64,000 nucleotides of DNA, from NCBI GenBank assembly GCA_041743485.1, contig JBGTMR010000184.1, forward strand, positions 4,242-68,241, written 5' to 3'. The position numbers and the translations under genes are program-made. The notes under the pieces were generated by a model that was not told where the DNA came from, did no database searches, and saw only the letters and a program-made list of their open reading frames with translations. Positions 1-64,000 of the stretch are shown here, piece by piece (positions within the stretch are counted from its first letter, which is position 1; each line of letters begins with the position of its first letter). Source of the stretch: Pyrinomonadaceae bacterium (GTDB taxonomy: Bacteria > Acidobacteriota > Blastocatellia > Pyrinomonadales > Pyrinomonadaceae).

Positions 1-1895
1 GTCACGAAATTGCCCCAGCGCGGATCGAGAATTGATTCTTCGGTCAGAGCCATTCCGATGCCCCAGACAATTCCGCCGATGATTTGCGAGCGCGCCGTTT
101 TCGGATTCAAAATCTTCCCTGCGCCCGTGACCGCGAGAAAACGCGGAATCTTCACCATTCCGGTTGCATCATTCACCCACACTTCCGCGAAATTCGCGTT
201 GAAGCTGTGCGACGAATATTTGTCCGCGTCGGCAGGCGGTTTCGCGTCAACTCTGGTTTGAAATTCGCTCAATTTTTCGGAAATCATTAACTGCGTGGCG
301 GTCGGACGAACCTCAAAGATTTTGCCCGATTTAGCGATTAACTCGGCGGTGATTTTTACGCAGGCTTCGTTGACGGCGTTGGCGAAACTCGCTGCGCCGA
401 CCGAGCCGACCGAGCCGGCGGCAGGCGGCAAATTTGAATCGCCGATGCGCACGCTGATTTTCTCAAGCGGTAAATCCAAAGCGTCGGCAGCAGTTTGGGC
501 GAGAATCGTATGCGTTCCCGTTCCCAAATCGCTAGCGGCAAGCTCAACGCTCGCTCTGATGTCGCTGCCTGTGCGCGTCAATTTCACAATCGCGGAAGTG
601 TCGCGCTGTCTTGCCGGATAAGTTCCGCAAGCTATGCCGTAACCGATTAAGTAGTTGCCATTGCGGTTTTGACCCGGCTCCATTTTGCGCTTTTCCCATC
701 CGAACGCCTTCGCACCTTCCTGCAAACATTCGACGGTTTTGCGCGACGACCAAGGTTTGCCGTTTGAAGGGTCTTTCGCCGGTTCGTTTTTCAGACGAAA
801 CTCTATCGGGTCAATCCTAAGTTGGTATGCAAGTTCGTCAACCGCCGATTCGAGCGCGAAACTGCCTGTCGATTTGCCCGGACCGCGCGTGTAAGTTGGC
901 ATCATTATATTCAACGGCACGACACGGTATGAAATCAGTGAATTCGGAGTGTCATACATCAGTTTCGAGCAATCGCCGCACGGTTCGACATATTCACCGT
1001 TAACGGCACAATGCGTCGTTGTTTCGTGGGCGAGCGCAATTATTTTTCCGTCTTTGGTTGCAGCCAGACGAATTTTTTGCTGGTTTTCCTGGCGTAACCC
1101 GACCGAATTAAACATCTGCTGGCGCGTCAGTGCTAGTTTGACTGGACGATTAACGATTTTTGCGGCAACCGCAGCAAGAATCAGATTCGCCCATTGACCG
1201 CCCTTCGAGCCGAAGCCGCCGCCGATGTGCGGCGTAACGATGCGGACGTTTTCCGGTTTGATATTGAGCGTTGAAGCCGCCGCCGTCTGCGCCCCATTCA
1301 CAATTTGCGAACCGTTATACAGCGTCAGGTTTTCATTTTCCCAGAAAGCAATCGTCGCGTGCGGCTCCATCGGCTGGTGATGCTCAATCGGCGTATGATA
1401 AACGGCTTCGATTTTGTGTTCGGCGTTCCGAAAAGCCGTCTCGACATCGCCGCGAGACGCATCAACTTGATTTTTATCTTTCGGCAAGACGGCTTCTTTT
1501 TTGTGCTTCTCAAAATCGACTTTCGCATCCGCCTTTTCGTAATTAACTTTCACCAGCCGTGCCGCATAACGCGCCTGTTCAAAAGTTTCAGCGACGACCA
1601 CGCCGATATGCTGCCCGTGAAAGTCGATGTTCGGACTTTGCAGCAGCGCGCCGCCGCGAATGCCACCGTTTTCATTTAGTTTCGGCGCATTTTTATGCGT
1701 GATGACGGCGATCACTCCGTCGCTTTTTTCCGCCGCGCCCGTCTCAATATCAAGAATTCTCCCGGCAGCAATTTCGCTTTTGAAAATTACCGCATACGCC
1801 GTATTTTTGACCGCATAATCTGTCGCGTAATTCGCCGCGCCCGTCACTTTCGCGCGCCCGTCAATCCGGTCAATCGGTTTGCCAATCTCTGCCAT
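1..1895 (-). CDS. xanthine dehydrogenase/aldehyde oxidase-family molybdopterin-binding large subunit (3' end beyond window edge)
   Basis: Absent from the ORF track because the frame has no stop inside the window. Reverse translation from ATG 1895-1893 reads MAEIGKPIDRIDGRAKVTGAANYATDYAVKN..., colinear with the 760-aa paralog at 5294-7576 (MAVTGKPIDRKDGRLKVTGAAKYAAEF...). The stretches I translated contain no stop, and the absence of any listed ORF in this frame implies it is open to nt 1. Confidence 0.85.
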   Translation of the reverse strand, partial: MAEIGKPIDRIDGRAKVTGAANYATDYAVKNTAYAVIFKSEIAAGRILDIETGAAEKSDGVIAVITHKNAPKLNENGGIRGGALLQSPNIDFHGQHIGVVVAETFEQARYAARLVKVNYEKADAKVDFEKHKKEAVLPKDKNQVDASRGDVETAFRNAEHKIEAVYHTPIEHHQPMEPHATIAFWENENLTLYNGSQIVNGAQTAAASTLNIKPENVRIVTPHIGGGFGSKGGQWANLILAAVAAKIVNRPVKLALTRQQMFNSVGLRQENQQKIRLAATKDGKIIALAHETTTHCAVNGEYVEPCGDCSKLMYDTPNSLISYRVVPLNIMMPTYTRGPGKSTGSFALESAVDELAYQLRIDPIEFRLKNEPAKDPSNGKPWSSRKTVECLQEGAKAFGWEKRKMEPGQNRNGNYLIGYGIACGTYPARQRDTSAIVKLTRTGSDIRASVELAASDLGTGTHTILAQTAADALDLPLEKISVRIGDSNLPPAAGSVGSVGAASFANAVNEACVKITAELIAKSGKIFEVRPTATQLMISEKLSEFQTRVDAKPPADADKYSSHSFNANFAEVWVNDATGMVKIPRFLAVTGAGKILNPKTARSQIIGGIVWGIGMALTEESILDPRWGNFV

Positions 1896-1896
1896 C

Positions 1897-2310
1897 TTAG
1901 TTGTTTCCTTGCTTGGCTACCGCCTCAACCTCTACAAGTGTTGACGGTGATGCGGGTGATGCGAGTGAAGCGACGCCGATACCGGTTACAGCCGGATGAG
2001 ATTCGCCTAAAAAGCCGGAAAGAATAGGGGCAAGAGTTTCCATGTGTTCTCCAAGTTCACCTCGGACATACACGCGAACATGCAATAACTGTCCGACTGA
2101 TGAACCAGCGGCTGTTAAGGCGATTTTAAGATTGTCGAGCGCCTTTCTCGCTTGTCCTTCGATTGAGTTCTCTGTGGTCTCATATTGATGATTCCATGCG
2201 ACTTGACCGGATATGAAAACCAATCCCGATTCCGTCTCGACAGTAGCTTGAGACATGCCGAATGCCGCACCATCGTACAGTTCCTCTGGATTGATTAGTT
2301 TTTTGCCCAT
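1897..2310 (-). CDS. RidA/YjgF/UK114-family protein
   Basis: ORF 1897-2358 has family-like blocks GLVFISGQVAW, VRVYV and VEVEAVA. Start moved to ATG 2310, which has a GAGGA RBS. The stop lies 1 nt from the start of the downstream Mo-subunit gene. Confidence 0.8.
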   Translation of the reverse strand: MGKKLINPEELYDGAAFGMSQATVETESGLVFISGQVAWNHQYETTENSIEGQARKALDNLKIALTAAGSSVGQLLHVRVYVRGELGEHMETLAPILSGFLGESHPAVTGIGVASLASPASPSTLVEVEAVAKQGNN

Positions 2311-2401
2311 GTTGTCCTCGTAGTTAATTTGAGTAAGCTGTTTCGCCCTCACGTCCATTGGAGTTGTTGGGTTGCGCCGTTATTTTCACCACGTTTCAAA
2401 T

Positions 2402-3331
2402 CTATGCTTCGACTTGCAAAACAATCTTGCCGCGTGTGCGCCCGCTTTGGGAAAGCTGATGTGCCTTTTTTACTTCTGTCATCGGCAGAACGGTTTCGAC
2501 GTGTGTTTTCAATTTGCCTTCTTCAATCAAACCGTTGATTTCGATTAATTGCTGCGCGCTCGACTTACAAAAGACAAACGCGGCTTGGACGCCGAACTCT
2601 TTGGCTTTCTCTTCGGACGGAGGCTGCGCCGATGTCACCAAAAAGCCGCCTTTTTTCAGAGTTTGGAACGCTCGCTCTTGGGTGTCACCGCCGACCGTAT
2701 CGAACACGACATCAACGTCTTTGATGACTTCTTCAAACGGTTGTTTGGTGTAATCAACGAACTCATCCGCGCCCAAATCGCGGACGAATTTTTCATTGCG
2801 TCCCGAAGCCATGCCAATTACGTATGCGCCTTTCGCTTTAGCAAGCTGAACCGCCATCGAACCGACTCCGCCCGACGCGCCGGTGATCAGGATTCTTTGC
2901 CCGCTGCTCAAGTGAGCCAAATCGAACATCGATTGCCACGCAGTCAACGCGGCAATCGGGAGCGATGCCGCATTTTCATAATCGAGGCTTTCCGGTTTGG
3001 GCGCGATGGCGTCTGCTTTGGTCACCGCGTATTCGGCGTAACCACCGGACAGGGTGGAGAGGGTCATCCCGTAAACCGCATCGCCCTTCTTGAAATTTTT
3101 AACCTCAACGCCAACCTCTTCGACGGTTCCGGCGATGTCGCCGCCAAGAATCAGCGGAAGTTTGAAGCCGAACATTTCGCCCATCCCATCGCGGATTTTC
3201 CAATCAGCCGGATTGACGCCTGCGATGTGAACTTTCACCAAAATCTCGTCCGCTTTCGGCTCTGGACGCTCCGTCTCGGTATAACCCAAAACGCTTTCAT
3301 TGCCGTATTGCTTAATTACTATTGCTTTCAT
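2402..3331 (-). CDS. MDR-superfamily NAD(P)H:quinone oxidoreductase-like protein
   Basis: [10 protein letters not shown]..., [12 protein letters not shown] and [17 protein letters not shown] (Rossmann GxGxxG). An AGGAG RBS precedes ATG 3331. Confidence 0.85.
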
Positions 3332-3432
3332 TTTTCTCCTAATGTTCAAGCGGATACTTCAACCCGAGCCGCTGGTCATGCACAGTTCGCGACTGCTTCG
3401 GTCCTCTCAATGACGTTGTTAACCGTCTGAAA

Positions 3433-4167
3433 CTACCATGGACTTTCTCCGGTTTCCGGGCTGTTGTCATCACTAAAAAACTTTCCTGTCGGACCGTCAG
3501 CGTCGATGGTGGCGTATTTCACCAAACGCGCGCCCGCCTCCTCGACGGAACCGGTTCCGCTGTGCTGGTTGAAATCTGTGGCTGTGAATCCGGGATCAAC
3601 AGCGTTAACTTTGAACGGTGTATCACGCAGCTCGTAAGCCAAAGCAATCGTGTACATATTGAGTGCCGCTTTTGATGAATTGTAAACAGCCGCTTTAACT
3701 TTGTAATACTTCCATGCGGGGTCGTTGTGCAGGGTGAGTGAAGCCAAGCCTGACGTTACATTCACGATGCGGGGTTGGTCGGACTTTTGCAGCAAATCCA
3801 TGAAAGCCTGTGTGACTCTCACAACACCAAACAAATTCGTATCAAACACCTCCTTGAAAACAGCTATATCTGTACTTGTTGTTTGATCCATGCCACCGCT
3901 GATACCGGCGTTATTGATCAACACATCCAACACTTCGGTTTTTTTGCCTATTTCGGCACGGGCTGCCTTTACCGATTCATCATTGCTGACATCTATTTGT
4001 ATGGCTTCCAAATTGGTCAAGCTTTCGGCTTTTAGCTTTTCGACAGCTTCCAGTCCGTTCTCTAAATTACGGCTGCCTAAGTAAATGTAGTATCCCCTTT
4101 GCAGCAATTGGCGGGCGGTTTCAAAGCCAATACTTTTATTGGCACCAGTGATTAATACTTTTTTCAT
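3433..4167 (-). CDS. SDR-family oxidoreductase
   Basis: MKKVLITGANKSIGFETARQL (TGxxxGxG), NNAG and YNSSK (YxxxK). Paralog of 20415-21161. Start placed at ATG 4167. Confidence 0.85.
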   Translation of the reverse strand: MKKVLITGANKSIGFETARQLLQRGYYIYLGSRNLENGLEAVEKLKAESLTNLEAIQIDVSNDESVKAARAEIGKKTEVLDVLINNAGISGGMDQTTSTDIAVFKEVFDTNLFGVVRVTQAFMDLLQKSDQPRIVNVTSGLASLTLHNDPAWKYYKVKAAVYNSSKAALNMYTIALAYELRDTPFKVNAVDPGFTATDFNQHSGTGSVEEAGARLVKYATIDADGPTGKFFSDDNSPETGESPW

Positions 4168-4285
4168 GATTTTTCTATTTAACCTCATCCGCTTTCGGCT
4201 CTGGAACCTGTTTCTATGTGGATACTTTAAATGCGAATCAAGAGTAGAAAAGGCAGAGTAACCGTGAGTTGATTAAGATTGGTTT

Positions 4286-5188
4286 GTGGAACACAAACTT
4301 ATCGAACTTTACCTGTTAATCTGTCGCCTCTACGATACTCAGCCGGTATTGAAAGAGCAGTGCTTGAGTAACTTCAAGCCAGCATTTACCGACGAAGAAC
4401 TCTTAACCATGTACTTGTTCGGACATCTGCAAGGACACACCCTACAACGCCGTATCTACGATTACATGCTCACGCATTGGCACGAATGGTTTCCTGACTT
4501 GCCGAGCTATCAGGCATTCAACCGTCGGTTGAACGAACTGGCTCCGGCTTTCGAGTTAATCATTGAGCGCGTGTTGTATCGCGCACTGGCAACCGTGAAT
4601 GCGCGCGATGACCGCCTGATCGACTCGCTGCCCGTGATGTTGGCTCAAGCCGCGCGCTCCACCACGGCGCGTCAAGCCGCGCGCTCCACCACGGCGCGCG
4701 TCGCCGCCCCCATCGCCGACAAAGGCTTTTGTGCCAGCAAAAATGCTTTCTATTACGGAGTTAAGTTGCACGCGGTGGTTGTGCGCCGCCACGCTCAGTT
4801 GCCGATACCTCAACAACTTTGGCTTTCGCGCGCTTCGCAACATGATCTCTCAGTACTGCGCGAAGTCAATCCAGCACTCGGCAACTGCGGACTGTTCGGC
4901 GACAAAGCCTTTGCTTGTCAAAAGACCGCCGCCGAGTTCGCCGCACGCGGCATTTACTTGCTTACGCCGACCAAAGCGAATCGTGGACAACCACTTGTCA
5001 GGGGCGGCGAAGTACTGCTCTCACGCTTCGTCTCAAGCGTGCGGCAACCGTTGGGGAGTCTCTTTGGCTGGTTAATTCAAAGAACTGATATTCACAACGC
5101 TTCGCGTGTGCGTTCAACGAATGGCTTACTCATCCATTGCTACGGCAAACTCGCTGTAGCCTGTCTGTTGTTAACCCTCTACTCTTGA
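4286..5188 (+). CDS. DDE transposase (IS982-like)
   Basis: 300-aa ORF. The N-terminus ...LICRLYDTQ...FTDEELLTMYLF...WFPDLPSYQAFNRRLNEL fits the IS982-type pattern as I remember it. It fills the IR-bounded element. Confidence 0.75.
   Translation: MEHKLIELYLLICRLYDTQPVLKEQCLSNFKPAFTDEELLTMYLFGHLQGHTLQRRIYDYMLTHWHEWFPDLPSYQAFNRRLNELAPAFELIIERVLYRALATVNARDDRLIDSLPVMLAQAARSTTARQAARSTTARVAAPIADKGFCASKNAFYYGVKLHAVVVRRHAQLPIPQQLWLSRASQHDLSVLREVNPALGNCGLFGDKAFACQKTAAEFAARGIYLLTPTKANRGQPLVRGGEVLLSRFVSSVRQPLGSLFGWLIQRTDIHNASRVRSTNGLLIHCYGKLAVACLLLTLYS
4646..4699 (+). repeat. 27-bp tandem duplication inside the transposase gene
   Basis: CAAGCCGCGCGCTCCACCACGGCGCG(T/C) occurs twice back to back (4646-4672 and 4673-4699). 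It encodes an in-frame QAARSTTAR duplication. Confidence 0.9.
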
Positions 5189-5293
5189 TTCGCATTTTAA
5201 CCAAGTGGTTTCTTTATCGGCGCATCCGGTTCAACCGATGGCAACAAAAACGTTTGCGTCAGAGCGCGAACAATCGCCCTGCGGCGATTTCTG

Positions 5294-7576
5294 TTAAATC
5301 AATTTATCGGGAGTTAATGGCAAATCGCGGATACGCTTGCCGGTCGCGTTGAAGACCGCGTTGGCGACTGCCGCCGAGACGCCTGTGATGCCGATTTCGC
5401 CGATGCCGCGTGCGCCGATGGGCGAGATGTGGGGGTCGTGTTTGCCGATAAAATGAACGTCGATCTCTGGAACATCGAGATTAACCGGAACGTGGTAATC
5501 GGCGAGTGTGCGCGTGACCGGGTTCGCCCATCGGTGGTCGTACTCGGTCGCTTCCATCAGCGCCGCGCCGAGACCGAAAATCACGCCGCCGATGATCTGC
5601 GAGCGCGCGGTTTTTTCGTTCATGATGCGCCCGACATCCTGCACGCTCGTGAAGTGCTTGACGCGGATTGTGCCTAAATCCTCGTCCACCCAGACTTCCG
5701 CGAACTGCGCGCCAAACGAGTGGAACGAGTATTTTTTATCGTCGCTGTTTTCTTCCTGATTCGTCGGCGCAGGACTACACGGCGCGCCGGGCGCACCGAG
5801 TCCGCTGCCCGAGGCGGGCATCGTCGTCGCGCAGGCTTCCATCATCGTCTTGCTGTTGCGGCGCATGATGTCGGTGTATGAATCGGAAATCGAAGCGTCG
5901 CTACGAACGAAAAACTTCGCATCGGCGAAAGCGACTTCTTCGGCGCGTCTGCCGTTTAGTTCCGACTTCGCATCCATCGTCGCCAACTTCATCAAACTTG
6001 CGCGCAGCATTTCGCTCGCCGCCAAAACCGCCGGATGAACGCTCGCCGTCGTTTGCGAACCGCCGGCGAGCGGCGCGGGCGGCAAAAGCGTATCGCCGAT
6101 TTGGACCGTGATTTTCTCGACGGATACGCCGAGGGCGTCGGCGGCAGTCTGCGCCAAAACCGTGTAAGTTCCCGTTCCGATGTCAGCCGCAGCGGTCATC
6201 ACTTTAACGTCGCCGTTGATGCTCATCTGCACGCGCGCCGACGCGGAACTGCGTCCCGCCGGGTAAGTCGCCGTCGCCATTCCGTAGCCGACCAAGTATT
6301 TACCGTTACGGCTCGCGCGCGGCTGCATCTTGCGATTCGACCAACCAAATTTCTGCGCTCCCGTCCGGTAACACTCCACCAGATGGTCGCTTGAAAACGG
6401 ATGCTTTTTGAGCGGGTCAACCGTCGCGTGATTGAGAACTCGGAACTCAACGGGGTCGAGCTTCATCTCGAACGCCATTTCGTCCATCGCCGATTCGAGC
6501 GCGAAACAGCCCGGTGCTTCGCCCGGCGCGCGCATAAAGGTCGGCGTGCCGATGTTTAATCTGGCGACTTGGTAAGTGATTTCCCGCAGCGGGGCAGCGT
6601 ATAAAACTCCGGTTTGTTTGCCGCTCGGTTCAAAAAAATGGGTCAGATTCGTGTAAGAATCGCTGTGGTGACGAATGACTGAGAGTTTCCCGTCCGACCC
6701 AGCGCCGAGCGCAATCTTTTGACTCGTTTGGCTGCGCCGTCCGACGTTCGTCACCATCATCTGGCGCGTGATGGCGATTTTGATTGGACGTTTAACTCTT
6801 TGACTAGCCATCGCCGCGAGCAGAATGGGTTGCAGAAATGTTCCTTTGCAGCCGAAACCGCCGCCCACGAACGGCGAAATTACACGCACGTTTTCCGGCT
6901 TGAGGTCGAGGAAATATGCCGCCAACGCGCGCGTGCTGAGAACTCCCTGTGTCGCATCGTAGAGCGTTAGTTTGTCCGTTGCTTCCCACATGGCGACGGT
7001 CGCGTGCGGCTCCATCGGATGATGATTTTCAGTTGAAGTCGTGTAGGTTTGTTCGAGTTTGATTGGCGCGGCGGCGAGCAGCGGCGCGGCTTTGCCGGTG
7101 TTGATCTGCGCTTCTTCGCCTAGAAAACTTTCCGGCTTGTAACCCTTTGGCAACTCGCTTTTCATGTCGCTCGCGGGCTTCTGTTCCGCGTAATTGATTT
7201 TCAGAAGCGCGGCGGCGCCGCGTGCCTGCTCGTAAGTTTCGGCGATAACGAGCGCGACGATCTGTCCGAAGTAATGAACTTTATTGTCTTGGAGCGGAGC
7301 TAATTCTTCAGCTAGAAGTCCGCCGCTTTTCATAGTCGCCTGCGAATCGGCAGCCTTCAGACGTGGAGCGTTTTCGTGCGTCAAGATGTTCAGCACGCCC
7401 GCCACGCTCGACGCTGCGCGGGTGTCGAATGCGGTGATCGTTCCTTTCGCTATCGTTGTACGCACGGGGAAAGCGTAAGCCATGTTCGCTTGATTGAACT
7501 CGGCGGCATACTTCGCCGCGCCCGTCACCTTCAGACGCCCGTCTTTGCGGTCAATCGGTTTGCCTGTCACTGCCAT
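5294..7576 (-). CDS. aldehyde oxidoreductase/xanthine dehydrogenase-family molybdopterin subunit (PaoC/YagR-like)
   Basis: 760-aa ORF with N-terminal GKPIDRKDGRLKVTG. It is the last gene of an FeS-FAD-Mo gene order. Confidence 0.9.
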   Translation of the reverse strand: MAVTGKPIDRKDGRLKVTGAAKYAAEFNQANMAYAFPVRTTIAKGTITAFDTRAASSVAGVLNILTHENAPRLKAADSQATMKSGGLLAEELAPLQDNKVHYFGQIVALVIAETYEQARGAAALLKINYAEQKPASDMKSELPKGYKPESFLGEEAQINTGKAAPLLAAAPIKLEQTYTTSTENHHPMEPHATVAMWEATDKLTLYDATQGVLSTRALAAYFLDLKPENVRVISPFVGGGFGCKGTFLQPILLAAMASQRVKRPIKIAITRQMMVTNVGRRSQTSQKIALGAGSDGKLSVIRHHSDSYTNLTHFFEPSGKQTGVLYAAPLREITYQVARLNIGTPTFMRAPGEAPGCFALESAMDEMAFEMKLDPVEFRVLNHATVDPLKKHPFSSDHLVECYRTGAQKFGWSNRKMQPRASRNGKYLVGYGMATATYPAGRSSASARVQMSINGDVKVMTAAADIGTGTYTVLAQTAADALGVSVEKITVQIGDTLLPPAPLAGGSQTTASVHPAVLAASEMLRASLMKLATMDAKSELNGRRAEEVAFADAKFFVRSDASISDSYTDIMRRNSKTMMEACATTMPASGSGLGAPGAPCSPAPTNQEENSDDKKYSFHSFGAQFAEVWVDEDLGTIRVKHFTSVQDVGRIMNEKTARSQIIGGVIFGLGAALMEATEYDHRWANPVTRTLADYHVPVNLDVPEIDVHFIGKHDPHISPIGARGIGEIGITGVSAAVANAVFNATGKRIRDLPLTPDKLI

Positions 7577-7601
7577 GTTGGTCGCCTCCCAGCTGCAAAA
7601 G

Positions 7602-8612
7602 CTATGCGTTCGTTCCGCCGTTTAGGGCTTGAGTCAAAGCACGCACAATCGCCCGTTTGCCCAATTCGACTTTGAACGTGTTGTGTTCGAGCGGGCGCGC
7701 GCCTCGCATCTCGGCTTCGGCTGCTAATTTGAAGTTCGCTTCCGTCGCCGTTTTGCCGATGAGGAACTTTTCAGCTTCAAAAGCCCGCCACGGTTTGTGC
7801 GCCACGCCGCCCAGCGCAATCCTCGCTTGTTTTACTTGGCTGCCGTCAGTCTCAAGCGCCGCCGCGACCGACACGAGCGCGAACGCATAAGAAGCACGGT
7901 CGCGCACCTTCAGGTAGTAAGACTTATCCGCGAAGTTGTTCTTCGGTAGCTCGATTGACGTAATCAGTTCGCCGTGCGCGAGCGTGTTGTCTCGTTGCGG
8001 GGCATCGCCCGGCAAGCGGTGATACTCGGCGAACGGAATCGCGCGCGTTTGTCCGTCTGCACCTTGTACGCGGACGATTGCATCGAGCGCGACAAGCGCG
8101 ACGCACATATCCGACGGGTGCGTTGCGACACAACTCTCCGACCACCCGAAGATCGCGTGATTGCGGTTGATACCTTCTAATGCTCCGCAGCCAGTGCCGG
8201 GTTCGCGCTTGTTGCAAGGCATCGCTGTGTCATAGAAGTACGAACAACGTGTGCGCTGATTCAAGTTGCCGCCGTTGGTCGCCATGTTGCGAATCTGCGC
8301 GCTTGCACCCGCCAAGATCGCCCGCGTCAACAGCGGGTAGTTCTGCCGCACGAGCGGGTGGTTCGCCGCGTCGGTATTCTTGCCCAAGCTGCCGATGGAG
8401 ACGCCGCCACGATTTGCGCCGTCGGAGATCGTCTTGATCTGCGAGAGGTTCAAGCGCGTGATGTCAACGAGTTGATCGGGGCGCGCAACGTCTTCCTTCA
8501 TCAAGTCGAGGATGTTCGTGCCGCCTGCGAGAAACTGTGCGCTCATGTTCGTCGTCAGCAGTTGCGCGGCGGAAGTCGTGGTGTTCGCTCTTGAATACTT
8601 AAATGGTCGCAT
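7602..8612 (-). CDS. FAD-binding subunit of Mo-hydroxylase (PaoB/YagS/CoxM-like)
   Basis: MRPFKYSRA...FLAGGTNILDLMK... is a typical FAD_binding_5 N-terminus. Overlaps the upstream FeS gene by 14 nt. Confidence 0.9.
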   Translation of the reverse strand: MRPFKYSRANTTTSAAQLLTTNMSAQFLAGGTNILDLMKEDVARPDQLVDITRLNLSQIKTISDGANRGGVSIGSLGKNTDAANHPLVRQNYPLLTRAILAGASAQIRNMATNGGNLNQRTRCSYFYDTAMPCNKREPGTGCGALEGINRNHAIFGWSESCVATHPSDMCVALVALDAIVRVQGADGQTRAIPFAEYHRLPGDAPQRDNTLAHGELITSIELPKNNFADKSYYLKVRDRASYAFALVSVAAALETDGSQVKQARIALGGVAHKPWRAFEAEKFLIGKTATEANFKLAAEAEMRGARPLEHNTFKVELGKRAIVRALTQALNGGTNA

Positions 8613-9450
8613 CGGGCTTCTCCTCCGTGTGAAGTTGTTCGTTCACGGCGAAGATCGCTTGATCGTCATCGCCTGCGAACTGCCAGACTTGCGCTTGCGT
8701 CTTGCCGCTGTGAACTTCGCGGATCGCGGCGACGATGTTCGGGTACGCGCCGCAGCGACAGATATTTCCGCTCATGCGTTCACGAATTTCTTCGTCCGAC
8801 AACTGAAGCGAGCCAGATTTCTGCCGCACATCCGCTGTGACGTAACTCGCCTCGCCGTTTTTCGCTTCGTTCAGCAGCGCAACCGCCGAACAAATCTGAC
8901 CCGGCGTGCAGTAGCCGCATTGGAAACCGTCGTGCTTGATGAACGCCGCCTGCATCGCGTGCAAATCGTCGCCCTTCGCCAAGCCTTCGATTGTCGTCAC
9001 CGACCTGCCTTCGCACGTCGCGGCGAGCGTCAGACACGACAGCACGCGCCGCCCGTCAACGATCACCGTGCAGGCTCCACACTGCCCGTGGTCGCAGCCC
9101 TTCTTCGAGCCGGTCAACTCCAAGCGTTCACGCAAGGCATCGAGCAAGGTCATGCGCGAATCAACGCTCAAGGTTCGCTCCACGCCGTTGATCTTTAACT
9201 TCAACGCGACGGGAGAAAATTCGGTCGCAGTCGTCGCGCCTTGCACCTCTGCGGTGGAAGCGGCAAGAGCGTTCTGCCCGGTTAGTAACTGCACCGCGAG
9301 GACGCCGAGTGCCGTACCCGAAACTTGACCGAGAAACTGCCGACGCGAATCGCCGACCAGACCGAGTTCATCAAGCAGTCGCTCTTCGTCCGCCGCGATA
9401 CGTTCTTCGACGCTCTGTTCTTCGCTGAGTTCAGGAGTGTTTTTGTTCAT
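8599..9450 (-). CDS. [2Fe-2S]-binding small subunit with twin-arginine signal (PaoA/YagT-like)
   Basis: SRRQFLGQVSG is a Tat motif. CDHGQCGACTV and CGYCTPG are the two 2Fe-2S cysteine clusters. Confidence 0.9.
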   Translation of the reverse strand: MNKNTPELSEEQSVEERIAADEERLLDELGLVGDSRRQFLGQVSGTALGVLAVQLLTGQNALAASTAEVQGATTATEFSPVALKLKINGVERTLSVDSRMTLLDALRERLELTGSKKGCDHGQCGACTVIVDGRRVLSCLTLAATCEGRSVTTIEGLAKGDDLHAMQAAFIKHDGFQCGYCTPGQICSAVALLNEAKNGEASYVTADVRQKSGSLQLSDEEIRERMSGNICRCGAYPNIVAAIREVHSGKTQAQVWQFAGDDDQAIFAVNEQLHTEEKPDATI

Positions 9451-9542
9451 TTGATTCTCGCGTGCGATGGCTCGGTCGTCTGTGGTGCTTCATCCCTTGA
9501 TCGAGCCACTATCAATCGTTCGTGGTTAGTGAAGGTGCGGGG

Positions 9543-10301
9543 TTAGATGTTCTGACCGCCGGAAACCTCTATGCGCTCGCCGTTGATCCAGCCGCCGCCG
9601 TCCGACAGCATCGCGGCAACCGCTCTGCCGATGTCGTCGGGCAGACCGACGCGACCGAGCGCGATGGTGGATGCCAGCATCTTGTTGACCTCCGGGTTAT
9701 CGCGCACCGCGCCGCCGCCGAAGTCGGTCTCGATCACGCCGGGCGCAATGGTGTTGACCGTAATCCCGCGTGCGCCGAGTTCCTTGGCGAGGTAGCGCGT
9801 TAGCACCTCGACGCCGCCCTTCGCCACGGCGTATGCCGAGTAGCCGGGCAAGGTGAAGCGTGCGAGACCGGAAGAGATGTTGAGGATGCGTCCGCCGTCC
9901 GTCATCAACGGCAAAAGTTTTTGGGTCAGGAAGTAGGGACCCTTGAGATGAATCTTGATGAGTTGATCGAACTGCTCTTCGGTCGTCTCGGTGAACGCAG
10001 CGTTGATCCCGATCCCGGCGTTGTTGACGAGATAATCGAAGTCGGAGCGGTCGAATGTCTGCTGCAAACCAGACGACAAGGCGGAAGCGAAAGCCTCGAA
10101 ACCGCGACTATCGCCGGTGTCGAGTTGGAGCATGATCGCGCGTGCGCCTCTCTCTTCAACCTCGCGCACGACACTCATGGCTTCCGTCTCTTTGCTATGG
10201 AAAGTGCCGACAATGTTCACGCCTTGAGCGGCGAGGTGAAGTGCCATGCTGCGACCTAAGCCCCGGCTGGCTCCGGTGATGACCGCTACTTTTGCATTCA
10301 T
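9543..10301 (-). CDS. SDR-family oxidoreductase (FabG-like)
   Basis: VAVITGASRGLGRS, NNAG and YAVAK motifs. First gene of the minus-strand SDR plus Pao-like block. Confidence 0.9.
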   Translation of the reverse strand: MNAKVAVITGASRGLGRSMALHLAAQGVNIVGTFHSKETEAMSVVREVEERGARAIMLQLDTGDSRGFEAFASALSSGLQQTFDRSDFDYLVNNAGIGINAAFTETTEEQFDQLIKIHLKGPYFLTQKLLPLMTDGGRILNISSGLARFTLPGYSAYAVAKGGVEVLTRYLAKELGARGITVNTIAPGVIETDFGGGAVRDNPEVNKMLASTIALGRVGLPDDIGRAVAAMLSDGGGWINGERIEVSGGQNI

Positions 10302-10457
10302 CGTAAGGTTCCTAATGTTGTCGAGTTCAGAACGGCTGCGCTTCGACCTCAGACCTGTTACGTCATGCGCCTACGCCCGCCGCCTATCGCCGGACGCCCG
10401 GCTTGTTGCGGACTATTCATCAATGATGCCGCCCTGCTACTGTGTAAATGTGCAAGC

Positions 10458-10487
10458 ACTATAAGGAGGCGAATGTACACACCCCAA
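10458..10487 (-). promoter_or_regulatory. candidate sigma70-type promoter for the SDR/Pao-like operon
   Basis: The minus strand reads TTGGGG (10487-10482), an 18-nt spacer, then TATAGT (10463-10458). It lies immediately downstream of the direct-repeat pair at 10495-10527. Confidence 0.3.
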
Positions 10488-10494
10488 GGGTTTT

Positions 10495-10527
10495 GTGACA
10501 AGCGGTGTGCGGGCGGTGACAAGCGGT
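10495..10527 (-). promoter_or_regulatory. paired 12-nt direct repeats, candidate LytTR-regulator binding site
   Basis: GTGACAAGCGGT at 10495-10506 and again at 10516-10527, with exactly 21-bp periodicity. About 195 nt upstream of the SDR start at 10301. A near-identical pair sits at 12827-12859. Confidence 0.45.
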
Positions 10528-10785
10528 AATTCTCTCCGCAGATCGGTAAGTTGCGCGGATGCACACCGCTTAAAGCAGCCTCTGAAAGTAGACGATGTGC
10601 GCGCTCACTTTCGGCTCGCTGCTTTTGTCGAAGCTCATCCACCCACGCTTTGATCGTGATGATTGTGCGGCGTGCGACTTCGCTTTCAGCTTGTTCGGCG
10701 GTCTTCGGTACTTTCGATACAGACCTTGTTCGGTGATCGCGTTCGTCGCGCTTCATAACCCTGACGTTCATTATTCCGTTCCTCA

Positions 10786-11565
10786 TCACTCATCACCGAG
10801 CGGGTGTTTCAAATTCTTGCGGTAGCGGCGGCTCAAGGTGAGATTCGTGCCGTCACGCAGAATCGTTCGGTACTGCCCCGCGAGTTGTGGCTGCATCTCG
10901 CGTATGCGTTTGATATGGACGATTGTCGAGCGGTGGATGCGCGCAAACTTCGCCGGATCGAGTTGCGCTTCGAGGTTGCCGATAGTCTCGCGCAACAAGT
11001 AAGCGGATTTGCCGAAGTGTAGCCGCACGTAGTTGCCGTAAGCCTCGATCCAATCTATCTCGTCGGCATTGCGGAACAGCACGCGCCCGCCCGTGCGGAT
11101 GATGATGCGTTCAAGATGCGTAGAGCCTGCGCCGCTTGCCGCCTCCGGCATCGCGGTCGGTGAATCATCTTCCATCTGCGGAAAACTTTCGAGACGCAGC
11201 TTGGCGCGGGCGAGTGCTTTGGCGAAGCGTTCTTCATCGAACGGCTTGAGCAGGTAGTCGAGCGCGGCGGTGTCAAAGGCGCGCACGGCATACCGGTCAT
11301 ACGCGGTCAGAAAAATCACGACCGGAGTTTTGTCGGCACAAATGTCAGTCAGCACACCGAAGCCGTCTTTGCCCGGCATCTGTACGTCGAGAAAGAGTAG
11401 GTCGGGGCTTTGTTTTTCGATAGCGGCGACGGCTTCAAATCCGTCTTTGCATTCACCGATCACGACGACATCTTCGTCCCGTTCGAGCAAGCGGCGCACG
11501 CGCTCGCGTGCGAACGGTTCATCGTCAACGACGAGCGCGCGTATCTTCTTCGTCTCACTTGTCAT
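10786..11565 (-). CDS. LytR/AlgR-family response regulator (receiver + LytTR DNA-binding domain)
   Basis: ALVVDDEP...DLLFLDVQMP receiver. The C-terminal ...IDWIEAYGNYVRLH...LEAQLDPAKFARIHRSTIV is a LytTR pattern. Confidence 0.9.
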   Translation of the reverse strand: MTSETKKIRALVVDDEPFARERVRRLLERDEDVVVIGECKDGFEAVAAIEKQSPDLLFLDVQMPGKDGFGVLTDICADKTPVVIFLTAYDRYAVRAFDTAALDYLLKPFDEERFAKALARAKLRLESFPQMEDDSPTAMPEAASGAGSTHLERIIIRTGGRVLFRNADEIDWIEAYGNYVRLHFGKSAYLLRETIGNLEAQLDPAKFARIHRSTIVHIKRIREMQPQLAGQYRTILRDGTNLTLSRRYRKNLKHPLGDE

Positions 11566-12703
11566 CTTGCGTCCGGCTCGCCATTACGCGGTAGGGAATC
11601 GTCATCTCCGCTTCGACACCGCCGCCCGCAGCGTCGCGCAACTCGAAGCGGTGTCCGTCGGCATAGAGCTGTTCGAGCCGCTGACGAGTGTTTTGCAACC
11701 CGACGCCTTCGCGCACGCCTGTGGTCTGCCATCCGGCGGGCAAGCCCGTTCCGTCATCACGAACCGAGACGCGCAACTTGTCGGCGTCGCGCTTAATGTT
11801 GATGTTAATCGTCCCTGCGCCGGGTTTGCGGGCGATGCCGTGCTTAATCGCGTTCTCGACTAAAGGTTGCAGGATCATGTTCGGCAGACGCGCGTCGAGG
11901 CTCTGCGGATCAACATCTATATTGATCGTGAGCCGATCATGGAAGCGCATCCGCTCGATGTCGAGGTATTTCTCCAGAAATTCCAACTCCTGTTTGAGCG
12001 GCACTTCCTGCGTGCCCTGCGTCTCAAGCGCGAGCCGCAGCAAATCGCCCAAGCGTGCCACCATGCGATCCGCTGCCTTCGTGTCGCGGTGCATAAGTTC
12101 GGAGATCGTGTTGAGCGTGTTGAAGAGGAAGTGCGGATGAAGCTGCATCTGCAAGGTCTGCAACTGTGCGCGGACAAGCTGCGCTTCGAGTTTGTGCGCT
12201 TGCGCCGCGAGCTTGTGCGCTTCCGCTTCGCGCTCGTGGTAGCGGCGAAAGTAGAACGTGCCGTGACTGATGCCGACGATGCCGACGTAGGTCAGCAGAT
12301 TGAGGTGTATATGCTTCGTGAACAAGAATACGAATGATGACCGGAATGGGGTCTGAGCGTAGAACTCATTTCCGACCAATGCTTGCGTAGCTATTTGTAT
12401 AACGAGATGCGTGAGCGAGAAGAGGGCGCACGCTGCCAAATGGAACACCAAAGCCGCGTGCCACCTCCCGCGCTCGAAGCGGAAGCGGCGTGCGAGACTG
12501 AAGATGAGCGGCGTCATTGCCGCCCAGATGTACCAGTTGCCGAACGACCAGAGCAGCACGTCCGACCAGCTTTTTTTATCCCCGCTCGCCTCGTAAAAGA
12601 AGTATGACTGACTGGCGAAAACAAGTGCCAGAAGCGTGCAGACACCTAAAACGAGCAGTGTTCCCCACCGATTTGCTTTTGCGCCTCTCGCTTCACTTCG
12701 CAT
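11555..12703 (-). CDS. LytS-type sensor histidine kinase
   Basis: Multi-TM N-terminus, then LQMQLHPHFLFNTLNTI (His_kinase PF06580-like) and a C-terminal HATPase (NAIKHG...GVGLQNTRQRL). An alternative start is at 12745; I prefer ATG 12703, which is preceded by AAGG. Confidence 0.85.
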   Translation of the reverse strand: MRSEARGAKANRWGTLLVLGVCTLLALVFASQSYFFYEASGDKKSWSDVLLWSFGNWYIWAAMTPLIFSLARRFRFERGRWHAALVFHLAACALFSLTHLVIQIATQALVGNEFYAQTPFRSSFVFLFTKHIHLNLLTYVGIVGISHGTFYFRRYHEREAEAHKLAAQAHKLEAQLVRAQLQTLQMQLHPHFLFNTLNTISELMHRDTKAADRMVARLGDLLRLALETQGTQEVPLKQELEFLEKYLDIERMRFHDRLTINIDVDPQSLDARLPNMILQPLVENAIKHGIARKPGAGTININIKRDADKLRVSVRDDGTGLPAGWQTTGVREGVGLQNTRQRLEQLYADGHRFELRDAAGGGVEAEMTIPYRVMASRTQDDK

Positions 12704-12826
12704 CGTTTTTACCTTACCACCCGCTTTTAGCCTTCGTAATCTCATGCATCAATTTCGCTGATCTCAATGACGTTGCGGTGTAAGACGGAAGTGGCGTGAA
12801 TGATGATGTCATCTCGACAAAGTTAT

Positions 12827-12859
12827 GTGACAAGCGGTGAGCAGGCGGTGACGAGCGGT
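12827..12859 (-). promoter_or_regulatory. paired 12-nt direct repeats, candidate LytTR autoregulatory site
   Basis: GTGACAAGCGGT at 12827-12838 and GTGACGAGCGGT at 12848-12859, with 21-bp period. About 80-125 nt upstream of the kinase start. Confidence 0.45.
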
Positions 12860-12966
12860 GTCATCAAATGGTCTCTAGCACAAACAATCACCCGCTTCTT
12901 CAGCCGTCATTCCAGCGCGCACGACCGTGCCTACGCAACGCTTGCCGTCACACAGCTTATGTTCCT

Positions 12967-13416
12967 TCACCTCGATTGCCCGCCAGTTTGTCCGGTGATT
13001 CGTTTTTGCTCTAGCAAGTACGCTGTGCCGAGCAGCGCGAAGATAACGATGTCCATCGCTAATTGACCGGGAAGACCGAGCAGCGTCGGGACATTGGCAG
13101 CGAACTCTGGATCAACTGCCGCGACGCCGGGGAACAGGAAGGCGAGCAACTGCGTCGCGTAGTAGAGCGAGGCGAACAAAATGGCGAGGCTGACATTCGA
13201 TTGTTCATCTCCCCCACGCCTGCCCCAGAGAAAGTAGAGCGTGAGCGCGCCTAGAACCGGACCGAACGCCATCGTCTGCGCGTTGTGGTACTTGGCGTGC
13301 GGCGTCCAGCGCGGGTTATAGATGTGCGTCTCGTTCCAGTCCGCGAAGAACGGGGCAAAAATCGTAAACAGTGCGATCAGCGTGACGATCCACACTCCTA
13401 TCTTCAAACCTTTCAC
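12967..13416 (-). CDS. hypothetical integral membrane protein
   Basis: 149-aa ORF with about 4 hydrophobic segments. No family recognised. Confidence 0.6.
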   Translation of the reverse strand: MKGLKIGVWIVTLIALFTIFAPFFADWNETHIYNPRWTPHAKYHNAQTMAFGPVLGALTLYFLWGRRGGDEQSNVSLAILFASLYYATQLLAFLFPGVAAVDPEFAANVPTLLGLPGQLAMDIVIFALLGTAYLLEQKRITGQTGGQSR

Positions 13417-13533
13417 TTGTCATCCTCCTGATTGCCGGGTTGCGTGTTTGAATTGCAACTAAGTAATTATCTCCGGCTCAGTTTCATAAATCATCTTCAA
13501 CTGGAGAATTAGTAAAACTAGGCTGCAAATTCT

Positions 13534-14100
13534 CTAGGCGTGCGGCAGCATCTCCGTTTTATATTTTGACAAAAGAGCTTCGGTTTTCGCTTTTAACGCC
13601 GCCTGTGCTGCCTCGTCGAGTTTGGGCGGCGGCGTTGTCCGGCTCGCTACGGGGACGCCGACTTCCATAAAAAACTCATCCTGACCCGCAGGCGCGCAAA
13701 TGCACAGCAGGTGCGCCGCTTTGTCGGATTTGTTTTGAAATTGGTGCGGCGCGTTTGCCGGAATATTGACGGTCTCGCCAATTCGCACTGTTGATTTTTC
13801 GCCGCGAAAAGTGGTTTCAATCTCGCCCTCTAAAACGGTGAACGATTCCTCGAAATCGTGGCGATGCGGTGGAGGTCCGCCGCCGGGCGGGACGTGCATA
13901 TCAATCAGGCAGTATTGACCGCCTGTGTCTTTGCCCGATAAAAGAATCGTGTAGGTATCTCCGACCAAACCTATGTGCGGCAAACTCCCGTGTTCGTTTG
14001 GTTTTGCAATCGTGAGGCTACGCTGTAAGTCGTCGGGTGGCAGCGGCGCGATTGCCGGTATTGATTTTCCTTCGCTCGTTTTTGATTTCACTTCAGACAT
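13534..14100 (-). CDS. cupin-domain protein
   Basis: GGGPPPHRHDFEESFTVLEGE...NIPANAPHQF matches the two cupin motifs G(X)5HxH...E and G(X)5PxG...H. Confidence 0.8.
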   Translation of the reverse strand: MSEVKSKTSEGKSIPAIAPLPPDDLQRSLTIAKPNEHGSLPHIGLVGDTYTILLSGKDTGGQYCLIDMHVPPGGGPPPHRHDFEESFTVLEGEIETTFRGEKSTVRIGETVNIPANAPHQFQNKSDKAAHLLCICAPAGQDEFFMEVGVPVASRTTPPPKLDEAAQAALKAKTEALLSKYKTEMLPHA

Positions 14101-14228
14101 TTTGTTGTTCTCCTATTTTTTTGACTTCACCTCAGCCGATGTCCGCCGTCGCGCTCTCAAAAATTTGAGATTGTGTCGTTGGTTTCTGTCGCTGAAATCG
14201 TCATAGTCGTTCGCTCTTTCGTTCGGCA

Positions 14229-15128
14229 CTAATGCGATTGTCCTCTTACCCGCCCCTGCACGCTCGTCCAACGCAAGTCCGGGTAACGGTCGTTATCGAG
14301 TGGGTCGAGTTTGCCGCGACCCTCGAACATGTCACGCATGTACTCCATACCTTGCCATACCGGAAACACTGATTGACGTTGCGGCGCAACGAACTTGACG
14401 AGCCGGATCAGCACGCCGAGCGAACCCGTGCCGCCGACGCGCAACGTCCGGTATCGTTGACCTGTGATGTCGCTCATCACGCAGGCAATGTCGCGTGCGC
14501 TGACCGAGTCGCCAGCGATCCGCAGTATTAGCGGTGTCTTGTCGTCAAGCGCGGCGGCGGCGGTGTAAGCGGCAACGTCGTCTTTGGTGGTGAAGTCGAG
14601 CAACTGATCGGCATCGCCCCAGTAGATCACACGGCGCAGTCGCTTCTGGATGATAGGCATCTCGGCTCCGAGCATGTCCATGAACGCGCCGTTGAGGATT
14701 GATGTCACCTTAATCTGTGACTGGTCGGCGCGCGTCATGAACTCGCGGCGGAGGTCTAGGTTGCGGTTGTTACCCGGCGTCGTTTTGGTGAAGTCGAGCG
14801 AGAAATCCGACGAGATGAAACGCCCCACGCCCGCTTTGACGGCGGCATTGAGCAACACGCCTTGGCGCTCGACGATTACGTTTTGAAGACCGTTGAGGGC
14901 GGAGACGACGCAGGATGCGCCAGCGCACGCTGCGGCGACCGAGACGATGTCGTTCACGTCGGCATTTGTGGTCGTCGCGCCGAGCGCGGCGACCCGCGCT
15001 CTGTCGGCGTCTGACGCATCCGTTCGCATTAGTGCCCGCAGACTTGCGCCACTGGCGACGAGTGACTTTGCGATGCGCCCGCCGAGATCGCCCGCAGCAC
15101 CGGCGAGAAGAATGATTGGTGTATTCAT
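14229..15128 (-). CDS. NmrA-like NAD(P)-binding protein
   Basis: Start trimmed to ATG 15128, giving MNTPIILLAGAAGDLGGRIAKSL (Rossmann). The longer 376-aa version has an Arg/Pro-rich leader that overlaps the upstream gene. Confidence 0.8.
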   Translation of the reverse strand: MNTPIILLAGAAGDLGGRIAKSLVASGASLRALMRTDASDADRARVAALGATTTNADVNDIVSVAAACAGASCVVSALNGLQNVIVERQGVLLNAAVKAGVGRFISSDFSLDFTKTTPGNNRNLDLRREFMTRADQSQIKVTSILNGAFMDMLGAEMPIIQKRLRRVIYWGDADQLLDFTTKDDVAAYTAAAALDDKTPLILRIAGDSVSARDIACVMSDITGQRYRTLRVGGTGSLGVLIRLVKFVAPQRQSVFPVWQGMEYMRDMFEGRGKLDPLDNDRYPDLRWTSVQGRVRGQSH

Positions 15129-15285
15129 ATTTGTACGCTCATATTTGTAACTCGCCGAATCAATCAGCGTCCGTTGGAACGCAAACGGGTCAGCCCCCGG
15201 CAGAAAGTCCACGCCGTAGTGCAGGAACTGTTCGGGCGTCATCGTCGTTGGCGGCGTCAACCCTTTGGGCGGAATGACGATCTCT

Positions 15286-16227
15286 TTATCGCTGTCCTCC
15301 TGCTTGTTGCGAAGCCGCTCTGGGCAGTGAGCGCGCGGCGAACTCGGCGAAGCTGTCAAGTTTCAAGTCAGGGTAGCGGTCGTTTTGAAGATCAGTCAAA
15401 GCGGTCTGACCCGTCAGCATGTAAAGCTGATAGGCGAGCATCACGACTTTGAACGGGTTGGACGTGTCTTGCTTTGCCTTCGCCATCGCCGCGCGCAAAT
15501 CGGCTTCCGAGCCGAGCGAGCGACGCTCGAACGTGCGTCCCGTCTGTGCTTCAATCACCTTCGTCGCGTCGAGGATTGATACACGCTCGCCAGCGAAAGC
15601 AAACTTGCCAGCGGGAACGCTTTCGTCAACCGCAACCCGCGCCACCATCCGCGCGGTGTCTTCGACGCTGGTGACTTCAATCGGACGTGTGCCGTCACCC
15701 CAGAAACTGACGATGCCTGCGTCGTAGTCAATCGCGCCCGCGCCGGGTTTGAACATCTCCATGAATGCGCCGTTGAGAATGTGAACCGACTCAATACCCG
15801 TCTTCGCAATTCCTTCATCGGCGTTGCGGCGCAAATCAAACATCAAATGCTCACCCGGAGTCGCCTTGAACAAGTCGAGTGCAAAGTCTGACGGCAGGAT
15901 GCGCCGCACGCCGTTGCGCTTCCCGGCTTCCGCCAAAGCGACCTGTCCGTTGACAATCACATCTGCTCCGCCCTGTACCGCCGACACAATCACGTCAACG
16001 CCCTCGGTCGCACGCTCAAGCGAAGCAGGGTCGGCGAGGTCGCCTTCGACGACCTGCGCGCCGCCGTCGAGCAGCGGTTTCAGCGTGTCCTTGTTTTTCG
16101 CGTCATCAGCCGCGCCAGCGCGCAGCATAAGTCGAAGGCGCGTGTCCGCACGGTCAAGCAGGTGGCGGGCGATGCGTGAGCCGAGCATCCCGGATGCGCC
16201 GACCAATAGAGTTGTCTGAGTCTTCAT
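15286..16227 (-). CDS. NmrA-like NAD(P)-binding protein
   Basis: TLLVGASGMLGSRIARHL Rossmann N-terminus. Paralog of 14229-15128. Confidence 0.85.
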   Translation of the reverse strand: MKTQTTLLVGASGMLGSRIARHLLDRADTRLRLMLRAGAADDAKNKDTLKPLLDGGAQVVEGDLADPASLERATEGVDVIVSAVQGGADVIVNGQVALAEAGKRNGVRRILPSDFALDLFKATPGEHLMFDLRRNADEGIAKTGIESVHILNGAFMEMFKPGAGAIDYDAGIVSFWGDGTRPIEVTSVEDTARMVARVAVDESVPAGKFAFAGERVSILDATKVIEAQTGRTFERRSLGSEADLRAAMAKAKQDTSNPFKVVMLAYQLYMLTGQTALTDLQNDRYPDLKLDSFAEFAARSLPRAASQQAGGQR

Positions 16228-16271
16228 AAATATCCTTTTCGTAGTTCAACACAAATCACTGTGGATGTTCT

Positions 16272-16291
16272 CGCGTGTGTGCGCGCGCGCG
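16272..16291. repeat. 20-nt perfectly alternating pyrimidine-purine tract (CG/TG)10
   Basis: CGCGTGTGTGCGCGCGCGCG lies in the divergent region between the NmrA-like gene and the sigma54 activator. Confidence 0.9.
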
Positions 16292-17678
16292 CCGATTGTG
16301 GGCGCATAAATTTCGTTACCGATGCTGTCAACCATTGCGCGTGTTCACCAGCCGAACGACTCAGACCGTCGCGTGTTCAGCGCACGCGCGTCTTGCGAAG
16401 CCGTTGCGTCGAGCGTTCTCTGTACGCGCCCCCTGCTCTTTCGCATCTCACGGCGTGCGCTCAACGCTCCCGCGTGGTCGAAGAATCCCTCGACGAGCGG
16501 CGAGAACATCGCTCGGTGTTGTAGGCATCGTGCGCGCGAGCGAAAACGCTTTCACGGAAGAGGATGCGGTGTTACTCACGCAGGTCGCTCAACAGGTGGC
16601 GATTGCGGTCGAGAACGCGCTCGCGTTTCGTGAAATTGAAACACTCAAGAACAAACTCAAAGAAGAAAAGCTCTACCTTGAGGAAGAGGTTCGCGCCAAA
16701 CACAACTTCGAGGAAATCATCGGGCAAAGCACCACTCTCAAGCGCGCGTTACAAGATGTGGAGACGGTCGCGCCGACCGACTCGAATGTTTTGATTTGCG
16801 GCGAAACCGGCACGGGCAAGGAACTCATCGCCCACGCGATTCATAACTTGAGCGGGCGAAGCAAGCGCACGCTCGTTAAAGTTAACTGCGCGGCGATTCC
16901 AACGGGCTTACTGGAAAGCGAATTATTCGGTCATGAGAAGGGCGCGTTCACCGGCGCAATTGAGCGACGCATCGGACGCTTCGAGACGGCGCAAGGCGGC
17001 ACGATCTTTCTCGATGAAGTCGAAGACATCCCACTCGAATTGCAATCAAAACTGCTGCGCGTGATACAGGAAAGAGAGTTCGAGCGATTGGGGAGTTCGC
17101 GCACGATCCGTGTTGATGTTCGCATCGTCGCTGCCACGAACGCCGATCTCGCTGGGTTAGTGGCGGAAAAGAAGTTTCGGAGCGACCTGTACTATCGCCT
17201 CAACGTCTTTCCGATTACCTTGCCGCCCCTTCGTGAGCGGCGCGAAGACATTCCGCTCTTGGTGCGTTTCTTCACGCACAAGTTTGCACGGCAGATGAAG
17301 CGACAGATAGAAAAGATTCCATCTGTGACGATGGCGGCTCTCACGGCTTATCACTATCCGGGCAACATCCGTGAGCTACAAAACATGATCGAGCGCGGGG
17401 TAATTCTCTCGCGCGGTCGCACGCTTGACCTGCCTCTGAGCGAGTTGAATCTCTCAACCAAGTCAGTGCAAGCGGAGTCGCCGGAGAACGGTCATACTCC
17501 GGTTCAGAGTGACGGCTTAACACTCGAAGCGGTCGAGCGCGAACACATCCTGCGCGTCTTGCGCGAGTCGGATTGGGTGATCGGCGGCGCGACCGGAGCC
17601 GCCGCGCGACTTGGCATCAACCGCACTACACTCAACACCCGGCTGCACAAGCTCGGCATCTCTCGCCCACGTCAATGA
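16275..17678 (+). CDS. sigma54-dependent transcriptional activator (AAA+ plus Fis-type HTH) with a degenerate N-terminal GAF remnant
   Basis: GETGTGKE Walker A, GAFTGA loop, a RELQN-containing C-terminal segment of the AAA+ module, and a C-terminal HTH (AAARLGINRTTL). A sensible protein sequence begins only near nt 16512 (LGVVGIVRASENAFTEEDAVLLTQVAQQVAIAVENA, the tail of a GAF domain). The first ~80 codons are Arg/Cys-rich nonsense, so the true start is unknown. Confidence 0.8.
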   Translation: MCARARRLWAHKFRYRCCQPLRVFTSRTTQTVACSAHARLAKPLRRAFSVRAPCSFASHGVRSTLPRGRRIPRRAARTSLGVVGIVRASENAFTEEDAVLLTQVAQQVAIAVENALAFREIETLKNKLKEEKLYLEEEVRAKHNFEEIIGQSTTLKRALQDVETVAPTDSNVLICGETGTGKELIAHAIHNLSGRSKRTLVKVNCAAIPTGLLESELFGHEKGAFTGAIERRIGRFETAQGGTIFLDEVEDIPLELQSKLLRVIQEREFERLGSSRTIRVDVRIVAATNADLAGLVAEKKFRSDLYYRLNVFPITLPPLRERREDIPLLVRFFTHKFARQMKRQIEKIPSVTMAALTAYHYPGNIRELQNMIERGVILSRGRTLDLPLSELNLSTKSVQAESPENGHTPVQSDGLTLEAVEREHILRVLRESDWVIGGATGAAARLGINRTTLNTRLHKLGISRPRQ

Positions 17679-17898
17679 CCGTATGCAGGGAAATGTCCGA
17701 CGCTTTGAAAATCGCCCGACGCTACAAGCGGCATCCTGCTTTCAAAAAGGGGCGCAAGATGACTTAACATCCCGCGCCCTTGAGTGATCTTCAATCTTCA
17801 GTATTTCAGTTCCCGCGCGCCTCAAAGATGTCGCCAAGCAACAGTACGCGGTCTAGTTTCTCCGCGCTTGGCTGAAGTTACCTGCACACTCTTTCTCA

Positions 17899-18281
17899 TC
17901 AAGCAGTTTGCGCCAAAAGATTTTCCTTCCACACATCAGCCACGATTTCATAAGAACGGAGCCTTGCCGTGTGATCGAAAATCATCGAGTTAAGCATCAA
18001 CTCATCGGCGTCTGTGTCCGCCAGAAGTTTTTGCAAACCACTTTTCACCGCCGCCGCGCTGCCGATTATCGAACCGCCCAAACGAGATTCGACAGCCGCC
18101 TTTTCCCCCGCCGTCCATAACTCGTTCATGTTCTCAACAGGCGGCTGCATTTCGCCCGGTGTGCCACGCATCAACCGTAGAAAAGCCTGAAACTGCGTCG
18201 TCGCCAGAAACTGCGCTTCCCGGTCAGTCTCGGCGGCGATGCAGTTTATCGCCAGCATCGCATACGGGTTTTCTAATTTTT
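17899..18281 (-). pseudogene. 3' fragment of a luciferase-like (LLM-class) flavin monooxygenase gene
   Basis: ...KKLENPYAMLAINCIAAETDREAQFLATTQ...LMLNSMIFDHTARLRSYEIVA matches only the C-terminal third of LLM/YhbW-type proteins. The frame opens directly at the stop of the upstream NmrA-like gene. Confidence 0.65.
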
Positions 18282-19148
18282 TCAGGAGGCTTCGGCGGCG
18301 AACTCTTCGATAGTCGTCTCTCCTCTGCGAGTCTCGGTCGCTGCGTTGTTCTCAAAAACTATGTGACCGGAGTTAAAGCCGCGCATCATCTCGACGTAAC
18401 TGTTCGCAGCTTCCGGCGAGAAGCCGAAGCCTTCGACCGTCCGCTGCCACTCGCTTTCAGGCACGGCGACGGCTCGCACATCGCGCTTCAACGCAGCAGC
18501 GAAAGCGGCTGCCGTATCGTCCGGCGAATAATCCGCCGCGCCGTAGAGTTCGATGATGCGCTTGCCCGTCCACTCTTCGGTTAACGCAACGGCGGCAGCG
18601 CGCCCGATGTCTTTCGCCGCCACCATCGGAATCTTCCGCTCAAGCGGCTGATAGAAGCTCGGCAAAATGCCTTTTTCGGCGGCGACTGATACCACGCCGT
18701 TCCAGTTGTCCATAAACGACGCGGCGCGCAAGAATGTTACGGGAATCGCTAGCTCGCCGAAGATGTTTTCTAGGATGTGCGTCGTCAGGATATTGCCCGT
18801 GCCAGATGCGTGTTGCGAACCGACGGATGAAAGCAAAACGGCTTTATGCACGCCGGAATTCCTTATCGCTTCTCCGTAATGCGCGCCGACTTCCTTAGCC
18901 ACCGCGCACATATCGGTGGCGTTATAAGCGGGCGGATTCATCGCGTAAACGCCTGTCACGCCATTCAAAGCTGCGGTCATCGCACTCGCGTCCGTCAGGT
19001 CGGCAAAAGCAACGTCCGCGCCTTTCGCCCGCCAAGCGTCGGCGGCTTTATCCGAGCGCAGCACGACGCGCACCGGAAGGTGTTTCTCAAGCAAAGTGTC
19101 GGCAACCGCCGAACCGGTTTGTCCGGTTGCGCCAAAAACAACATACAT
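18282..19148 (-). CDS. NmrA-like NAD(P)-binding protein
   Basis: MYVVFGATGQTGSAVADTLL Rossmann N-terminus. Confidence 0.85.
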   Translation of the reverse strand: MYVVFGATGQTGSAVADTLLEKHLPVRVVLRSDKAADAWRAKGADVAFADLTDASAMTAALNGVTGVYAMNPPAYNATDMCAVAKEVGAHYGEAIRNSGVHKAVLLSSVGSQHASGTGNILTTHILENIFGELAIPVTFLRAASFMDNWNGVVSVAAEKGILPSFYQPLERKIPMVAAKDIGRAAAVALTEEWTGKRIIELYGAADYSPDDTAAAFAAALKRDVRAVAVPESEWQRTVEGFGFSPEAANSYVEMMRGFNSGHIVFENNAATETRRGETTIEEFAAEAS

Positions 19149-19220
19149 AAGTTTTTCTCCTCAATTATCCAGACTGATTTATTTACTCAAAGACACCAAA
19201 TTTTGCAGCAAGCAAAATCT

Positions 19221-20264
19221 CTATGCGTCAATTGAATCGCGCATTCCGCCATAGACGACATTACGGACGAACTCTTTGGCGAAAAAGCTGTTCGGAAAAA
19301 TCGGCTCAATCGCACTCACATCGTTCAGACGCTTCAAATGTTCGTCCGGCAAATTCAAATCCAAGCTCGCCAGATTGTCTTGCAGTTGGCTTAGTTTCCG
19401 CGAACCGATAATCGGAATCATAGGCTGGTCACGATAACGCAGCCACGCCAGCGCGACTTGCGAAGCCGACACGCCGAGTTCCTTCGCCACGCTCACGACT
19501 TCTTTCGCAATACGCTCGCTGCGGGTTTGATCCGCCATAAAGCCTTGCATCTCTGCGCTCGCGTAGCGTCCCTCTTTCGCCGCGTCGCTTCCTTTGTCGA
19601 GATATTTGCCCGACAAAGTTCCGCCCGCCAGCGGCGACCACGGCGTGACGGCTAAGCCTAAAGCCTTCGCCATCGGCAACAGTTCGTGTTCCGGCGTGCG
19701 CTCAATCAAGCTGTATTCGATTTGCAGACCAACGAACGGCGACCAGCCGCGCAAATCCGCCAGCATGTTCGCACGCGCGACCCACCACGCGGGCGCGTCG
19801 GAGATGCCGACGTACAAAACTTTCCCTTGCCTGACCAAATCATCAAACCCGCGCATCACTTCTTCAACGGGCGTGAGCGCGTCCCATGCGTGCATCCAAT
19901 ACAAATCAATGTAGTCGGTGTTGAGACGCTTCAAGCTCGCCTCGACCGACTGCATCATGGATTTGCGATGATTGCCGCCCGCATTCGCGTCGCCAGTGCC
20001 GGGCATCGCGTTCGTGTATTTCGTCGCCAGTACGATGCGCTCGCGGTTCTCCCGCGTAAATTCGCTAAGCAGTTTTTCGCTCGTGCCGTTGGTATAAATG
20101 TTCGCCGTGTCAATAAAATTCCCGCCCGCTTCCAAAAAAGCGTCGTAAATCGCACGGCTCTCGTCGCCGCTCGAGCCGAAGCCCCATTCTTCGCCGAAAG
20201 TCATCGTTCCCAGACAAAGCTCGGAAACGCGCAGTCCGCTGTTGCCCAAAAGTTTGTATCTCAT
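19221..20264 (-). CDS. aldo/keto reductase
   Basis: MRYKLLGNSGLRVSELCLGTMTFG...NFIDTANIY...DLYWMHAWD are AKR hallmarks. Confidence 0.9.
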   Translation of the reverse strand: MRYKLLGNSGLRVSELCLGTMTFGEEWGFGSSGDESRAIYDAFLEAGGNFIDTANIYTNGTSEKLLSEFTRENRERIVLATKYTNAMPGTGDANAGGNHRKSMMQSVEASLKRLNTDYIDLYWMHAWDALTPVEEVMRGFDDLVRQGKVLYVGISDAPAWWVARANMLADLRGWSPFVGLQIEYSLIERTPEHELLPMAKALGLAVTPWSPLAGGTLSGKYLDKGSDAAKEGRYASAEMQGFMADQTRSERIAKEVVSVAKELGVSASQVALAWLRYRDQPMIPIIGSRKLSQLQDNLASLDLNLPDEHLKRLNDVSAIEPIFPNSFFAKEFVRNVVYGGMRDSIDA

Positions 20265-20414
20265 CTTTGCTCCTTGTAAATTCGATAAGAACCGTTCTCA
20301 ATACCCTTAGTAATTTCGCTTTCAGATTTCGACCGCCAGCCGCCTTTTTCCAGCTCAAAGCTTTCCAATGAGATTGTTATTAGCGGTTTTCGATGAAAGT
20401 GAATTTGAAAATAA

Positions 20415-21161
20415 CTACCAAGGCAGTTCATCGCCAAGATGAATAAATTTGCCGGTATAGCCGTCAGAAGGAAGCGTCGCCAAATCAACCGAAGTTCTCG
20501 CGCCTTCTTCGACCGGAATGTCGCCGGATGAGTTCATATCTGTGACGACCGAACCCGGATGTGCCGCGTTGACTTTGATGTTTGTGTCTTTCAGTTCGTG
20601 GGCGAGGTGAACTGCGTAACCGTTGAGCGCGGTTTTCGAGATGTCGTAAGCCGGAAGTTTGAAATTGTAAATCGGCGAATTCGGATCGCTATGTAGATTT
20701 AGCGAACCCAACCCGCTTGATAAAAAGACGATTCTGCCAGCGTCCGATTTTTTTATTAATGGAACAAATTCCTGCGTGACGGCAATCGTGTTGAAAAAAT
20801 TCGTGTCGAAGGTTTTTCGGAAAACATCCGGCGTTGTTTTGCTTGCTTGGACATGCGCGCCGTTTTCGCTTTCGTCAATGAGAATACCGGCATTGTTAAT
20901 TAAAATATCGAGTTTGCCGTAGTTCGCTTCAACGTATGCTGCCGCCGAGGCGTGCGTATGCGCGTCGTCAACGTCGAGCAAAACGAATTCCGCGTCGAAG
21001 CCTTCAGCCTTCAATTTGGCTTCGGCTTCCCTGCCGTTTTCTGCGGTTCTCGCACCGACTAAAACCTTGATGCCCTGCTGTCCAAGTTGCCGCGCCGTTT
21101 CAAAACCGATGCCGCGATTGGCTCCGGTAATTAATGCAATTTTTTTATTTTGTTCGCTCAT
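20415..21161 (-). CDS. SDR-family oxidoreductase
   Basis: IALITGANRGIGFETARQL, NNAG and YDISK motifs. Paralog of 3433-4167. Confidence 0.9.
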   Translation of the reverse strand: MSEQNKKIALITGANRGIGFETARQLGQQGIKVLVGARTAENGREAEAKLKAEGFDAEFVLLDVDDAHTHASAAAYVEANYGKLDILINNAGILIDESENGAHVQASKTTPDVFRKTFDTNFFNTIAVTQEFVPLIKKSDAGRIVFLSSGLGSLNLHSDPNSPIYNFKLPAYDISKTALNGYAVHLAHELKDTNIKVNAAHPGSVVTDMNSSGDIPVEEGARTSVDLATLPSDGYTGKFIHLGDELPW

Positions 21162-21207
21162 TGTTTTTCCTCTTTTTATGTTTTATGTAAATTTATTGAT
21201 TTCTTTA

Positions 21208-22053
21208 TCAAGCGGTTGCGGCAACATCAAAATTTGCGTTGATCGCTCGCGTCCGCCAGATTGCAATCTCTTGTTTGACTTGTTCGAGCTTGGCTTCGAT
21301 TGCCTCAAACGCAAATAATCCTAACGGCAGGCGAAACGGCGGATTCTCCGATTCGACCGCTTCGACGATGATCTTCGCGGCTTTCGCCGGATCGCCCGCT
21401 ATGCTGTCAAATTCTCGCATCGTTTCGGGAAGCTGCGTGGTCGAAGGATACGCCTCCGGCAGCAGATTTTCGGCGATAACTCCGCGTTCGCCGAAGCCGG
21501 TGTGAAAAGGTCCCGGCTCGACAAGCGTCGTTTTGATTCCGTGCGTGGCGACTTCCGCCGCCAACGCTTCGGACACGCCTTCGAGCGCGAATTTCGTTGC
21601 CGAATAAATACCTAAGGACGGATACGCCGAGAAGCCGACCAGCGAACCGATATTGACGATATGACCGCTTTTTTGCTCGCGCAAAATCGGCAGAACTTCG
21701 CGCGTAACATTCAAAACGCCGAACACGTTCGTGTCGAACTGCTGCCTGATTTGCCCGTCGCTCGCTTCTTCAATCGCGCCGGCTAAAACGTAACCCGCAT
21801 TGTTGACAAGCACGTCAATGCGCCCGAATTCCCTGACGGCTTCCCGAACCGAATTTTTCGCGTCCTCCGTATTCGTCACGTCGAGTTTGATCGCCCGCGC
21901 CGTGTCGGGATATTTTTCAATCAAATCCCGCAAAACTTCCGGCTTCCGCGCCGTCGCCACCACGCGGTCGCCCTTCGCCAAAACTTCTTCCGCCAGAGCG
22001 CGTCCGAAACCGCTCGACGTTCCTGTGATAAACCAAACTTTTTTCTCGCTCAT
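21208..22053 (-). CDS. SDR-family oxidoreductase
   Basis: VWFITGTSSGFGRALA, NNAG and YSATK motifs. Start at ATG 22053 with a GGAG RBS. Confidence 0.9.
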   Translation of the reverse strand: MSEKKVWFITGTSSGFGRALAEEVLAKGDRVVATARKPEVLRDLIEKYPDTARAIKLDVTNTEDAKNSVREAVREFGRIDVLVNNAGYVLAGAIEEASDGQIRQQFDTNVFGVLNVTREVLPILREQKSGHIVNIGSLVGFSAYPSLGIYSATKFALEGVSEALAAEVATHGIKTTLVEPGPFHTGFGERGVIAENLLPEAYPSTTQLPETMREFDSIAGDPAKAAKIIVEAVESENPPFRLPLGLFAFEAIEAKLEQVKQEIAIWRTRAINANFDVAATA

Positions 22054-22127
22054 ATTTTCTCCTCTCACTTTCTACTTCGTATGTTTCCAAATTGTTACCA
22101 CAATAGTAACAATTACATCCAAAAAAA

Positions 22128-22547
22128 TTAGTTGCGTCTAATATCCGCGACCACTTCCGCCAGACTCGTTTCTCCTAAACTGCCCTCAAACGAATTCTGC
22201 GCTCTCGTTAAAACTTTATTCATTACCAATCCGATATTGCAGCTGACGCGGCAACTGCCCTGCACCGGATAATCGTGAATCGCAAAAGTCTGCGGCGCGT
22301 CAACTGCCTTGTAAATTTCGAGCAATGAAATGTCTTTCGGTTTTTTCGCCAGCAGACACGAGCCTGATTTTCCGGTCGTCGTGCTGACGAGACCCGCTTT
22401 GGACAACTTCGCCAGAATTCTTCTCACAAAACTCGGACTCGTATTAATACTCGCTGCCAGTTCGCCCGATGTCGCTTGTCGCCCGCCGCCGTAGCCGAGC
22501 GCAATCATCAAATGAACCGCGATTGAGAATTGCGTGCTAGTCGCCAT
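22128..22547 (-). CDS. Rrf2-family transcriptional regulator
   Basis: FSIAVHLMIALGY...SGELAASINTSPSFVRRILAKLSKAGLV is a wHTH of Rrf2 type. It heads the minus-strand SDR-SDR-AKR-NmrA block. Confidence 0.85.
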   Translation of the reverse strand: MATSTQFSIAVHLMIALGYGGGRQATSGELAASINTSPSFVRRILAKLSKAGLVSTTTGKSGSCLLAKKPKDISLLEIYKAVDAPQTFAIHDYPVQGSCRVSCNIGLVMNKVLTRAQNSFEGSLGETSLAEVVADIRRN

Positions 22548-22579
22548 AACAGTTACTGTATTAGATACAGTTCGGATTG

Positions 22580-22924
22580 TCAAAGGGAGTTTTTAGAATT
22601 GTGATAAAAGAACCTCTCAGCACAGCCCTCCGGCAGACGAACGTCGTTGTTGCAGAGTACGAGCAGTTGCCCGGTCGCCAATCTCATCCCGGCGTTATTC
22701 GCCGCCGCGATGCATGTGTTCTGGTGCGACTCGAAAAGCATTACGTCCGGCTGGTTTCTCAACCATCTGACAGTCGCGGCGTCGCTTGGGTTATCAACGA
22801 CGATAATCTCTTGCAGCACATAAGCGTTCAGCCGCGCGCTTTCGAGCCATCGTTCTGTCCGCTCAAGTCCATTATGATTGAGAGCGATAAGACTAATTAC
22901 CGGATTCTGCTTCATTTGCATCAC
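22580..22924 (-). pseudogene. N-terminal fragment of a family-2 glycosyltransferase gene
   Basis: VISLIALNHNGLERTERWLES...EIIVVDNPSDAAT...AAANNAGMRLATG is a GT2 N-terminal pattern. Only about 110 codons remain, where about 300 are expected. Confidence 0.6.
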
Positions 22925-24017
22925 CGCTGACAGTGGCTGCTTTTCTCTTCATATCATTGCCCTTCAGTCCGGCAGAGTCGCCTGTGCTGTTTAGCCGTGC
23001 TGTGATCTGCCCACTGTGCTTGTCGCGTTTGACGGCGATGCGTTGCACATACACGCGGGTCGTCGCGGCGTTACGATGTCTGAGCGCGTCCTGCGTATCC
23101 GTAATCGAGCCGGTCTCCTCGGCGACGATGCGCGCATAGCTATGACGAGTCTGGTGAAGATGAACGTGCCCGACGCCCGCGTCACGAGCATACCGCTTCA
23201 GGTTCTTGACGAAGGCGTGCGATGTGAGCGGTGCTCCCGGAACTCCCGCACGGTCGTGGCGCGTCCACAGCGGAGCATCGGTCTTGAGCACGCTCATCCG
23301 GTGACAGGACGCAAGGTAATCTGTGATCGCTTCTCTCAAGATCGGATCGCGCACTTCCCTGCCGACGTAATCACCGCCTTTCACCTTTCCCGTTAGCGTC
23401 AGGAAGTCATAATCCATCTTGATGTTTCTGCCGCGCAAAGATATGACCTCTTGGCGGCGCATCCCCGTCACAAGGTAAAAGAGCAGCAAGGCGTAGTCAC
23501 GCTTTCCCACGACATCACCCGTTGCTGCCTTCGCTCGCACGACCTCAACAATGGTCTGGAGTTCCTCGTCTGTCCACCCCTTAACGCTCTCCGTTTGGTA
23601 AGCCTTCGGTGCTTTCGGCAGGGCGAGTCTAGCCGGATTGCTCGCAATGATCTCTCGGAGGGCGGGTTCGCGCATCGCCCACTGAAAGAACGACGAGAGG
23701 AAGCAGACGCGCGAGTAGATCGTCGAGGGGCTGAGTTCCTGCTTTTCCAGTTCCTTGCGCCACTCTTGAACATGCGACGGCTTCACCTCAGCCGGATGCT
23801 TGCCCGTGAAGTGGAAGAATGCTTCGACCACCCTCTGCTTATACCGCAGCAACTGTTCACGCTGTTCTGTAGAAGCGGCGGTAACAGCGTCAGACCAGAG
23901 CCGCAACGAGTTACGGAGCGCCGCTTGATATTCTCCGGCAGCAGGTACGAGGGCAGTTTGGGTGACTTCCGACTTCATTTTTCCATTAGGGTTGTATTGC
24001 GGCAACCGTTTCCCCAA
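22893..24017 (-). CDS. tyrosine-type site-specific recombinase/integrase
   Basis: C-terminal catalytic pattern ...HLHQTRHSYARIV...LRHRNAATTRVYV (HxxR ... Y). N-terminal SAM-like core-binding region. Confidence 0.9.
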   Translation of the reverse strand: MGKRLPQYNPNGKMKSEVTQTALVPAAGEYQAALRNSLRLWSDAVTAASTEQREQLLRYKQRVVEAFFHFTGKHPAEVKPSHVQEWRKELEKQELSPSTIYSRVCFLSSFFQWAMREPALREIIASNPARLALPKAPKAYQTESVKGWTDEELQTIVEVVRAKAATGDVVGKRDYALLLFYLVTGMRRQEVISLRGRNIKMDYDFLTLTGKVKGGDYVGREVRDPILREAITDYLASCHRMSVLKTDAPLWTRHDRAGVPGAPLTSHAFVKNLKRYARDAGVGHVHLHQTRHSYARIVAEETGSITDTQDALRHRNAATTRVYVQRIAVKRDKHSGQITARLNSTGDSAGLKGNDMKRKAATVSGDANEAESGN

Positions 24018-24020
24018 TTG

Positions 24021-25196
24021 TCATCCAGTAGTCTGCTCATCTTGGGTCTCCTTCTCGAACAAATCTACATACCTCTGATAAACGAACCGCCGATTTCGCC
24101 GGTAGCCCGTCATCTCGGTGAGCACTCCGATTTCGACCAATCGTGCGACAAGGTTATTGGCAGTCGCGTACCTGACATCGAGCGCTGTCGCCAAAAGCTG
24201 CGGTGTCGTGATCGGCTGGACGAACAGGTGATCGAGCGAGCGCAACAGATTGCCGCTCGCCTTCCCTTCACCGATCAGGCGCGCACGATCTTCTTCACGC
24301 AAAGTGAGGATCCGCCGCGTTGTGTTCGTTGACTCGTCGGCGGACGAGCGGACGCCCTCCAAGAAGAACCTGACCCATGCTTCCCATTCTCCCTTCTCGC
24401 GCACCGTTTGCAGCCGATCGTAATACTCGGTCTGGTTTCTCTTCAGATAGAGGCTGAGGTAGAGCAGCGGGCGCGCCAGCACGCCGCGCTCATAAAGGAG
24501 CAGTGTGATGAGGAGCCGCCCGACCCTCCCGTTGCCATCGAGGAACGGATGGATCGTCTCGAACTGCGCGTGTGCGAGAGCCGCCGTGATCAAGACCGGC
24601 TCTGACCTCTCGTGCAAGAAACTTTCCCACTCGCCGAGAACCCTCGCCAACTGGTGTGGGGGCGGTGGAACGAAGCGCGCCGTGCGGAGCGTGCAGCCTC
24701 GTGGTCCGATCCAGTTCTGCGAGCGGCGGAACTCGCCCGGCGCGCTCTCTTCGCCGCGCACGCCCCGCATCAACTCGCCGTGTATCTCTCGAATCAGCCG
24801 CAGGCTCAGCGGCAGGTCGGCAAGCCGCCGCAGTCCGTAGTTCATCGCCCGCACGTAATTGACTACTTCGGCAACATCAAGCGGTCGCTCTGTTTCGCCT
24901 CCGTCGCCGCCCGCCTCGAACTGAAGAACGTCGGTCAGGGACGCCTGCGTGCCCTCAATCTGAGAGCTTAAGACCGCCTCGCGTCGGACGTACATTGCCA
25001 CGAAGAGGTCGGCATTCGGAAGCATCATCGTCGCACCATCGAGGCGACCCAAGGCAAGGTCTGCCGCAGAGAGCAAACGTGTCAGAGCGGCGTCTGTTTC
25101 GAGAGGCGGACGCGGCGGCAGTGGCTCCGGTATAAAAGCCGCGTAATCCGCCGTTTGGCGAACGTAGTGACCGGCGCGATGCGGGTTCATAGTCAT
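24021..25196 (-). CDS. Fic-family protein (AMPylation-type) with N-terminal auto-inhibitory motif
   Basis: HPFLDGNGRVGRLL matches HxFx(D/E)GNGRxxR. SSQIEG fits (S/T)xxxE(G/N). C-terminal wHTH-like tail. The stop is 3 nt before the integrase start. Confidence 0.9.
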   Translation of the reverse strand: MTMNPHRAGHYVRQTADYAAFIPEPLPPRPPLETDAALTRLLSAADLALGRLDGATMMLPNADLFVAMYVRREAVLSSQIEGTQASLTDVLQFEAGGDGGETERPLDVAEVVNYVRAMNYGLRRLADLPLSLRLIREIHGELMRGVRGEESAPGEFRRSQNWIGPRGCTLRTARFVPPPPHQLARVLGEWESFLHERSEPVLITAALAHAQFETIHPFLDGNGRVGRLLITLLLYERGVLARPLLYLSLYLKRNQTEYYDRLQTVREKGEWEAWVRFFLEGVRSSADESTNTTRRILTLREEDRARLIGEGKASGNLLRSLDHLFVQPITTPQLLATALDVRYATANNLVARLVEIGVLTEMTGYRRNRRFVYQRYVDLFEKETQDEQTTG

Positions 25197-25386
25197 CGAT
25201 GATTTAATAAAAGCGTCTTGTTAGATGTTATATTAAACTAATGAGCCAGATAATTGAATATGGAACTCAAGAAAATTAGCTCTCTTAGGTTACATAAATC
25301 GCATCTTTGTGTGACCTGCTGTGAGAATACGAGATTTTATATTGATACTATGTGTACTAACCGATTTGTGTATGTTGCTTATGCTG

Positions 25387-25596
25387 TTAATTGCGATGCC
25401 TTGTCGCCAGCACATTATTGACTACATTCCGCATTTCGTTGCTGTCCGATGTCAAATATATTAATCCGTGTTCGTCCAGTTGCTCAAAAACTCGCTTCGA
25501 CTCCACCTCTCTAAATCTGATGATGTAAATTGAACATTCATAATGCGCGTTCTCGCTTATGCATTCGAGTTCGGGCAACAAATTGAGAGATTGCAA
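25387..25596 (-). CDS. hypothetical small protein
   Basis: 69-aa ORF in an AT-rich segment. No motif recognised. Confidence 0.3.
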   Translation of the reverse strand: MQSLNLLPELECISENAHYECSIYIIRFREVESKRVFEQLDEHGLIYLTSDSNEMRNVVNNVLATRHRN

Positions 25597-25957
25597 CCTT
25601 AACTCAACTATATTGAAAGTCGGTTCACTTGATCAGCGCACCTTATGATTTTGTTTTGTAAGTTGATCCTAAAGGTGGAAGTCCCATACCACCAGAACGG
25701 GACTACTACCGGAGAGGGGGTAGCGTGGGGGTAGTCCTAGACCAGTACCATACTGGCTTTAATTTATGATTTTATTGCGTTTATGCCCTTTTATACTTCT
25801 GCGTTGAACTATATTCTTAAAGTATTGCAACAAAACCCTTGACAGTGTTGGAGTTGTACGAATAACCTATGACCGTTTACTTACGGTAGTTGTGTCTGCG
25901 ATTTCCTTATCGCCCTTAATACAATGTGGCTTTCGATGTACTCATTTATGATTTACC

Positions 25958-26809
25958 GTGATGCGTATGACTAGAAGAATTCAAGTTCAGAATTTCAAGG
26001 GGGGCGTGGGCAAAACGACAACGGCGTTGCATCTAGCGCATGGGTTGAGTTTGCGTGGCAAGCGCGTCCTGCTCATAGACCTCGATCATCAAGCTAATGC
26101 GACGAAAGGACTGGGAATCGTCGTTAAGGACGGACAGCCCGTTTTCTACCACCTGATGGTCAAAGACATGTCGTACAAAGAAGTGGTCATAGAAGCTCGT
26201 CCCAATCTGTTCGTCATTCCTTCAAATGAATTAACGGCACTAGCGGAAAGTCACATCGCGGCTGAGATGGGGAGGGAAATGTATCTCTTCAACAAACTTG
26301 GCGATGTGACTGAGTTCGATTATATGGTTGTTGATTGTGCGCCAGCCTTGAGCGTCCTCCACAACAATGCCCTTTTGTTTTCTGAGGAGATGATAATCCC
26401 GGTTAGCATGGAACGATGGGCGGTCGATGGCGGGCTGGACATCCTAAAGTCAGCGGATCGAATGGGTCGGGTTTATCGGCGTCAACCAGTTATCTGCGGT
26501 GTGTTGCCGTGGAAGGTTGACTTGCGGACGAACATGACTCACACGGTCGTCCAAATTCTTGGACAGGCATACGGTTCACGCCTTCTGCCGCAGATCAGAA
26601 GCGACGAAAAGTTCAAAGCGGCGGCGGCAGAAGGAAAGACGATATTCGAGTTCGACGCCCGCAGCAAAGGAGCGCAAGACTACGGACTCGTGACTGACGC
26701 GGTTTTGGCTCAAGAGGTAGATAACCAGAAGGCTCGCAGAACAGAAAATGGTTCATCGGAAAAGGAAGCAGAGCATGGGATCGCAGAAAGAATCTTCGCG
26801 TCCGCGTAA
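25958..26809 (+). CDS. parA: ParA/Soj-family partition ATPase
   Basis: The deviant Walker A KGGVGKTT is followed by LIDLDHQAN. Possible starts are GTG 25958, ATG 25961 and ATG 25967. Confidence 0.9.
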   Translation: MMRMTRRIQVQNFKGGVGKTTTALHLAHGLSLRGKRVLLIDLDHQANATKGLGIVVKDGQPVFYHLMVKDMSYKEVVIEARPNLFVIPSNELTALAESHIAAEMGREMYLFNKLGDVTEFDYMVVDCAPALSVLHNNALLFSEEMIIPVSMERWAVDGGLDILKSADRMGRVYRRQPVICGVLPWKVDLRTNMTHTVVQILGQAYGSRLLPQIRSDEKFKAAAAEGKTIFEFDARSKGAQDYGLVTDAVLAQEVDNQKARRTENGSSEKEAEHGIAERIFASA

Positions 26810-27584
26810 ATCCGCCGGATTACCCTCGTGGGCGCAGGAAAGCGTCAGTTCTACAGAGCAACTGATGTCAACATTTTACTCCACTCAGGAACCGTTATCG
26901 TCCTCCGGGAATAAATCAGAAAAGGTTATTCCGGGCGAGGGCGCGCTCATCCCCGAACCGAAGCTGCAAGAGCCGACAGGTTTGCGCGAGATGAGTTCCG
27001 CGCCGATAAGAATCGCCTTAGCTGAAGACCAATCGGAAGAGAATGTGAGCGGCGGTGTATTGCCTCAGTCGCCACTCGCAGTTGATATTAACGAAGCGCG
27101 ATTTGACCTCAGAGCCGCAAGTTTGGGGGCTGGGGTAGAAGGGGTCTCCGAGCGCACAGACAAGGCTCCGCGCACACGCTCAACCGCACTGCGGAGAAAA
27201 CCTAATTCCACATCGTCGGGACAGGGATGGAGCAATGCAGTGATTATCCCCGGCTCTTACGATTCGGCTTTAGTTGAGCTACTTCCGGGAAAGAGTTCAG
27301 CCCTGTACAAGGAATTCTATATGCGAACACACGGCGCGAACCCCGTGGTTGGCGAAGTCCGCGCAACAAAACAGATTCTTTCTTCTTGGTCGGGCATAGC
27401 CAATCGGAATACGTTGATTAAACACATCCAGCACTTGATCGCTGTACGCTTGCTTAATCGTGTTATGGCGGCAGGTGATACAGAGGGTCCGCTCTACACC
27501 GTCCGTCGTCTCGAAGATGTGGGCATCAACAAAGATGTGGCTGGCGCGTTTTACGCGCAAGTATCTGAGAAGGCAAAAGCGTAG
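26775..27584 (+). CDS. ParA-associated protein, disordered N-half plus winged-helix-like C-terminus (candidate centromere-binding adaptor)
   Basis: Overlaps the parA 3' end (ATG 26775 follows AGGAAG; an alternative ATG is at 26748). S/P/E-rich N-half. The C-terminus reads ...LVELLPGKSSALYKEFYMRTHG...NRNTLIKHIQHLIAVRLLNRV. I recognised no ParB/Srx box. Confidence 0.6.
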   Translation: MGSQKESSRPRKSAGLPSWAQESVSSTEQLMSTFYSTQEPLSSSGNKSEKVIPGEGALIPEPKLQEPTGLREMSSAPIRIALAEDQSEENVSGGVLPQSPLAVDINEARFDLRAASLGAGVEGVSERTDKAPRTRSTALRRKPNSTSSGQGWSNAVIIPGSYDSALVELLPGKSSALYKEFYMRTHGANPVVGEVRATKQILSSWSGIANRNTLIKHIQHLIAVRLLNRVMAAGDTEGPLYTVRRLEDVGINKDVAGAFYAQVSEKAKA

Positions 27585-27660
27585 GTCGCGTCAGCCAGAG
27601 TTAATTGTAAAAACTCGAACTCTTTTTAGACGCATTTCAGTGTCACACACAAATCTTCGG

Positions 27661-28024
27661 TGGTGCTGATGATACGAGTGACCGCCAAGTCCAAGTAGCT
27701 GAGTGGTGCTAATGATACAAAGCGAGAATTGGTCAGGAACTCTGGGTGGTGCTAATCATACGAGGAGCGGTGGTGCTGATGATACGAGAATGGATATAAA
27801 CTCTTAAAAATCAATCTTTTACGGATGCGAAGAGAAACTTTGAGGCTGGCAAACCGGGGATTGCAAGCATAGATGGTGCTGATGATACGAATGTAGTGGT
27901 GCTAAGGATACGCATCGCTGGTGCTAATGATACGAGATGGGTGGTGCTAAGGATACGAATCGCTGGTGCTAATGATACGAATCGCTGGTGCTAAGGATAC
28001 GAGACTTTGGTGCTAATGATACGA
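27661..28024 (+). repeat. iteron array: 11 copies of the 17-nt TGGTGCT(A/G)A(T/G)(G/C)ATAC(G/A)(A/C)
   Basis: Copies start at 27661, 27704, 27747, 27771, 27874, 27897, 27919, 27942, 27964, 27986 and 28008. The last six are tandem at a 22-23-bp period and alternate the AATGA and AAGGA variants. An AT-rich stretch (about 27788-27830) lies between copies 4 and 5. The array sits between the par genes and rep. Confidence 0.9.
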
Positions 28025-28087
28025 GAGACGACTCCGTAAATGCAGTAAGTAAAGGCTTTACAGCCACAAAAAGCACCTGAATACTTC

Positions 28088-28119
28088 TTAGATACTGTAT
28101 TTAGATACTCTTTAGATAC
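28088..28119 (+). repeat. three TTAGATAC direct repeats upstream of rep
   Basis: TTAGATAC occurs at 28088, 28101 and 28112, about 150 nt upstream of the likely rep start. Confidence 0.8.
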
Positions 28120-28263
28120 ACAACACAGCATTCACACGGATATTGTGTCACGAAATACGGTTTGTACTTCGGTTGAAAAAGCGGTGTGTTGACAAGATTG
28201 AGTAGGGAACGAAGACAAAGAAAAGTCATTGTTGACGACATAAACGGTTTGAGGGGAAGGGGC

Positions 28264-30006
28264 ATGGGAGCAAAGAAATCAGGGAATGGTAACTCAGTAA
28301 GCGCGAAACCAACCTTCCGCAGTACACAATCCGCAGCTATGGAGAAGATACGCCCGGAGTTAAACCTCGAAAAATGGGCGATCTGGGAACTCGCACGCGC
28401 CAAAGGACGCGCCGAAGTCAAGATACTCGAACGACAACTGACCGGACCAGACGGGAGCAAGCTGACGGCGCGGGTCAAACGCGGCATCACCGACCTCGGA
28501 ACCACGACCACCGAAGACCAAAAGATTTACTACGCCCTGACTAAGATATTTGAGGAGAACGGGCGGCGCGAAGGACCGACGGCGTTCTCATTACGACAGA
28601 TTGCGAAGATACTGAAGAAAAAGTGGGGCACGAACGTCATCACTTCAATCACCAACTCGCTTCTCCGTCTGCGGCAGACGCCGTTCACATGGAATAATTC
28701 TTACTACGACAGCACGAGCGGTCAGACCATCAAACTTCTCGATACATTCAACATCCTCTCCGACCTCAAGTTGAGCGAGCGTGAGCATCAGGACGGCGTA
28801 TCTAGGACGGCGACCGCGATCTTCAGGTTCAACCAGCACATCGAGAAAAATCTTGTCGGCAATCACACCAAGCCACTATTTCTTGATGCCGTACTCAGTT
28901 TCAAGAGCGACCTCGCGCAAGTTCTGTACACGTACCTCGATACGATCATGGCGGACAAGGGGCAGTACGAACGACGGACGAAGGAACTCTTCGAGGATTT
29001 GGGTTTGCGCGGGACGGCTTACCGGAACCTGTCTGACAGGAAGCGACAGCTAGATAAAGCCTTGAAGGAGATTGTGGGCATCACGATCAGCACCGGCGTT
29101 ATCACCGTCGCGGCGTTGGAGAAGACGAAGGAAGGTCCCGACTACAAAGCCGTCTTCAAAAAAGATGCTCCGCAAGGATTCGCCGAAAACGCGCAGAGGG
29201 AAGCACAGTCGAACAAAGCGGCGCAGAACCAGAGCGAGGTCGCCCATGACACAATCGCGCGCCCGCCCGATGCTGTTGAAGTGCGCGATGAAGCGCACGA
29301 TCTCGTCTCGTACTTCCACCAATCCTTTCACGGCACGGAGAAGCCCGCGCCCAGCAAAAAAGAACTCGAACACGCCCGCGACTTAATCGAAAAGCACGGT
29401 TTTGAGTTAGCGAAGTACATCGTTGATTTCAGCGTTCGTGAAGCTCCCAAAACCAAATACAAGCCCGCCGTATTCGGCGGCATCGTTCAGTATGCGCCGA
29501 GTGCCCTTGCAGAGTACGACAAGAATATTGACGTGAACCGTCCCGACTCTGGAAAGTTGTTCTGTGAGTTTTGCACGTACACGCCGGGCTTCCGGTACGT
29601 CGAGCCTGATAGCCAACTCCGACGTTGTACGCATAAACTCGAAGTCGAAAGCCAATACGCGAATCGCGTTCAGTCGTACACCGGACGCGCGGCTGAACAC
29701 CCGGAAGCCGAGCGCGAAGCTGACCCGGAAGCATCCGCACTATGGAGCGCAGCTTTGGATAAGTTGGGTGCTGTGTTAGGTAGTAGTGCCGTCGAAACTT
29801 GGTTGGGCGAAAACGCCGTCCGCGCACTCAGGATCGAAGACGATCATCGCCTCGTACTCGAACCGGCGAACCCGGTTGTCGCTGAATGGATAGCCGGAAA
29901 CTTTGCCGACGTGGTAAACACTGCTCTGATGGCGGTCAGCGGGACGATGGAGTCATGGACGTTGGAGTTCACCACGCCGGATGATCCCGGCTTCGCTCTC
30001 CGGTAA
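28264..30006 (+). CDS. plasmid-type replication initiator (RepA/RPA-like winged-helix N-region) with a C-terminal DnaA-N-terminal-like domain
   Basis: ORF 28186-30006, with the likely start at ATG 28264 after GAGGGGAAGGGG. ...DLGTTTTEDQKIYYALTKI...FSLRQIAKIL...ITNSLLRLRQTPFTW resembles initiator protein A-type Reps. The last 89 aa resemble DnaA domain I. Iterons lie immediately upstream. Confidence 0.75.
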   Translation: MGAKKSGNGNSVSAKPTFRSTQSAAMEKIRPELNLEKWAIWELARAKGRAEVKILERQLTGPDGSKLTARVKRGITDLGTTTTEDQKIYYALTKIFEENGRREGPTAFSLRQIAKILKKKWGTNVITSITNSLLRLRQTPFTWNNSYYDSTSGQTIKLLDTFNILSDLKLSEREHQDGVSRTATAIFRFNQHIEKNLVGNHTKPLFLDAVLSFKSDLAQVLYTYLDTIMADKGQYERRTKELFEDLGLRGTAYRNLSDRKRQLDKALKEIVGITISTGVITVAALEKTKEGPDYKAVFKKDAPQGFAENAQREAQSNKAAQNQSEVAHDTIARPPDAVEVRDEAHDLVSYFHQSFHGTEKPAPSKKELEHARDLIEKHGFELAKYIVDFSVREAPKTKYKPAVFGGIVQYAPSALAEYDKNIDVNRPDSGKLFCEFCTYTPGFRYVEPDSQLRRCTHKLEVESQYANRVQSYTGRAAEHPEAEREADPEASALWSAALDKLGAVLGSSAVETWLGENAVRALRIEDDHRLVLEPANPVVAEWIAGNFADVVNTALMAVSGTMESWTLEFTTPDDPGFALR

Positions 30007-30429
30007 AGTTCTTACCCCGGACTCACAGATAAAATAGCGATCAAGTAGTCACCGAAAGCCAGTTATGGCGAGTGTGACGTATCTCCGCCGAGTCCAACCT
30101 CTGCTTCGACGAGTCGCGCTTCAGCTTCCGAGTTACGATGACGTAAACGCCTGTCGCGGAAACCGCTTCCCTTAAAACACACCGATTTCCTTTACAACGC
30201 ACCGTCGGTAAAGGAATCAAAAATAAACTTTCGAGCGGTGGTAATCGTTTTGGTAATTCAGCGTCACAACAGAATGTAAGCAGTTAGATTGATGCAGTGA
30301 GCGACCTGAGCTGTAATACCTAAGGTAGAGGAATCTAAATCGAGTCTCATAATCTTTCGAGTAAAATACCACTTGGAGGGTGTAAATAATTTTGTGTAAG
30401 TAGTCGTCACCGATAAACTCTGACTTTCA

Positions 30430-30944
30430 ATGAAAGAGATGACGATGATGACCAAGACGACTACTGACGGAATCAACCTTGATCTGGTTGACCAACTGCT
30501 CAAGGACTACAAGAAGCCGGAGGACATCCTTGGCGAGAACGGGATTCTGAAGCAGTTCACCAAAGCGTTGCTGGAACGAGCGATGCAAGTCGAGATGGCG
30601 GAGCATCTCGGTTATGAGAAGCACGACGCTTCCGGTGACAACTCCGGCAACTCACGAAACGGTTCTTCGAGTAAAACCATGAAGGGCGACTTCGGCGAGC
30701 TGCCTATCGAAGTTCCGCGCGACCCCAACAGTGAGTTCGAGCCGAAGATTGTTCCCAAAGGTAAAACCAGACACGGGCGGCTTCAATGAAAAGATGTTGT
30801 CGCTTTATGCGCGTGGGATGACGACGCGCGAGATACAACAACACATCGCGGAAATCTATAAAGTCGAAGTCTCGCCGCAGCTTATTTCCAACGTCACCGA
30901 AGCCGCGATGGAAGATGTCACGGCGTGGCAGACCAGACCCTTAG
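30430..30944 (+). pseudogene. IS256-family transposase gene remnant (frameshifted, 3'-truncated)
   Basis: ...DLVDQLLKDYKKPEDILGENGILKQFTKALLERAMQVEMAEHLGYEKH is an IS256/mutator N-terminus. The frame breaks near 30770 (second ORF ...LYARGMTTREIQQHI...WQTRPL). Similarity stops at 30944, where the IS3 end begins. Confidence 0.75.
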
Positions 30945-32173
30945 TGAGATGGTCAAGTTTTACCGGACACAACCCTCTCGCTACTTGACCCTTTCTTTTT
31001 GTTATTAGAGTGCCATTCCCGCTCGAACTCTTCGGGAGTTTTGTAATCAAGAGCCGAGTGCCGTCGCACCCGGTTGTAATAACCTTCGATGTAAGCGAAG
31101 GTTTCGCTTTTGGCTTGCGCCGTGTCTTCAAACAATCCGTCTTCAAGTAGTTCGGCTTTGTATCTCGAAAACAGACTTTCGGCTTGCGCGCCTGTCCCAA
31201 CAATTAGCGCGCCGTGACATTGATTGCCGACATTGGTTGACTTGCAACAGTGCGCGGAAGTTCTTTGACACGTACTGAGAGCCGCGATCCGTGTGAATGA
31301 TTGTCCGCGCCTTGATGCCGCCGCTTCCAACTGCACGCTCGAAGGCTTTAATCACTAATGCTTCGGTCATCGAATCGGCGACCGCCCACCCCACAATGCG
31401 GCGCGTGAATTTGTCTTGCCAACTCGCCAAGTAACTCCACTTACCTGACGCAAGCGGCAAATAAGTGATGTCACCGACGATGACTTGACCGGGTTGCTGT
31501 GCCGCGTTCCCGGCATTAAGCAACAGATTCGGACTCACCTCAGATGTGTGGCGCGAATCGGTTGTGTGTGGACGAAAACGCTTTGGAGCGATAGCGTGTA
31601 AGCTTTGACGCGCGCATCAGCGAGCGCACTTGAAAACGTCCGACACTCACACCCTGTGCGAGAAGTTCCGCCGTGATGCGGCGCGACCCGTAGCGTCGCC
31701 GGTGAGCAAAGAAAACCTCTTTGACTTGCTTGCCGAGTTCGGCTTTCACTGCGCTTAACATGTAAGTTTTGCCGCTCCGGTAAGCCTGATACGCGCTCTC
31801 GGAAACTCGCATCACACGGCACACCACCGTGAGTGGATAGTTGCCCTTAACTTTGTCGATGAAGCGGTAACGAATTACGCGCTTCTGCCGAAGATAAGGG
31901 CTGCCTTCTTTAGGATGTCGCGCTCCATCTCCAACTCACGAATCCGTTTCTTGAGTAAGAGCGTTTCCTTATCCGCGTCGAAGCTACTCGCAGTTACTTG
32001 TCGTTTCCAGTTATGCAATAAACTACCCCGCCACGCCTAACTCGCGTGCGACGCTCGCTACCGATTGACCGTCATGTATTTTCTTGACGGCTGATTGTTT
32101 GTATTCTTCGTCGTATTTTCTCATCGCTGTATTCTAGCGGGAGTGTTGTGTCCTGAATAATTAGACCACCTCA
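30945..32173 (-). mobile_element. IS3-family insertion sequence, transposase decayed
   Basis: The terminal inverted repeats are imperfect and about 33 bp long. They are TGAGATGGTCAAGTTTTACCGGACACAACCCTC at 30945-30977, matched by the reverse complement of 32141-32173 (TGAGGTGGTCTAATTATTCAGGACACAACACTC). orfA (ATG 32124, MRKYDEEYKQSAVKKIHDGQSVASVARELGV) runs into a stop. The orfB DDE region (IIHTDRGSQYVS) is split over three frames (31540-31827, 31143-31538, 30953-31336). Confidence 0.85.
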
Positions 32174-32346
32174 AAGACGCTCCGAAACTATAAGCCGACG
32201 TTCGATTGAACGATAATCAAAGCGAGCAAACCTGAAGGGAAGATAAACTCGGTGTGCCACAGTACAGACGACAATCTTCTTTCATGGGAGAATGCTGCCG
32301 GACGATAAATCGAAAGAAGGATTTTGACAGTGGAGATTGCAGGTGA

Positions 32347-32865
32347 ATGTTAGTGAATAGATTGAAGCTAGTGAATAAATTTTCGTCGCATCTTGCGGCG
32401 AGGTATCGCGGTACAGCAGACGAACATTCGCAGGAACATTCGCAGCAAGATACGGGGTATCTACCCGCAAAGAATAAAGAGGGCGACAGTCCCGTTATCT
32501 TATTAGTGGATGATGTTGAGGAAATCCGCGACTGCATCAAGAATTTGCTGGAGCAGGATGGTTACCACATAGAGGTAGCGAGAGATGAAGAATGTGCCGT
32601 AGAGAATGCCCGGCGTAATCATCCCGATTTGCTTTTGGTGTGTATAGAAGGATTGACCGACGACATCGTGGCAGCCGGTCTCCGCATACGCATACGCGCT
32701 GAACTGAGTGGTGATGTAGCGGTCGTGGTCTTGTGTTGTGAAACGATGAACGAAGGGGGGAAAATCTCAGTCGGCGATAATGTTTATGTCATATGCCCCG
32801 ATAACTTCAATCAGTTAAGACGATTCCTCAACCGCCTGCAGAGCAGACTTGCACTCATCGCATAA
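32347..32865 (+). CDS. stand-alone receiver-like protein lacking the phospho-acceptor (Cys at the D57, T87 and K109 equivalents)
   Basis: ILLVDDVEE keeps the acidic pair. PDLLLVCIEG, VVVLCCE and YVICPDNF align with CheY DLVISDWNMP, VLMVTAE and YVVKPF. Confidence 0.7.
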   Translation: MLVNRLKLVNKFSSHLAARYRGTADEHSQEHSQQDTGYLPAKNKEGDSPVILLVDDVEEIRDCIKNLLEQDGYHIEVARDEECAVENARRNHPDLLLVCIEGLTDDIVAAGLRIRIRAELSGDVAVVVLCCETMNEGGKISVGDNVYVICPDNFNQLRRFLNRLQSRLALIA

Positions 32866-32950
32866 CGTCGAATGTGGGGGTTCAAATAAGAACTCTTGTC
32901 CGAAGCGCGAAGAGTTCATCAGCCACTCAATTTCATACCTACCCGAACGC

Positions 32951-33673
32951 TCACGCCTTGCCGAGTAACCGTTCAGTTGCATTCTTGACGACCTCGTAGC
33001 ACTCACAAACTTGTGTCTCAAGACCCGCACGGTTGAGTATGGTGATTTGCCCGCGATGGTAGGTGATTATTCTTTCGTCTTGAAGCCGTCCGGCGGCAGC
33101 CGTGACCCCCTCACGACGCGACCCCAACATGTTGGCGATAAACTCTTGAGTCATCGCTAAGTTATCCGATTGCACGCGGTCGTGGCTAAGCAACAACCAA
33201 CGGCAAAGGCGCTGTTCCAACGAGTGAAGGCGGTTGCAGACGGCTGTCTGCGAAATCTGAATCATCAGTGCCTGTGCATATCGCAGCAGCATCAACTGAA
33301 AAGCTCCACCCATTTGGAACTCCCTCTGAAGAATCCTCGCCTCCATCTTCAGTGCCCCTCCTGCAATTTGTACAGCCGCCCGGTTAGGTGCTGTGTCGCC
33401 GCCCATGAAAAGGGCGACGCCTACCACTCCGTCATTGCCGATCAAACCCATTTCCGCCGTCATGCCGGTCTCCATCGTATAGAGCAGAGAAATGATGGAT
33501 GTAGTCGGGAAATAAACGTAGTGTTGATGCTCGCCGGATTCATAGATGACTTCGCCGAGTGCGAATGTCACGTACTCTAAATCAGGAATGAGGCGTTCGT
33601 AATCTTCTTTGGGAAGGGTTGATAAAAGATGGTTCGTGGGCAAATCAGGCAGTTGATTTGTCAGCGGGAACAT
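32951..33673 (-). CDS. Crp/Fnr-family transcriptional regulator
   Basis: cNMP-binding beta-roll (FALGEVIYESGEHQHYVYF...) plus a C-terminal HTH (TQEFIANMLGSRREGVTAAAGRLQ). Confidence 0.85.
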   Translation of the reverse strand: MFPLTNQLPDLPTNHLLSTLPKEDYERLIPDLEYVTFALGEVIYESGEHQHYVYFPTTSIISLLYTMETGMTAEMGLIGNDGVVGVALFMGGDTAPNRAAVQIAGGALKMEARILQREFQMGGAFQLMLLRYAQALMIQISQTAVCNRLHSLEQRLCRWLLLSHDRVQSDNLAMTQEFIANMLGSRREGVTAAAGRLQDERIITYHRGQITILNRAGLETQVCECYEVVKNATERLLGKA

Positions 33674-34439
33674 AAGCAGCCTTTCAGCGTCAATCGCTTT
33701 TGGAAAAAACAGCTTTTGGAGAAGACAGATGAACTAAGGTGGCTACGTTCATCTCAAAGCGGGGTCAACGGGCTTGAAACCGGACACCCAAAAATCGCGG
33801 AGGAGAATACCACAATACGGCTGCCGTGAAATGGAATTAAGGCCTTGGCAATCCGAAGGGTCTGAACATCTCGACCGAGAGATTTGTGTAGCAGTAGTTT
33901 CAATGTGAAGCTTGTCATTTTGGCGATAACGCGCGTTGATAATTCGATGCCCGTCTTCGTCGGCAAGCCTTGCATGTTGCGTCTCCGTGTTTTGAATCTC
34001 GTTTCACATCAGCCGAATAATACAACGTGTTTATCACGCTGCAAGGATTCTTGCAAGGACATGTTACACACTTATGAATATGTGTGTTAACGCACAGACC
34101 GATGTTTCCTCCTACCATTACTATCCGCTTCAGTCAATACAACCAAGTAAATTAGATGGAAAAATTGTTAGTCGCCGACGATCTTCGTCACGATTTATTC
34201 TCTTGAACTGTGCGAATCACGGCTAAGGATAGGTGTTTCTTGAGAGCGGCAAATATCAATAAACCAGACTCGCACACGAGTATCCACAGGGACATTCGAT
34301 GCGCTACTCAATTCGGAATCGCACTCTATCCCGTAAAGTATTTTCTTGACCGGTCATTAGCTCATCGCCTGTCGAAGCACTCAAAGTTGAGTGGTATTCG
34401 AGTGATTCTGAAAACAGCTTTTTCCGTTCAGGAGATGTC

Positions 34440-34976
34440 ATGCAATTAAGCACTAGAACTCAGACAGAAGACTTTGAAGTCGCTGCTATACCGCACGTCA
34501 ACGAATTACTTAGGTCAGCCGTGCGCCTCGCCGCGAGTCGAACCGAAGCCGAAGATTTAGTGCAGGAGGTTTATTTGCAGGCGTGGAAATCTTTTCATCG
34601 GTTCGAGATGGGAACTAATTGCCGCGCCTGGTTGTTCAAGATTTTGATGAACAAAAACATGAAACGTTCGCGCAAACGGTTCGCGTCCGTCAGGGAAAGC
34701 AGCGAGACGATTGAAGATATAAGGTATGTTCCGCCCGTCTCAGAGCGGCTTAGCGATGAAGATGTACTAATCGGTTTGCAGAAAATCCAGCCATGCTACC
34801 GCGAGACGATATTGCTGACGGATGTCGAAGGTTTCTCATACAAAGAGACCGCCGACATTTTGAATATTCCCATCGGGACGGTGATGTCGAGGCTCAATCG
34901 CGGCAGAAAGATATTGAGGGTTGAATTGGCGGAAGTGGCGCAGTGCTATGGAATCAGAACACAGCAGGTGATGTGA
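34440..34976 (+). CDS. ECF-type RNA polymerase sigma factor
   Basis: Region 2 (EAEDLVQEVYLQAWKSFHRF) and region 4 (SYKETADILNIPIGTVMSRLNRGRKIL). Confidence 0.9.
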   Translation: MQLSTRTQTEDFEVAAIPHVNELLRSAVRLAASRTEAEDLVQEVYLQAWKSFHRFEMGTNCRAWLFKILMNKNMKRSRKRFASVRESSETIEDIRYVPPVSERLSDEDVLIGLQKIQPCYRETILLTDVEGFSYKETADILNIPIGTVMSRLNRGRKILRVELAEVAQCYGIRTQQVM

Positions 34977-35186
34977 GCGAGCGAGCATGAGGCGGATACG
35001 TTTATTGTCTTCATGGAATATGTAGCGACTTTAGAGAGATATAATGTCGAATAATCGTTGCGGATAAACGTTCGTCCTATGAATGGTCGTTTGGATTCTC
35101 AATCGAGAGAAGCGACGCTCTACTTGCACATACGATTTTCCGCGAAGGAAGTCGAATGCACATACACAAGCTTTGATGGAGTTTGA

Positions 35187-35411
35187 ATGCCTGAACCAAT
35201 CTGCGTGAAATGCGGTAACAACACATTTGAATTAGCCGAGAGTTCGCCGCTCGGCTCCAACTTCAAATTCCTGTTCTTGCAGTGTTCAAGTTGCGGCGGC
35301 GTCGCCGGGGTGCTGGATTATTTGAACATCGGCAGCATATTAACCGAACAAAACAATCTTCTCAGGAGCATTGCAGATGCTCTGAAGGTGGATGTCGAAT
35401 CCGAAACTTAA
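35187..35411 (+). CDS. small zinc-ribbon protein (CxxC...CxxC)
   Basis: 74 aa. The cysteine pairs are CVKC at residues 6-9 and CSSC at 33-36. The C-terminus is helical. No family recognised. Confidence 0.5.
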   Translation: MPEPICVKCGNNTFELAESSPLGSNFKFLFLQCSSCGGVAGVLDYLNIGSILTEQNNLLRSIADALKVDVESET

Positions 35412-35690
35412 CTGTCGGAAACATTGCGGAAACCTTGAAGGCTTATCGTCATCGCCGAACCGGATTGCTCCGAGTCGAGTCTTTGAGGAAACCAAATTCT
35501 TTACCTTATATGTGGTCGCATCTCTATTTTCAACGACTCATTTCGGGATGTTGAAATATAGAGATGCAGACAATCTATTCATAATAAATTTTGCTGTGCA
35601 GGTCAGGGCTAATTCAAGGACTCACAGGAGAAATCGTCGAGAACACAAACGCTTCAAACAATTAACGGCAAGTGGCTAAGGAGAACCGAA

Positions 35691-36878
35691 ATGCCTCACC
35701 CTGCTCAATCTCACGAGAGTCCTCATTTAATGGTTGAAGACCCGGCTAGCCGTCACGAAAATACAAACACCACAGCTTCACATATCAACCGTAATCATCT
35801 TTACGGCGCGGCAAAGCCGGAAGCCCGGCATATCTTTAAGCACCGGAACGCCAACGATACCTGTAGCAACACGAATCGCGTCAACGGTTATATCATCGCG
35901 CATCCGGCATATCCGTTGCTCATCGGTCAATCGCCGCCGATGATGCGATTGTATTCTCTCATCGAACGCATATCTTTGAGGGACAATTCCGTCTTGATAA
36001 CAGGCGAGACCGGAACCGGGAAAGAACTCGTCGCGCGGGCTATTCATCGCCAGAGTCCGCGACGCGGCGAATCGTTTGTTGACATCAACTGCTCCGCTAT
36101 TCCCGATACACTCTTTGAAGCCGAACTCTTCGGTTATCAACGCGGCTCTTTTACGGGTGCGATGGAGACGCGGCGCGGCTTGCTCGAAGAAGCTTCCGGC
36201 GGGATTCTCTTTCTCGACGAGGTGGATGCCCTCAGCCTTCCCGGTCAAGCCAAACTCCTGCGTGTGTTGCAAGAAGGGTATGTGCGACACCTCGGCGGAC
36301 GTGAAAACATTCCGGTCGATGTTCGCATCGTCGCGGCAACGGGTCGTGACCTTCAACAGTCAGTCAAAGAAGGCACGTTTCGCAGCGACCTGCTTTTCCG
36401 TTTGCGCGTCGTGCCGTTGCATGTACCGGAACTGCGCGAACGCGGAGAAGAAGATTTACGGTTATTAACCAACCACTTCCTGCTTAGAGACGCCCAACGC
36501 TACGATGTTATACCGCGCGTATTCAGTTCCGAAGCGTGCGAGGCACTGAGTTTGTATCACTGGCCCGGAAATGTGAGGGAACTGGAGAACGCCGTCGCCT
36601 ACGCGCTTGCGGTCGGAATTGAAGAAGACTTGGGAATCGGCGATTTGCCGCAGGACATACTCGCGGCGGTAAATGTTCAGCACGGCGTTCTCAAGGAATA
36701 CTTGCACCAGCATCTATCTTTAGCGGAGATTGAACGCCGCTACATTCTTTTCGTACTCGAAAGCTTCAAAGGCAATCGTGCCAAGACCGCGCTCGTCCTC
36801 GACTTGGATTTACGGACACTTAATCGCAAGCTGAAAGTGTATTTGGCGGTGACCAAATTCATGACCGCGCGCGCCTGA
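35691..36878 (+). CDS. sigma54-dependent activator without a recognisable sensory domain
   Basis: GETGTGKE, GSFTGA (GAFTGA variant), VRELENA and a C-terminal HTH. About 85 N-terminal residues show no receiver, GAF or PAS pattern, and the start is uncertain. Confidence 0.85.
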   Translation: MPHPAQSHESPHLMVEDPASRHENTNTTASHINRNHLYGAAKPEARHIFKHRNANDTCSNTNRVNGYIIAHPAYPLLIGQSPPMMRLYSLIERISLRDNSVLITGETGTGKELVARAIHRQSPRRGESFVDINCSAIPDTLFEAELFGYQRGSFTGAMETRRGLLEEASGGILFLDEVDALSLPGQAKLLRVLQEGYVRHLGGRENIPVDVRIVAATGRDLQQSVKEGTFRSDLLFRLRVVPLHVPELRERGEEDLRLLTNHFLLRDAQRYDVIPRVFSSEACEALSLYHWPGNVRELENAVAYALAVGIEEDLGIGDLPQDILAAVNVQHGVLKEYLHQHLSLAEIERRYILFVLESFKGNRAKTALVLDLDLRTLNRKLKVYLAVTKFMTARA

Positions 36879-36915
36879 AAAACAACCGGCTTTTCTAATT
36901 TTCTGGAGGTTAATT

Positions 36916-37485
36916 ATGCGACGATTCATGTACTCATCAATCCTTTTGCTGCTCTTAACTACGGCTTGTCAGAAAAGCGGTACTCCGCCGCCGACGACAA
37001 CCGACAACCCGCAAACGGCGACCGACTATTACAACAGAGGCGTCGAGCGGCAAGGCAAAGGCGACATCAACGCCGCCCTCGCCGACTACACCAAAGCCAT
37101 CGAACTCGACCCGCGCAATTTCAACGCCTTCAACAATCGCGGCAACATCAAGCAGGACAAAGGCAACCTGAAAGGAGCTATCGTTGACTACACCGCCGCC
37201 GCCGCAATCAACCCGCGCCACGCCCCGGCTCACTTCAATCTCGCGCACGCATACCAGACTAGAAAAGATTACGGGGGAGCCATCTATCAGTACGGCAAGG
37301 CTATCGAGGTGAAACCGGACTACGCGATGGCTTACGCCAACCGTGGATTATGCCAGTTGTATGACGGCGAAGACGCCGAAGCACAAAAGGACTTCGACCG
37401 CGCGATTGAGATTGACGGTAATTTGAAAGGTTCGCTTGACGGGTACGTCGCAAAAGTAAAGCAAGAGCGTATGGCGAGACGTTAG
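36916..37485 (+). CDS. TPR-repeat lipoprotein
   Basis: LLLLTTAC lipobox, then repeated ...A(L/I)xDYTKAIELDPxNxxAxxNRG... TPR units. Confidence 0.85.
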   Translation: MRRFMYSSILLLLLTTACQKSGTPPPTTTDNPQTATDYYNRGVERQGKGDINAALADYTKAIELDPRNFNAFNNRGNIKQDKGNLKGAIVDYTAAAAINPRHAPAHFNLAHAYQTRKDYGGAIYQYGKAIEVKPDYAMAYANRGLCQLYDGEDAEAQKDFDRAIEIDGNLKGSLDGYVAKVKQERMARR

Positions 37486-37514
37486 AACGTTAAAAACCCC
37501 TGAAGAACTTGCGC

Positions 37515-37556
37515 GAGGTTGAGTATGCGGATGGCATACTCAACCTCTTTTTTTTA
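37515..37556 (+). terminator. rho-independent terminator
   Basis: Perfect 14-bp stem GAGGTTGAGTATGC (37515-37528) with GCATACTCAACCTC (37534-37547), a 5-nt loop, and a T8 run at 37548-37555. Confidence 0.85.
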
Positions 37557-37848
37557 TCGTTGAAGCGAACGCGGATTCGCCGTCATCCTCGAAAGTTAAA
37601 CGATTAAGCCGCCGCGTTCAGTCCCGTTTCAGTTCGAGTTCGTCCGAAGTTGTAGTCGTCGGAACAGAAGTTCAGCCCGCACACGCAAAATTGTCCCGCG
37701 AGCCGCTATCTTGTCTTATCAAATTTGTCCGAAACGAAATAAAAAGGCATCGCCGATGAAGTGCAAGGTATGACACTCAATGTCCCCAAGTGTTGACAGG
37801 GAATAGGTTACCGGCATCGGCGAAAAAACTGATATTGAATCCGTATGA

Positions 37849-37863
37849 CGGCATGAAGGTTGC
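37849..37863 (+). promoter_or_regulatory. candidate sigma54 (-24/-12) promoter
   Basis: cGGCAt-GAAGG-TTGCc compared with the consensus TGGCAC-N5-TTGCW. The GG-N10-GC spacing is correct. About 300 nt upstream of the DUF4331 start and about 1 kb downstream of a sigma54 activator gene. Confidence 0.25.
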
Positions 37864-38166
37864 CCTTACGATGTCACAATCTCCGAAGAAGATACCGACC
37901 TACACCTCACGTCACAATGCGTCCAAACATAAAAAGTTTCGCTGGACACACGATGTCCGATTGGCGTGCGTGCTGTTCGGGTTTGTAGTCGGAGAACATA
38001 AAAACCCGGCATCATCGCTAAAATGACACCGGGTCTTTGCTGACAACACATCCTCTACCGCATCCCTGCGTTATAGAATGCCTCGCCTGAACAGCACGCA
38101 TTTTAGCGCGACGGCGGTGGTAGTTTCAACCCTGAGAATCTCAGGGAGCAGCTAGGAGAAACCAAA

Positions 38167-40149
38167 ATGAAACACAGACCGTTAGTTGCAAACACATTAG
38201 CGTTTGCGATGGGGGCGGGCTTGCTGATCGCAGGCTTACCGTTCTCGCCGCAGACCACGACACGCGCCGCCGATCACCGCGACTCTTCAGTAAATGACGC
38301 GAGACCAGAGGGCGATTTCCCGGACGTTTTCGCACATGTCAGCCCGGATGACCAGAGCAAACTCGTGTTGAGCGTCAATACCAACCCGTTCGCCAATCCG
38401 AGCGAAATAGGGAGCTACCGCTTCGCGGCGGATTACCTTTATCAGATTAAGATTGACAACAACGGCGATGCCGTGCCTGACTACGTTGTCCAGTTCACCT
38501 TCGATAACAGTTCACAGCAAGTCTACGAGGTGAGAGCCGGACGACCCAACAGCCCGCACAGCCCGCGACTCTCGCCCGTCGTGGATACGCTGCTCAACGT
38601 CGAGCCGATCTGCAAAGCAATCACCTATCACGGCGGCGTGAACGGCGACGACTCGCCTGCGGTTCAGCCGCTGCCGGAAGCCAGCCCGACACCGGCACCC
38701 AGCCCGACACCGACGCCTAATCCCGCCGGTGGTCGCGAACCGGTAGCCGGACGCGACGGCGCGCGATGCTTCGTCGGTATTCGTGACGATCCATTCGTCA
38801 CCGATGTCGGTCAAGCGGTCTTCCGCATCGGTCTCAACCCGAATCCGCGCCGCAACTTCAACAATCACGAGCAGGAAGTGTTTCGTCAAAACACCGATGG
38901 CGGATTTCCTCTCACCTCGTTCGGTCCCACTCGCGGTCGTCCGAACGATCCCGCCGACCTTAACAGTGGACTTGACGGCTTCGGCGGCTTCAATGCGTCG
39001 GTGATGTCTGTCGAAATACCGAAGTCGTGGGTCAGAGGCACGGGTTTCGCCGCGATGGGTCCGGCTGTGCCGGATGCGCTCGACGCCGACGGCGACGGTA
39101 ATACCAACGAGCAGTTGGCGGCGAACACGATTCCCGCCGTTCCCGGCGGCATCGGCGTGTGGGCGACAGCCAGCATCGCCAAGAGCGACAACGGCAACGA
39201 GCGCATCGTGGCGAAACAGGGTGAGAAGGGCGGCATCTCATCGAGTTTTCAACAATTCGAGCGCATGGGGCAGCAGCTATTCAACACCGTCTGGATTTGG
39301 AGACAACCGCCGACCAACACGGTCAGCAATTTCCCCAACCTGACGGATGGTGAAATCAAGAACTTCTACAACCAACTGGCTCCCGAACACGATGTGGAGA
39401 ACTTCGGCTACTTGATTCCCGATGCGTTAGTCGCCGTCCCACAGTTTGGCGAAGACAGCATTCAGGAACGAAGATCGATTCTTACGACAGGCGGCTTCAC
39501 CACACCGGGATTCGGAACAGCTTATCTGCTCGATCAGTTACCGGCTCCTTTCAACGCGATACGAAGCGCGAATCCTGATAAGCGTCTGCTTCAGAGGCTG
39601 CTTCTTCCCGACTATCTGCGCCTCGATTTGGATCGCCAGTCGAGCGTCTCACCCGCATTGCCCGGCGCGCAGGCGTCGAACAACGGCGGCAACGACCTCG
39701 GTCTTCTTCAGTTCGGCTTGCAAAACGGACGCCGGACTGCGGACGACGTAACGGACATCTTGCTCCGTTTCGCTCGTGAATTAGCCGACGTATGTTACAC
39801 ACCCGCCGGAGAAACCGCCGCCGGGCGTCGTTGTCTGCGTGGCGTGTCGTCGGCATTTCCTGCGACGCCTCCGGGCATCATCTCGGATTCGCGCGTCACG
39901 GCGGTTCTGCAAGGCACGGACTTCATCGAGCCGGACATCAACCCTGACCCGCTTGACCCGCTCGGTGCCATCAACAACACGGCGAACAGCGGAAACGACC
40001 GCCTTTTGAATACAGAGTTCCCGTACTTCGCTTCACAACATCCGCAGCCGGGTGAGACTTTTGAAGATACGACCGGCTTCCCACGCGCGGCTGATCCGGC
40101 GATAGTCGTCTTTGGCGGCAGAGCCAATGACACGCAGATTAACCGCTAA
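38167..40149 (+). CDS. DUF4331-family secreted protein
   Basis: Signal peptide, then ADHRDSS...DFPDVFAHVSPDD...YLYQIKIDNNGDAVPDYVVQFTF. This is the same N-terminal pattern as the 578-aa protein at 50711-52447 (ANHREAP...DITDYFSFVSYDD...ILYEIKIDNNQDAIEDVTFQFRF). It fits DUF4331 (PF14224) as I recall it. Confidence 0.8.
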   Translation: MKHRPLVANTLAFAMGAGLLIAGLPFSPQTTTRAADHRDSSVNDARPEGDFPDVFAHVSPDDQSKLVLSVNTNPFANPSEIGSYRFAADYLYQIKIDNNGDAVPDYVVQFTFDNSSQQVYEVRAGRPNSPHSPRLSPVVDTLLNVEPICKAITYHGGVNGDDSPAVQPLPEASPTPAPSPTPTPNPAGGREPVAGRDGARCFVGIRDDPFVTDVGQAVFRIGLNPNPRRNFNNHEQEVFRQNTDGGFPLTSFGPTRGRPNDPADLNSGLDGFGGFNASVMSVEIPKSWVRGTGFAAMGPAVPDALDADGDGNTNEQLAANTIPAVPGGIGVWATASIAKSDNGNERIVAKQGEKGGISSSFQQFERMGQQLFNTVWIWRQPPTNTVSNFPNLTDGEIKNFYNQLAPEHDVENFGYLIPDALVAVPQFGEDSIQERRSILTTGGFTTPGFGTAYLLDQLPAPFNAIRSANPDKRLLQRLLLPDYLRLDLDRQSSVSPALPGAQASNNGGNDLGLLQFGLQNGRRTADDVTDILLRFARELADVCYTPAGETAAGRRCLRGVSSAFPATPPGIISDSRVTAVLQGTDFIEPDINPDPLDPLGAINNTANSGNDRLLNTEFPYFASQHPQPGETFEDTTGFPRAADPAIVVFGGRANDTQINR

Positions 40150-40255
40150 CGACCGCTTCGATATAATTTTAGTACGTCGAAGTTAAACACACGGGAAGGG
40201 CTTCTTTGAGCCGCAGGCTACCGAAGCCCTTCCCCTTAACTAACAAGGGTCGGAA

Positions 40256-41407
40256 ATGATGAAAAAATTTCTGCTCTCGATTCTCTCTCTCGCCTTGTTC
40301 TCCATCCTCGTCGGAGCGGCTTACATCTTCGCTCCGTTTAAGATGCGAGAGTCAATCAACGGCGGGGCAGTTTCAACTCATAACACTAACGAGGCAAGTG
40401 CGGTCGGACACCGTTCGCTGCAAACCCGAATGGTGGTTTTTCACGAATCCCGCATCGCCAACCAGCCGAAGGATGCGGAAGCCTACCGCTCTCTCGCCCT
40501 CGCGTTAATCACTCGCGGCGAAACGACCGGCGAACCCGCCGATTACGACCACGCATGGACTGAACTCGATCACGCCGAGACGATTGAACCGCGCGATCTT
40601 CGCACAGTCCGCGCACGGGCGAAGCTGTTGCAGTCGCGGCATCGTTTCGGGAACGCCCGATTCGTCGCCGAACAAGGATTGAAAAAAGATGCGGAAGACA
40701 CCGACCTGATCGTAACGGCAGGCAACGCCGCACTTGCGATGGGAGATTTCGACGGAGCCGAAGCCCACTTTCAAAAGCTCGTCACCCTCGCCCCCAAATC
40801 GCAGACGGCGTGGGCGAGTTTCTCCTATCTCGCGGAGATGCGCGGCAACCTCGACGAAGCCGCCGCGATGATGGAAAAAGCTCTGGAAACCGGATATAAG
40901 AAGAACGTCAACTTCGCAACCCGCGCGTGGCTGCACACCATCTTAGGCGAAATCGAAGCGAAGCGCGGCAAACTCGATGTCGCGGCTACCCATTACAAAC
41001 TCGCTCTGAAGAATGTTCCCGATTATCGTCTCGCGTTGGAGTTCACAGCCGACATGGATTTGTGGCAAGGTAATCTCAAATCGGCGGAAGAAGGCTACCG
41101 CAATCTCCTCGCAAAGCAATTCGACCCGAAGATACAGCTTCGTCTCTCAGACCTTCTCGAACGTCAGGGGAACAAGGATGAAGCGGCGCGTTTGCGCGAC
41201 GAAAGTTTGCGCTTTTACGAGCGCGTCGTCGCGGGCGGCAACGAAGGATACTTGCGAGATTTGGCGACCCTCGACCTCGCCGCCGGACGATACGGGCGGG
41301 CGGCGGAACTCGCGCGGCGTGATGTCGTTTTGCGCCCGACGATGGAAAGTCGGATGCTTTACGCGAGCGTACTCAAGAAAGCGGAAGCGGCGGGTGTGTC
41401 GCTTTAG
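40256..41407 (+). CDS. membrane-anchored TPR-repeat protein
   Basis: N-terminal TM segment (FLLSILSLALFSILVGAAYIF) followed by a TPR array. Confidence 0.8.
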   Translation: MMKKFLLSILSLALFSILVGAAYIFAPFKMRESINGGAVSTHNTNEASAVGHRSLQTRMVVFHESRIANQPKDAEAYRSLALALITRGETTGEPADYDHAWTELDHAETIEPRDLRTVRARAKLLQSRHRFGNARFVAEQGLKKDAEDTDLIVTAGNAALAMGDFDGAEAHFQKLVTLAPKSQTAWASFSYLAEMRGNLDEAAAMMEKALETGYKKNVNFATRAWLHTILGEIEAKRGKLDVAATHYKLALKNVPDYRLALEFTADMDLWQGNLKSAEEGYRNLLAKQFDPKIQLRLSDLLERQGNKDEAARLRDESLRFYERVVAGGNEGYLRDLATLDLAAGRYGRAAELARRDVVLRPTMESRMLYASVLKKAEAAGVSL

Positions 41408-41511
41408 CCGAACAGGAATAATTAAAGCAACGGCGGTGATTTATAAGTAATCCCGGTTCTCGCACCCTTCGGTTTAACTCGAATTTTCCGAAGTCCGCAT
41501 TAAGGAATTCA

Positions 41512-43914
41512 ATGAAAAGTATTCGCCAAGCTTCAATTCGCCCGCGCATCACGTCGTCGCTAGTCTTGGCGGTATTCCTCATCATTGGCTTCGCAGGCGC
41601 GGCAATCGCGCACCCGCTCGGAAACTTCACCATCAATCATTTCGCCCGTTTAGAGGTTGGCGACGAACGTATAAACATCCGCTTCGTCGTTGACATGGCG
41701 GAAATCCCCACGCTTCAGGAGATGCAGACGATGAACGCGGGGGCGGACGGCTCTCCGTCAAACGCGGAACTCGACGCTTATCTGGCGCGCGTCTCGACAG
41801 GATATGCCGACGGATTGCGGCTCACCGTTGACGGCAAACGCATTCCTCTCCAAATCGCCGCGCAGAGAATCGCCACGTTGACGGGCGACGGCGGGTTGCC
41901 GACCTTGCGCGTCGAATGCGACCTCACCGGCATAATTCCCGCCGGAAGCACAGACGCCGCCCACCGCTTAAAATTTGAAGACACGAATCATCCTACTCGT
42001 ATCGGCTGGCACGAAATCATCGTCGCTCCGACAACCGGAATTTCAATCTTTAACACTTATGCTTTCGCCGACGGCATTTCCGACGAACTCAAAGCCTATC
42101 CGAAAGATTTAATCATCGCCCCGCTCAGCGAACGCATTGCCGAACTGCAATTCACGCAAGGCGACGCACCGGCGGGAGCGAGTCGGCTTCGGACGCGCGG
42201 CGGCATACTCGCCACCGCGTCAAGTATGCGAAACACCGATGCGTCGCGCGCGAATACCGCGACGGGCGCGGCGGAAAACGGCGCGGCAACGAAAGCACGC
42301 GACCGCTTCGCCGAATTGTTGGACGTAAAGGAACTGACCTTGCCCGCCGCCCTGCTCGGCTTGCTCATCGCCGCTTTTCTCGGCGCGGCGCATTCCTTTT
42401 CGCCCGGTCACGGTAAAACCGTCGTCGGTGCTTATCTCGTCGGTTCGCGCGGGACGTGGCGGCACGCCGCTTTCTTGGGCGCGACCGTCACCATCACGCA
42501 CACACTCGGCGTTTTCGCACTCGGCATCGTGACGCTTTTCGCTTCGCAATACATCGTCCCCGAACGCCTCATACCGATTCTCAGTTTCGTCTCCGGGGCG
42601 ATAGTTTTACTTATCGGCTTGAGTCTCTTCATCAAACGTCTGCGCTCGGTGCTGGGTCTTCAATCGGTTTCTCATTTCCACACGCATGACGGACTCACGC
42701 GCGAACATGATGATGTCCACTTGCGTGATAATCACCACGACGATATAGACCCCGCGCTGATGCATTCGCACGGCGGCGGCGTCGCGCACTCGCACCTGCC
42801 GCCGGGAGCCGACGGCGTACCCGTGACGTGGCGCAGTCTGCTCGGATTGGGAATCTCCGGCGGTCTCGTGCCTTGCCCGTCGGCACTCGTCGTGCTGCTC
42901 TCGGCTATCACGCTCAACCGCACGGGCTACGGCTTACTGCTCGTCACCTCGTTCAGTCTCGGACTCGCGGCAACGCTCACAGCCATCGGCTTGGTTTTCG
43001 TTTATGCCGGACAGTGGATGAAGGAGCGCGCGGGCGTCGAGCGTTTCCAGACGTGGGGGCGCGTGCTTCCGACGTTCAGTGCCTTCGTCATCGTATGCGT
43101 CGGGGCAATACTCTGTTACGAAGCGTTGACGCAAGCCGGAATGGTGACATTCTCGGCGGGGCGTCTCGGCGAACTGTTCACGAGTTCGGTATCGTCCGCG
43201 AGTTCGCTTTCGACCGCATCGGTTCTCTTTTTCGGCTTCGGCTTGGGACTCAAACACGCGGTCGAAGCCGACCATCTCGCGGCGGTTTCGGCAATTGTCA
43301 GTGAACGGAAAAGCCTGCTCAGTTCGTCGCTCATCGGCGGACTGTGGGGCATCGGTCACACCATCTCGCTGTTTGCGGTCGGCGTCGTCGTCATTCTGCT
43401 TCACGTCGAAATCAGTGAGCGAACGGCACAGGCACTCGAATTCGGCGTCGCCATCATGCTCGTCGCGCTCGGCGTCAACGCCCTCAACAAAATTGTCAGA
43501 GGCAAATTTCACACGCACCCTCACGAACACGGCGACCGCGCCCACATTCATCCGCACCTCCACGACGGCACGCCCGAACCCGATTCAAACACGCATCACG
43601 GCTACCGCATCGGCAAACGTCCGCTCATTATCGGCATGGTTCACGGATTGGCGGGAAGTGCGGCGTTGATGCTGCTCGTACTTTCAACCATCTCCACGCC
43701 GCTCGTCGGACTCCTCTACATCATCATTTTCGGCATCGGCTCAATCGGCGGAATGATATTGATGAGTACGCTGGTCGGGCTGCCGCTAAGTCTGACGGCG
43801 AACAGTTCCGCCCGCGCGAATCTCGCCATACGCGGGGCGGCGGGATTGTTCAGTTTAGGCTTCGGCTTGTTCATGGTCTATGAAATCGGCTTTGTCGGAG
43901 GTCTCTTTCGCTAG
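41512..43914 (+). CDS. three-module membrane protein: periplasmic HPLGNF domain + RcnA/NicO-like domain with a His-rich loop + second NiCoT-like (HX4DH) domain
   Basis: Signal peptide ...GAAIA|HPLGNFTINHF. The sequence FSPGHGKTVVGAYLVGSRGTWRHA...THTLGV, followed by the loop HFHTHDGLTREHDDVHLRDNHHDDIDPALMHSHGGGVAHSH, is RcnA-like. LGLKHAVEADHLAAV matches the NiCoT HX4DH signature and is followed by a second His loop, HTHPHEHGDRAHIHPHLHD. Confidence 0.8.
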   Translation: MKSIRQASIRPRITSSLVLAVFLIIGFAGAAIAHPLGNFTINHFARLEVGDERINIRFVVDMAEIPTLQEMQTMNAGADGSPSNAELDAYLARVSTGYADGLRLTVDGKRIPLQIAAQRIATLTGDGGLPTLRVECDLTGIIPAGSTDAAHRLKFEDTNHPTRIGWHEIIVAPTTGISIFNTYAFADGISDELKAYPKDLIIAPLSERIAELQFTQGDAPAGASRLRTRGGILATASSMRNTDASRANTATGAAENGAATKARDRFAELLDVKELTLPAALLGLLIAAFLGAAHSFSPGHGKTVVGAYLVGSRGTWRHAAFLGATVTITHTLGVFALGIVTLFASQYIVPERLIPILSFVSGAIVLLIGLSLFIKRLRSVLGLQSVSHFHTHDGLTREHDDVHLRDNHHDDIDPALMHSHGGGVAHSHLPPGADGVPVTWRSLLGLGISGGLVPCPSALVVLLSAITLNRTGYGLLLVTSFSLGLAATLTAIGLVFVYAGQWMKERAGVERFQTWGRVLPTFSAFVIVCVGAILCYEALTQAGMVTFSAGRLGELFTSSVSSASSLSTASVLFFGFGLGLKHAVEADHLAAVSAIVSERKSLLSSSLIGGLWGIGHTISLFAVGVVVILLHVEISERTAQALEFGVAIMLVALGVNALNKIVRGKFHTHPHEHGDRAHIHPHLHDGTPEPDSNTHHGYRIGKRPLIIGMVHGLAGSAALMLLVLSTISTPLVGLLYIIIFGIGSIGGMILMSTLVGLPLSLTANSSARANLAIRGAAGLFSLGFGLFMVYEIGFVGGLFR

Positions 43915-43957
43915 CAGGTATCCGACTTAGGAAGGAAAAAAGAAAAGGAGAAAGCAT

Positions 43958-44650
43958 ATGAAACGAAGCATTACACTGATTGTCGGCTGTCTTTTGACGG
44001 CATGTCTCATCGGCAGCGTCTGGTTCATGGGAACTGCCCAGGTTGTCAGCACTGCGAAGCGCGGCGCGCAGGACAACTCTCGCGCTCCTGTGCTGCGCGC
44101 CCGTGCAATCTTGCGTGGCGTGCCCGGCTCCGGCATCGCAGGCGTGGTCACTTTCACGCAAAGGAGCGAGGATTCGCCGGAGCCGGGCGTGGATGTCGTG
44201 GCGCGGGTCATCGGTCGGTTGGGAGATTTGCGCCCCGGTCGCCATGGGATGCACATTCATGAGTTTGCGCGGTGCGAACCGCCCAGTTTTGATAGCGCGG
44301 GCGGACACTTTGATCCCGGTATGTTCGGTAATTCAACTCCGGTGGACTTGAATCATCCGTTCCATATGGGCGACATCCCTAATCTCATAGTCAACAGAGT
44401 CCGCAACTTTAGTGTAGGAAAGCTCAAACATCAGACGAGCCGAATCACGCTTTCGGACGGACCCCTCAGTGTGTTTGATACGGACGGCAGCGCGGTTATT
44501 CTTCACTTAAACGAAGACCGTGGTGAGCCCGGCGTTACGGGCGCATCGGGTGGTGCGCGGATCGCCTGCGGCGTTATCGAGCGTGTCACCGGCGAACACA
44601 GTTCCGATGACATGGATGATCTAAGCAATATAGATGATCTAAGCAATTAG
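43958..44650 (+). CDS. sodC: Cu/Zn superoxide dismutase-family lipoprotein
   Basis: Lipobox LLTAC. HGMHIHEF, GGHFDPG, HMGDIPNL and GARIACGVIE are the SodC metal-ligand and disulfide pattern. Confidence 0.85.
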   Translation: MKRSITLIVGCLLTACLIGSVWFMGTAQVVSTAKRGAQDNSRAPVLRARAILRGVPGSGIAGVVTFTQRSEDSPEPGVDVVARVIGRLGDLRPGRHGMHIHEFARCEPPSFDSAGGHFDPGMFGNSTPVDLNHPFHMGDIPNLIVNRVRNFSVGKLKHQTSRITLSDGPLSVFDTDGSAVILHLNEDRGEPGVTGASGGARIACGVIERVTGEHSSDDMDDLSNIDDLSN

Positions 44651-44703
44651 GCATCTTAAACTTCGTTGTTCAAAATTTTTGATACCCGGAAAGGAATCTT
44701 CAA

Positions 44704-44907
44704 ATGGCAGAGCATACGCACACGCATACTCACGAGGAAGTCACGCACACGCACGAACATACGCATGACGATCCGCAACACGCGCACACTCATCCGGGAG
44801 GAGACGAACCGCACACGCACGAACACACGCATCCCGCGACGACTCACACGCATGAGCATGAGCAGGGCGAACACCACGAACATAATCACGTCGAGCAACA
44901 ATCTTGA
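44704..44907 (+). CDS. histidine-rich small protein (22 His in 67 aa)
   Basis: MAEHTHTHTHEEVTHTHEHTHDDPQHAHTHPGGDEPHTHEHTHPATTHTHEHEQGEHHEHNHVEQQS. An AAGGA RBS lies about 10 nt upstream. No signal peptide and no Cys. Confidence 0.7.
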   Translation: MAEHTHTHTHEEVTHTHEHTHDDPQHAHTHPGGDEPHTHEHTHPATTHTHEHEQGEHHEHNHVEQQS

Positions 44908-44928
44908 ATCGAGAAGTTTTCGTCGCAC

Positions 44929-44957
44929 GTTCGGGCGCATTGACCTTGCGCCCGAAC
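44929..44957 (+). terminator. stem-loop downstream of the His-rich gene (possible terminator, no T-tract)
   Basis: GTTCGGGCGC (44929-38) pairs with GCGCCCGAAC (44948-57) across a 9-nt loop. Confidence 0.35.
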
Positions 44958-45084
44958 GCTCTGCGGCTTAAGGAGCGAAATCAAATGAGTGCATCGCCAG
45001 TACATATCACACGCTGTCTCGAAAGCGTTTTTATGCGCGCAGGCGTGCTACGAATTGCAAAATCGTGTGAACGAACGGGGTAAC

Positions 45085-45330
45085 TGAAGCCTGTGCATAA
45101 ATCATCGCGTAGCGATGAGATGAATTTAGCCGTGCGTTTCAACGCACGGAAAACGGAACAACCGAATCGGCGTCGCGGCAGCGAAGATTGAAAAAACGCC
45201 GGTCAGGTTCAATCGTCGCTGCCGCGACGACGGATATTGTCATCGTCTCCCGTGCGTTAAAACGCACGGCTAAATTCACGGCATCGCTCACGCGATGAAA
45301 ACAAAGCAACTTTAATTTGCACAGGCTTCA
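45085..45330. mobile_element. MITE-like 246-bp palindromic element with a 6-bp target-site duplication
   Basis: Perfect 13-bp terminal inverted repeats, TGAAGCCTGTGCA (45085-45097) and TGCACAGGCTTCA (45318-45330). Flanked on both sides by GGTAAC (45079-45084 and 45331-45336). The arms are largely reverse-complementary (for example CCGTGCGTTTCAACGCACGG and CCGTGCGTTAAAACGCACGG). No ORF. Confidence 0.8.
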
Positions 45331-45441
45331 GGTAACTAAGAGCTAGGTACACCGTCTCTCAATCGAATCTGAAACGAAGTCGAAGCGCGGGGTGTGTTGT
45401 TGACGGAAAGAAACCGCACCGTTCATTTGAGGAGTAAAACC

Positions 45442-47877
45442 ATGAGTAACTTGGCAAGAATCGTAATCTTTTCGGCTTTGTTCGTTGTTCCCTGTGTTCC
45501 GCGAGTGGTGGCGCAATCGTCGAACCAACCGGGTCAAATCGCAGGGTCGCGGCAGACAATTCCGACGCGCATTCTTTCAGGAGCGATTCTGTCGCAACAG
45601 GATGAGAGCGTCGCGGGTGCGACGTTGATTGTGCGTTCGGCTTCGGGTGAGGAGCGCACCACGACAAACGACAAAGGTGCTTTCCGGCTCACCGTCACGG
45701 GCGATTCGTTCGTGCTTCGCGTCGAAGGTAAAAACATCACCCCGCTTGAAAAGACATTCACCGCAAATACCGTGACGGAAGATTTGCAGTTGAAAATCGA
45801 AATCGTCGTTCCGCCGATTCACGAATCGGTCGTAATCGTCGCCGCGCAGCTTGACCCGGCTATTGAGCGGCGTAACGATGCGCTTTACAAAAACACGTTG
45901 TTCTCCAGAGACGATCAGTTGTTACAAAGCTTAAACGGCGGCATCAACGCCGGGCAGCACGAAGGCGGCGGGAAGTCTCTTGAGGTGCGCCGTTTCGGAT
46001 TCAACTTGGATCACGGCGGCGTCAACGGCGGCTTGAAAATCCTCGTTGACGACGTGCAGCAGAATCAAGGAACACAGGGACACGGGCAAGGTTATCTCGG
46101 TTCGCTAAAGAGCCTGACGCCCGAACTCGTCCAAGACGTTGACATCATAAACGGACCTTTCAGCGCGCAGTACGGCGACTTTTCGAGTCTCGGCGTCGTC
46201 CATATACGCTTGCGTGAATTTTTGCCCGACACCCTGACCGCGCGCGTGCATGGCGGCTCGTTCAACACCTTCCGTTCGTTTCTCGCTTACAGCCCGAAAT
46301 TAAAGAACGCCGATTCATTCATCGCTTATGAAGCGTCGCGCTCGGACGGTCCGTTCATCAGCCCGCTTCGCTACAAGCGCGATAATGTGACGGGCAACTA
46401 CACGCGCAGGTTGAGCGATAAATCCGCGCTCGGTTTCAAGTTCAACGCGGGACGCAACGACTTCTTTTCATCCGGTCAGATACCGCTCGATGAAGTGGCG
46501 GCGGGACGCCTCGACCGTTTCGGTTTCATTGACCCGGAGAACGGCGGGAAGGTGCAATCGGGAACTGCCGGTGTTTATTACCGCACGGAGGATTCAAACG
46601 GAAACATCTTCAAGATTGATGGATACGTCACCCGCTCGCTGTTCGATTTGTGGTCTAACTTTACGTTCTTCCTGAGCGATGAAGAGTTCGGCGACGAAAT
46701 TCAGCAACACGATTCGCGCCTTCAGCAAGGCGTCAACGCGCAGTACATTCGCCCTTACAAACTCTTCGGGCAGCAAGCGGTGTTAATCGCGGGCGGCAAC
46801 CTGCTCGCGCTTCAAGCCAACGTCGGGCTTTATCCTTCCATCGCACGCAATCCGAACAGAGCTTTTATCACGCGCAGCAACCTCGCCGACTGCGGCGGCA
46901 ACGGAAATCCCGGCACGCCCGGACTGCCCGACAATACCGTCTCTTCCTGCTTTCTGCTCACAGACGCCAACGCCGATGTGACGAACGGCGCGGGATATGT
47001 GCAACACGGACTCGACCTTTTCGACGGTCGCCTGCATCTCGAAGGCGGTCTGCGTCTCGATTACTTTCGCTTCACGGTTGCCGACTTAATTCAACCGGAG
47101 TTTTCCGGCACACGCGGCGGGGCGCGCTGGCAACCGAAAGCCACCGTCGCTTACACGCCGTCCACACGCCTTCCGGCAACCTTCTATTTCAACTACGGTC
47201 GCGGCATTGCGAGCCAAGACGCGCGCGGCGTCGTCCGTGACCCATCGGGACCCGTCATCTCCACGACGGACTTTTATCAACTCGGCTCGTCGCACAACAC
47301 AAAGCGGTTCTCGCTTAGTGCCGATTTGTTTTTGATAGATACCTCGAACCAACAGGTCTATATCCCCGATGACGGCAGCATAGAATTTGCCGGAGCGAGT
47401 CGGGCTTACGGCTTTGAAGCGAAATCTTCAATTCACATCACGCGCTTGCTCACTTTGAACGGCGGCATCACGCAAGTCGGCAACTCTTTTTACAAAGGCA
47501 CAAACCCGCGCGTCTATGTTGACAGCGCGCCGCACACAGTCGCCAACGCCGGATTAACGCTTGCCGGTTTTCAGGGTTGGACAAGTTCGCTTCGCTATCG
47601 TCACATCGGCAACTATCGCCTTGACGGTGAGGACGCAAGCATCCGCGCCGCCGGACACGACGTAGTTGATTTCAGCGTCGCCAAACGGCTTCGCCGATGG
47701 GTTGATTTCAATGTTTCGATTGACAATCTTTTCAACAAGCGTTACTTCGAGACGCAGAACTACTTCGAGTCGCGCCTTCGTCCGGGCGACCCTGTAATCT
47801 CGCGCATCCACGCGACGCCCGGCTATCCCTTCGGGGTAACGGCGGGACTCACATTCCGGTTATTCGGTGAGAAATGA
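45442..47877 (+). CDS. TonB-dependent outer-membrane receptor with CarboxypepD_reg-like N-domain
   Basis: Start at ATG 45442 after GAGGAG. Signal peptide. ...VAGATLIVRSASGEERTTTNDKGAFRL is a carboxypeptidase-regulatory-like fold. This is followed by a plug region (VVIVAAQLDP..) and a long beta-barrel-type sequence. Confidence 0.85.
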   Translation: MSNLARIVIFSALFVVPCVPRVVAQSSNQPGQIAGSRQTIPTRILSGAILSQQDESVAGATLIVRSASGEERTTTNDKGAFRLTVTGDSFVLRVEGKNITPLEKTFTANTVTEDLQLKIEIVVPPIHESVVIVAAQLDPAIERRNDALYKNTLFSRDDQLLQSLNGGINAGQHEGGGKSLEVRRFGFNLDHGGVNGGLKILVDDVQQNQGTQGHGQGYLGSLKSLTPELVQDVDIINGPFSAQYGDFSSLGVVHIRLREFLPDTLTARVHGGSFNTFRSFLAYSPKLKNADSFIAYEASRSDGPFISPLRYKRDNVTGNYTRRLSDKSALGFKFNAGRNDFFSSGQIPLDEVAAGRLDRFGFIDPENGGKVQSGTAGVYYRTEDSNGNIFKIDGYVTRSLFDLWSNFTFFLSDEEFGDEIQQHDSRLQQGVNAQYIRPYKLFGQQAVLIAGGNLLALQANVGLYPSIARNPNRAFITRSNLADCGGNGNPGTPGLPDNTVSSCFLLTDANADVTNGAGYVQHGLDLFDGRLHLEGGLRLDYFRFTVADLIQPEFSGTRGGARWQPKATVAYTPSTRLPATFYFNYGRGIASQDARGVVRDPSGPVISTTDFYQLGSSHNTKRFSLSADLFLIDTSNQQVYIPDDGSIEFAGASRAYGFEAKSSIHITRLLTLNGGITQVGNSFYKGTNPRVYVDSAPHTVANAGLTLAGFQGWTSSLRYRHIGNYRLDGEDASIRAAGHDVVDFSVAKRLRRWVDFNVSIDNLFNKRYFETQNYFESRLRPGDPVISRIHATPGYPFGVTAGLTFRLFGEK

Positions 47878-47934
47878 CGGGCGTCGGTGACCTAAACCCT
47901 GCTCCATAAATTGAAATCTGTCACGAATCGTGCT

Positions 47935-49248
47935 TCAGGTGGCGATGGAGATTAGCGTCCGCCGTGCGACATCGGCTTGTAGAACATTAAACGTGGGATT
48001 GGCTTCGAGCGCGCGTTTCAAATACTTCGCGGCGTTGCGACGGTCGCCGATGCCGTGATGAATCATGCCCGCGTGATAGAACAATCCGGCGTCGCGCGTG
48101 CCGAGTCGCAAGGCTTCATCCATGCTCGCTTTCGCTTCCGCGAGTTGACCTTTCTTGAACAGACACCACGCGAGGGCGTCGGACGTGTAGATGTCGGCGC
48201 GCTCCGTTCGTTCGCGGCGCGCGACGGCGAGGGCTTCGTCCAGTTTCGTGTCGCGGTCAGCCCAGAAAAGGGCGAGGCTGCGCGAGTAGGTTCGGCTTTC
48301 GGTTGACCCTGCGCGTTCGATAAATTCGACGAGTTCGTATTGACGCCGCGCTTCTTCGGAGCGTCCGAGCGAGGTGTAAATGTCGCCGAGCGCGATAGCC
48401 GTTTCGGGAAGGGGAACGCGCGCCTGCGCTTGTTTATAAAACTCTATGGCGGAGTCCGTGTCGGCGGCGGCGAGACGCGCGCGCCCTTTCGCGGCTAACG
48501 CCGGGTGATAATTCGGGAAGACGTGGAGCGCGACATCGTATTCGTATTCGGCGGCGGCGAGTTTGCCCGCGTTCATCAATTCGTCGCCGAGATGCACGCG
48601 ACACCACGCGATGCTTTCCGGGTCTTTCGCCGCCGATGCCGCCGCGCGCATCATCTCGATTGCGCCGTCGGTATCACCGTGCAGCGCGCGCAGGTATGAA
48701 GCGCGCGCGTAAGCCGAGGTGTCTTGGCGCAAATCAATCATCGTCTGCGCGGTCTCGAACGCCTGTTCATAACGTCCGAGTTCGACAAGGGCGTCCGTCA
48801 TCGCGCCGTAGTTTTCAGAATCCAGCGGCTGCATCGCACGCGCCTTTTGCGCGACTTCGAGTGCTTCGCCGAATCGGTGATAGGTGAGCAGCAATGCCGC
48901 TTTCAACTTGAGCGCGTCGTAATTGTTTTCGTCTCCGGCGATCTCGAACGAACGTGCGAGTGCCGCTTCAGCCCTTGCGTTGAAGCCGAAGTCTCCGGTC
49001 TCACGCGCCTTCTTCATGTAGGCGGCGGACAGCAGGTTATAACCTTTAGAGTCCGAGCCGTCGCGCCCGACCGCGTTTTGCGCCGCTTGAATTTGCCTGT
49101 CTGCTGTCGTCAAGCGGGTATTAGTCGCGTCCGGTTGCGGGCGAGATGCCACCGCGCGCGGGGCGCGAGTCGTCACGGAGCGAATGCCGAAAACGAAGGC
49201 GATGCCGCCTAGTAGTACGACTAGGAGAATCAGAATTATGTTACGCAT
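47935..49248 (-). CDS. membrane-anchored TPR-repeat protein (437 aa)
   Basis: N-terminal TM segment (IILILLVVLLGGIAFVFGI) plus a TPR array. Paralog of 49301-50602. Confidence 0.85.
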   Translation of the reverse strand: MRNIILILLVVLLGGIAFVFGIRSVTTRAPRAVASRPQPDATNTRLTTADRQIQAAQNAVGRDGSDSKGYNLLSAAYMKKARETGDFGFNARAEAALARSFEIAGDENNYDALKLKAALLLTYHRFGEALEVAQKARAMQPLDSENYGAMTDALVELGRYEQAFETAQTMIDLRQDTSAYARASYLRALHGDTDGAIEMMRAAASAAKDPESIAWCRVHLGDELMNAGKLAAAEYEYDVALHVFPNYHPALAAKGRARLAAADTDSAIEFYKQAQARVPLPETAIALGDIYTSLGRSEEARRQYELVEFIERAGSTESRTYSRSLALFWADRDTKLDEALAVARRERTERADIYTSDALAWCLFKKGQLAEAKASMDEALRLGTRDAGLFYHAGMIHHGIGDRRNAAKYLKRALEANPTFNVLQADVARRTLISIAT

Positions 49249-49300
49249 ATCTTATTTACCGGATTGATATAAGCCGAGAATCTATCGTTGTATTTTTTCT

Positions 49301-50602
49301 TTAACGCCCGGAGCGGCTGCCCGCAGCGGCGGGTGACAGAAGCGCGAGTTTTTCGCGCGCCGATTTCGCGGATGCCGCCAATGGGTTGAGATTGACCGAC
49401 TGCCGCAGATGGAGTTCAGCTTTGATGGGATCGTTCGACTTCAAAAATATCGAACCGGCGTGATACAGAAAGTCTGCGTCGCGCACGCCGACGGCGAGTA
49501 TCTTTTCCATTTGACGACGAGCTTCGGGGTAGTCTCCGTTGACATAGAGTGACCACGCGAATGCGTCGAGGGTATGCACATCTTGACGGCGGGCGACTTC
49601 GATACGCGCGATGCCGAGTGCTTCCACAGGCTTTCGCGCGTGGTCGGCATAATAGAAAATCAGTTCGCGGTTGGCGTTGTCGGCGTCGTCCTTTAGGGCG
49701 CGTGCCTGCTTTTCAAATTCGACATAGAGACGGTTCGATTCTTCAAGCTGTCCGGCTTGTTCGAGGGCGTTTGCCAGTGCGTACAGATTGCGCGGATGAG
49801 GCGCGGTGCGGTTCACCTGACGCCGCAGTTCGACGGCTTCGGCATGTCGTTGTTGAGCGGAGCGGACGCCCGCGAGGTCGGCTAGCGCGTAGTTATATTC
49901 GGGGAGCAGTCCGAGAGCTTGACGCAGTAATTTCTCGGCTGAGTTTGAGTCTCCGGTCGAGAGCGACAAGCGCGCGGCTTGCGTCAGCAATCGCGCGCGC
50001 TCTTCCGTTTCGCCGAACAGCGTCGCCTCATAAGCCGCGTACAGCATCTCCGACGCTCCCGCCGTGTCACCGAAAACTTCCCTCAAACGCGCGATGCGCG
50101 TGAGACCCTGCGCTCCGGCGTGGCGTAGGTCGAGCATCCACTGCACGGCATCTTCGGCTTCCTTGTAGTTGCCGAGTTCAATGGCGGCATCGGCGATAAA
50201 GCCGTACACGGAGATGTCGTCGGGAAGCCGCGTGTTGAGTTTCTTCGCCAACGTCAGAGCTTTGGCGAATTCGTGTTTGCCGAGCAGAATCTGAACCTGA
50301 ATTTTTTGCGCCCCGTTGTTATCGGGAGCTAAACGAAAAGAGTTTTGAAGCGATGCTTCGGCTTGGCGGTAGTAAAACGGGTCGGCGGTTTCACGCGCGC
50401 GGCGTGCGAACGCGGACGCTAATTCATTATGGTATTCGACGTGTTCGGGATTTTTGCGGACGGCATTTTGCGCCGAAGCTATTTTTTGCAGAGTCGGCGA
50501 GAGCGGCTTATCAGCTTGGATTGGGGCAGATGATAATTGCGCGGAGACGCCGAGCGTCAACAGAAGAATGAGTGAAGCCGCCGCTATTGGAATTTTTGTC
50601 AT
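49301..50602 (-). CDS. secreted TPR-repeat protein (paralog of 47935-49248)
   Basis: Signal peptide MTKIPIAAASLILLLTLGVSAQ. Shared blocks with the neighbour include SAQNAVRK/AAQNAVGR and RRARETADPF/KKARETGDF. An alternative GTG start is at 50614. Confidence 0.85.
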   Translation of the reverse strand: MTKIPIAAASLILLLTLGVSAQLSSAPIQADKPLSPTLQKIASAQNAVRKNPEHVEYHNELASAFARRARETADPFYYRQAEASLQNSFRLAPDNNGAQKIQVQILLGKHEFAKALTLAKKLNTRLPDDISVYGFIADAAIELGNYKEAEDAVQWMLDLRHAGAQGLTRIARLREVFGDTAGASEMLYAAYEATLFGETEERARLLTQAARLSLSTGDSNSAEKLLRQALGLLPEYNYALADLAGVRSAQQRHAEAVELRRQVNRTAPHPRNLYALANALEQAGQLEESNRLYVEFEKQARALKDDADNANRELIFYYADHARKPVEALGIARIEVARRQDVHTLDAFAWSLYVNGDYPEARRQMEKILAVGVRDADFLYHAGSIFLKSNDPIKAELHLRQSVNLNPLAASAKSAREKLALLSPAAAGSRSGR

Positions 50603-50710
50603 CGGGTAAGTCACCGGGAAAGTTGAGGTGTGCGGTCATGTTCCTTGCGGGACATGACCGCACGATTGCAAACGTGTGTAGAGAACCGGGCATCGTTGCA
50701 AACTCGATGG

Positions 50711-52447
50711 TTACGGGTTTTCGTCGGGAGGCGTGCAGGGAGCACCGTTGCCCATCGTGCAGCCCGGCTCGCCGGGATCAATGTGTCGGCTGTTGCGCCC
50801 GTCGTGCGCGAACCACACATATGGGAACGTCTCAAATTGAGGCGTGTCGTTGACGTTCACGGCATCGCCGAGAATGTTGTTTGGCGGGATGTTGAACGCG
50901 GGATTAAAGACTCCGGCGGTCAACCGCAAAGTGATGTCGGTGACATCATCGGTTACGCGGCGACCGTTCGGATAGCCCGCCGGATCGCGGCGTGTTCCGA
51001 GACCGACCAACCCCAAGCGACTCCTCGTCGCCACGGGTGTCGGCGGTACGCCGGTGTTAAGTCGCAGCAAGTCCGCGATTGGTCCGACAGGTGTACCGGG
51101 CGCGGCAATCGGTGGTAAATACTGGTAAAGCGGTCGCAAATCATCGCGCGGCGGGTCTGGGACTCTGATCACCGGAACCTGCGCGTTGAGTTGGCGCGCG
51201 AGATAAGGATCGAAGAAGAAACGGCTGAACCGTTCATCGCTTCTCGGCTCGCTGACGCTGAACACATCCTTGAATCCCGTGCCGACGAACAATTCGTTGG
51301 TCAAGGCATTAGCCATGCGCGCCACCTGACGGAATTGACCGTTGGTGTTCTGGTTCTGGAAACGCGATGCTTCTTCAAACGTCAATCCCCGATTGCCGTT
51401 TCCAAAGCTGTTGCCGTTGCCGTTGTTATCGAATGTACGGCGGATTGTTACCTGTTGCCGGGAAGTCGTACCCCATGAACCGATGGTGGCTGCCGGACTG
51501 GTAGCAGGTTCTCTGCGCCCCGTGCGCGTCAGCATCGTAATCGGGACTTCGATGGCGATGACGTTGACGTTGTAACCGGAGACATCCTCTTGGTTGATGT
51601 TGATGTTGTCGTTGTTGTCTATTTCGGCTTGGGCGGCGAGTCCGGCGGCGCGTAGATTGCCCGTGTCGAATGCCGCGCCCAAGTCAATCCAGAAAGGATC
51701 GTCAACTGTACCGGCAAACACACGGACGCCGTTGTCCAGATTGTTAGTAGCCTGCTGAAACAGACCACCCGGAGCTTCATATGTAGGCATAGTGCGTGGA
51801 CCGACGTTCGAGGGAAGGGCAATCAATCGCCTATTGCCCGTCAAGTCGGTTTGATTATTGCCATTACCGTTGCCGTTGTTACCGTTATTGCCATTACCGT
51901 TGCCGTTGTTGCCGTTGCCGCGCAACATCGTCACCGAGTAGGTCTGGCGTAGGAAGATGCCTTCGGAACCGGGTCCGTCGAGGGCGGTGACGGCGGGCGG
52001 AACTATCGGCGTGCCGGGAGGCGCGCCTGCCGGACCGCCCGGAGGCGCATTGACACCCTGTCCCTGTCCGAAGGGCGTGGAGTAGATGCCTTCGGCGATG
52101 CGCTGTGGAATCTGCGGCGGCAAGCGGATTTCGGTTTGGAAGCGAAATTGAAACGTCACGTCTTCGATGGCATCCTGATTGTTGTCAATCTTGATTTCAT
52201 AAAGGATGTTCGGATCGAAGGGAAAATAATTGGGACCGTTGGAAGGCTCCAACAGTGGGTCAACGTTTAGCAGAAACGTCACCTTACTCGGATCGTCGTA
52301 ACTGACAAACGAAAAATAATCGGTGATGTCAGCCAAACGGTCGAGCGCAGTAATCGGTGCTTCGCGGTGATTGGCAGCGAAACTCACGTTCGGCGCGAGC
52401 AGCATCGCCGCTATCGTCAGTGCGACGAAAGCTTTGAATCTTTTCAT
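50711..52447 (-). CDS. DUF4331-family secreted protein with Gly/Asn repeat insert
   Basis: Signal peptide ...APNVSFA|ANHREAPITALDRLADITDYFSF...ILYEIKIDNNQDAIEDVTFQFRF. Internal GNGNNGNGNGNNGNNGNGNGNN tract. Confidence 0.85.
   Translation of the reverse strand: MKRFKAFVALTIAAMLLAPNVSFAANHREAPITALDRLADITDYFSFVSYDDPSKVTFLLNVDPLLEPSNGPNYFPFDPNILYEIKIDNNQDAIEDVTFQFRFQTEIRLPPQIPQRIAEGIYSTPFGQGQGVNAPPGGPAGAPPGTPIVPPAVTALDGPGSEGIFLRQTYSVTMLRGNGNNGNGNGNNGNNGNGNGNNQTDLTGNRRLIALPSNVGPRTMPTYEAPGGLFQQATNNLDNGVRVFAGTVDDPFWIDLGAAFDTGNLRAAGLAAQAEIDNNDNININQEDVSGYNVNVIAIEVPITMLTRTGRREPATSPAATIGSWGTTSRQQVTIRRTFDNNGNGNSFGNGNRGLTFEEASRFQNQNTNGQFRQVARMANALTNELFVGTGFKDVFSVSEPRSDERFSRFFFDPYLARQLNAQVPVIRVPDPPRDDLRPLYQYLPPIAAPGTPVGPIADLLRLNTGVPPTPVATRSRLGLVGLGTRRDPAGYPNGRRVTDDVTDITLRLTAGVFNPAFNIPPNNILGDAVNVNDTPQFETFPYVWFAHDGRNSRHIDPGEPGCTMGNGAPCTPPDENP
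51857..51916. repeat. 2 x 30-bp tandem repeat encoding the (G/N)n tract
   Basis: ATTGCCATTACCGTTGCCGTTGTT occurs at 51857-51880 and 51887-51910, each followed by a 6-nt (A/G)CCGTT. Confidence 0.85.
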
Positions 52448-52849
52448 GTGCTTCTCCTCGTCAAGTTTTTTTGGGAGCGTTAATGAAGATTGCTAAATTA
52501 GCGATCACTGCTCAAAGAACGCTGCCGATAATCCCAACGGTCATCGCGCTTCAAACACAGTTCTACCGTCAGTATTCACATACCGGTGCAAGCTAAATCA
52601 ACAATGTCGGCTACTGATATATCATGCCTCCTTGCCAAGTTATTCCCGCAGCACTCCGGTATGTTCGCAATTTGAAACCGTGCGTCCCGTTTTTGCTTCG
52701 TAACAAATCATCCGCGCTTCAAGTGCGCCTTCCGCGTCTTCATTGACGCGCACATAATTTAATCTGTAGGGGAACTTCGCTTCGCAAGTCTTCGAGAGTC
52801 AATGTTGCGGCTTCGCCGAGTTCGACGTAGCGCGTCCACGATCCGGTGT

Positions 52850-53123
52850 TGAGGGAGGTGGTTTAATTATTTAGGACACAAAACTCTCGCTAGAATAGAG
52901 CGATGAGAAAATACGACGAAGAATATAAACAAGCAGCCGTCAAGAAAATACACGACGGTCAATCGGTGGCAAGCGTCGCACGCGAGTTAGGCGTGGCGGG
53001 GTAGTTTATTGCATAACTGGAAACGACTGGTGAGCGAAAGCAGATCAGACGCCGACAAGGAAACGCTTTCACCGAAGGAAGCGGATTCGGGAACTGGAGA
53101 TGGAACGCGACATCCTAAAGAAG
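52850..53123 (+). mobile_element. 5' fragment of a second, diverged copy of the IS3-family element
   Basis: TGAGGGAGGTGGTTTAATTATTTAGGACACAAAACTC... followed by ATGAGAAAATACGACGAAGAATATAAACAAGCAGCC... aligns with the reverse complement of 32173-31900. Similarity ends after ...CATCCTAAAGAAG at 53123. Confidence 0.8.
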
Positions 53124-53887
53124 TGTATGGCTCCGCCGTCCGGGTCAAGCACAGTACGAACGATGTAGCACAAGGTGGGACGGACGGCAGCGTGAGTTGG
53201 TATGGAGTTCGACACACGCGAGGACGGTGCGAGGAATGCAAGTTGTGTTGCTGATATGGACGGATGGGCGCGTGAAAGTTCCACTTGGGCTAAGGCTGTG
53301 GCGCAAGGGCGGAGCGTCAAAGGTCGAACTTCGCCGCGCAGCTGTGAGGCGAAGCCGGAAGGCGCGGAATCTGCCCGGAATATGTGCTTTTTGATAGTTG
53401 GTACGCGGCGGGCGCGATCCTTCATCTGCTTGACGGACTTGGTTAGAAGTATTTTGCGCGCCTTAAAAGTAACCGCCTCTTCGACGGGCAGGCAGTGCGC
53501 GAAGCGTGGCGGCATCGGTTTGGGGGCGCGTTTGGAAGATTGCGGAAAATCAATTATGAAGTGTGCGTGGGCAAAGACGGGCGACGCTACTTTGTCTCCA
53601 ACGACACTCAACTTTCCTCACCCAAGCTCAAGGCGCACTATCGCATCAGGCAGCAGCTTGAAGAGGTCTTCCGCTTACTCAAACAAGAGTTCGGCTGGAG
53701 CCAAAGCAGCGCACAGAAAGCACGGGCGCAAGTCGCACACCTACATCTCGGACTTTACGCCCTATGTATCACGCAAGCCGAAGCACTAAAGAATGGGCAG
53801 ACGATCTATGCTTTCAAGCATTCCTTATTTCGTCTGCCCATTCCAGAACATCTCGTGCAGTTAGAGCATTTGCCGCTCGCTGCGTAA
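53124..53887 (+). pseudogene. IS4/IS701-superfamily DDE transposase remnant (N-terminally truncated, frameshifted)
   Basis: The fragments VVLLIWTDGRVKVPLGLRLWRKGG, ..YVLFDSWYAAGAILHLL.. and ...YFVSNDTQLSSPKLKAHYRIRQQLEEVFRLLKQEFGW lie in different frames (ORFs 53197-53394, 53202-53789, 53495-53887). Confidence 0.65.
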
Positions 53888-54157
53888 TTTCAGTGTTTGT
53901 TGTCCGCGTCATGTGAGTTCGGTGATTCAACCTAACCCACGTTTGGCGAGGCGAGGTCGCGGAGTAATCCCCGCCGCGACCTCGCCTCGCCGGCTCCGCC
54001 GGCTGTTCAACTCGTCCGAAGACGCTTGTGGCAACGAAAAGCTCGTTGCCCATCCAACAAGTTCAACTCTTTCCTACGACGTGCGTTTGGCTCCGACGAC
54101 GCGGTTATTGCCGTCGAAGTCGGTGAAGGTGAACCCGGCGAAGTCTTCGCTATAAGT

Positions 54158-55235
54158 ATAGGACTTACGCAGAAAGCTAAAAATGCTGATAATTAGCGCA
54201 TGGTTATTAACACCCGACCGGCGCGCTTAGATTATTGTCAGTATCTGGTGAGCAGCCAGATCAATTACACCCTGACGAGCTTTGCAGAGCATTCGCGCAA
54301 GTTTAGTCACGACCAACTCAACCGCCATTTACGCGATGACAAATTGTCCCCACGCCTCGTCTGGGAACAAACCAAAGAGCACCTCATTGCATCGCCTAAT
54401 GGCTTTCTTATCTTTGACGACACGGTTGCCGATAAGAACCACTCACGCGCCATCGAGTTGGTGCGCCGTCAGTGGAGCGGCAACACCCATTCAGTGATTC
54501 GTGGCATTGGCATCGTCACTTGCATTTATGTTAATCCTGAAACAAATCAGTTTTGGCTCATTGACTATCGTATCTTTGCTCCTGACGAGGATGGCAAAAC
54601 CAAACTCGATCATGCCAAAGAGATGTTCGATTTGGCAATTCATAGTAAAGAGCTTGAGTTTCGCTGTGTGTTGATGGATACGTGGTACGCAACCCGTCAA
54701 TTCATGCTCCATATTGAGCGAAATGGCAAAATCTACTACTGTCCGCTGCAAGCTAATCGGCAGGTAGATGAAGGTGAGGGGACAGTTATCAATTACCAAC
54801 GCGCTGATTCTTTGAGTTGGAGCGAACACGAGAAAGCGCACGGCAAGAATGTCCATGTCAAAGACTTTCCCAAAGGGCATCGCCTCGAACTGTTCCGGCT
54901 CGTGGTCTCAAAAGATCGCACGGATTATGTCGTGACCAACGACACCACTCAACACTCGACCGATGACACACAAGAGGTGTGTGCCGTTCGTTGGAAGATT
55001 GAGCAGTTACACCGCGAAGTCAAACAGGTGAGCGGTCTTGAGAGTTGCCAATGCCGAGTGGGAAGAATCCAACGCAATCATATCGCGTGTGCGCTGTTGG
55101 TGTGGTGTCGGTTCAAAGAACTAGCTTATGAGACGGGCAGAACGGTTTATCAAATCAAGTTCGGTCAGTTGAGTGATTACTTGATTGGGCAGCTAAAATC
55201 TCCGTCTGTCAAAATGGCTCTTGCGTAAGTCCTAT
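54158..55235 (+). mobile_element. IS701-like insertion sequence (apparently intact)
   Basis: 14-bp inverted repeats, ATAGGACTTACGCA (54158-54171) and TGCGTAAGTCCTAT (55222-55235), bracket one 342-aa transposase ORF. The element is inserted into an IS481-type transposase gene. Confidence 0.7.
54200..55228 (+). CDS. DDE transposase (IS701/IS4-superfamily-like)
   Basis: ...LDYCQYLVSSQINYTLTSFAEH...FLIFDDTVADK...VLMDTWYAT...RWKIEQLHREVKQ. The family assignment is from memory of similar N-termini. Confidence 0.7.
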   Translation: MVINTRPARLDYCQYLVSSQINYTLTSFAEHSRKFSHDQLNRHLRDDKLSPRLVWEQTKEHLIASPNGFLIFDDTVADKNHSRAIELVRRQWSGNTHSVIRGIGIVTCIYVNPETNQFWLIDYRIFAPDEDGKTKLDHAKEMFDLAIHSKELEFRCVLMDTWYATRQFMLHIERNGKIYYCPLQANRQVDEGEGTVINYQRADSLSWSEHEKAHGKNVHVKDFPKGHRLELFRLVVSKDRTDYVVTNDTTQHSTDDTQEVCAVRWKIEQLHREVKQVSGLESCQCRVGRIQRNHIACALLVWCRFKELAYETGRTVYQIKFGQLSDYLIGQLKSPSVKMALA

Positions 55236-55796
55236 CCTATCGGCTACTTTCATATCGACATTGCTGAAGTTTGCACCGAGCAGGGGCGGCTCTATCTGTT
55301 TGTCGCCATTGACCGCACGTCCAAATTCGTTTATGCCGAACTACATGCCGATCAAACTCGCGCGACCGCCTGTCAGTTTTTGCGTCAGTTGATCGCTGCC
55401 GTGCCTTATCACATTCACACTATTCTCACCGACAACGGCATCCAGTTTACCAATCGCTTGAAGGATAAATGGGCATTCAAGCATCTATTCGACCGCATTT
55501 GTGAAGAACATAAGATCGAACACCGGCTGACGAAAATCAATCATCCATGGACTAATGGACAAGTCGAGCGAATGAACCGAACCATCAAAGAAGCGACGGT
55601 CAAAGGCTACCACTACGAAACGCATCAGCAACTAAAAGAACATCCCTCGCAATTTCTGATGGCTTATAACTTTGCCAAGCGTCTCAAGACTTTGAAGGGA
55701 CTGACGCCATATGAGCAAATCAGCAGATGGTGGCAAAAGGAGCCAGGACGCTTTAAGCTTAATTTACACCATCACACTATGGGACTAAACACCTAG
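55236..55796 (+). pseudogene. IS481-family transposase gene, 3' (integrase-core) part only
   Basis: ...PIGYFHIDIAEVCTEQGRLYLFVAIDRTSKFVYAEL...ILTDNGIQFT...HPWTNGQVERMNRTIKE is an rve core. The upstream HTH part is missing, and the IS701-like element abuts its 5' end. Confidence 0.7.
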
Positions 55797-56809
55797 TACC
55801 ATTGCTGGCAACATTCAGACATCTGCTCATGGCAAGTCCAAGGGTCTGCGCCGAACTCCACGTACTGCGCTTCGTGGTAACCGATGTAGCTCCATGTATG
55901 CTCCGACCCAACACCCGGAATAATACAATCGATTGCGAGAGGCGCAATCGCTATGCAAGCCGGATCGGCACAACCCAATGGTGAACTACGGCAGCATGAA
56001 TCATGTGCTTTCGCTCCGAGAGTAACTTTACCGCTTGCTGTATGTACAGCAGTTCCCCGGTAAGTGACTGGATTTACTGATTCTTCTTCGCATCTCTCTA
56101 GGCACACCACTTCCATTGCCGGATTCCGGTATCCTTCCCGGCAGCTTGTCGGTCCGTATTCAATGTTCGGCGTGCCAACCCACTCGTGCCTCCAATTGCC
56201 GCACCCACCACCGCATCGCCCGAAGCAGTCGCCAACCTGCGCCCCGTCATCCTTCGGCTTGACCACGCCGTCCTGCAAGCCTTTATGTGTTAGAGCCGCA
56301 GCGTGTGCATCGTCATCGCCGCCGTGTGCCGGGGGGCGTGCGTAGTTATGTGACAGAGAGAGTCGCGGCGACAAACTTTTAACGACGTAGCCACCCTGCT
56401 GACTAAGTTGGTAATCAGGTGTGTCAACATACATGCATTGGAAACGCTCGCAGTCTATCGGTTGAGGAATCAGCGGCGGATGTTCCGCGCGAGCCACATT
56501 AACTGCTGGAGATTTATCTATGCTTAAGAGACTGCGGCGCTTCTTGCCGAGTTGCCGCGCCCTTTTAAGTTCGCCGCCGCCATACTCGCTGATCGCCGGC
56601 GTAGCGTAGAAGGTCTGCATCGCTTGGTACGGGACTTCCAGCCCGCGCCGCTCTATCTCCAAGTCGTCGCCCGGCGCGAACATGACGAGGTACAACGCGA
56701 GTTTGTGAATCAGTTCACCGTGCGGTGAGGCGGCAAGTTGACCCATCGCATCCGCGACAGGTCCATGCATCTCTTCATAGATGAAGCCGTTAACCCACAG
56801 CGTCGGCAC
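55793..56809 (-). CDS. hypothetical Cys-rich protein (16 Cys in the C-terminal ~230 aa)
   Basis: 338-aa ORF with ...GDCFGRCGGGCGNW..., ...AHDSCCRSSPLGCADPAC... and ...WTCHEQMSECCQQWY. Overlaps the upstream ORF by 100 nt in another frame. Its stop shares the CTAG at 55793-55796 with the IS481 remnant. Confidence 0.5.
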   Translation of the reverse strand: MPTLWVNGFIYEEMHGPVADAMGQLAASPHGELIHKLALYLVMFAPGDDLEIERRGLEVPYQAMQTFYATPAISEYGGGELKRARQLGKKRRSLLSIDKSPAVNVARAEHPPLIPQPIDCERFQCMYVDTPDYQLSQQGGYVVKSLSPRLSLSHNYARPPAHGGDDDAHAAALTHKGLQDGVVKPKDDGAQVGDCFGRCGGGCGNWRHEWVGTPNIEYGPTSCREGYRNPAMEVVCLERCEEESVNPVTYRGTAVHTASGKVTLGAKAHDSCCRSSPLGCADPACIAIAPLAIDCIIPGVGSEHTWSYIGYHEAQYVEFGADPWTCHEQMSECCQQWY

Positions 56810-57285
56810 GGGTTCGGTCGTGTCTCGCCCGTGAGGGGGTGTGCAACCGGAGCGCGCTCCGCTTCGGCATACTCGATGAGGATCACGCCATTTTGATTCA
56901 TGATGCGCGCCTTGAGATGATCGCCGACGCGCTTAGAAGTGAAGGTGATTTTTGCGCCGGAAGTTTTATCAACCATAAAGCCGGCAATGCCGCGATGCGA
57001 GATGGCGGCGGTGAGAAAGAAGGAAAGCCGTGAGCGCAGCGACTTAACCTGTTGGGTAAGCGAGATTAACTCAGTGACTTTCGTTTGAGCTTGCCGCAAT
57101 GGGGCGTTGGACTTCTCGCGCGCATCTGCGCGCGCGCGCATGATGTCGGCAGGGGAAAGTTTTTCTATGACAGGGTTAGATTTGTCTTGAGCGGCATTTT
57201 GCGCTTCGACAATCCATCTTTCGCCGCACACAATCAGCACAAGTGCCAACAACAGCATCGTGCATTTGAGGGTTGTTCTCCCCAT
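56710..57285 (-). CDS. hypothetical secreted protein (possibly the frameshifted N-terminal part of 55793-56809)
   Basis: ATG 57285 after AAGGAG. Signal peptide MGRTTLKCTMLLLALVLIVCG. The last ~33 codons (CRRCGLTASSMKRCMDLSRMRW...) look out-of-frame. Confidence 0.5.
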   Translation of the reverse strand: MGRTTLKCTMLLLALVLIVCGERWIVEAQNAAQDKSNPVIEKLSPADIMRARADAREKSNAPLRQAQTKVTELISLTQQVKSLRSRLSFFLTAAISHRGIAGFMVDKTSGAKITFTSKRVGDHLKARIMNQNGVILIEYAEAERAPVAHPLTGETRPNPCRRCGLTASSMKRCMDLSRMRWVNLPPHRTVN

Positions 57286-57494
57286 GACTATCTCCTTAAG
57301 GTTCCCGCCCCCGTTTCTGTACACAAAGTACCGCTGAATCGAGGGCAGTGTGGGTTGTAGAGTGTTTCAGGTGAAAGCGACAAATACACGGGATGCTATC
57401 TCTTTAGCAGCGGGACGGCAGAGAGAGAGAACACGCACGAGTGTCGCATGAGATGTTAATCGCTCTTTCGAGCGAAGAAGAAAGGCTCTTTTGA

Positions 57495-58045
57495 ATGAAA
57501 CTAAAGATTCACACCACCGAACAGATTATCGCCAGACTGCGCGAAGTCGAACGCTTCCAATCCGAAGGACAAAGTGTTGCTGAAGCGTGCAAACAGATTG
57601 CCGTTAGCCAACACACATTTTACAAGTGGCGCAAACGCTTCGGCACGATGCAAGAATCGGAAGCCAAACGCCTGAAGGACTTGGAACGCGAGAATGGACA
57701 CCTCAAGAAACTGGTTGCCGATTTATCACTTGATAACCTGATGTTAAAAGAGGTGGCGCAGGGAAAGTGTCTCGCGCCCGACGCGACGGCGGCGGGTGGT
57801 CAAAACCTTGCAAGCGAAGTTTGCAGTCTCACAGCGGCGGGCGTGTCGCGTGGTCGGGCAAAGCCGAGCGAGCCATCGCTATGTGGCGAAGACGAGTGAT
57901 GAACCGCACGCGCTTGACCACACGCCTCCGCGCGCCTCGCCGCCCGCCATCCACGCTATGGCTATCGGAGAATCTCTGCCCTTTTGCGAATGGAAGGCTG
58001 GAGGGTGAATCGTAAAAGAGTGCAAAGAATATGGCGCATCACGCT
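57495..58045 (+). pseudogene. IS3-family transposase remnant (orfA plus frameshifted, truncated start of orfB)
   Basis: orfA reads MKLKIHTTEQIIARLREVE...AEACKQIAVSQHTFYKWRKRFG...LERENGHLKKLVADL. The orfB start ...RHPRYGYRRISALLRMEGWRVNRKRVQRIWR is readable only across shifted frames and stops near 58040. Confidence 0.7.
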
Positions 58046-59103
58046 TGGCGCGGCGTTCGAGGGTGTGGTGGACTGACCAAAGCGAAACAGGAACAAATCA
58101 CTGTTGCCGTTAGTGTCGTTGGCAACTAAGTTCGTAGCGAGACTTGAGAAGACGACGCTCGTGCCGTCAAGACTGATGCGCGGTCTAAGCGACGGTTTGT
58201 TGCCGCTATCCCCATCGGGGGTGACGCTGGCGAGTACGGTCTTGCCCGCTTGCAAGTCGCGCACATAGATGTCAAGCGATTCGGTGTAGAACGCGATACG
58301 CTGCCCGTCGGCACTAATTGACGGCGTGTAGAAAAGTGCCGTGCCAATCGGATAACCGGAGTTGCCGCCGCTGACGATTGAAGTGGTATTGGTTTCCAAG
58401 TTGCGCGCGAAGATGTCCGTCCGGTCGTTGAAGTCGTTCGGAACGAGGTTATTAACCGAACTCTTGAAGATGACGATGCGTCCATCGCCGCTGATCGCCG
58501 AACCGCTCGCGCTGACGTAGCCGGTCGGCTCGCCCGTCACACTGCGGCTGACGAGGCGTGTCGTGTTCGTCAGTAGGTCGCGCACATAGACTTCATTGCG
58601 ATTACGCACGCTATCGGTAGTCAGGTCACTGGCGATGCTCTCAAATGACACATAACGTCCGTCGGAACTGATACTTGGCTGGCTGCTTCTTTGGTCGGCA
58701 CTGCCCGTCCCTGTGCGGTTGATGGAAACAAATGTGGTGGTGTTGGTTATAAGGTCGTGAACAAAGATGTCGTCGGTGTTGTTCGTATCGCTCAGGTTCG
58801 GTACGAGGTCGCTGGCGTAACTGTTGAAAACGATGAAGCGTCCGTCGGTACTCGTCGCCGCCTGACCCGAAGAGTAACTACCTAGCAAATAAGTCTTTCC
58901 GGTGTCGAGGTTGCGGGCGAACATTCCGCCTCTGCCGCTGGCGACGAGGTTGCTGGCTCCGCTCTCGAAGACGACGACGCGCCCGTTGGGACTAAAGGCG
59001 CGCACGACCGTGCCGCCGCCGTTGGCTCCGCCCGTGCCATCGACATTGACGGTGACGAGTGTGGTCGTGTTCGTCTGCAAATCGCGGACGAACAAATTCG
59101 ATA
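58046..59103 (-). pseudogene. internal fragment of a PD40/TolB-like beta-propeller repeat protein gene
   Basis: The unit ...DGR(Y/F/I)V(S/V)F(E/N/K)S.AS(D/N)LV..D.N...DIFV(R/H)DL.TNTTT.VS... is repeated about 7 times. Both ends of ORF 57962-59158 read into flanking IS sequence. Confidence 0.6.
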
Positions 59104-59157
59104 TAGGAACTCTAAATGAACCGTGTAAGATGATAGCCAAAAAGAAGGTGGCTATCA

Positions 59158-60184
59158 ATGAGCAGCTTAGACGAGATCATCAACGAGTCAAGGGATGCGC
59201 GCGAAGTTAAGCGCGCCGTGTGTGTGAAGATGGCATTGAGTGCGATGCCGAGCGTGCAAGTATGCGAGATGCTCAATGTCTCACCGCAGTATGTGAGTAA
59301 GTGGCGTGGGAAGTATGAGGCGGAAGGAGCTGAGAGTTTGTTATTAGCGCATCGTGGCAGCGAGAGTTATCTAAGCGATGAGGGTCGCGCCCAAATAGCG
59401 GCATGGATCACAGAGCATGAGACGATTTCCATCCAAGCCGTGCGCGATTATGTTGAAGAACACTTTGGGGTGGTCTATCAATCGAAGCAATCCTATTACG
59501 AGTTGTTACAGTTGGGCGGGATGAGTTATCACCAGAGCGAGAAGCGAAATCCGAAGCGCGATGAGGCACAAGTCTTAGCACGGCGCGACGAGATTAAAAA
59601 AAGTGGATCACCACCGTGAAGAAATAGAGAACGGTGAAATGGTTGTTTTGCTGGAAGATGAGTGCCATTTGTTGTGGGGAGATTGTTGTGGGTATGTGTG
59701 GGGCAAGTGTGGCGAGGCGATTGAAGTAGTGATACGCAACCAACGTGAGCGACAAAGTTACTATCGGGCGGTCAATCTCGTTTCGCGGGAGTTTCACCGC
59801 AAAGGTTTTTCCGGCGGCAATGGCGAAAACACCGTCGCTTATGTGCGCTCTCTGATGGAACTTTATCGTGGAAAGAGACTGCTGCTGATATGGGATGGAG
59901 CAACTTACCATCGTGACCTTCAATGCCAAGAGTTCTTGGCGGAAGTAAATCAAGGTCTCGAAGAAAAGGATTGGATAGTGACGTGTCTGCGGTTTGCCCC
60001 CAACGCTCCTGACCAAAATCCGGTGGAAGACATTTGGCTGGCAGGCAAGAACTACGTGCGAAAGAAATTCTCAGAGAACAAAACCTTTGCAGCCGTTAAA
60101 AAATCTTTCTGCGATTTCTTGCAAGGCTTCATACTTGATTCGGTGAAGTTCGACTGGTACGCGCCTTCTACACAAACCATTTAG
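59158..60184 (+). CDS. IS630-family transposase (two frames joined at an A7 slippery run)
   Basis: ORF 59158-59619 (HTH part ...VCEMLNVSPQYVSKWRGKYE...) and ORF 59603-60184 (DDE part ...LLEDECHLLWGD...LIWDGATYHR...FAPNAPDQNPVEDIW) overlap at AAAAAAAG. Confidence 0.75.
59596..59603 (+). promoter_or_regulatory. A7G slippery heptamer, putative programmed frameshift site
   Basis: The run of seven A (59596-59602) lies exactly in the overlap of the two transposase frames. Confidence 0.5.
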
Positions 60185-60194
60185 GAAAGCTATA

Positions 60195-60289
60195 TATGAA
60201 CCGAACTTGACGACGTGAACGCGGGGTTTGACAGTGCGTGCTTTGTTGATGGCGTTCTCTAACTTGGCGGCGGTGGTAAGTTGAATCAT
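60195..60289 (-). pseudogene. 5' remnant of a small gene cut by the IS630 insertion
   Basis: MIQLTTAAKLENAINKARTVKPRVHVVKFGSY... starts at ATG 60289, and the frame then runs into the IS630 end. Confidence 0.3.
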
Positions 60290-60428
60290 GGCTTGCTTGT
60301 CTCCGTTTCGTGGTGTGCTTTCGATGTGTGAGATATTAGCACCCCTGCTAGAAACTGTCAAGCTAATAATAGCTACCATGCTGAAAATAACTTGATTATT
60401 TTCCGGCGGGCGTGCTAACTTCTATCGC

Positions 60429-60692
60429 ATGAGCGACAAGATTCTGACCGCGAAGCAAATTGCAGAACGCTATGGCGTTGCTGCGTCAACCGCACGGGCA
60501 TGGTGTCTCAACGGAACACTGCCGGGTGCTTCTCTGAAGGAAACTGAATTAGGGTCTTTTTGGGTTGTGCCGGAAAGCAAGTTAGTGAGCTTCGTGCCTC
60601 CTAAGCCCGGACCTAAGCCGAAGGTTAGCGCGACGAACGGCACGACGAAGCGCACGGCGACCAAAGCGGCGAAGAAAGCTGGAAAGAAATAA
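60429..60692 (+). CDS. helix-turn-helix DNA-binding protein (excisionase/MerR-like) with a basic tail
   Basis: LTAKQIAERYGVAASTARAWCLNG is an HTH. The C-terminal tail is K/P-rich. Confidence 0.7.
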   Translation: MSDKILTAKQIAERYGVAASTARAWCLNGTLPGASLKETELGSFWVVPESKLVSFVPPKPGPKPKVSATNGTTKRTATKAAKKAGKK

Positions 60693-60868
60693 GCGACAAG
60701 AACACAAAGCAATCACCCCAACCGCAGGCACGGATGGTCGAAGATGAGGCGCGCGAACGAGAGAAGAAGCGCGACAGCGGGCGGGGACTCGTCACCATTG
60801 ACACCGGCAAGAAGCTAAAGGAGTCGGCGGTAACAAAAAGCGATAAGAAATAATCAGGAGAAACACTT

Positions 60869-61236
60869 ATGCAGCAACACATCACCATTCTCGGCGCGCT
60901 CTATCTAGGTCTGAGTGCTTTGGGCGTTCTCGCCGCCATAATCGTCTTCGTCAGTGCGGCGGGCGGTGGATTGCTTTCCGGCAATGCCGAAGCCGCAGGA
61001 ATTGCGGCGGGTGCGGGCGGCATCATCGCCATTATCATCCTGATTGTCAGCTACCCGGTCTGCTTGCAGGCTACGGATTGCTTACGCGCAAGCCGTGGGC
61101 GCGCATCGTGGCGATTGTGCTTGGCGCAATCAACCTGCTCAATATCCCGCTTGGGACTATCCTCGGCATATATACCTTGTGGGCAATGCTCAAGCCGGAA
61201 GCGCAGCAGGTGCTAAATAACGGACGACGCTTTTGA
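60869..61236 (+). pseudogene. small membrane protein gene with a frameshift near 61050-61060
   Basis: Frame 1 gives MQQHITILGALYLGLSALGVLAAIIVF...IIAIIILIVS. The sensible continuation ...PGLLAGYGLLTRKPWARIVAIVLGAINLLNIPLGTILGIYTLWAML... is in another frame and ends at TGA 61234-61236. Confidence 0.55.
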
Positions 61237-61306
61237 GCGGGAGCTAAGCTTGTCGGCATCACCAGCCTCTTTGCGCCACTCTGAAATCCGACGACACACA
61301 TAAACT

Positions 61307-62017
61307 ATGTCCTCACGATACCTGATCTTACTAACCTTGATGATGGCTTTCTCATCATCTCCCGCGCTCGCACAATCGCGCCGCACGTCGAACGTTAAGA
61401 CTGCCCCACTCCCTGCTCCCGCCGCGCCGCCGCGTCCGTACACGTCACCGCCGGTACAAGCAGGAACTTTCACGGGTAACACTTTCACACACAACCAACT
61501 CGGCTTCACTTTGACCCTGCCTGACGGCTGGCAAGTGCAAAACGAAGAAGTCAAGAAAGCTATTGTCGATGTCGGTAAAGGCATCCTCAACTCCACACCG
61601 GAGGGCAAAAGCAAACTGCGAAACATCGGTGAGAAGACGATACAGAGTGGGTTGTTATTGTTGACTGTTCGCCCCGGCACGGAGCGCATCAACCCAGCTT
61701 TTGGTATCACCGCCGAGAACATCGCCGTGCATCTGAGCGTCCGCACGCCCCAGCAGTTTTACGCGCGTGCGCGGGAGTTCCTTAATGCCCCGAACGCGCC
61801 GTTTCAGTTTAGCGATGAGTTGGAGATAGAGCAGATAGGCGGTATGACCTACGGCACGGTCGAGGGAAAACCGAAGCAAGAAATTCCGTTTCCGATTAGG
61901 CAACGGTTGTACATTACGATCCGCCACAATCACGCCATTCTCATCAACATGCTGTACGTGTCTGATGAACAGATGCAGCAGTGTTTGGAAGTATTGCGGT
62001 TAATGAAATTTAGTTAA
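61307..62017 (+). CDS. hypothetical secreted protein
   Basis: Signal peptide MSSRYLILLTLMMAFSSSPALA. No family recognised. Confidence 0.65.
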   Translation: MSSRYLILLTLMMAFSSSPALAQSRRTSNVKTAPLPAPAAPPRPYTSPPVQAGTFTGNTFTHNQLGFTLTLPDGWQVQNEEVKKAIVDVGKGILNSTPEGKSKLRNIGEKTIQSGLLLLTVRPGTERINPAFGITAENIAVHLSVRTPQQFYARAREFLNAPNAPFQFSDELEIEQIGGMTYGTVEGKPKQEIPFPIRQRLYITIRHNHAILINMLYVSDEQMQQCLEVLRLMKFS

Positions 62018-62063
62018 TCAATCGCGGAACACACGAACCAAAAGCCGAGGGAGAGTTGAGATA

Positions 62064-62315
62064 ATGAGCGTCACGGAAATACTCGAAGCACTACCCGCCC
62101 TTTCACCCGAAGATCGGGCGCAGGTCAAAGCCTTGCTCGACACCCTGCCGGATCAGTCGGCTGATGCCGAAGATCAGGCGCGACAGACGTTGATGAGAGC
62201 CGGTCTTTTGCGGCGACCACAGGCACGCCGGACGCGCTTCATCGCGAGCGGCGGCACACCTGTTGAAATCAAGGGTGCGCCGCTTTCCGAAACCATTATC
62301 GAGGAGCGAAGATAG
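62064..62315 (+). CDS. type II antitoxin-like protein (VapB-position partner of the PIN toxin)
   Basis: 83 aa. ...LSPEDRAQVKALLD... and a C-terminal ...IKGAPLSETIIEERR. Ends 10 nt before the PIN gene. Confidence 0.65.
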   Translation: MSVTEILEALPALSPEDRAQVKALLDTLPDQSADAEDQARQTLMRAGLLRRPQARRTRFIASGGTPVEIKGAPLSETIIEERR

Positions 62316-62325
62316 CCCAAAGCGA

Positions 62326-62787
62326 ATGGCGACCTACTTCTTTGACAGCAGTGGGCTGGCGAAGCGATACATCACCGAAACCGGCACGGCGTGGGTGAGA
62401 GGGATTACCGATTCATCTTCGGGTGATCGCGTGTACGTCGCTCGCATCACGCTCGTCGAGATTGTCTCGGCGATAGCACGTCGCGGAAGGCGTGGCGACC
62501 TTACGCCGAGTGACATGGCAACGGCACTGACGGATGTGCGTTCCGACTTCAAAGCTTTGTACGAGGTCATCGCCGTCAACGGCAGACTCGTCAACCTTGC
62601 GACCGTCCTTGTGGAAAGACATGCGCTGCGTGCTTACGACTCCGTGCAACTCGCGGCGGCGACTCAGGTAAATTCGGCTTACGTCGGAAATGCGCTACCG
62701 CCCGTGACCTTCGTTTCCGCCGACACAACCTTAAACACAGCGGCGAAGGCGGAAGGCTTAAACGTTGAAGACCCTAACAGTCACTGA
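62326..62787 (+). CDS. vapC: PIN-domain toxin (VapC-like)
   Basis: Start at ATG 62326. The conserved PIN acidic positions are present: MATYFFDSSG (Asp), LVEIVS (Glu), AYDSVQLA (Asp) and SADTTL (Asp). Confidence 0.8.
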   Translation: MATYFFDSSGLAKRYITETGTAWVRGITDSSSGDRVYVARITLVEIVSAIARRGRRGDLTPSDMATALTDVRSDFKALYEVIAVNGRLVNLATVLVERHALRAYDSVQLAAATQVNSAYVGNALPPVTFVSADTTLNTAAKAEGLNVEDPNSH

Positions 62788-62820
62788 CGCGATGCACTCT
62801 GTAGAATGGACTGAAGCGGC

Positions 62821-63618
62821 ATGAAAACTATTGTACTGGCGAACGCCAAAGGCGGAACGGGCAAGACGACATGCGCCGTCAATCTCTCGGCGTGCTTGGC
62901 TCAACATCACGGTAAGCGCGTGCTTGGCATAGACCTCGACTCACAAGGCAACTTCGGCATCAGTTTCGGCATTGATCCGCGTCAACTGAAATTCACCGCT
63001 TACCATTTGCTTACGAGCGAATCGCCCGTTTTAGCTGATTACATCTTGCCGGTCGCCAACAATCTTGACCTTATCCCGAACGCTATCTCCGCCGATTTGG
63101 AACTCCGGCTTGAGAGCAGCCACAACCGCGATTCCCTGCTCCGTCAACGGCTCAGAGGTTTGCGCGGCAAGTATGACTACGTCGTCATCGACACACCGCC
63201 CGCGATGCGAACGGCGACCATGAACGCCATCGTCGCCGCCGACGAAGTGGTGATCGTCGTAGATTGCGGCTACTACGCCCTCTACGGCTTGACCGACCTG
63301 ATGCGCCAAATCGCCCGCGTCTCCGATGCTTACGAGAAGAATGACATCGTGATTCGCGGGCTTCTCAATATGTTCAATCGCGGGCAGAACCTCGACCGCG
63401 ATGTGAAGCGCGAGGTAAGCGAGTTCTTCGGCGGGCTTATGATTCAGACCGTGATTCACAAGAACGTGCGGATCGCTGAAGCGGCAAGTGCGAACCAGCC
63501 GATTATAGACTTCGACTCGGCTGCACCGGGTGCGTTCGATTTCCTGAAACTCAGCAAGGAGCTACTAAGCGAGTATGAACCGGAAACGGAAGTCAGGGCT
63601 TCAAAGCGGATTAAGTGA
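62821..63618 (+). CDS. parA: ParA/Soj-family partition ATPase (second copy)
   Basis: KGGTGKTT deviant Walker A, followed by GIDLDSQGN. Confidence 0.9.
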   Translation: MKTIVLANAKGGTGKTTCAVNLSACLAQHHGKRVLGIDLDSQGNFGISFGIDPRQLKFTAYHLLTSESPVLADYILPVANNLDLIPNAISADLELRLESSHNRDSLLRQRLRGLRGKYDYVVIDTPPAMRTATMNAIVAADEVVIVVDCGYYALYGLTDLMRQIARVSDAYEKNDIVIRGLLNMFNRGQNLDRDVKREVSEFFGGLMIQTVIHKNVRIAEAASANQPIIDFDSAAPGAFDFLKLSKELLSEYEPETEVRASKRIK

Positions 63619-64000
63619 AATCGTCGCACGCCAAACGGCGCCGATTGAACACAAGCAAGTGACGAGTGCGAGCCTCTTGGATCGGTTCAAAGAACCGGCA
63701 CCACAATCATCTCAAGCCATAGCCCCTGCAAATTCTGCACCCCCTGAAGAATTTGCAGCCCCTGCAAAAATTGACTCTCAGCCCCTGCAATTTTCAGCGG
63801 CTGAAGAATTTGCAGCCCCTGCAATTTTTTCACACCCTGAGCAGCATACACGCATTCCGAACGAGCTTTTCGAGGTCGTCTTGCCAACCTTAAAAACATC
63901 GGAGCAGGCGGTGTTGTTACGCCTGTATCGGCTCACGCGCGGCTTCCATAAAGCAACATGTCAGGTAAGCATGAGAACGCTCGCAAAGGCTTGTAATCTA
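63575..64000 (+). CDS. ParA-associated protein with a phage-O/DnaD-like winged-helix region (partial, runs off the window)
   Basis: Not in the ORF track because it has no stop. ATG 63575 overlaps the parA end by 44 nt. My translation is MNRKRKSGLQSGLSEIVARQ...PEEFAAPAKIDSQPLQFSAAEEFAAPAIFSHPEQHTRIPNELFEVVLPTLKTSEQAVLLRLYRLTRGFHKATCQVSMRTLAKACNL. Confidence 0.65.
   Translation, partial: MNRKRKSGLQSGLSEIVARQTAPIEHKQVTSASLLDRFKEPAPQSSQAIAPANSAPPEEFAAPAKIDSQPLQFSAAEEFAAPAIFSHPEQHTRIPNELFEVVLPTLKTSEQAVLLRLYRLTRGFHKATCQVSMRTLAKACNL
63721..63830 (+). repeat. direct and palindromic repeats inside the parA-downstream gene
   Basis: The exact 24-mer CTGAAGAATTTGCAGCCCCTGCAA occurs at 63744-63767 and 63801-63824. 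Each contains TTTGCAG-CCC-CTGCAA inverted arms. Extra AGCCCCTGCAA half-sites are at 63721 and 63780. Confidence 0.85.

Follow-up and report, generated by a model that had tools for sequence, protein, structure and literature searches.

The nickel pathway of Helicobacter pylori comprises the TonB-dependent receptors FrpB4 and FecA3, the NiCoT permease NixA, NiuBDE, the peptides Hpn and Hpn-2, and NikR. The ATCUN motif is formed by a free alpha-amine, two backbone amides and the imidazole of His3, as in serum albumin, histatin-5 and hepcidin, and we know of no ATCUN-type component described for a bacterial metal-import operon. The anglerase-permease fusions consist of Ang-1 or Ang-2 joined to HupE/UreJ-2 (Franco Cairo et al., Nat Commun 2025, PMC12537917; PDB 9GCE). 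Ang-1 binds Cu2+ with a Kd of 74 nM and Ni2+ with a Kd of 220 nM; DUF4331 appears only twice among the neighbour counts of that paper, which does not connect anglerases with DUF4331, with TPR proteins or with TonB receptors (PMC12537917). The locus described here lies in a 64-kb window, which is the whole stretch of DNA that was analysed. Most likely it encodes a conserved, previously undescribed import pathway for nickel, and on balance we favour an envelope-spanning, high-affinity acquisition route. The DNA originated from a soil acidobacterium.

An open reading frame check found all nine genes that a sequence-only reading had placed in 38167-52447, and a Pfam profile search matched its family calls (DUF4331, NicO, Sod_Cu, TPR and TonB receptor). 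Inspection of the N-termini by eye agreed with its claim that every product save a His-rich peptide carries a signal peptide, lipobox or membrane anchor. The divergent paralog DUF4331_1 (38167-40149, plus strand; PF14224, E = 1e-30) was followed by its partner TPR_A (40256-41407, plus strand), which has an N-terminal membrane anchor and matched multiple TPR Pfam families, and by an 800-residue NicO-type permease fusion (41512-43914, plus strand; PF03824, 61 bits; cut-off, 27.7). The canonical DUF4331_2 (50711-52447, minus strand; PF14224, E = 2e-90), only about 27% identical to DUF4331_1, was followed by two tandem genes with TPR Pfam matches, TPR_B with a signal peptide (49301-50602, alternative start 50614, minus strand) and the membrane-anchored TPR_C (47935-49248, minus strand). 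TPR_B and TPR_C shared 34% identity with each other and 23-29% with TPR_A. Two convergent modules had been taken as the layout of the system. This was not upheld because two close relatives (L083 and L084; such labels denote homologous loci in other genomes) have the two modules arranged head-to-tail on a single strand, where the second DUF4331 comes straight after the NicO fusion; the convergent arrangement is contig-specific, a local rearrangement. In both relatives, the DUF4331_1 ortholog lies in the same place ahead of TPR_A and the NicO fusion, and the position of TPR_A is conserved.

A census of DUF4331 neighbourhoods linked the family to TPR, NicO and TonB receptor genes, but not to SodC. 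By phmmer, 64 of the 71 DUF4331 loci examined in other genomes had a TPR gene next, and four of the seven apparent exceptions carried a divergent TPR detected by Pfam, so the pairing is far beyond chance and the earlier proposal of a functional couple was borne out. Proteins of the TPR_B type were those directly after DUF4331 in nearly all loci, and those of the TPR_C type were located just 5' of the NicO fusion in canonical operons and just 5' of the receptor in L087 and L096. The couple was kept in Acidobacteriota, Chloroflexota, Proteobacteria, Myxococcota and one Planctomycetota MAG. The NicO fusion, rightly assigned to the system before, proved to be a third partner that is likewise conserved: 45 of the 59 DUF4331 loci with enough downstream DNA contained it. 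The permease was of the NicO type in Acidobacteriota, Chloroflexota and the Planctomycetota MAG, the triad recurring in the latter two, whereas in Proteobacteria DUF4331-TPR was retained and the permease was swapped for a His1-domain HupE/UreJ-2 protein.

DUF4331 homologs formed 4348 representative clusters, and no function was described for them in the searched literature, as had been supposed. The AF2 model of DUF4331_2 (pLDDT 80.6) had no fold match in the PDB despite a pTM of 0.84, and we propose that DUF4331 is a secreted protein with what may be a new fold. With cleavage sites predicted by rule, all 102 representatives had His at +3, 86 of them had Ala at -1, and position -3 was taken by a small or aliphatic residue. 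Among the 352 motif-bearing members, 344 had SSH, ASH or ANH as the tripeptide ending in this His. Following their signal peptides, DUF4331_1 and DUF4331_2 had the predicted mature N-termini A-D-H (X-X-His) and A-N-H-R-E-A-P, and the four leaderless members started with M-S/T-S-H; no other feature of the family was as well conserved as His at mature position 3, which the leaderless members kept too. We infer that the predicted X-X-His N-terminus of essentially all members is an ATCUN-type Ni/Cu site through which DUF4331 may bind metal. The low-confidence N-terminus of the AF2 model weighs against such a site, and ATCUN-Ni complexes are tight and exchange slowly, which would be awkward for a shuttle.

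DUF4331 and the TPR proteins could instead be accessory, processing or stripping an organic nickel chelate that the receptor delivers, assembling or stabilising the permease and receptor, or signalling to the ECF sigma or sigma-54 regulators nearby. Scaffolding and assembly are the usual tasks of TPR proteins, and those of the locus had NCBIfam matches to PilW, LapB and BamD-like families, all far below cut-off. DUF4331, at about 500 residues, is large for a metallochaperone, and its many invariant Asp, Asn and Arg residues could build an active or Ca2+ site. In addition, ECF sigma genes are adjacent in several phyla, and the substrates of TonB-dependent receptors are usually chelates. However, the fixed His3, even in leaderless members, has few plausible explanations other than an N-terminal chelate, a structure search against the PDB found no fold similarity of DUF4331 to any enzyme, and no anti-sigma domain was detected. 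We consider an accessory role unlikely, and prefer DUF4331 as a periplasmic carrier of nickel.

An alignment of 116 homologs and an AF2 model revealed that the permease fusion consisted of a signal peptide, a periplasmic His1 β-sandwich domain, an RcnA-like six-TM half and a NiCoT-like half, both halves with a His-rich loop. The N-domain (residues 34 to about 235; 41611-42216, plus strand) has its predicted mature start at His34 (HPLGNFTINH), which was invariant in 116 of 116 sequences, and a signal peptide followed by HP[LM]GNF was common to the Chloroflexota and Planctomycetota permease partners. The domain was modelled with pLDDT >90, and Foldseek matched it to 9gce (Ang-1 domain with Cu; probability 1.00, TM 0.52) and 7bgo (PA4063 with Zn; probability 0.97). 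According to the model, it folds like the Cu/Ni-binding "anglerase" Ang-1, with no detectable sequence similarity to it. The system had been called undescribed, which stands for the conserved assembly as a whole but not for this domain, which resembles the anglerase of 2025. The NiCoT-like half (43234-43914, plus strand) carries HX4DH (H582-AVEA-D587-H588), with H582, D587 and H588 invariant or nearly so in the alignment, and TIGR00802 matched residues 575-648 weakly. This half was missing from the shorter Bryobacterales fusions and was encoded by a separate gene in L007 and L084. The permease core was closest to the RcnA efflux subfamily, which speaks against uptake, yet its best NCBIfam match, NF007454 ("nickel/cobalt efflux transporter", PRK10019; E = 5e-33), scored 114.5 bits against a cut-off of 195.

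The TonB-dependent outer-membrane receptor (45442-47877, alternative start 45394, plus strand; CarboxypepD_reg, Plug and TonB barrel by Pfam) had orthologs in 80 loci. Of these, 38 included enough DNA upstream, and 19 of them contained DUF4331, which made the receptor a recurrent partner, as previously claimed; the other half had no DUF4331 nearby, which counts against the link. Some receptor orthologs belonged to DUF4331-TPR-TBDR operons, and in L103, L105 and L113 the NicO fusion accompanied them. Among the 80 loci, nikR adjoined 15 receptor orthologs, and the linked products contained NikR_C and RHH domains. GTGTTAC repeats with a 13-nt spacer were located 5' of the nikR-linked receptors or their nikR, and GTGTTAC is the published NikR consensus half-site (PMC545781). 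In a neighbour-joining tree, NikR-adjacent and DUF4331-adjacent receptors were interleaved and the receptor of the window grouped with both, which suggests that it belongs to a NikR-linked and DUF4331-linked clade. Two Bryobacterales loci (L016 and L051) had the order box-nikR-X237-DUF4331-TPR-TPR-NicO, so that NikR genes and boxes stand beside sister receptors and also head two DUF4331 operons. Additionally, nikR and a NiCoT-like gene were close by in L084, and LarC was 4 kb upstream in L085. The direct regulatory link between NikR boxes and DUF4331 comprised three loci (L016, L051 and L027), and, across DUF4331 genes as a whole, the 400 nt upstream showed no enrichment of boxes. The 64-kb window held neither nikR nor nickel enzyme genes, both of which weigh against nickel.

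A degenerate NikR-box-like site, GTGCTAC-N13-GTGTGAA (45045-45071, plus strand), the only such site in the window, lay upstream of the receptor gene in a position matching the boxes of orthologous loci; it departed from the strict consensus at three bases, a match that about 5% of random 520-nt windows equalled. It was separated from the receptor gene by a 258-bp MITE-like insertion (45079-45336), nested and palindromic with terminal and internal inverted repeats, which was single-copy in the window and contained a sub-threshold Acido-Lenti-1 match (45103-45149, minus strand). Since the receptor is linked to DUF4331, its sisters carry nikR with NikR boxes, and two operons run from box and nikR to DUF4331, nickel is most likely the metal and uptake the direction, judging from sequence comparison. 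Both had been regarded as undecidable; the NikR genes and boxes, HX4DH and the TonB-receptor linkage point to nickel and uptake.

The His-rich 67-residue peptide (44704-44907, plus strand), which has no signal peptide, contained 22 His (32.8%). A homolog was found in L130 beside TBDR-nikR-TBDR-NikABCDE-like genes. The two differ at 50 nucleotides, 35 of them third codon bases, and 26 of the codon changes are synonymous against 13 non-synonymous. This marks a real gene under purifying selection, one that recurs in another nickel cluster. The peptide is a candidate cytoplasmic nickel buffer.

With the same architecture, the system could serve copper or scavenge Cu, Ni and Co broadly, its X-X-His and His1 sites feeding cuproenzymes including SodC. 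Copper comes into consideration because Ang-1, which was crystallised with Cu and is the nearest relative of the permease N-domain to have a solved structure, favours Cu2+ over Ni2+, as do ATCUN sites, which hold Cu(II) tighter than Ni(II). The SodC-like gene (43958-44650, plus strand; Sod_Cu, E = 2e-26) started 44 nt downstream of the permease gene, and alignment to 7b4o located the Cu ligands, the Arg and the disulfide Cys, so it looks like an ordinary Cu,Zn-SOD. However, because no homolog was found in any of 166 related loci, SodC appears to be a neighbour and not the component that had been proposed. No CopA, CueR, CsoR, CusF, PCuAC or CopC genes were seen beside the system, the recurrent regulator was NikR with canonical boxes, NicO with HX4DH and HupE/UreJ are nickel/cobalt permease families, and a nickel-binding DUF4198 protein lay directly after two DUF4331 genes in L169. 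Copper thus seems distinctly improbable, and nickel remains the preferred substrate. That the fusion is an RcnA-like Ni/Co exporter in a mobile resistance determinant, with RcnB-like DUF4331 and TPR proteins, is very improbable: its NF007454 match, its RcnA-resembling His-rich loops and the abundance of ParA, Rep-like and transposase genes across the window would fit, but its score is below the RcnA-family cut-off, its operons are shared with a TonB-dependent importer, the linked regulator is NikR and not an RcnR-, CsoR- or ArsR-type sensor, the permease is replaceable by the uptake permease HupE/UreJ-2, and anglerase-type domains have been proposed for capture and uptake (PMC12537917).

Nickel uptake from the outer membrane through the periplasm to the inner membrane, the route outlined before, was judged the best reading. 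The receptor would carry Ni(II) across the outer membrane, either as the free ion or bound in a small chelate, and secreted DUF4331 would capture it in the periplasm through its NH2-X-X-His, ATCUN-type site. TPR proteins, one soluble and after DUF4331, the other anchored in the inner membrane and before the permease, may act as adaptors bringing DUF4331 to the permease. The His1 domain with its Ang-1-like fold would then take the ion and feed the NicO/RcnA-like channel, lengthened in this lineage by the NiCoT-like half with HX4DH, and the 33%-His peptide would buffer the incoming nickel in the cytoplasm, like Hpn in Helicobacter. NikR would regulate the system in relatives; here the window has no nikR, and two conserved regulators are encoded upstream (34440-36878, plus strand; Pfam), an ECF sigma factor (34440-34976) and a sigma-54 activator (35691-36878). 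Relatives L083 and L084 both have the activator in the corresponding place, and L084 has the ECF sigma there as well; in Chloroflexota, too, an ECF sigma abutted DUF4331-TPR-NicO. A sigma-54 promoter was looked for at the locus and not found. The leader of about 170 nt upstream of DUF4331_1 (38000-38166, plus strand) is far more alignable to L083 and L084 than the remaining intergenic DNA and is a candidate cis-regulatory element; its predicted hairpins showed a few compensatory changes, though among only three sequences, and it had no Rfam match.

The permease shares with the anglerase fusions an invariant first His after the signal peptide and a β-sandwich domain on a nickel-family inner-membrane permease, and the proteobacterial DUF4331-TPR operons end in the very His1-HupE/UreJ-2 architecture; the permease of this locus is instead NicO/RcnA-like plus a NiCoT-like half. 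The NicO-family six-TM core, His-rich loop and periplasmic accessory protein resemble E. coli RcnA/RcnB, but the permease has an extra periplasmic His1 domain and the system is tied to NikR and an outer-membrane importer, not RcnR. PA4063 (PDB 7BGO) and Vibrio ZrgA (8F1B) differ in being Zur-regulated, stand-alone periplasmic Zn proteins in Zn/ABC contexts, and no Zur link was seen for the DUF4331 system. DUF4198/NikK-type proteins are likewise secreted, with an N-terminal chelating His and genomic ties to TonB receptors and NikR (PMC12537917; PMC545781), whereas the DUF4331 His is at predicted mature position 3, not 1, and DUF4331 is two to three times larger, with a different fold and a TPR partner. 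The predicted mature N-termini S-S-H, A-S-H and A-N-H would fit the ATCUN definition, although most peptides and proteins known to carry this motif are extracellular and from eukaryotes. As in the H. pylori pathway, there is a NikR-controlled TonB receptor, a periplasmic step that handles nickel, a secondary HX4DH permease from the nickel/cobalt superfamily and a His-rich storage peptide in the cytoplasm, all as predicted here; unlike in H. pylori, the periplasmic parts (DUF4331, TPR and the His1 domain) bear no relation to NiuB/CeuE, several domains are fused in the permease, and the receptor belongs to a CarboxypepD_reg-type clade typical of Acidobacteria.

Every ORF coordinate of the sequence-only reading was reproduced by the ORF track, and each of its motif-based family calls was upheld by Pfam, the check it had proposed. 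The two DUF4331 (PF14224) genes were located at 38167-40149 on the plus strand (DUF4331_1, 107.9 bits) and at 50711-52447 on the minus strand (DUF4331_2, 304.7 bits), against a gathering threshold of 27 bits. TPR repeats were found in the products of 40256-41407 (plus strand, TPR_A), 49301-50614 (minus strand, TPR_B) and 47935-49248 (minus strand, TPR_C). On the plus strand, the 800-aa product of 41512-43914 matched NicO (PF03824) with 61 bits over residues 285-520 (gathering threshold 27.7), the product of 43958-44650 matched Sod_Cu with 93.5 bits, and the receptor gene encoded CarboxypepD_reg, Plug (PF07715) and TonB barrel (PF00593) domains, the last two above their cut-offs. The ATG at 45442 was preferred over the GTG at 45394 as the receptor start because of its GAGGAG ribosome-binding site and clean signal peptide. 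The tandem TPR proteins shared 34% identity and the third was a remoter relative, while the DUF4331 paralogs were only about 27% identical.

Two close relatives of the locus (L083 and L084), with NicO fusions up to 88% identical to that of the window, carried on one strand the genes for Crp, an ECF sigma factor (L084 only), a sigma-54 activator, DUF4331_1, TPR_A, the NicO fusion, DUF4331_2, TPR_B and, in L083, TPR_C. Since both loci carried both modules, the two-module design was conserved in the lineage of the window. The convergence of the modules, which the sequence-only reading had emphasized, was not kept in these relatives. There, the NicO fusion directly abutted DUF4331_2 with no gene between, and the inserted block of sodC, His-rich peptide, MITE and receptor was not conserved. 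From this comparison, the locus of the window is best read as a rearranged version of the arrangement of its lineage. Mobile or plasmid-like DNA surrounded the metal locus (24021-31822, 54200-55796 and 59603-60184); mobile-type genes in the window included Fic, ParA (25958-26809) and several transposase/integrase fragments, and a 606-aa Rep-like protein with a C-terminal DnaA_N domain was encoded at 28186-30006. The source contig, 68.9 kb long, could represent a plasmid or an island. Unrelated to the metal locus, three genes on the minus strand at 5294-9450 formed a molybdopterin dehydrogenase cluster of the xanthine dehydrogenase/CO dehydrogenase type (MoCoBD, FAD_binding_5/CO_deh_flav_C and 2Fe-2S subunits).

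The DUF4331 alignment was scanned against one genome per species, which gave at least 592 confirmed matches; the best 80 loci were kept, and the window's proteins were searched by phmmer against all of their ORFs. A TPR gene directly followed DUF4331 in 64 of the 71 loci with sufficient downstream DNA, and a homolog of the NicO fusion lay farther downstream in 45/59. The canonical operon ran from DUF4331 through a TPR_B-type and a TPR_C-type gene to the NicO fusion, both TPRs often being joined as a single protein (700-930 aa). Inspection of six among the seven apparent TPR exceptions revealed, by Pfam, a divergent TPR in four (L046, L060, L062 and L079), hosted by Competibacter, other Gammaproteobacteria and a Deltaproteobacteria MAG. 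The functional couple of DUF4331 and TPR suggested by the sequence-only reading was thus borne out. In L046, L062 and L079, the gene following the couple encoded a HupE_UreJ_2 permease (PF13795, E about 1e-46), whose periplasmic N-domain had the N-terminus ..A|HKPSDSYL. In addition, a distant DUF4331 subfamily, reached via the representative protein P0292, showed the DUF4331-TPR-NicO triad in Thermomicrobiales and another lineage, with an ECF sigma factor adjoining both triads. The DUF4331-TPR couple travels with an inner-membrane permease of a nickel family. This permease can come from either of two unrelated families, an interchangeability that argues strongly for a function in common. Of the neighbours named by the sequence-only reading, TPR, NicO and the TonB-dependent receptor recurred in the loci examined; SodC, counted by that reading as part of the system, had no homolog in any of 166 related loci and was therefore rejected as a component and treated as a neighbour. 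A secreted protein of about 235 aa (X237) was encoded directly upstream of DUF4331 as an extra conserved operon member in 32 Bryobacterales/Acidobacteriaceae loci (for example, L001:9291-10004, L016:9240-9977 and L051:2913-3593) and was absent from the window; its C-terminus was PEP-CTERM-like (..PEPTCLL..RRQ), and no Pfam family matched it.

The mature N-terminus of the NicO fusion was predicted at AIA|H34PLGNF. H34 was invariant in 116 homologs, with the consensus ..AxA|HP[LM]GNF[ST][IV]N, and the His1 N-terminus was also kept in Chloroflexota and Planctomycetota. The N-domain, modelled with pLDDT above 90, matched in Foldseek Ang-1, a domain from a HupE/UreJ-2 protein, in its Cu-bound form (PDB 9GCE; prob 1.00, E 1.8e-3, TM (target) 0.52, 187 columns) and the Zn protein PA4063 (prob 0.97). 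PDB sequence searches with this domain and with the HupE fusion of L079 returned nothing, and the N-domains of the NicO and HupE fusions did not match each other by BLASTP. Ang-1 is an anglerase, one of a group of permease-tethered His1 domains that were described in 2025 and have been proposed to catch metal ions and bring them to the mouth of the permease; NicO fusions and TPR partners were not mentioned in that work, and DUF4331 appeared just twice in its neighbour counts (PMC12537917). By analogy, we propose His1 of the window's permease domain as a putative Cu2+/Ni2+ ligand. The permease scored 114.5 bits against a cut-off of 195 for the RcnA efflux subfamily (NF007454), to which it is related without being a member, and 20.8 bits against 333 for NiCoT (HoxN/NixA; TIGR00802), over residues 575-648 only. 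The NiCoT signature HX4DH was present in a transmembrane helix of the C-terminal half (H582-AVEA-D587-H588), and its residues were invariant or nearly so in sets of 21 and 116 homologs.

A metagenome scan with the window's receptor gave 80 orthologous loci at 54-73% identity. Among the 38 with at least 3.2 kb of upstream DNA, DUF4331 was found in 19 and a TPR gene lay immediately upstream in 15, in the order DUF4331-TPR_B-TBDR. The NicO fusion followed the receptor in L105 (DUF4331-TPR-TBDR-NicO fusion) and preceded it in L113 and L103 (DUF4331-TPR-NicO fusion-TBDR), and a TPR_C-type gene directly preceded the receptor in L087 and L096, which carry close relatives of the window's receptor. The TonB-dependent receptor belongs to the system. 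A gene for NikR, identified by Pfam NikR_C and RHH, was found beside receptor orthologs without DUF4331; in a search of all loci it adjoined 15 receptor orthologs, and it immediately preceded the DUF4331 operon in L016 and L051 and was close to it in L043 and L084. The window's own ORFs included no NikR homolog. In a neighbour-joining tree of 73 receptors, the NikR-adjacent and DUF4331/TPR-adjacent ones interleaved, and the window's receptor grouped both with the NikR-adjacent receptors of L090, L091 and L106 and with the TPR-adjacent ones of L096 and L087.

A tally of perfect palindromes upstream of the receptor genes failed, and the NikR repeats emerged from reading the nikR-receptor spacers, which contained paired GTGYTAC half-sites with a 13-nt spacing, arranged directly or inverted. 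Half-site and spacing are those of the NikR signal in the literature, GTGTTAC-[N13/14]-GTAACAC, which has also been reported with its orientations reversed (PMC545781). The loci, 2.5 Mb in all, contained 32 sites with at most one mismatch, and most of these immediately preceded a receptor, nikR or NiCoT-like gene. The window contained a degenerate NikR-like site at 45045-45071 (2-3 mismatches, p about 0.05), placed as the boxes of the orthologs are. Within 400 nt upstream of DUF4331 genes, NikR boxes were not enriched over the control; a direct link between box and DUF4331 was seen in three loci (L016, L051 and L027), where X237 lay between promoter and DUF4331. In L169 (6523-10843), from an 8-Mb genome, the gene directly after two tandem DUF4331 genes encoded a DUF4198 protein with His1 at its start; DUF4198 was demonstrated to be secreted and to bind nickel (PMC12537917). 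In a Blastocatellia genome of 7.9 Mb, a LarC gene (Ni_insertion, PF01969; L085:1774-3006) preceded a DUF4331-TPR-NicO fusion operon by 4 kb, a weak additional hint of a nickel context.

PF14224 comprised 4348 clusters at 50% identity (E at most 1e-3). In line with the sequence-only reading, which knew of no assigned function for the family, no paper in the literature searched named DUF4331 (PF14224, IPR025566). The AlphaFold model of DUF4331_2 (pLDDT 80.6, pTM 0.84), with a low-confidence N-terminal segment, matched no PDB fold with E at most 1e-3 (TM below 0.2), and the DUF4331 profile found no relative among PDB sequences. The start of the mature protein, [SA][SN]H-R-E-A-P, was the most conserved feature of the family, and its hallmark is a signal peptide followed at once by [AS][SN]H[R]EAP. 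Both proteins of the window carried it (..SFA|ANHREAP in DUF4331_2 and ..TRA|ADHRDSS in DUF4331_1), as did 352 of 389 members, the remainder being mostly N-terminal fragments; the tripeptide ending in His was SSH, ASH or ANH in 344 of these 352. In 102 N-terminally complete representatives, the predicted cleavage site was of the AXA type, with Ala at -1 in 86, A, V, L, T, S or G at -3, and His at +3 in all 102. An ATCUN site consists of the N-terminal amine, two amides and the imidazole of His3, and binds Ni(II) and Cu(II). At the sequence level, and with processing predicted by rule, DUF4331 combined a predicted free N-terminus, His3 and a residue 2 other than Pro, which suggests that its N-terminus could be an ATCUN-type site and may bind metal. 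A literature search for ATCUN together with periplasmic nickel yielded PcoB papers only. Leaderless members (P0264, P0336, P0343 and P0380) started with M-S/T-S-H-R/M-E-A-P, so that excision of Met would expose X-X-His again; apparently, cytoplasmic forms of DUF4331 exist as well. The second DUF4331 of L169 had a FlgD_ig domain and ended in a T9SS domain (Por_Secre_tail); surface display or secretion is therefore probable for some members of the family.

Upstream of DUF4331_1, a leader of about 170 nt (38000-38166; also L084:6449-6620 and L083:6282-6445) was far better conserved than the flanking intergenic DNA. It folded as a GC hairpin and a second structured domain, its hairpins showed a few compensatory changes, and it matched no Rfam family. 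It could act as a new cis-regulatory RNA that responds to metal; the alternative is a conserved promoter with its operator. No convincing sigma-54 promoter was found upstream of either DUF4331 gene, although the sigma-54 activator was conserved. Between the Crp-family and ECF sigma genes, a conserved palindrome, TGTTACACACTTATGAATATGTGTGTTAA (34063-34090; about 2470-2500 in L084), had the inner ACTTATRAATATGT as its conserved core. It was rejected as a (reversed) NikR box because the NikR-like bases were not conserved in L084, and may be an operator of the neighbouring Crp-family regulator. ECF sigma genes lay beside the DUF4331-TPR-NicO operon in two Chloroflexota loci (L167:7095-7790 and L170:7138-7707, the latter accompanied by an RskA-type anti-sigma) and in the window (34440-34976), which suggests ECF-sigma control where no nikR adjoins.

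The SodC-like protein aligned with 7b4o at the HxH motif, the bridging His, His120, the Arg and both Cys, with one Zn-site His displaced, and scored below the NCBIfam equivalog cut-offs. By this alignment, it keeps the Cu ligands, Arg and disulfide of ordinary Cu,Zn-SODs. A role as a "nickel-sparing SOD" was considered and found no support. The peptide of 67 aa (44704-44907, plus strand), described by the sequence-only reading as 33% His, indeed contained 22 His residues. Its only clear homolog was encoded in L130, where it closed a cluster of TBDR, nikR, a second receptor and an SBP_bac_5/Opp-type ABC transporter. Of the 50 differences between the two genes, 35 fell at third codon positions (26 synonymous and 13 non-synonymous codon changes), a bias that indicates purifying selection on the reading frame. 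The "MITE", of which the window has one copy, was a nested palindrome of 258 bp (45079-45336) separating the NikR-box-like site from the receptor start. No riboswitch emerged when 37000-53500 was searched against Rfam; the sole match, sub-threshold, was to Acido-Lenti-1 (33.2 vs 37 bits; 45103-45149, minus strand) in the MITE hairpins, and this "sRNA" motif may thus belong to a mobile element.

In the mechanism that we propose, the receptor would import nickel, DUF4331 would capture the metal, the TPR adaptors would deliver it and pass it to the His1 domain of the permease, the permease would translocate it, and the His-rich peptide would buffer it in the cytoplasm. The receptor-associated pairs were of the DUF4331_2/TPR_B type and the anchored TPR_A and TPR_C types adjoined the permease, and from this gene order the two modules may divide the work. 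One rival is copper, or a mixed metal specificity, consistent with Ang-1 itself, which binds Cu2+ with a Kd of 74 nM and Ni2+ with 220 nM (PMC12537917). Nickel is the better supported by the adjacency of nikR, the NikR boxes, the receptor tree, the invariant HX4DH and the DUF4198 of L169, and is the best-supported metal overall. A second rival holds that DUF4331 and TPR are accessory proteins and not metal carriers. The last rival, efflux, would fit the kinship with RcnA, but TonB-dependent receptors are importers, so the likely direction is uptake. Nickel uptake is accordingly the reading that we favour, with some confidence, while the ATCUN shuttle as a specific mechanism is put forward tentatively. 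With similar reserve, we suggest that DUF4331 could represent a new class of metal-trafficking protein: a secreted nickel shuttle of new fold, binding Ni(II) via NH2-X-X-His, whose TPR adaptor would physically couple the TBDR to anglerase-type permeases (NicO or HupE/UreJ-2). Such an import route, so far unrecognised, would be widespread (several phyla, at least 592 species genomes) and would serve soil Acidobacteriota as their main source of nickel.

These results offer a testable function for the large orphan family PF14224 and for its TPR partner. Nickel enzymes, [NiFe]-hydrogenase and urease among them, are limited by the supply of the metal, and Acidobacteriota are abundant in soil, where some scavenge atmospheric H2; to our knowledge, no nickel-import route has so far been defined for them. 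The NikR-box motif and the nickel-receptor clade, both newly defined here for Acidobacteriota, can be used to improve the annotation of their genomes. We know of no earlier description of an ATCUN-type site in a bacterial metal-import route, of which it is proposed here as a working part; the predicted site, on a protein without known fold relative, is likewise new.

Systems in which NikR controls the import of nickel via a TonB-dependent receptor and a permease of the NiCoT or HupE type are already known; the conserved DUF4331-TPR pair is added here as a new part of the route. Anglerase domains are known as well. The permease of the window resembles them in the invariant His1 after the predicted cleavage site and in the 9GCE-like beta-sandwich, and HupE_UreJ_2 fusions follow DUF4331-TPR in L046, L062 and L079. 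The domain of the window is joined to NicO, whereas that of Ang-1 is joined to HupE/UreJ-2 (PF13795); this new NicO version of the fusion widens the anglerase concept from HupE/UreJ-2 to NicO permeases and sets it within a receptor-to-permease pathway.

Follow-up and report, generated by a model that had tools for sequence, protein, structure and literature searches.

DUF4331 (PF14224, IPR025566) is a very large protein family without an assigned function or a solved structure. The window analyzed here, which is the whole stretch of 64,000 nucleotides of Pyrinomonadaceae DNA, encodes two diverged paralogs of this family. The initial annotation of the window pointed out that removal of the predicted signal peptides would expose an X-X-His N terminus on both paralogs, i.e. 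a candidate amino-terminal Cu(II)- and Ni(II)-binding (ATCUN) site, and that the periplasmic domain of a transporter encoded in the same window would start with His1. The locus therefore raises the question whether the mature N terminus of DUF4331 is itself a metal site and, if so, in which system it might act. No paper in the searchable literature discusses the family, and the sole mention of DUF4331 that we found is a single line in a supplementary neighbourhood table (PMC12537917).

Results

The N termini of both DUF4331 proteins and of the transporter had all been read correctly, in sequence and in position (Table 1). DUF4331 no. 1 has a signal peptide composed of an n-region (MKHRP), a hydrophobic core (LVANTLAFAMGAGLLIAGLPF), and a c-region (SPQTTTRA), and its N terminus reads SPQTTTRA/ADHRDSS (the slash marks the predicted cleavage site), with Ala35-Asp36-His37 encoded by GCC GAT CAC. 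The corresponding sequence in DUF4331 no. 2 is APNVSFA/ANHREAP, with Ala25-Asn26-His27 running from nucleotide 52375 to 52367, and that of the transporter is GAAIA/HPLGNFTINH, with His34 at nucleotides 41611-41613. DUF4331 no. 1 is a member of a divergent "AADHRDS" subfamily, whose other members in our set are P0241-P0255. In both paralogs of the window, the Pfam model PF14224 begins at the predicted mature residue, with Asp36 of no. 1 and Asn26 of no. 2 matching its position 2.

Table 1. Position of the DUF4331 genes, their neighbours, and predicted protein features in the window
Feature	Position	Strand	Evidence or remark
DUF4331 paralog no. 1 (660 aa)	38167..40149	+	PF14224, E 9.5e-31; 107.9 bits against a gathering cut-off of 27
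DUF4331 no. 1, predicted Sec signal peptide (residues 1-34)	38167..38268	+	Family-wide -3/-1 signature in register with the His
DUF4331 no. 1, predicted mature start Ala-Asp-His	38269..38277	+	Candidate amino-terminal Cu/Ni site
Membrane-anchored periplasmic TPR protein (383 aa)	40256..41407	+	Middle gene of cassette 1; multiple Pfam TPR families
Permease (800 aa): signal peptide, His1 periplasmic domain, two NicO-like membrane halves with His-rich loops	41512..43914	+	PF03824 (NicO), 61 bits against a gathering threshold of 27.7
Permease, periplasmic domain from predicted His1 (HPLGNFTINH...)	41611..42216	+	Anglerase-like; EF-hand-like loop NAGADGSPSNAELDAYL
Cu/Zn superoxide dismutase-like lipoprotein	43958..44650	+	PF00080, E 1.8e-26
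TonB-dependent receptor, CarboxypepD_reg-like N-terminal domain	45394..47877	+	Occasional neighbour
TPR protein (437 aa, N-terminal membrane anchor)	47935..49248	-	Cassette 2
TPR protein (437 aa, signal peptide)	49301..50614	-	Cassette 2
DUF4331 paralog no. 2 (578 aa)	50711..52447	-	PF14224, E 1.8e-90; 304.7 bits against a cut-off of 27
DUF4331 no. 2, predicted mature start Ala-Asn-His	52367..52375	-	

Homologs of DUF4331 no. 2 are numerous (6475 at E ≤ 0.001 among the 8000 candidates scored). We analyzed the N termini of 296 sequences, which represent 105 clusters at <60% identity, and determined the composition of each position relative to the His. This residue is 100% conserved. Upstream of it, position -1 of the predicted cleavage site (His-3) is Ala, Gly, or Ser in 97% of the N termini (74, 18, and 5%, respectively), position -3 (His-5) is Ala, Val, Leu, Thr, Ser, or Gly in 97%, and position -2 (His-4) is variable, with residues such as Arg, Gln, Phe, or Leu. 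Pro is enriched at -6 to -4 (His-8 to His-6), which marks the boundary between h- and c-regions at the expected distance from the predicted site. The predicted signal peptides have the elements of a Sec signal peptide processed by signal peptidase I (SPase I), i.e. a basic n-region, a hydrophobic h-region, a helix breaker at -6 to -4, and small residues at -3 and -1, and this sample contained neither a lipobox nor a Cys+1 variant. Downstream of the predicted site, the first residue is Ala (58%) or Ser (41%), the second is Asp (60%), Ser (30%), or Asn (7%), and the His is followed by an R-[E/D]-[A/S]-P motif of almost equal conservation. The spacing between signal peptide and His shows zero length variation over the 105 clusters, down to ∼25% sequence identity. 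There are only two real exceptions, P0313, whose sequence two residues before the His does not form an acceptable site, and P0327, in which the His is replaced by a Glu. Because it holds family-wide, this N-terminal pattern is far beyond chance. The placement of His at predicted mature position 3, pointed out for the two paralogs in the initial annotation, is in register with this signature across the family.

From this signature, mature DUF4331 chains are predicted to begin with (A/S)-(D/S/N)-His. Under such cleavage the His would occupy position 3, as required for an ATCUN site, with the two proteins of the window starting with ADH and ANH, and position 2 would carry an amide N-H because Pro is never found there in the 296 N termini. 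A rule-based (-3, -1) predictor combined with a hydrophobic-core search was dropped as a discriminating test. The X-X-His site obeys the rule in 92 of the 105 clusters and is the sole top-ranked site in 37 of them, with ∼4.5 rule-obeying sites per sequence; it is not singled out because the Ala-rich h-regions hold many acceptable positions.

The N-terminal His (H27 in DUF4331 no. 2) is the sole invariant His in the DUF4331 domain, which is ∼500 aa long and has no invariant Cys or Met. Asp, Asn, Arg, and Gln make up the rest of the invariant positions. About 25 positions are invariant or near-invariant, mostly Asp, Asn, and Arg, with conserved blocks DNxGD, DDPF, and NGRRxxDDVxD, and with invariant Asp40 and Asp43 shortly C-terminal of the predicted mature start. 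Since there is one invariant His and no Cys or Met, a site for a borderline metal could be built only with the help of backbone and amine nitrogens, which fits a site that needs a single side chain. The conservation of the first two residues and of R-[E/D]-[A/S]-P exceeds what an ATCUN site needs, which argues against a floppy tail and for a structured site. Conserved positions 1 and 2, Arg4, Glu/Asp5, and Pro7 suggest such a site, packed on the domain, or an additional role. Moreover, a domain of this size with so many invariant Asp, Asn, and Arg implies a function beyond the N-terminal tripeptide. An AF2 model of DUF4331 no. 2 has an overall pLDDT of 85 and a pTM of 0.86. Its pLDDT is below 50 at residues 19-25 and averages 55 at residues 21-30, and order begins at about residue 31 (mean pLDDT 89). 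The low order around His27 would fit a domain that carries a short, flexible arm at its N terminus. When this model was compared with the PDB using Foldseek, nothing was found at E < 0.001 (the best match, an FMO protein, has E 0.39 and TM 0.06), and a PDB sequence search gave no match. Neither search revealed an enzyme family resembling DUF4331 by fold or sequence.

The transporter encoded in the window is a NicO-superfamily member outside the named subfamilies RcnA (NF007454) and TIGR00802. It scores 114.5 bits with NF007454, under the cut-off of 195, and its second half has only a weak match to TIGR00802 (20.8 bits versus a cut-off of 333). Among 114 homologs of its periplasmic domain with a readable N terminus, position -1 is Ala in 95% and position -3 is Ala, Val, or Thr in 87%, and the predicted mature sequence starts with His (100%), Pro (99%), Leu (98%), Gly (100%), and Asn (100%). 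These frequencies support the His1 mature start proposed in the initial annotation. The invariant residues of the domain are H1, P2, G4, N5, A30, E31, and G132. Its AF2 model (pLDDT 93.2) has as best Foldseek match in the PDB the Cu-bound Ang-1 domain 9GCE, which displays a mono-histidine brace (probability 1.00, E 4.2e-5), with TM values of only 0.36/0.43 and an rmsd of 8.4. The idea of a His1 or histidine-brace site is strengthened by this match, which makes Ang-1 a closer analogue than the CopC-type sites that had been suggested. At the sequence level, the domain resembles Ang-1-like domains only marginally in a profile-profile comparison (hhalign probability 7.5%), Pfam DUF6702 and DUF4198 do not match the domain even at E ≤ 1, and a PDB sequence search with the transporter found no match.

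The gene for DUF4331 recurs together with those for periplasmic TPR proteins (one or two) and for a permease bearing a His1 domain. This conserved cassette occurs in no fewer than four phyla (Acidobacteriota, Chloroflexota, Actinomycetota, and Pseudomonadota). We examined 42 DUF4331 loci with at least 5 kb on each flank. A TPR gene adjoins DUF4331 in 32 of these, a NicO or HupE/UreJ-2 permease is present in 23, and no such permease is nearby in the other 19. Orthologs of the TPR protein with the N-terminal membrane anchor of cassette 2 come after DUF4331 in most loci, and plasmids of Streptomyces, Pseudoalteromonas, and Marinobacter carry genes annotated in the same order. All the permeases inspected in DUF4331 cassettes are predicted to mature to His1. 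Gene context thus links DUF4331, a family present in diderm and monoderm phyla alike, to transition-metal permeases.

Two further genes of the window were considered as conserved partners and rejected. The SodC-like gene is present at 0 of 80 related loci and is a neighbour in the window only, and the TonB-dependent receptor was found by tblastn at 1 of 80 loci, in addition to a TonB-dependent receptor in L015. A search of the whole window with Rfam revealed no riboswitch or other RNA and, as there is no NiCo or cobalamin riboswitch, the identity of the metal is not given by this means. A σ54 activator gene is found at positions 35691-36878. A search for σ54 promoters of both DUF4331 genes, prompted by this activator gene, gave fewer matches than chance would predict, and none of them lies upstream of these genes.

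Discussion

Taken as a whole, these findings are best explained by a predicted amino-terminal Cu/Ni site on DUF4331 that serves a TPR-permease metal-capture cassette, a reading to which we assign a probability of roughly 50%. In brief, both DUF4331 proteins would be exported, and SPase I would cut them so that exactly two residues precede the invariant His. Cu(II)/Ni(II) would then be bound by the free amino group, the imidazole of His3, and probably the two backbone amides in between, in either an ATCUN-type site, which is a plausible reading of this N terminus, or a closely related site in which nearby conserved acidic residues complement the amine and His3. This site would sit at the edge of a large domain whose fold has no solved relative. 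DUF4331 would cooperate with one or two TPR proteins in the periplasm and with a permease of the inner membrane (NicO here, HupE/UreJ-2 elsewhere), the periplasmic domain of which would begin with His1 as in the mono-histidine brace of "anglerases." The likely role would be the extracytoplasmic capture of scarce Cu/Ni, possibly Co, followed by hand-over to the permease for uptake; the opposite direction, in which metal is supplied to DUF4331, is also conceivable. The affinity of classical ATCUN sites for Cu(II) is far higher than that of Ang domains, for which ∼70 nM is reported. It is therefore not obvious that Cu(II) would pass downhill to the permease domain, and the transfer would require either Ni(II) as the metal or a reduction step to Cu(I). 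The gene set suggests an undescribed three-gene copper/nickel capture system. More tentatively, DUF4331 could be the first bacterial family to rely for its function on a native Cu(II)/Ni(II) site of the ATCUN type made by signal peptidase, and act as the outer receiver in a widespread relay from DUF4331 to TPR protein to His1 "anglerase" permease, with which soil and marine bacteria from at least four phyla would scavenge traces of Ni/Cu.

Several of the above observations could be read differently. The invariant His might, for instance together with invariant Arg, Asp, and Asn, be part of a site within the folded domain that is catalytic or structural, possibly Ca-dependent, and in which the α-amino group takes no part; the two-residue spacing would then be fixed only because the domain starts there, with the first two residues tuned for signal peptidase. 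This explanation, which we consider rather unlikely, would account for the near-equal conservation of R-[E/D]-[A/S]-P, for first and second residues typical of good SPase I substrates, and for the many invariant acidic and Arg residues elsewhere, including Ca-like loops of the DNxGD type, in a large domain that is well folded in the model. However, junctions between signal peptides and domains normally drift, whereas here there is no length change over so many diverged clusters, and the conserved His is single, with no Cys or Met. In addition, the partner permeases all show the same type of N-terminal His constraint, and the simpler explanation is then that both rely on a common metal chemistry at the N terminus. 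It is less probable still that signal peptides are cut elsewhere or not at all, so that the X-X-His terminus is absent in vivo, and we give this very little credence. Several alternative rule-obeying sites do occur in the Ala-rich signal peptides, but these vary between homologs, and only the site two residues before the His combines conserved -1 and -3 positions with a variable -2.

Alternatively, DUF4331 might be the client of the cassette, i.e. an extracytoplasmic metalloenzyme whose site is loaded by the RcnA-like or HupE permease acting as an exporter with the help of the TPR proteins, in analogy to the metallation of periplasmic cuproenzymes. The NicO half is indeed most similar to the RcnA efflux subfamily, a Cu/Zn superoxide dismutase-like gene adjoins the permease in the window, and a large conserved domain suggests catalysis. 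Nevertheless, we find this scenario improbable, considering that the RcnA score is below its cut-off, that the dismutase gene does not recur at related loci, that no enzyme family resembles DUF4331 in sequence or fold, and that HupE/UreJ and Ang-type permeases are described as importers (PMC12537917). A metal-free role for the new N terminus would also explain the fixed register: its α-ammonium group might be required for folding or activation by way of a salt bridge with one of the invariant Asp residues, as happens when trypsinogen is activated, Asp40 and Asp43 being close by in the sequence, or the N terminus might be a processing or sorting tag. This is highly improbable because neither the invariant His nor the link to metal permeases with a predicted His1 metal site would be explained, and the occurrence of DUF4331 in diderms and monoderms makes a lineage-specific sorting system unlikely.

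The conserved X-X-His N terminus predicted here provides a concrete and cheaply testable hypothesis for DUF4331. Judging from the linkage to TPR proteins and anglerase-type His1 permeases, abundant soil phyla (Acidobacteriota, Chloroflexota, and Actinomycetota) may possess an entire pathway for metal capture outside the cytoplasm, and anglerase-like domains would extend beyond HupE/UreJ-2 permeases. Searches for N-terminal metal sites should also cover His at position 3. Should DUF4331 carry the amino-terminal Cu/Ni site that we favour, the idea of "signal-strapping" would be widened from His1 to His3, and the metalloproteome would gain a fold without a solved relative.

How does this putative site compare with known ones? 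In histidine-brace proteins (LPMOs, CopC, YcnI, and PmoB), the ligands are the amine and the side chain of His1. As predicted for DUF4331, this His is exposed by signal-peptide cleavage and its register is fixed within each family, but it is at position 1 and the folds differ. With ATCUN sites (serum albumin DAHK, histatin-5, hepcidin, and neuromedin C), DUF4331 would share a free N terminus, His3, and a residue other than Pro at position 2, as well as a basic residue at position 4 (Arg in DUF4331, Lys in albumin), and by analogy a preference for Cu(II)/Ni(II) is expected. Unlike these examples, which are eukaryotic peptides or proteins where the tripeptide alone matters, the DUF4331 motif would be generated by a bacterial signal peptidase, is invariant in its family, and is followed by R-[E/D]-[A/S]-P on a large domain.

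Anglerases, in which a β-sandwich periplasmic domain is fused to a transition-metal permease, are the counterpart of the window transporter. The Ang-1 domain (PDB 9GCE), described in 2025, binds Cu2+ and Ni2+ with Kd of about 74 and 220 nM, respectively, and is proposed to feed the permease; DUF4331 and a TPR partner are not discussed in that study (PMC12537917). As in Ang-1 and Ang-2 on HupE/UreJ-2, an invariant His1 is predicted directly after the signal peptide of the window transporter. The best structural match of its periplasmic domain is 9GCE, the Ig-like β-sandwich fold of which it may share, the TM values being low. In contrast to anglerases, which have a PF13795 permease, the window transporter joins this domain to a NicO-type permease (PF03824) that is duplicated, and the HPLGNF motif of the domain and its candidate ligands D28 and E31 are unlike His1/Asn41 of RbAng-1a. 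The DUF4331-linked HupE/UreJ-2 proteins of Pseudoalteromonas and Marinobacter have the anglerase architecture, and the PF13795 fusion is found in the related cassettes L082 and L083. DUF4198, a secreted nickel binder with His1 in 79% of its members (PDB 9GCB), resembles DUF4331 in being a secreted accessory with a processed N terminus encoded near Ni/Co transport genes and Ang-1 permeases (PMC12537917), but its His is at position 1 and it is a small β-sandwich unrelated in sequence and fold. In the Ni/Co uptake protein NikM, which like DUF4198 serves as a precedent for the proposed site, the N-terminal amine and His2 contribute to an ATCUN-like square-planar 4N Ni site, and the N-terminal register of NikM/CbiM is strictly conserved (PMC3945884), which is also true of DUF4331. 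There, however, Met1-His2 and a distal His67 are used inside a membrane protein, rather than X-X-His. N-terminal metal sites made by signal-peptide removal are thus of an already known kind, of which the X-X-His N terminus predicted for DUF4331 would be a new variant.

Results

Both DUF4331 proteins of the window match PF14224 in Pfam, and the 800-aa transporter matches PF03824 (NicO). The initial annotation had proposed that signal-peptide removal would leave His at position 3 of both DUF4331 proteins (an ATCUN-type NH2-X-X-His motif, binding Cu(II)/Ni(II)) and His at position 1 of the periplasmic domain of the transporter, and translation of the window reproduces all three N-terminal sequences exactly (↓ marks predicted cleavage). 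The start of the Pfam DUF4331 model coincides with the predicted mature residue. The nearest homologs in searches with DUF4331 no. 2 and the transporter domain are annotated as Pyrinomonadaceae/Vicinamibacterales MAGs, which makes an acidobacterial source probable.

Features of the window and of three related DUF4331 loci (positions in nt)
Feature	Position	Strand	Details
Sigma-54 activator	35691-36878	+	AAA+ and Fis-type HTH, no obvious receiver domain; upstream of cassette 1
Small TPR protein	36916-37485	+	Upstream of cassette 1
Cassette 1	38167-43914	+	Complete
DUF4331 no. 1	38167-40149	+	MKHRPLVANTLAFAMGAGLLIAGLPFSPQTTTRA↓ADHRDSS; Ala-Asp-His, 38269-38277
TPR protein	40256-41407	+	Cassette 1
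800-aa transporter (NicO permease)	41512-43914	+	...LIIGFAGAAIA↓HPLGNFTINH; His34, 41611-41613
EF-hand-like loop of the transporter	41734-41790	+	Residues about 75-93, NAGADGSPSNAELDAYL
Cu/Zn superoxide-dismutase-like gene	43958-44650	+	Lipobox LLTAC, acidic C-terminal tail
Cassette 2	47935-52447	-	No permease of its own
TPR protein	47935-49248	-	Cassette 2
TPR protein	49301-50614	-	Cassette 2
DUF4331 no. 2	50711-52447	-	MKRFKAFVALTIAAMLLAPNVSFA↓ANHREAP; Ala-Asn-His, 52375-52367
ECF sigma/regulator neighbors, locus L017	13108-15916
ECF sigma/regulator neighbors, locus L082	5642-6858
Sigma/regulator neighbors, locus L081	3279-3860

DUF4331 N-termini were taken from 120 close homologs of no. 2, 150 diverse 50%-identity representatives found with no. 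1, and 80 genome loci of GTDB species representatives. Anchoring on the family His and requiring at least 20 upstream residues gave 296 sequences (105 clusters below 60% identity), in which this His is 100% conserved. The residue at His-3 is A (74%), G (18%) or S (5%), that at His-5 is A/V/L/T/S/G in 97%, His-4 is variable and frequently bulky or charged (R, Q, F, L), and Pro is enriched from His-8 to His-6. Processing by signal peptidase I is recognized by the pattern at -1, -3 and -2 together with a helix breaker at the h/c boundary. At the sequence level, the DUF4331 pattern is a textbook signature of this kind, in a single fixed register. The predicted mature proteins start with [A58/S41]-[D60/S30/N7]-H, followed by R79-[E/D]96-[A/S]88-P78 (percentages). 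Of eight apparent outliers, two proved on inspection to be genuine exceptions, the homologs P0313, which lacks an acceptable cleavage site two residues ahead of the His, and P0327, which has Glu in its place. On predicted cleavage, His at mature position 3 thus holds family-wide. A home-made rule-based predictor did not single out the X-X-His site in DUF4331 signal peptides, because these Ala-rich peptides hold many rule-obeying positions, and the register therefore relies on the position-specific signature. We consider it very probable that cleavage leaves His at +3. Several actinobacterial homologs (e.g. P0311 and P0376, and those of loci L070 and L080) have Arg-Arg in their n-regions, possible Tat signals that would make folded export possible in those lineages; these peptides keep the A↓SSH register.

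In an alignment of 30 DUF4331 sequences (about 25-60% identity, numbered as no. 2), the invariant residues are H27, D40, D43, F77, Y83, F103, G246, Q374, R377, N494, G495, R496, D501, D504, F541 and P542. Only H27 and D43 are strictly invariant in an alignment of 68 sequences. In both alignments, H27 is the sole conserved His and there is no conserved Cys or Met, so a Cu/Ni site could be built only from H27 and backbone or amino-terminal N donors. Amino-terminal metal sites consist of a single side chain plus backbone and terminal-amine nitrogens. The other conserved motifs (IDNxGD, DDPF and NGRRxxDDVxD) look like hard-metal (Ca-type) or polar chemistry. The AlphaFold2 model of DUF4331 no. 2 is confident (pLDDT 85, pTM 0.86); residues 19-25 are disordered, and confidence is intermediate over the NHREA segment and becomes high near residue 31. 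Foldseek found no PDB relative of this model (best E 0.39, TM 0.06), and a PDB sequence search gave no match. Asn/Gly low-complexity inserts at residues about 176-199 and 340-352 (NGNNGNGNGNNGNNGNGNGNN and NNGNGNSFGNGN) coincide with low-confidence loops of the model, and close homologs have Asp/Gly-rich inserts at the matching place. Within the 30-sequence alignment, P0371, P0311, P0320 and P0388 end in a LAQTG-like motif followed by a hydrophobic segment and a basic tail. This resembles the cell-wall sorting signals of sortase substrates (LAxTG-type), and these homologs would then be displayed on the cell surface.

The His1 start proposed for the transporter also stood. Using residues 1-231 as query, we gathered 114 homologs with a readable N-terminus, all of which show the pattern A-x-A↓H-P-L-G-N-F-T (-1 Ala 95%, -3 A/V/T 87%, then H 100, P 99, L 98, G 100 and N 100%; predicted cleavage). 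D28, A30 and E31 are invariant or nearly so, and AlphaFold2 models the mature domain with very high confidence (pLDDT 93, pTM 0.90). The EF-hand-like loop of this domain has the consensus D-x-D-G-D-G-x-x-S-x-A-E in homologs, with weak profile matches to EF-hand Ca-binding proteins. In the membrane part, two NicO-like halves span residues about 285-540 and about 575-800, and each contains a long loop rich in His (HFHTHDGLTREHDDVHLRDNHHDDIDPALMHSHGGGVAHSH and FHTHPHEHGDRAHIHPHLHDGTPEPDSNTHHG).

Searching 80 DUF4331 loci by tblastn with the window proteins revealed a conserved order, DUF4331, one or two TPR proteins, and a NicO permease with a His1 domain, in Acidobacteriota, Chloroflexota, Actinomycetota (Streptomyces, Frankia) and Pseudomonadota. 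In nine further loci, a HupE/UreJ-2 permease replaces NicO, and every inspectable N-terminus of these permeases reads x-x-A↓H. Of the loci, 42 extend at least 5 kb to either side of DUF4331; a TPR gene is adjacent in 32 of these, and 23 have a NicO or HupE/UreJ-2 permease. A Streptomyces anulatus plasmid carries DUF4331, a tetratricopeptide repeat protein and a nickel transporter, and Pseudoalteromonas and Marinobacter plasmids carry (ECF sigma/anti-sigma), DUF4331, (Ig-like), a weak-TPR protein and a HupE/UreJ family protein, with predicted mature permeases TLKA↓HQLST and PTWA↓HKSSD, respectively. Signal peptides or N-terminal anchors mark the TPR proteins of the cassettes as extracytoplasmic. 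Across the window and loci L001-L083, the permease module, NicO (PF03824) or HupE/UreJ-2 (PF13795), varies with lineage, and HupE-linked domains also bear an EF-hand-like loop (DLNQDNVITWQE and DLDLNGDRTVTGNE).

The superoxide-dismutase-like gene directly after the NicO permease and a TonB-dependent receptor, both between the cassettes, were rejected as conserved partners since they are not conserved across loci (the former in 0/80). ECF sigma/anti-sigma pairs (ChrR-cupin or RskA/zf-HC2 type) adjoin DUF4331 in a Phycisphaeraceae MAG and Pseudoalteromonas, and a Streptomyces plasmid has a sigma factor gene about 3 kb upstream of DUF4331; all are possible cassette regulators. A sigma-54 activator precedes DUF4331 in locus L007, as in the window, where a search upstream of the two DUF4331 genes gave no convincing -24/-12 promoter.

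Discussion

Two unrelated Ni/Co-type families alternate as the permease module, with DUF4331, the TPR protein and the His1 domain constant alongside them. By guilt by association, this is good evidence for a role of DUF4331 in handling a transition metal in the extracytoplasmic space. Given this association, the invariance of the X-X-His register and the absence of another soft ligand, we consider it most likely that the DUF4331 N-terminus would form a Cu(II)/Ni(II) site, either ATCUN-type or a related amine-plus-His3 site, with a probability of about 0.5. Conservation at +1, +2 and R-[E/D]-[A/S]-P is stronger than ATCUN chemistry requires, which suggests a structured site, and a conserved domain of this size must have a role beyond holding a tripeptide.

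On this reading, DUF4331 would capture and deliver metal jointly with its TPR partner and with the permease's anglerase-like domain (see below); a full relay of these parts with a true ATCUN site in DUF4331 is more tentative. Classical ATCUN sites bind Cu(II) far tighter than the Kd reported for anglerase (Ang) domains, so Cu(II) simply passed on from DUF4331 to the permease would have to move uphill, and Ni(II) or release by reduction would be the better fit. Transport could serve either uptake or the metallation of DUF4331. The N-terminal metal-site hypothesis is well-founded and readily testable, and concerns a very large family with no assigned function and no solved structural relative. 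No paper on DUF4331, PF14224 or IPR025566 was found in searchable literature text, the sole mention being a line in a supplementary neighbor table (PMC12537917); neither the family-wide His3 terminus nor the DUF4331-TPR-permease cassette is described in the searchable literature.

Other metal systems use comparable termini. In the Ni/Co importer NikM, the N-terminal amine and His2 form an ATCUN-like planar site (PMC3945884), and DUF4198 is a secreted His1 nickel binder encoded near such permeases; both are precedents for the reading of DUF4331. The internal duplication or fusion of the window transporter is not seen in E. coli RcnA. The closest parallel to the His1 domain is offered by the 'anglerases' Ang-1 and Ang-2, beta-sandwich domains that begin with His1 and are attached to HupE/UreJ-2 permeases. 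They were named in the paper that introduced 'signal-strapping', a way of finding proteins in which His1 follows the signal peptide (PMC12537917, Nat Commun 2025). The anglerases bind Cu2+ (Kd about 60-75 nM), and Ang-1 also Ni2+ (220 nM), via a mono-histidine brace, and the authors proposed that they fish metal ions into the permease. The window domain appears to share with them a first strand after His1, a long helix, a beta-sandwich and an EF-hand-like D-x-D-G-x-x-S/T-x-x-E loop. However, its sequence likeness to Ang-1 is marginal (hhalign probability 7.5%), and its permease partner is a duplicated NicO type with loops rich in His, instead of PF13795. We therefore treat it, by analogy, as anglerase-like in mechanism and not as a demonstrated Ang-1 family member: a new variant of the 2025 anglerase principle, on a different permease family.
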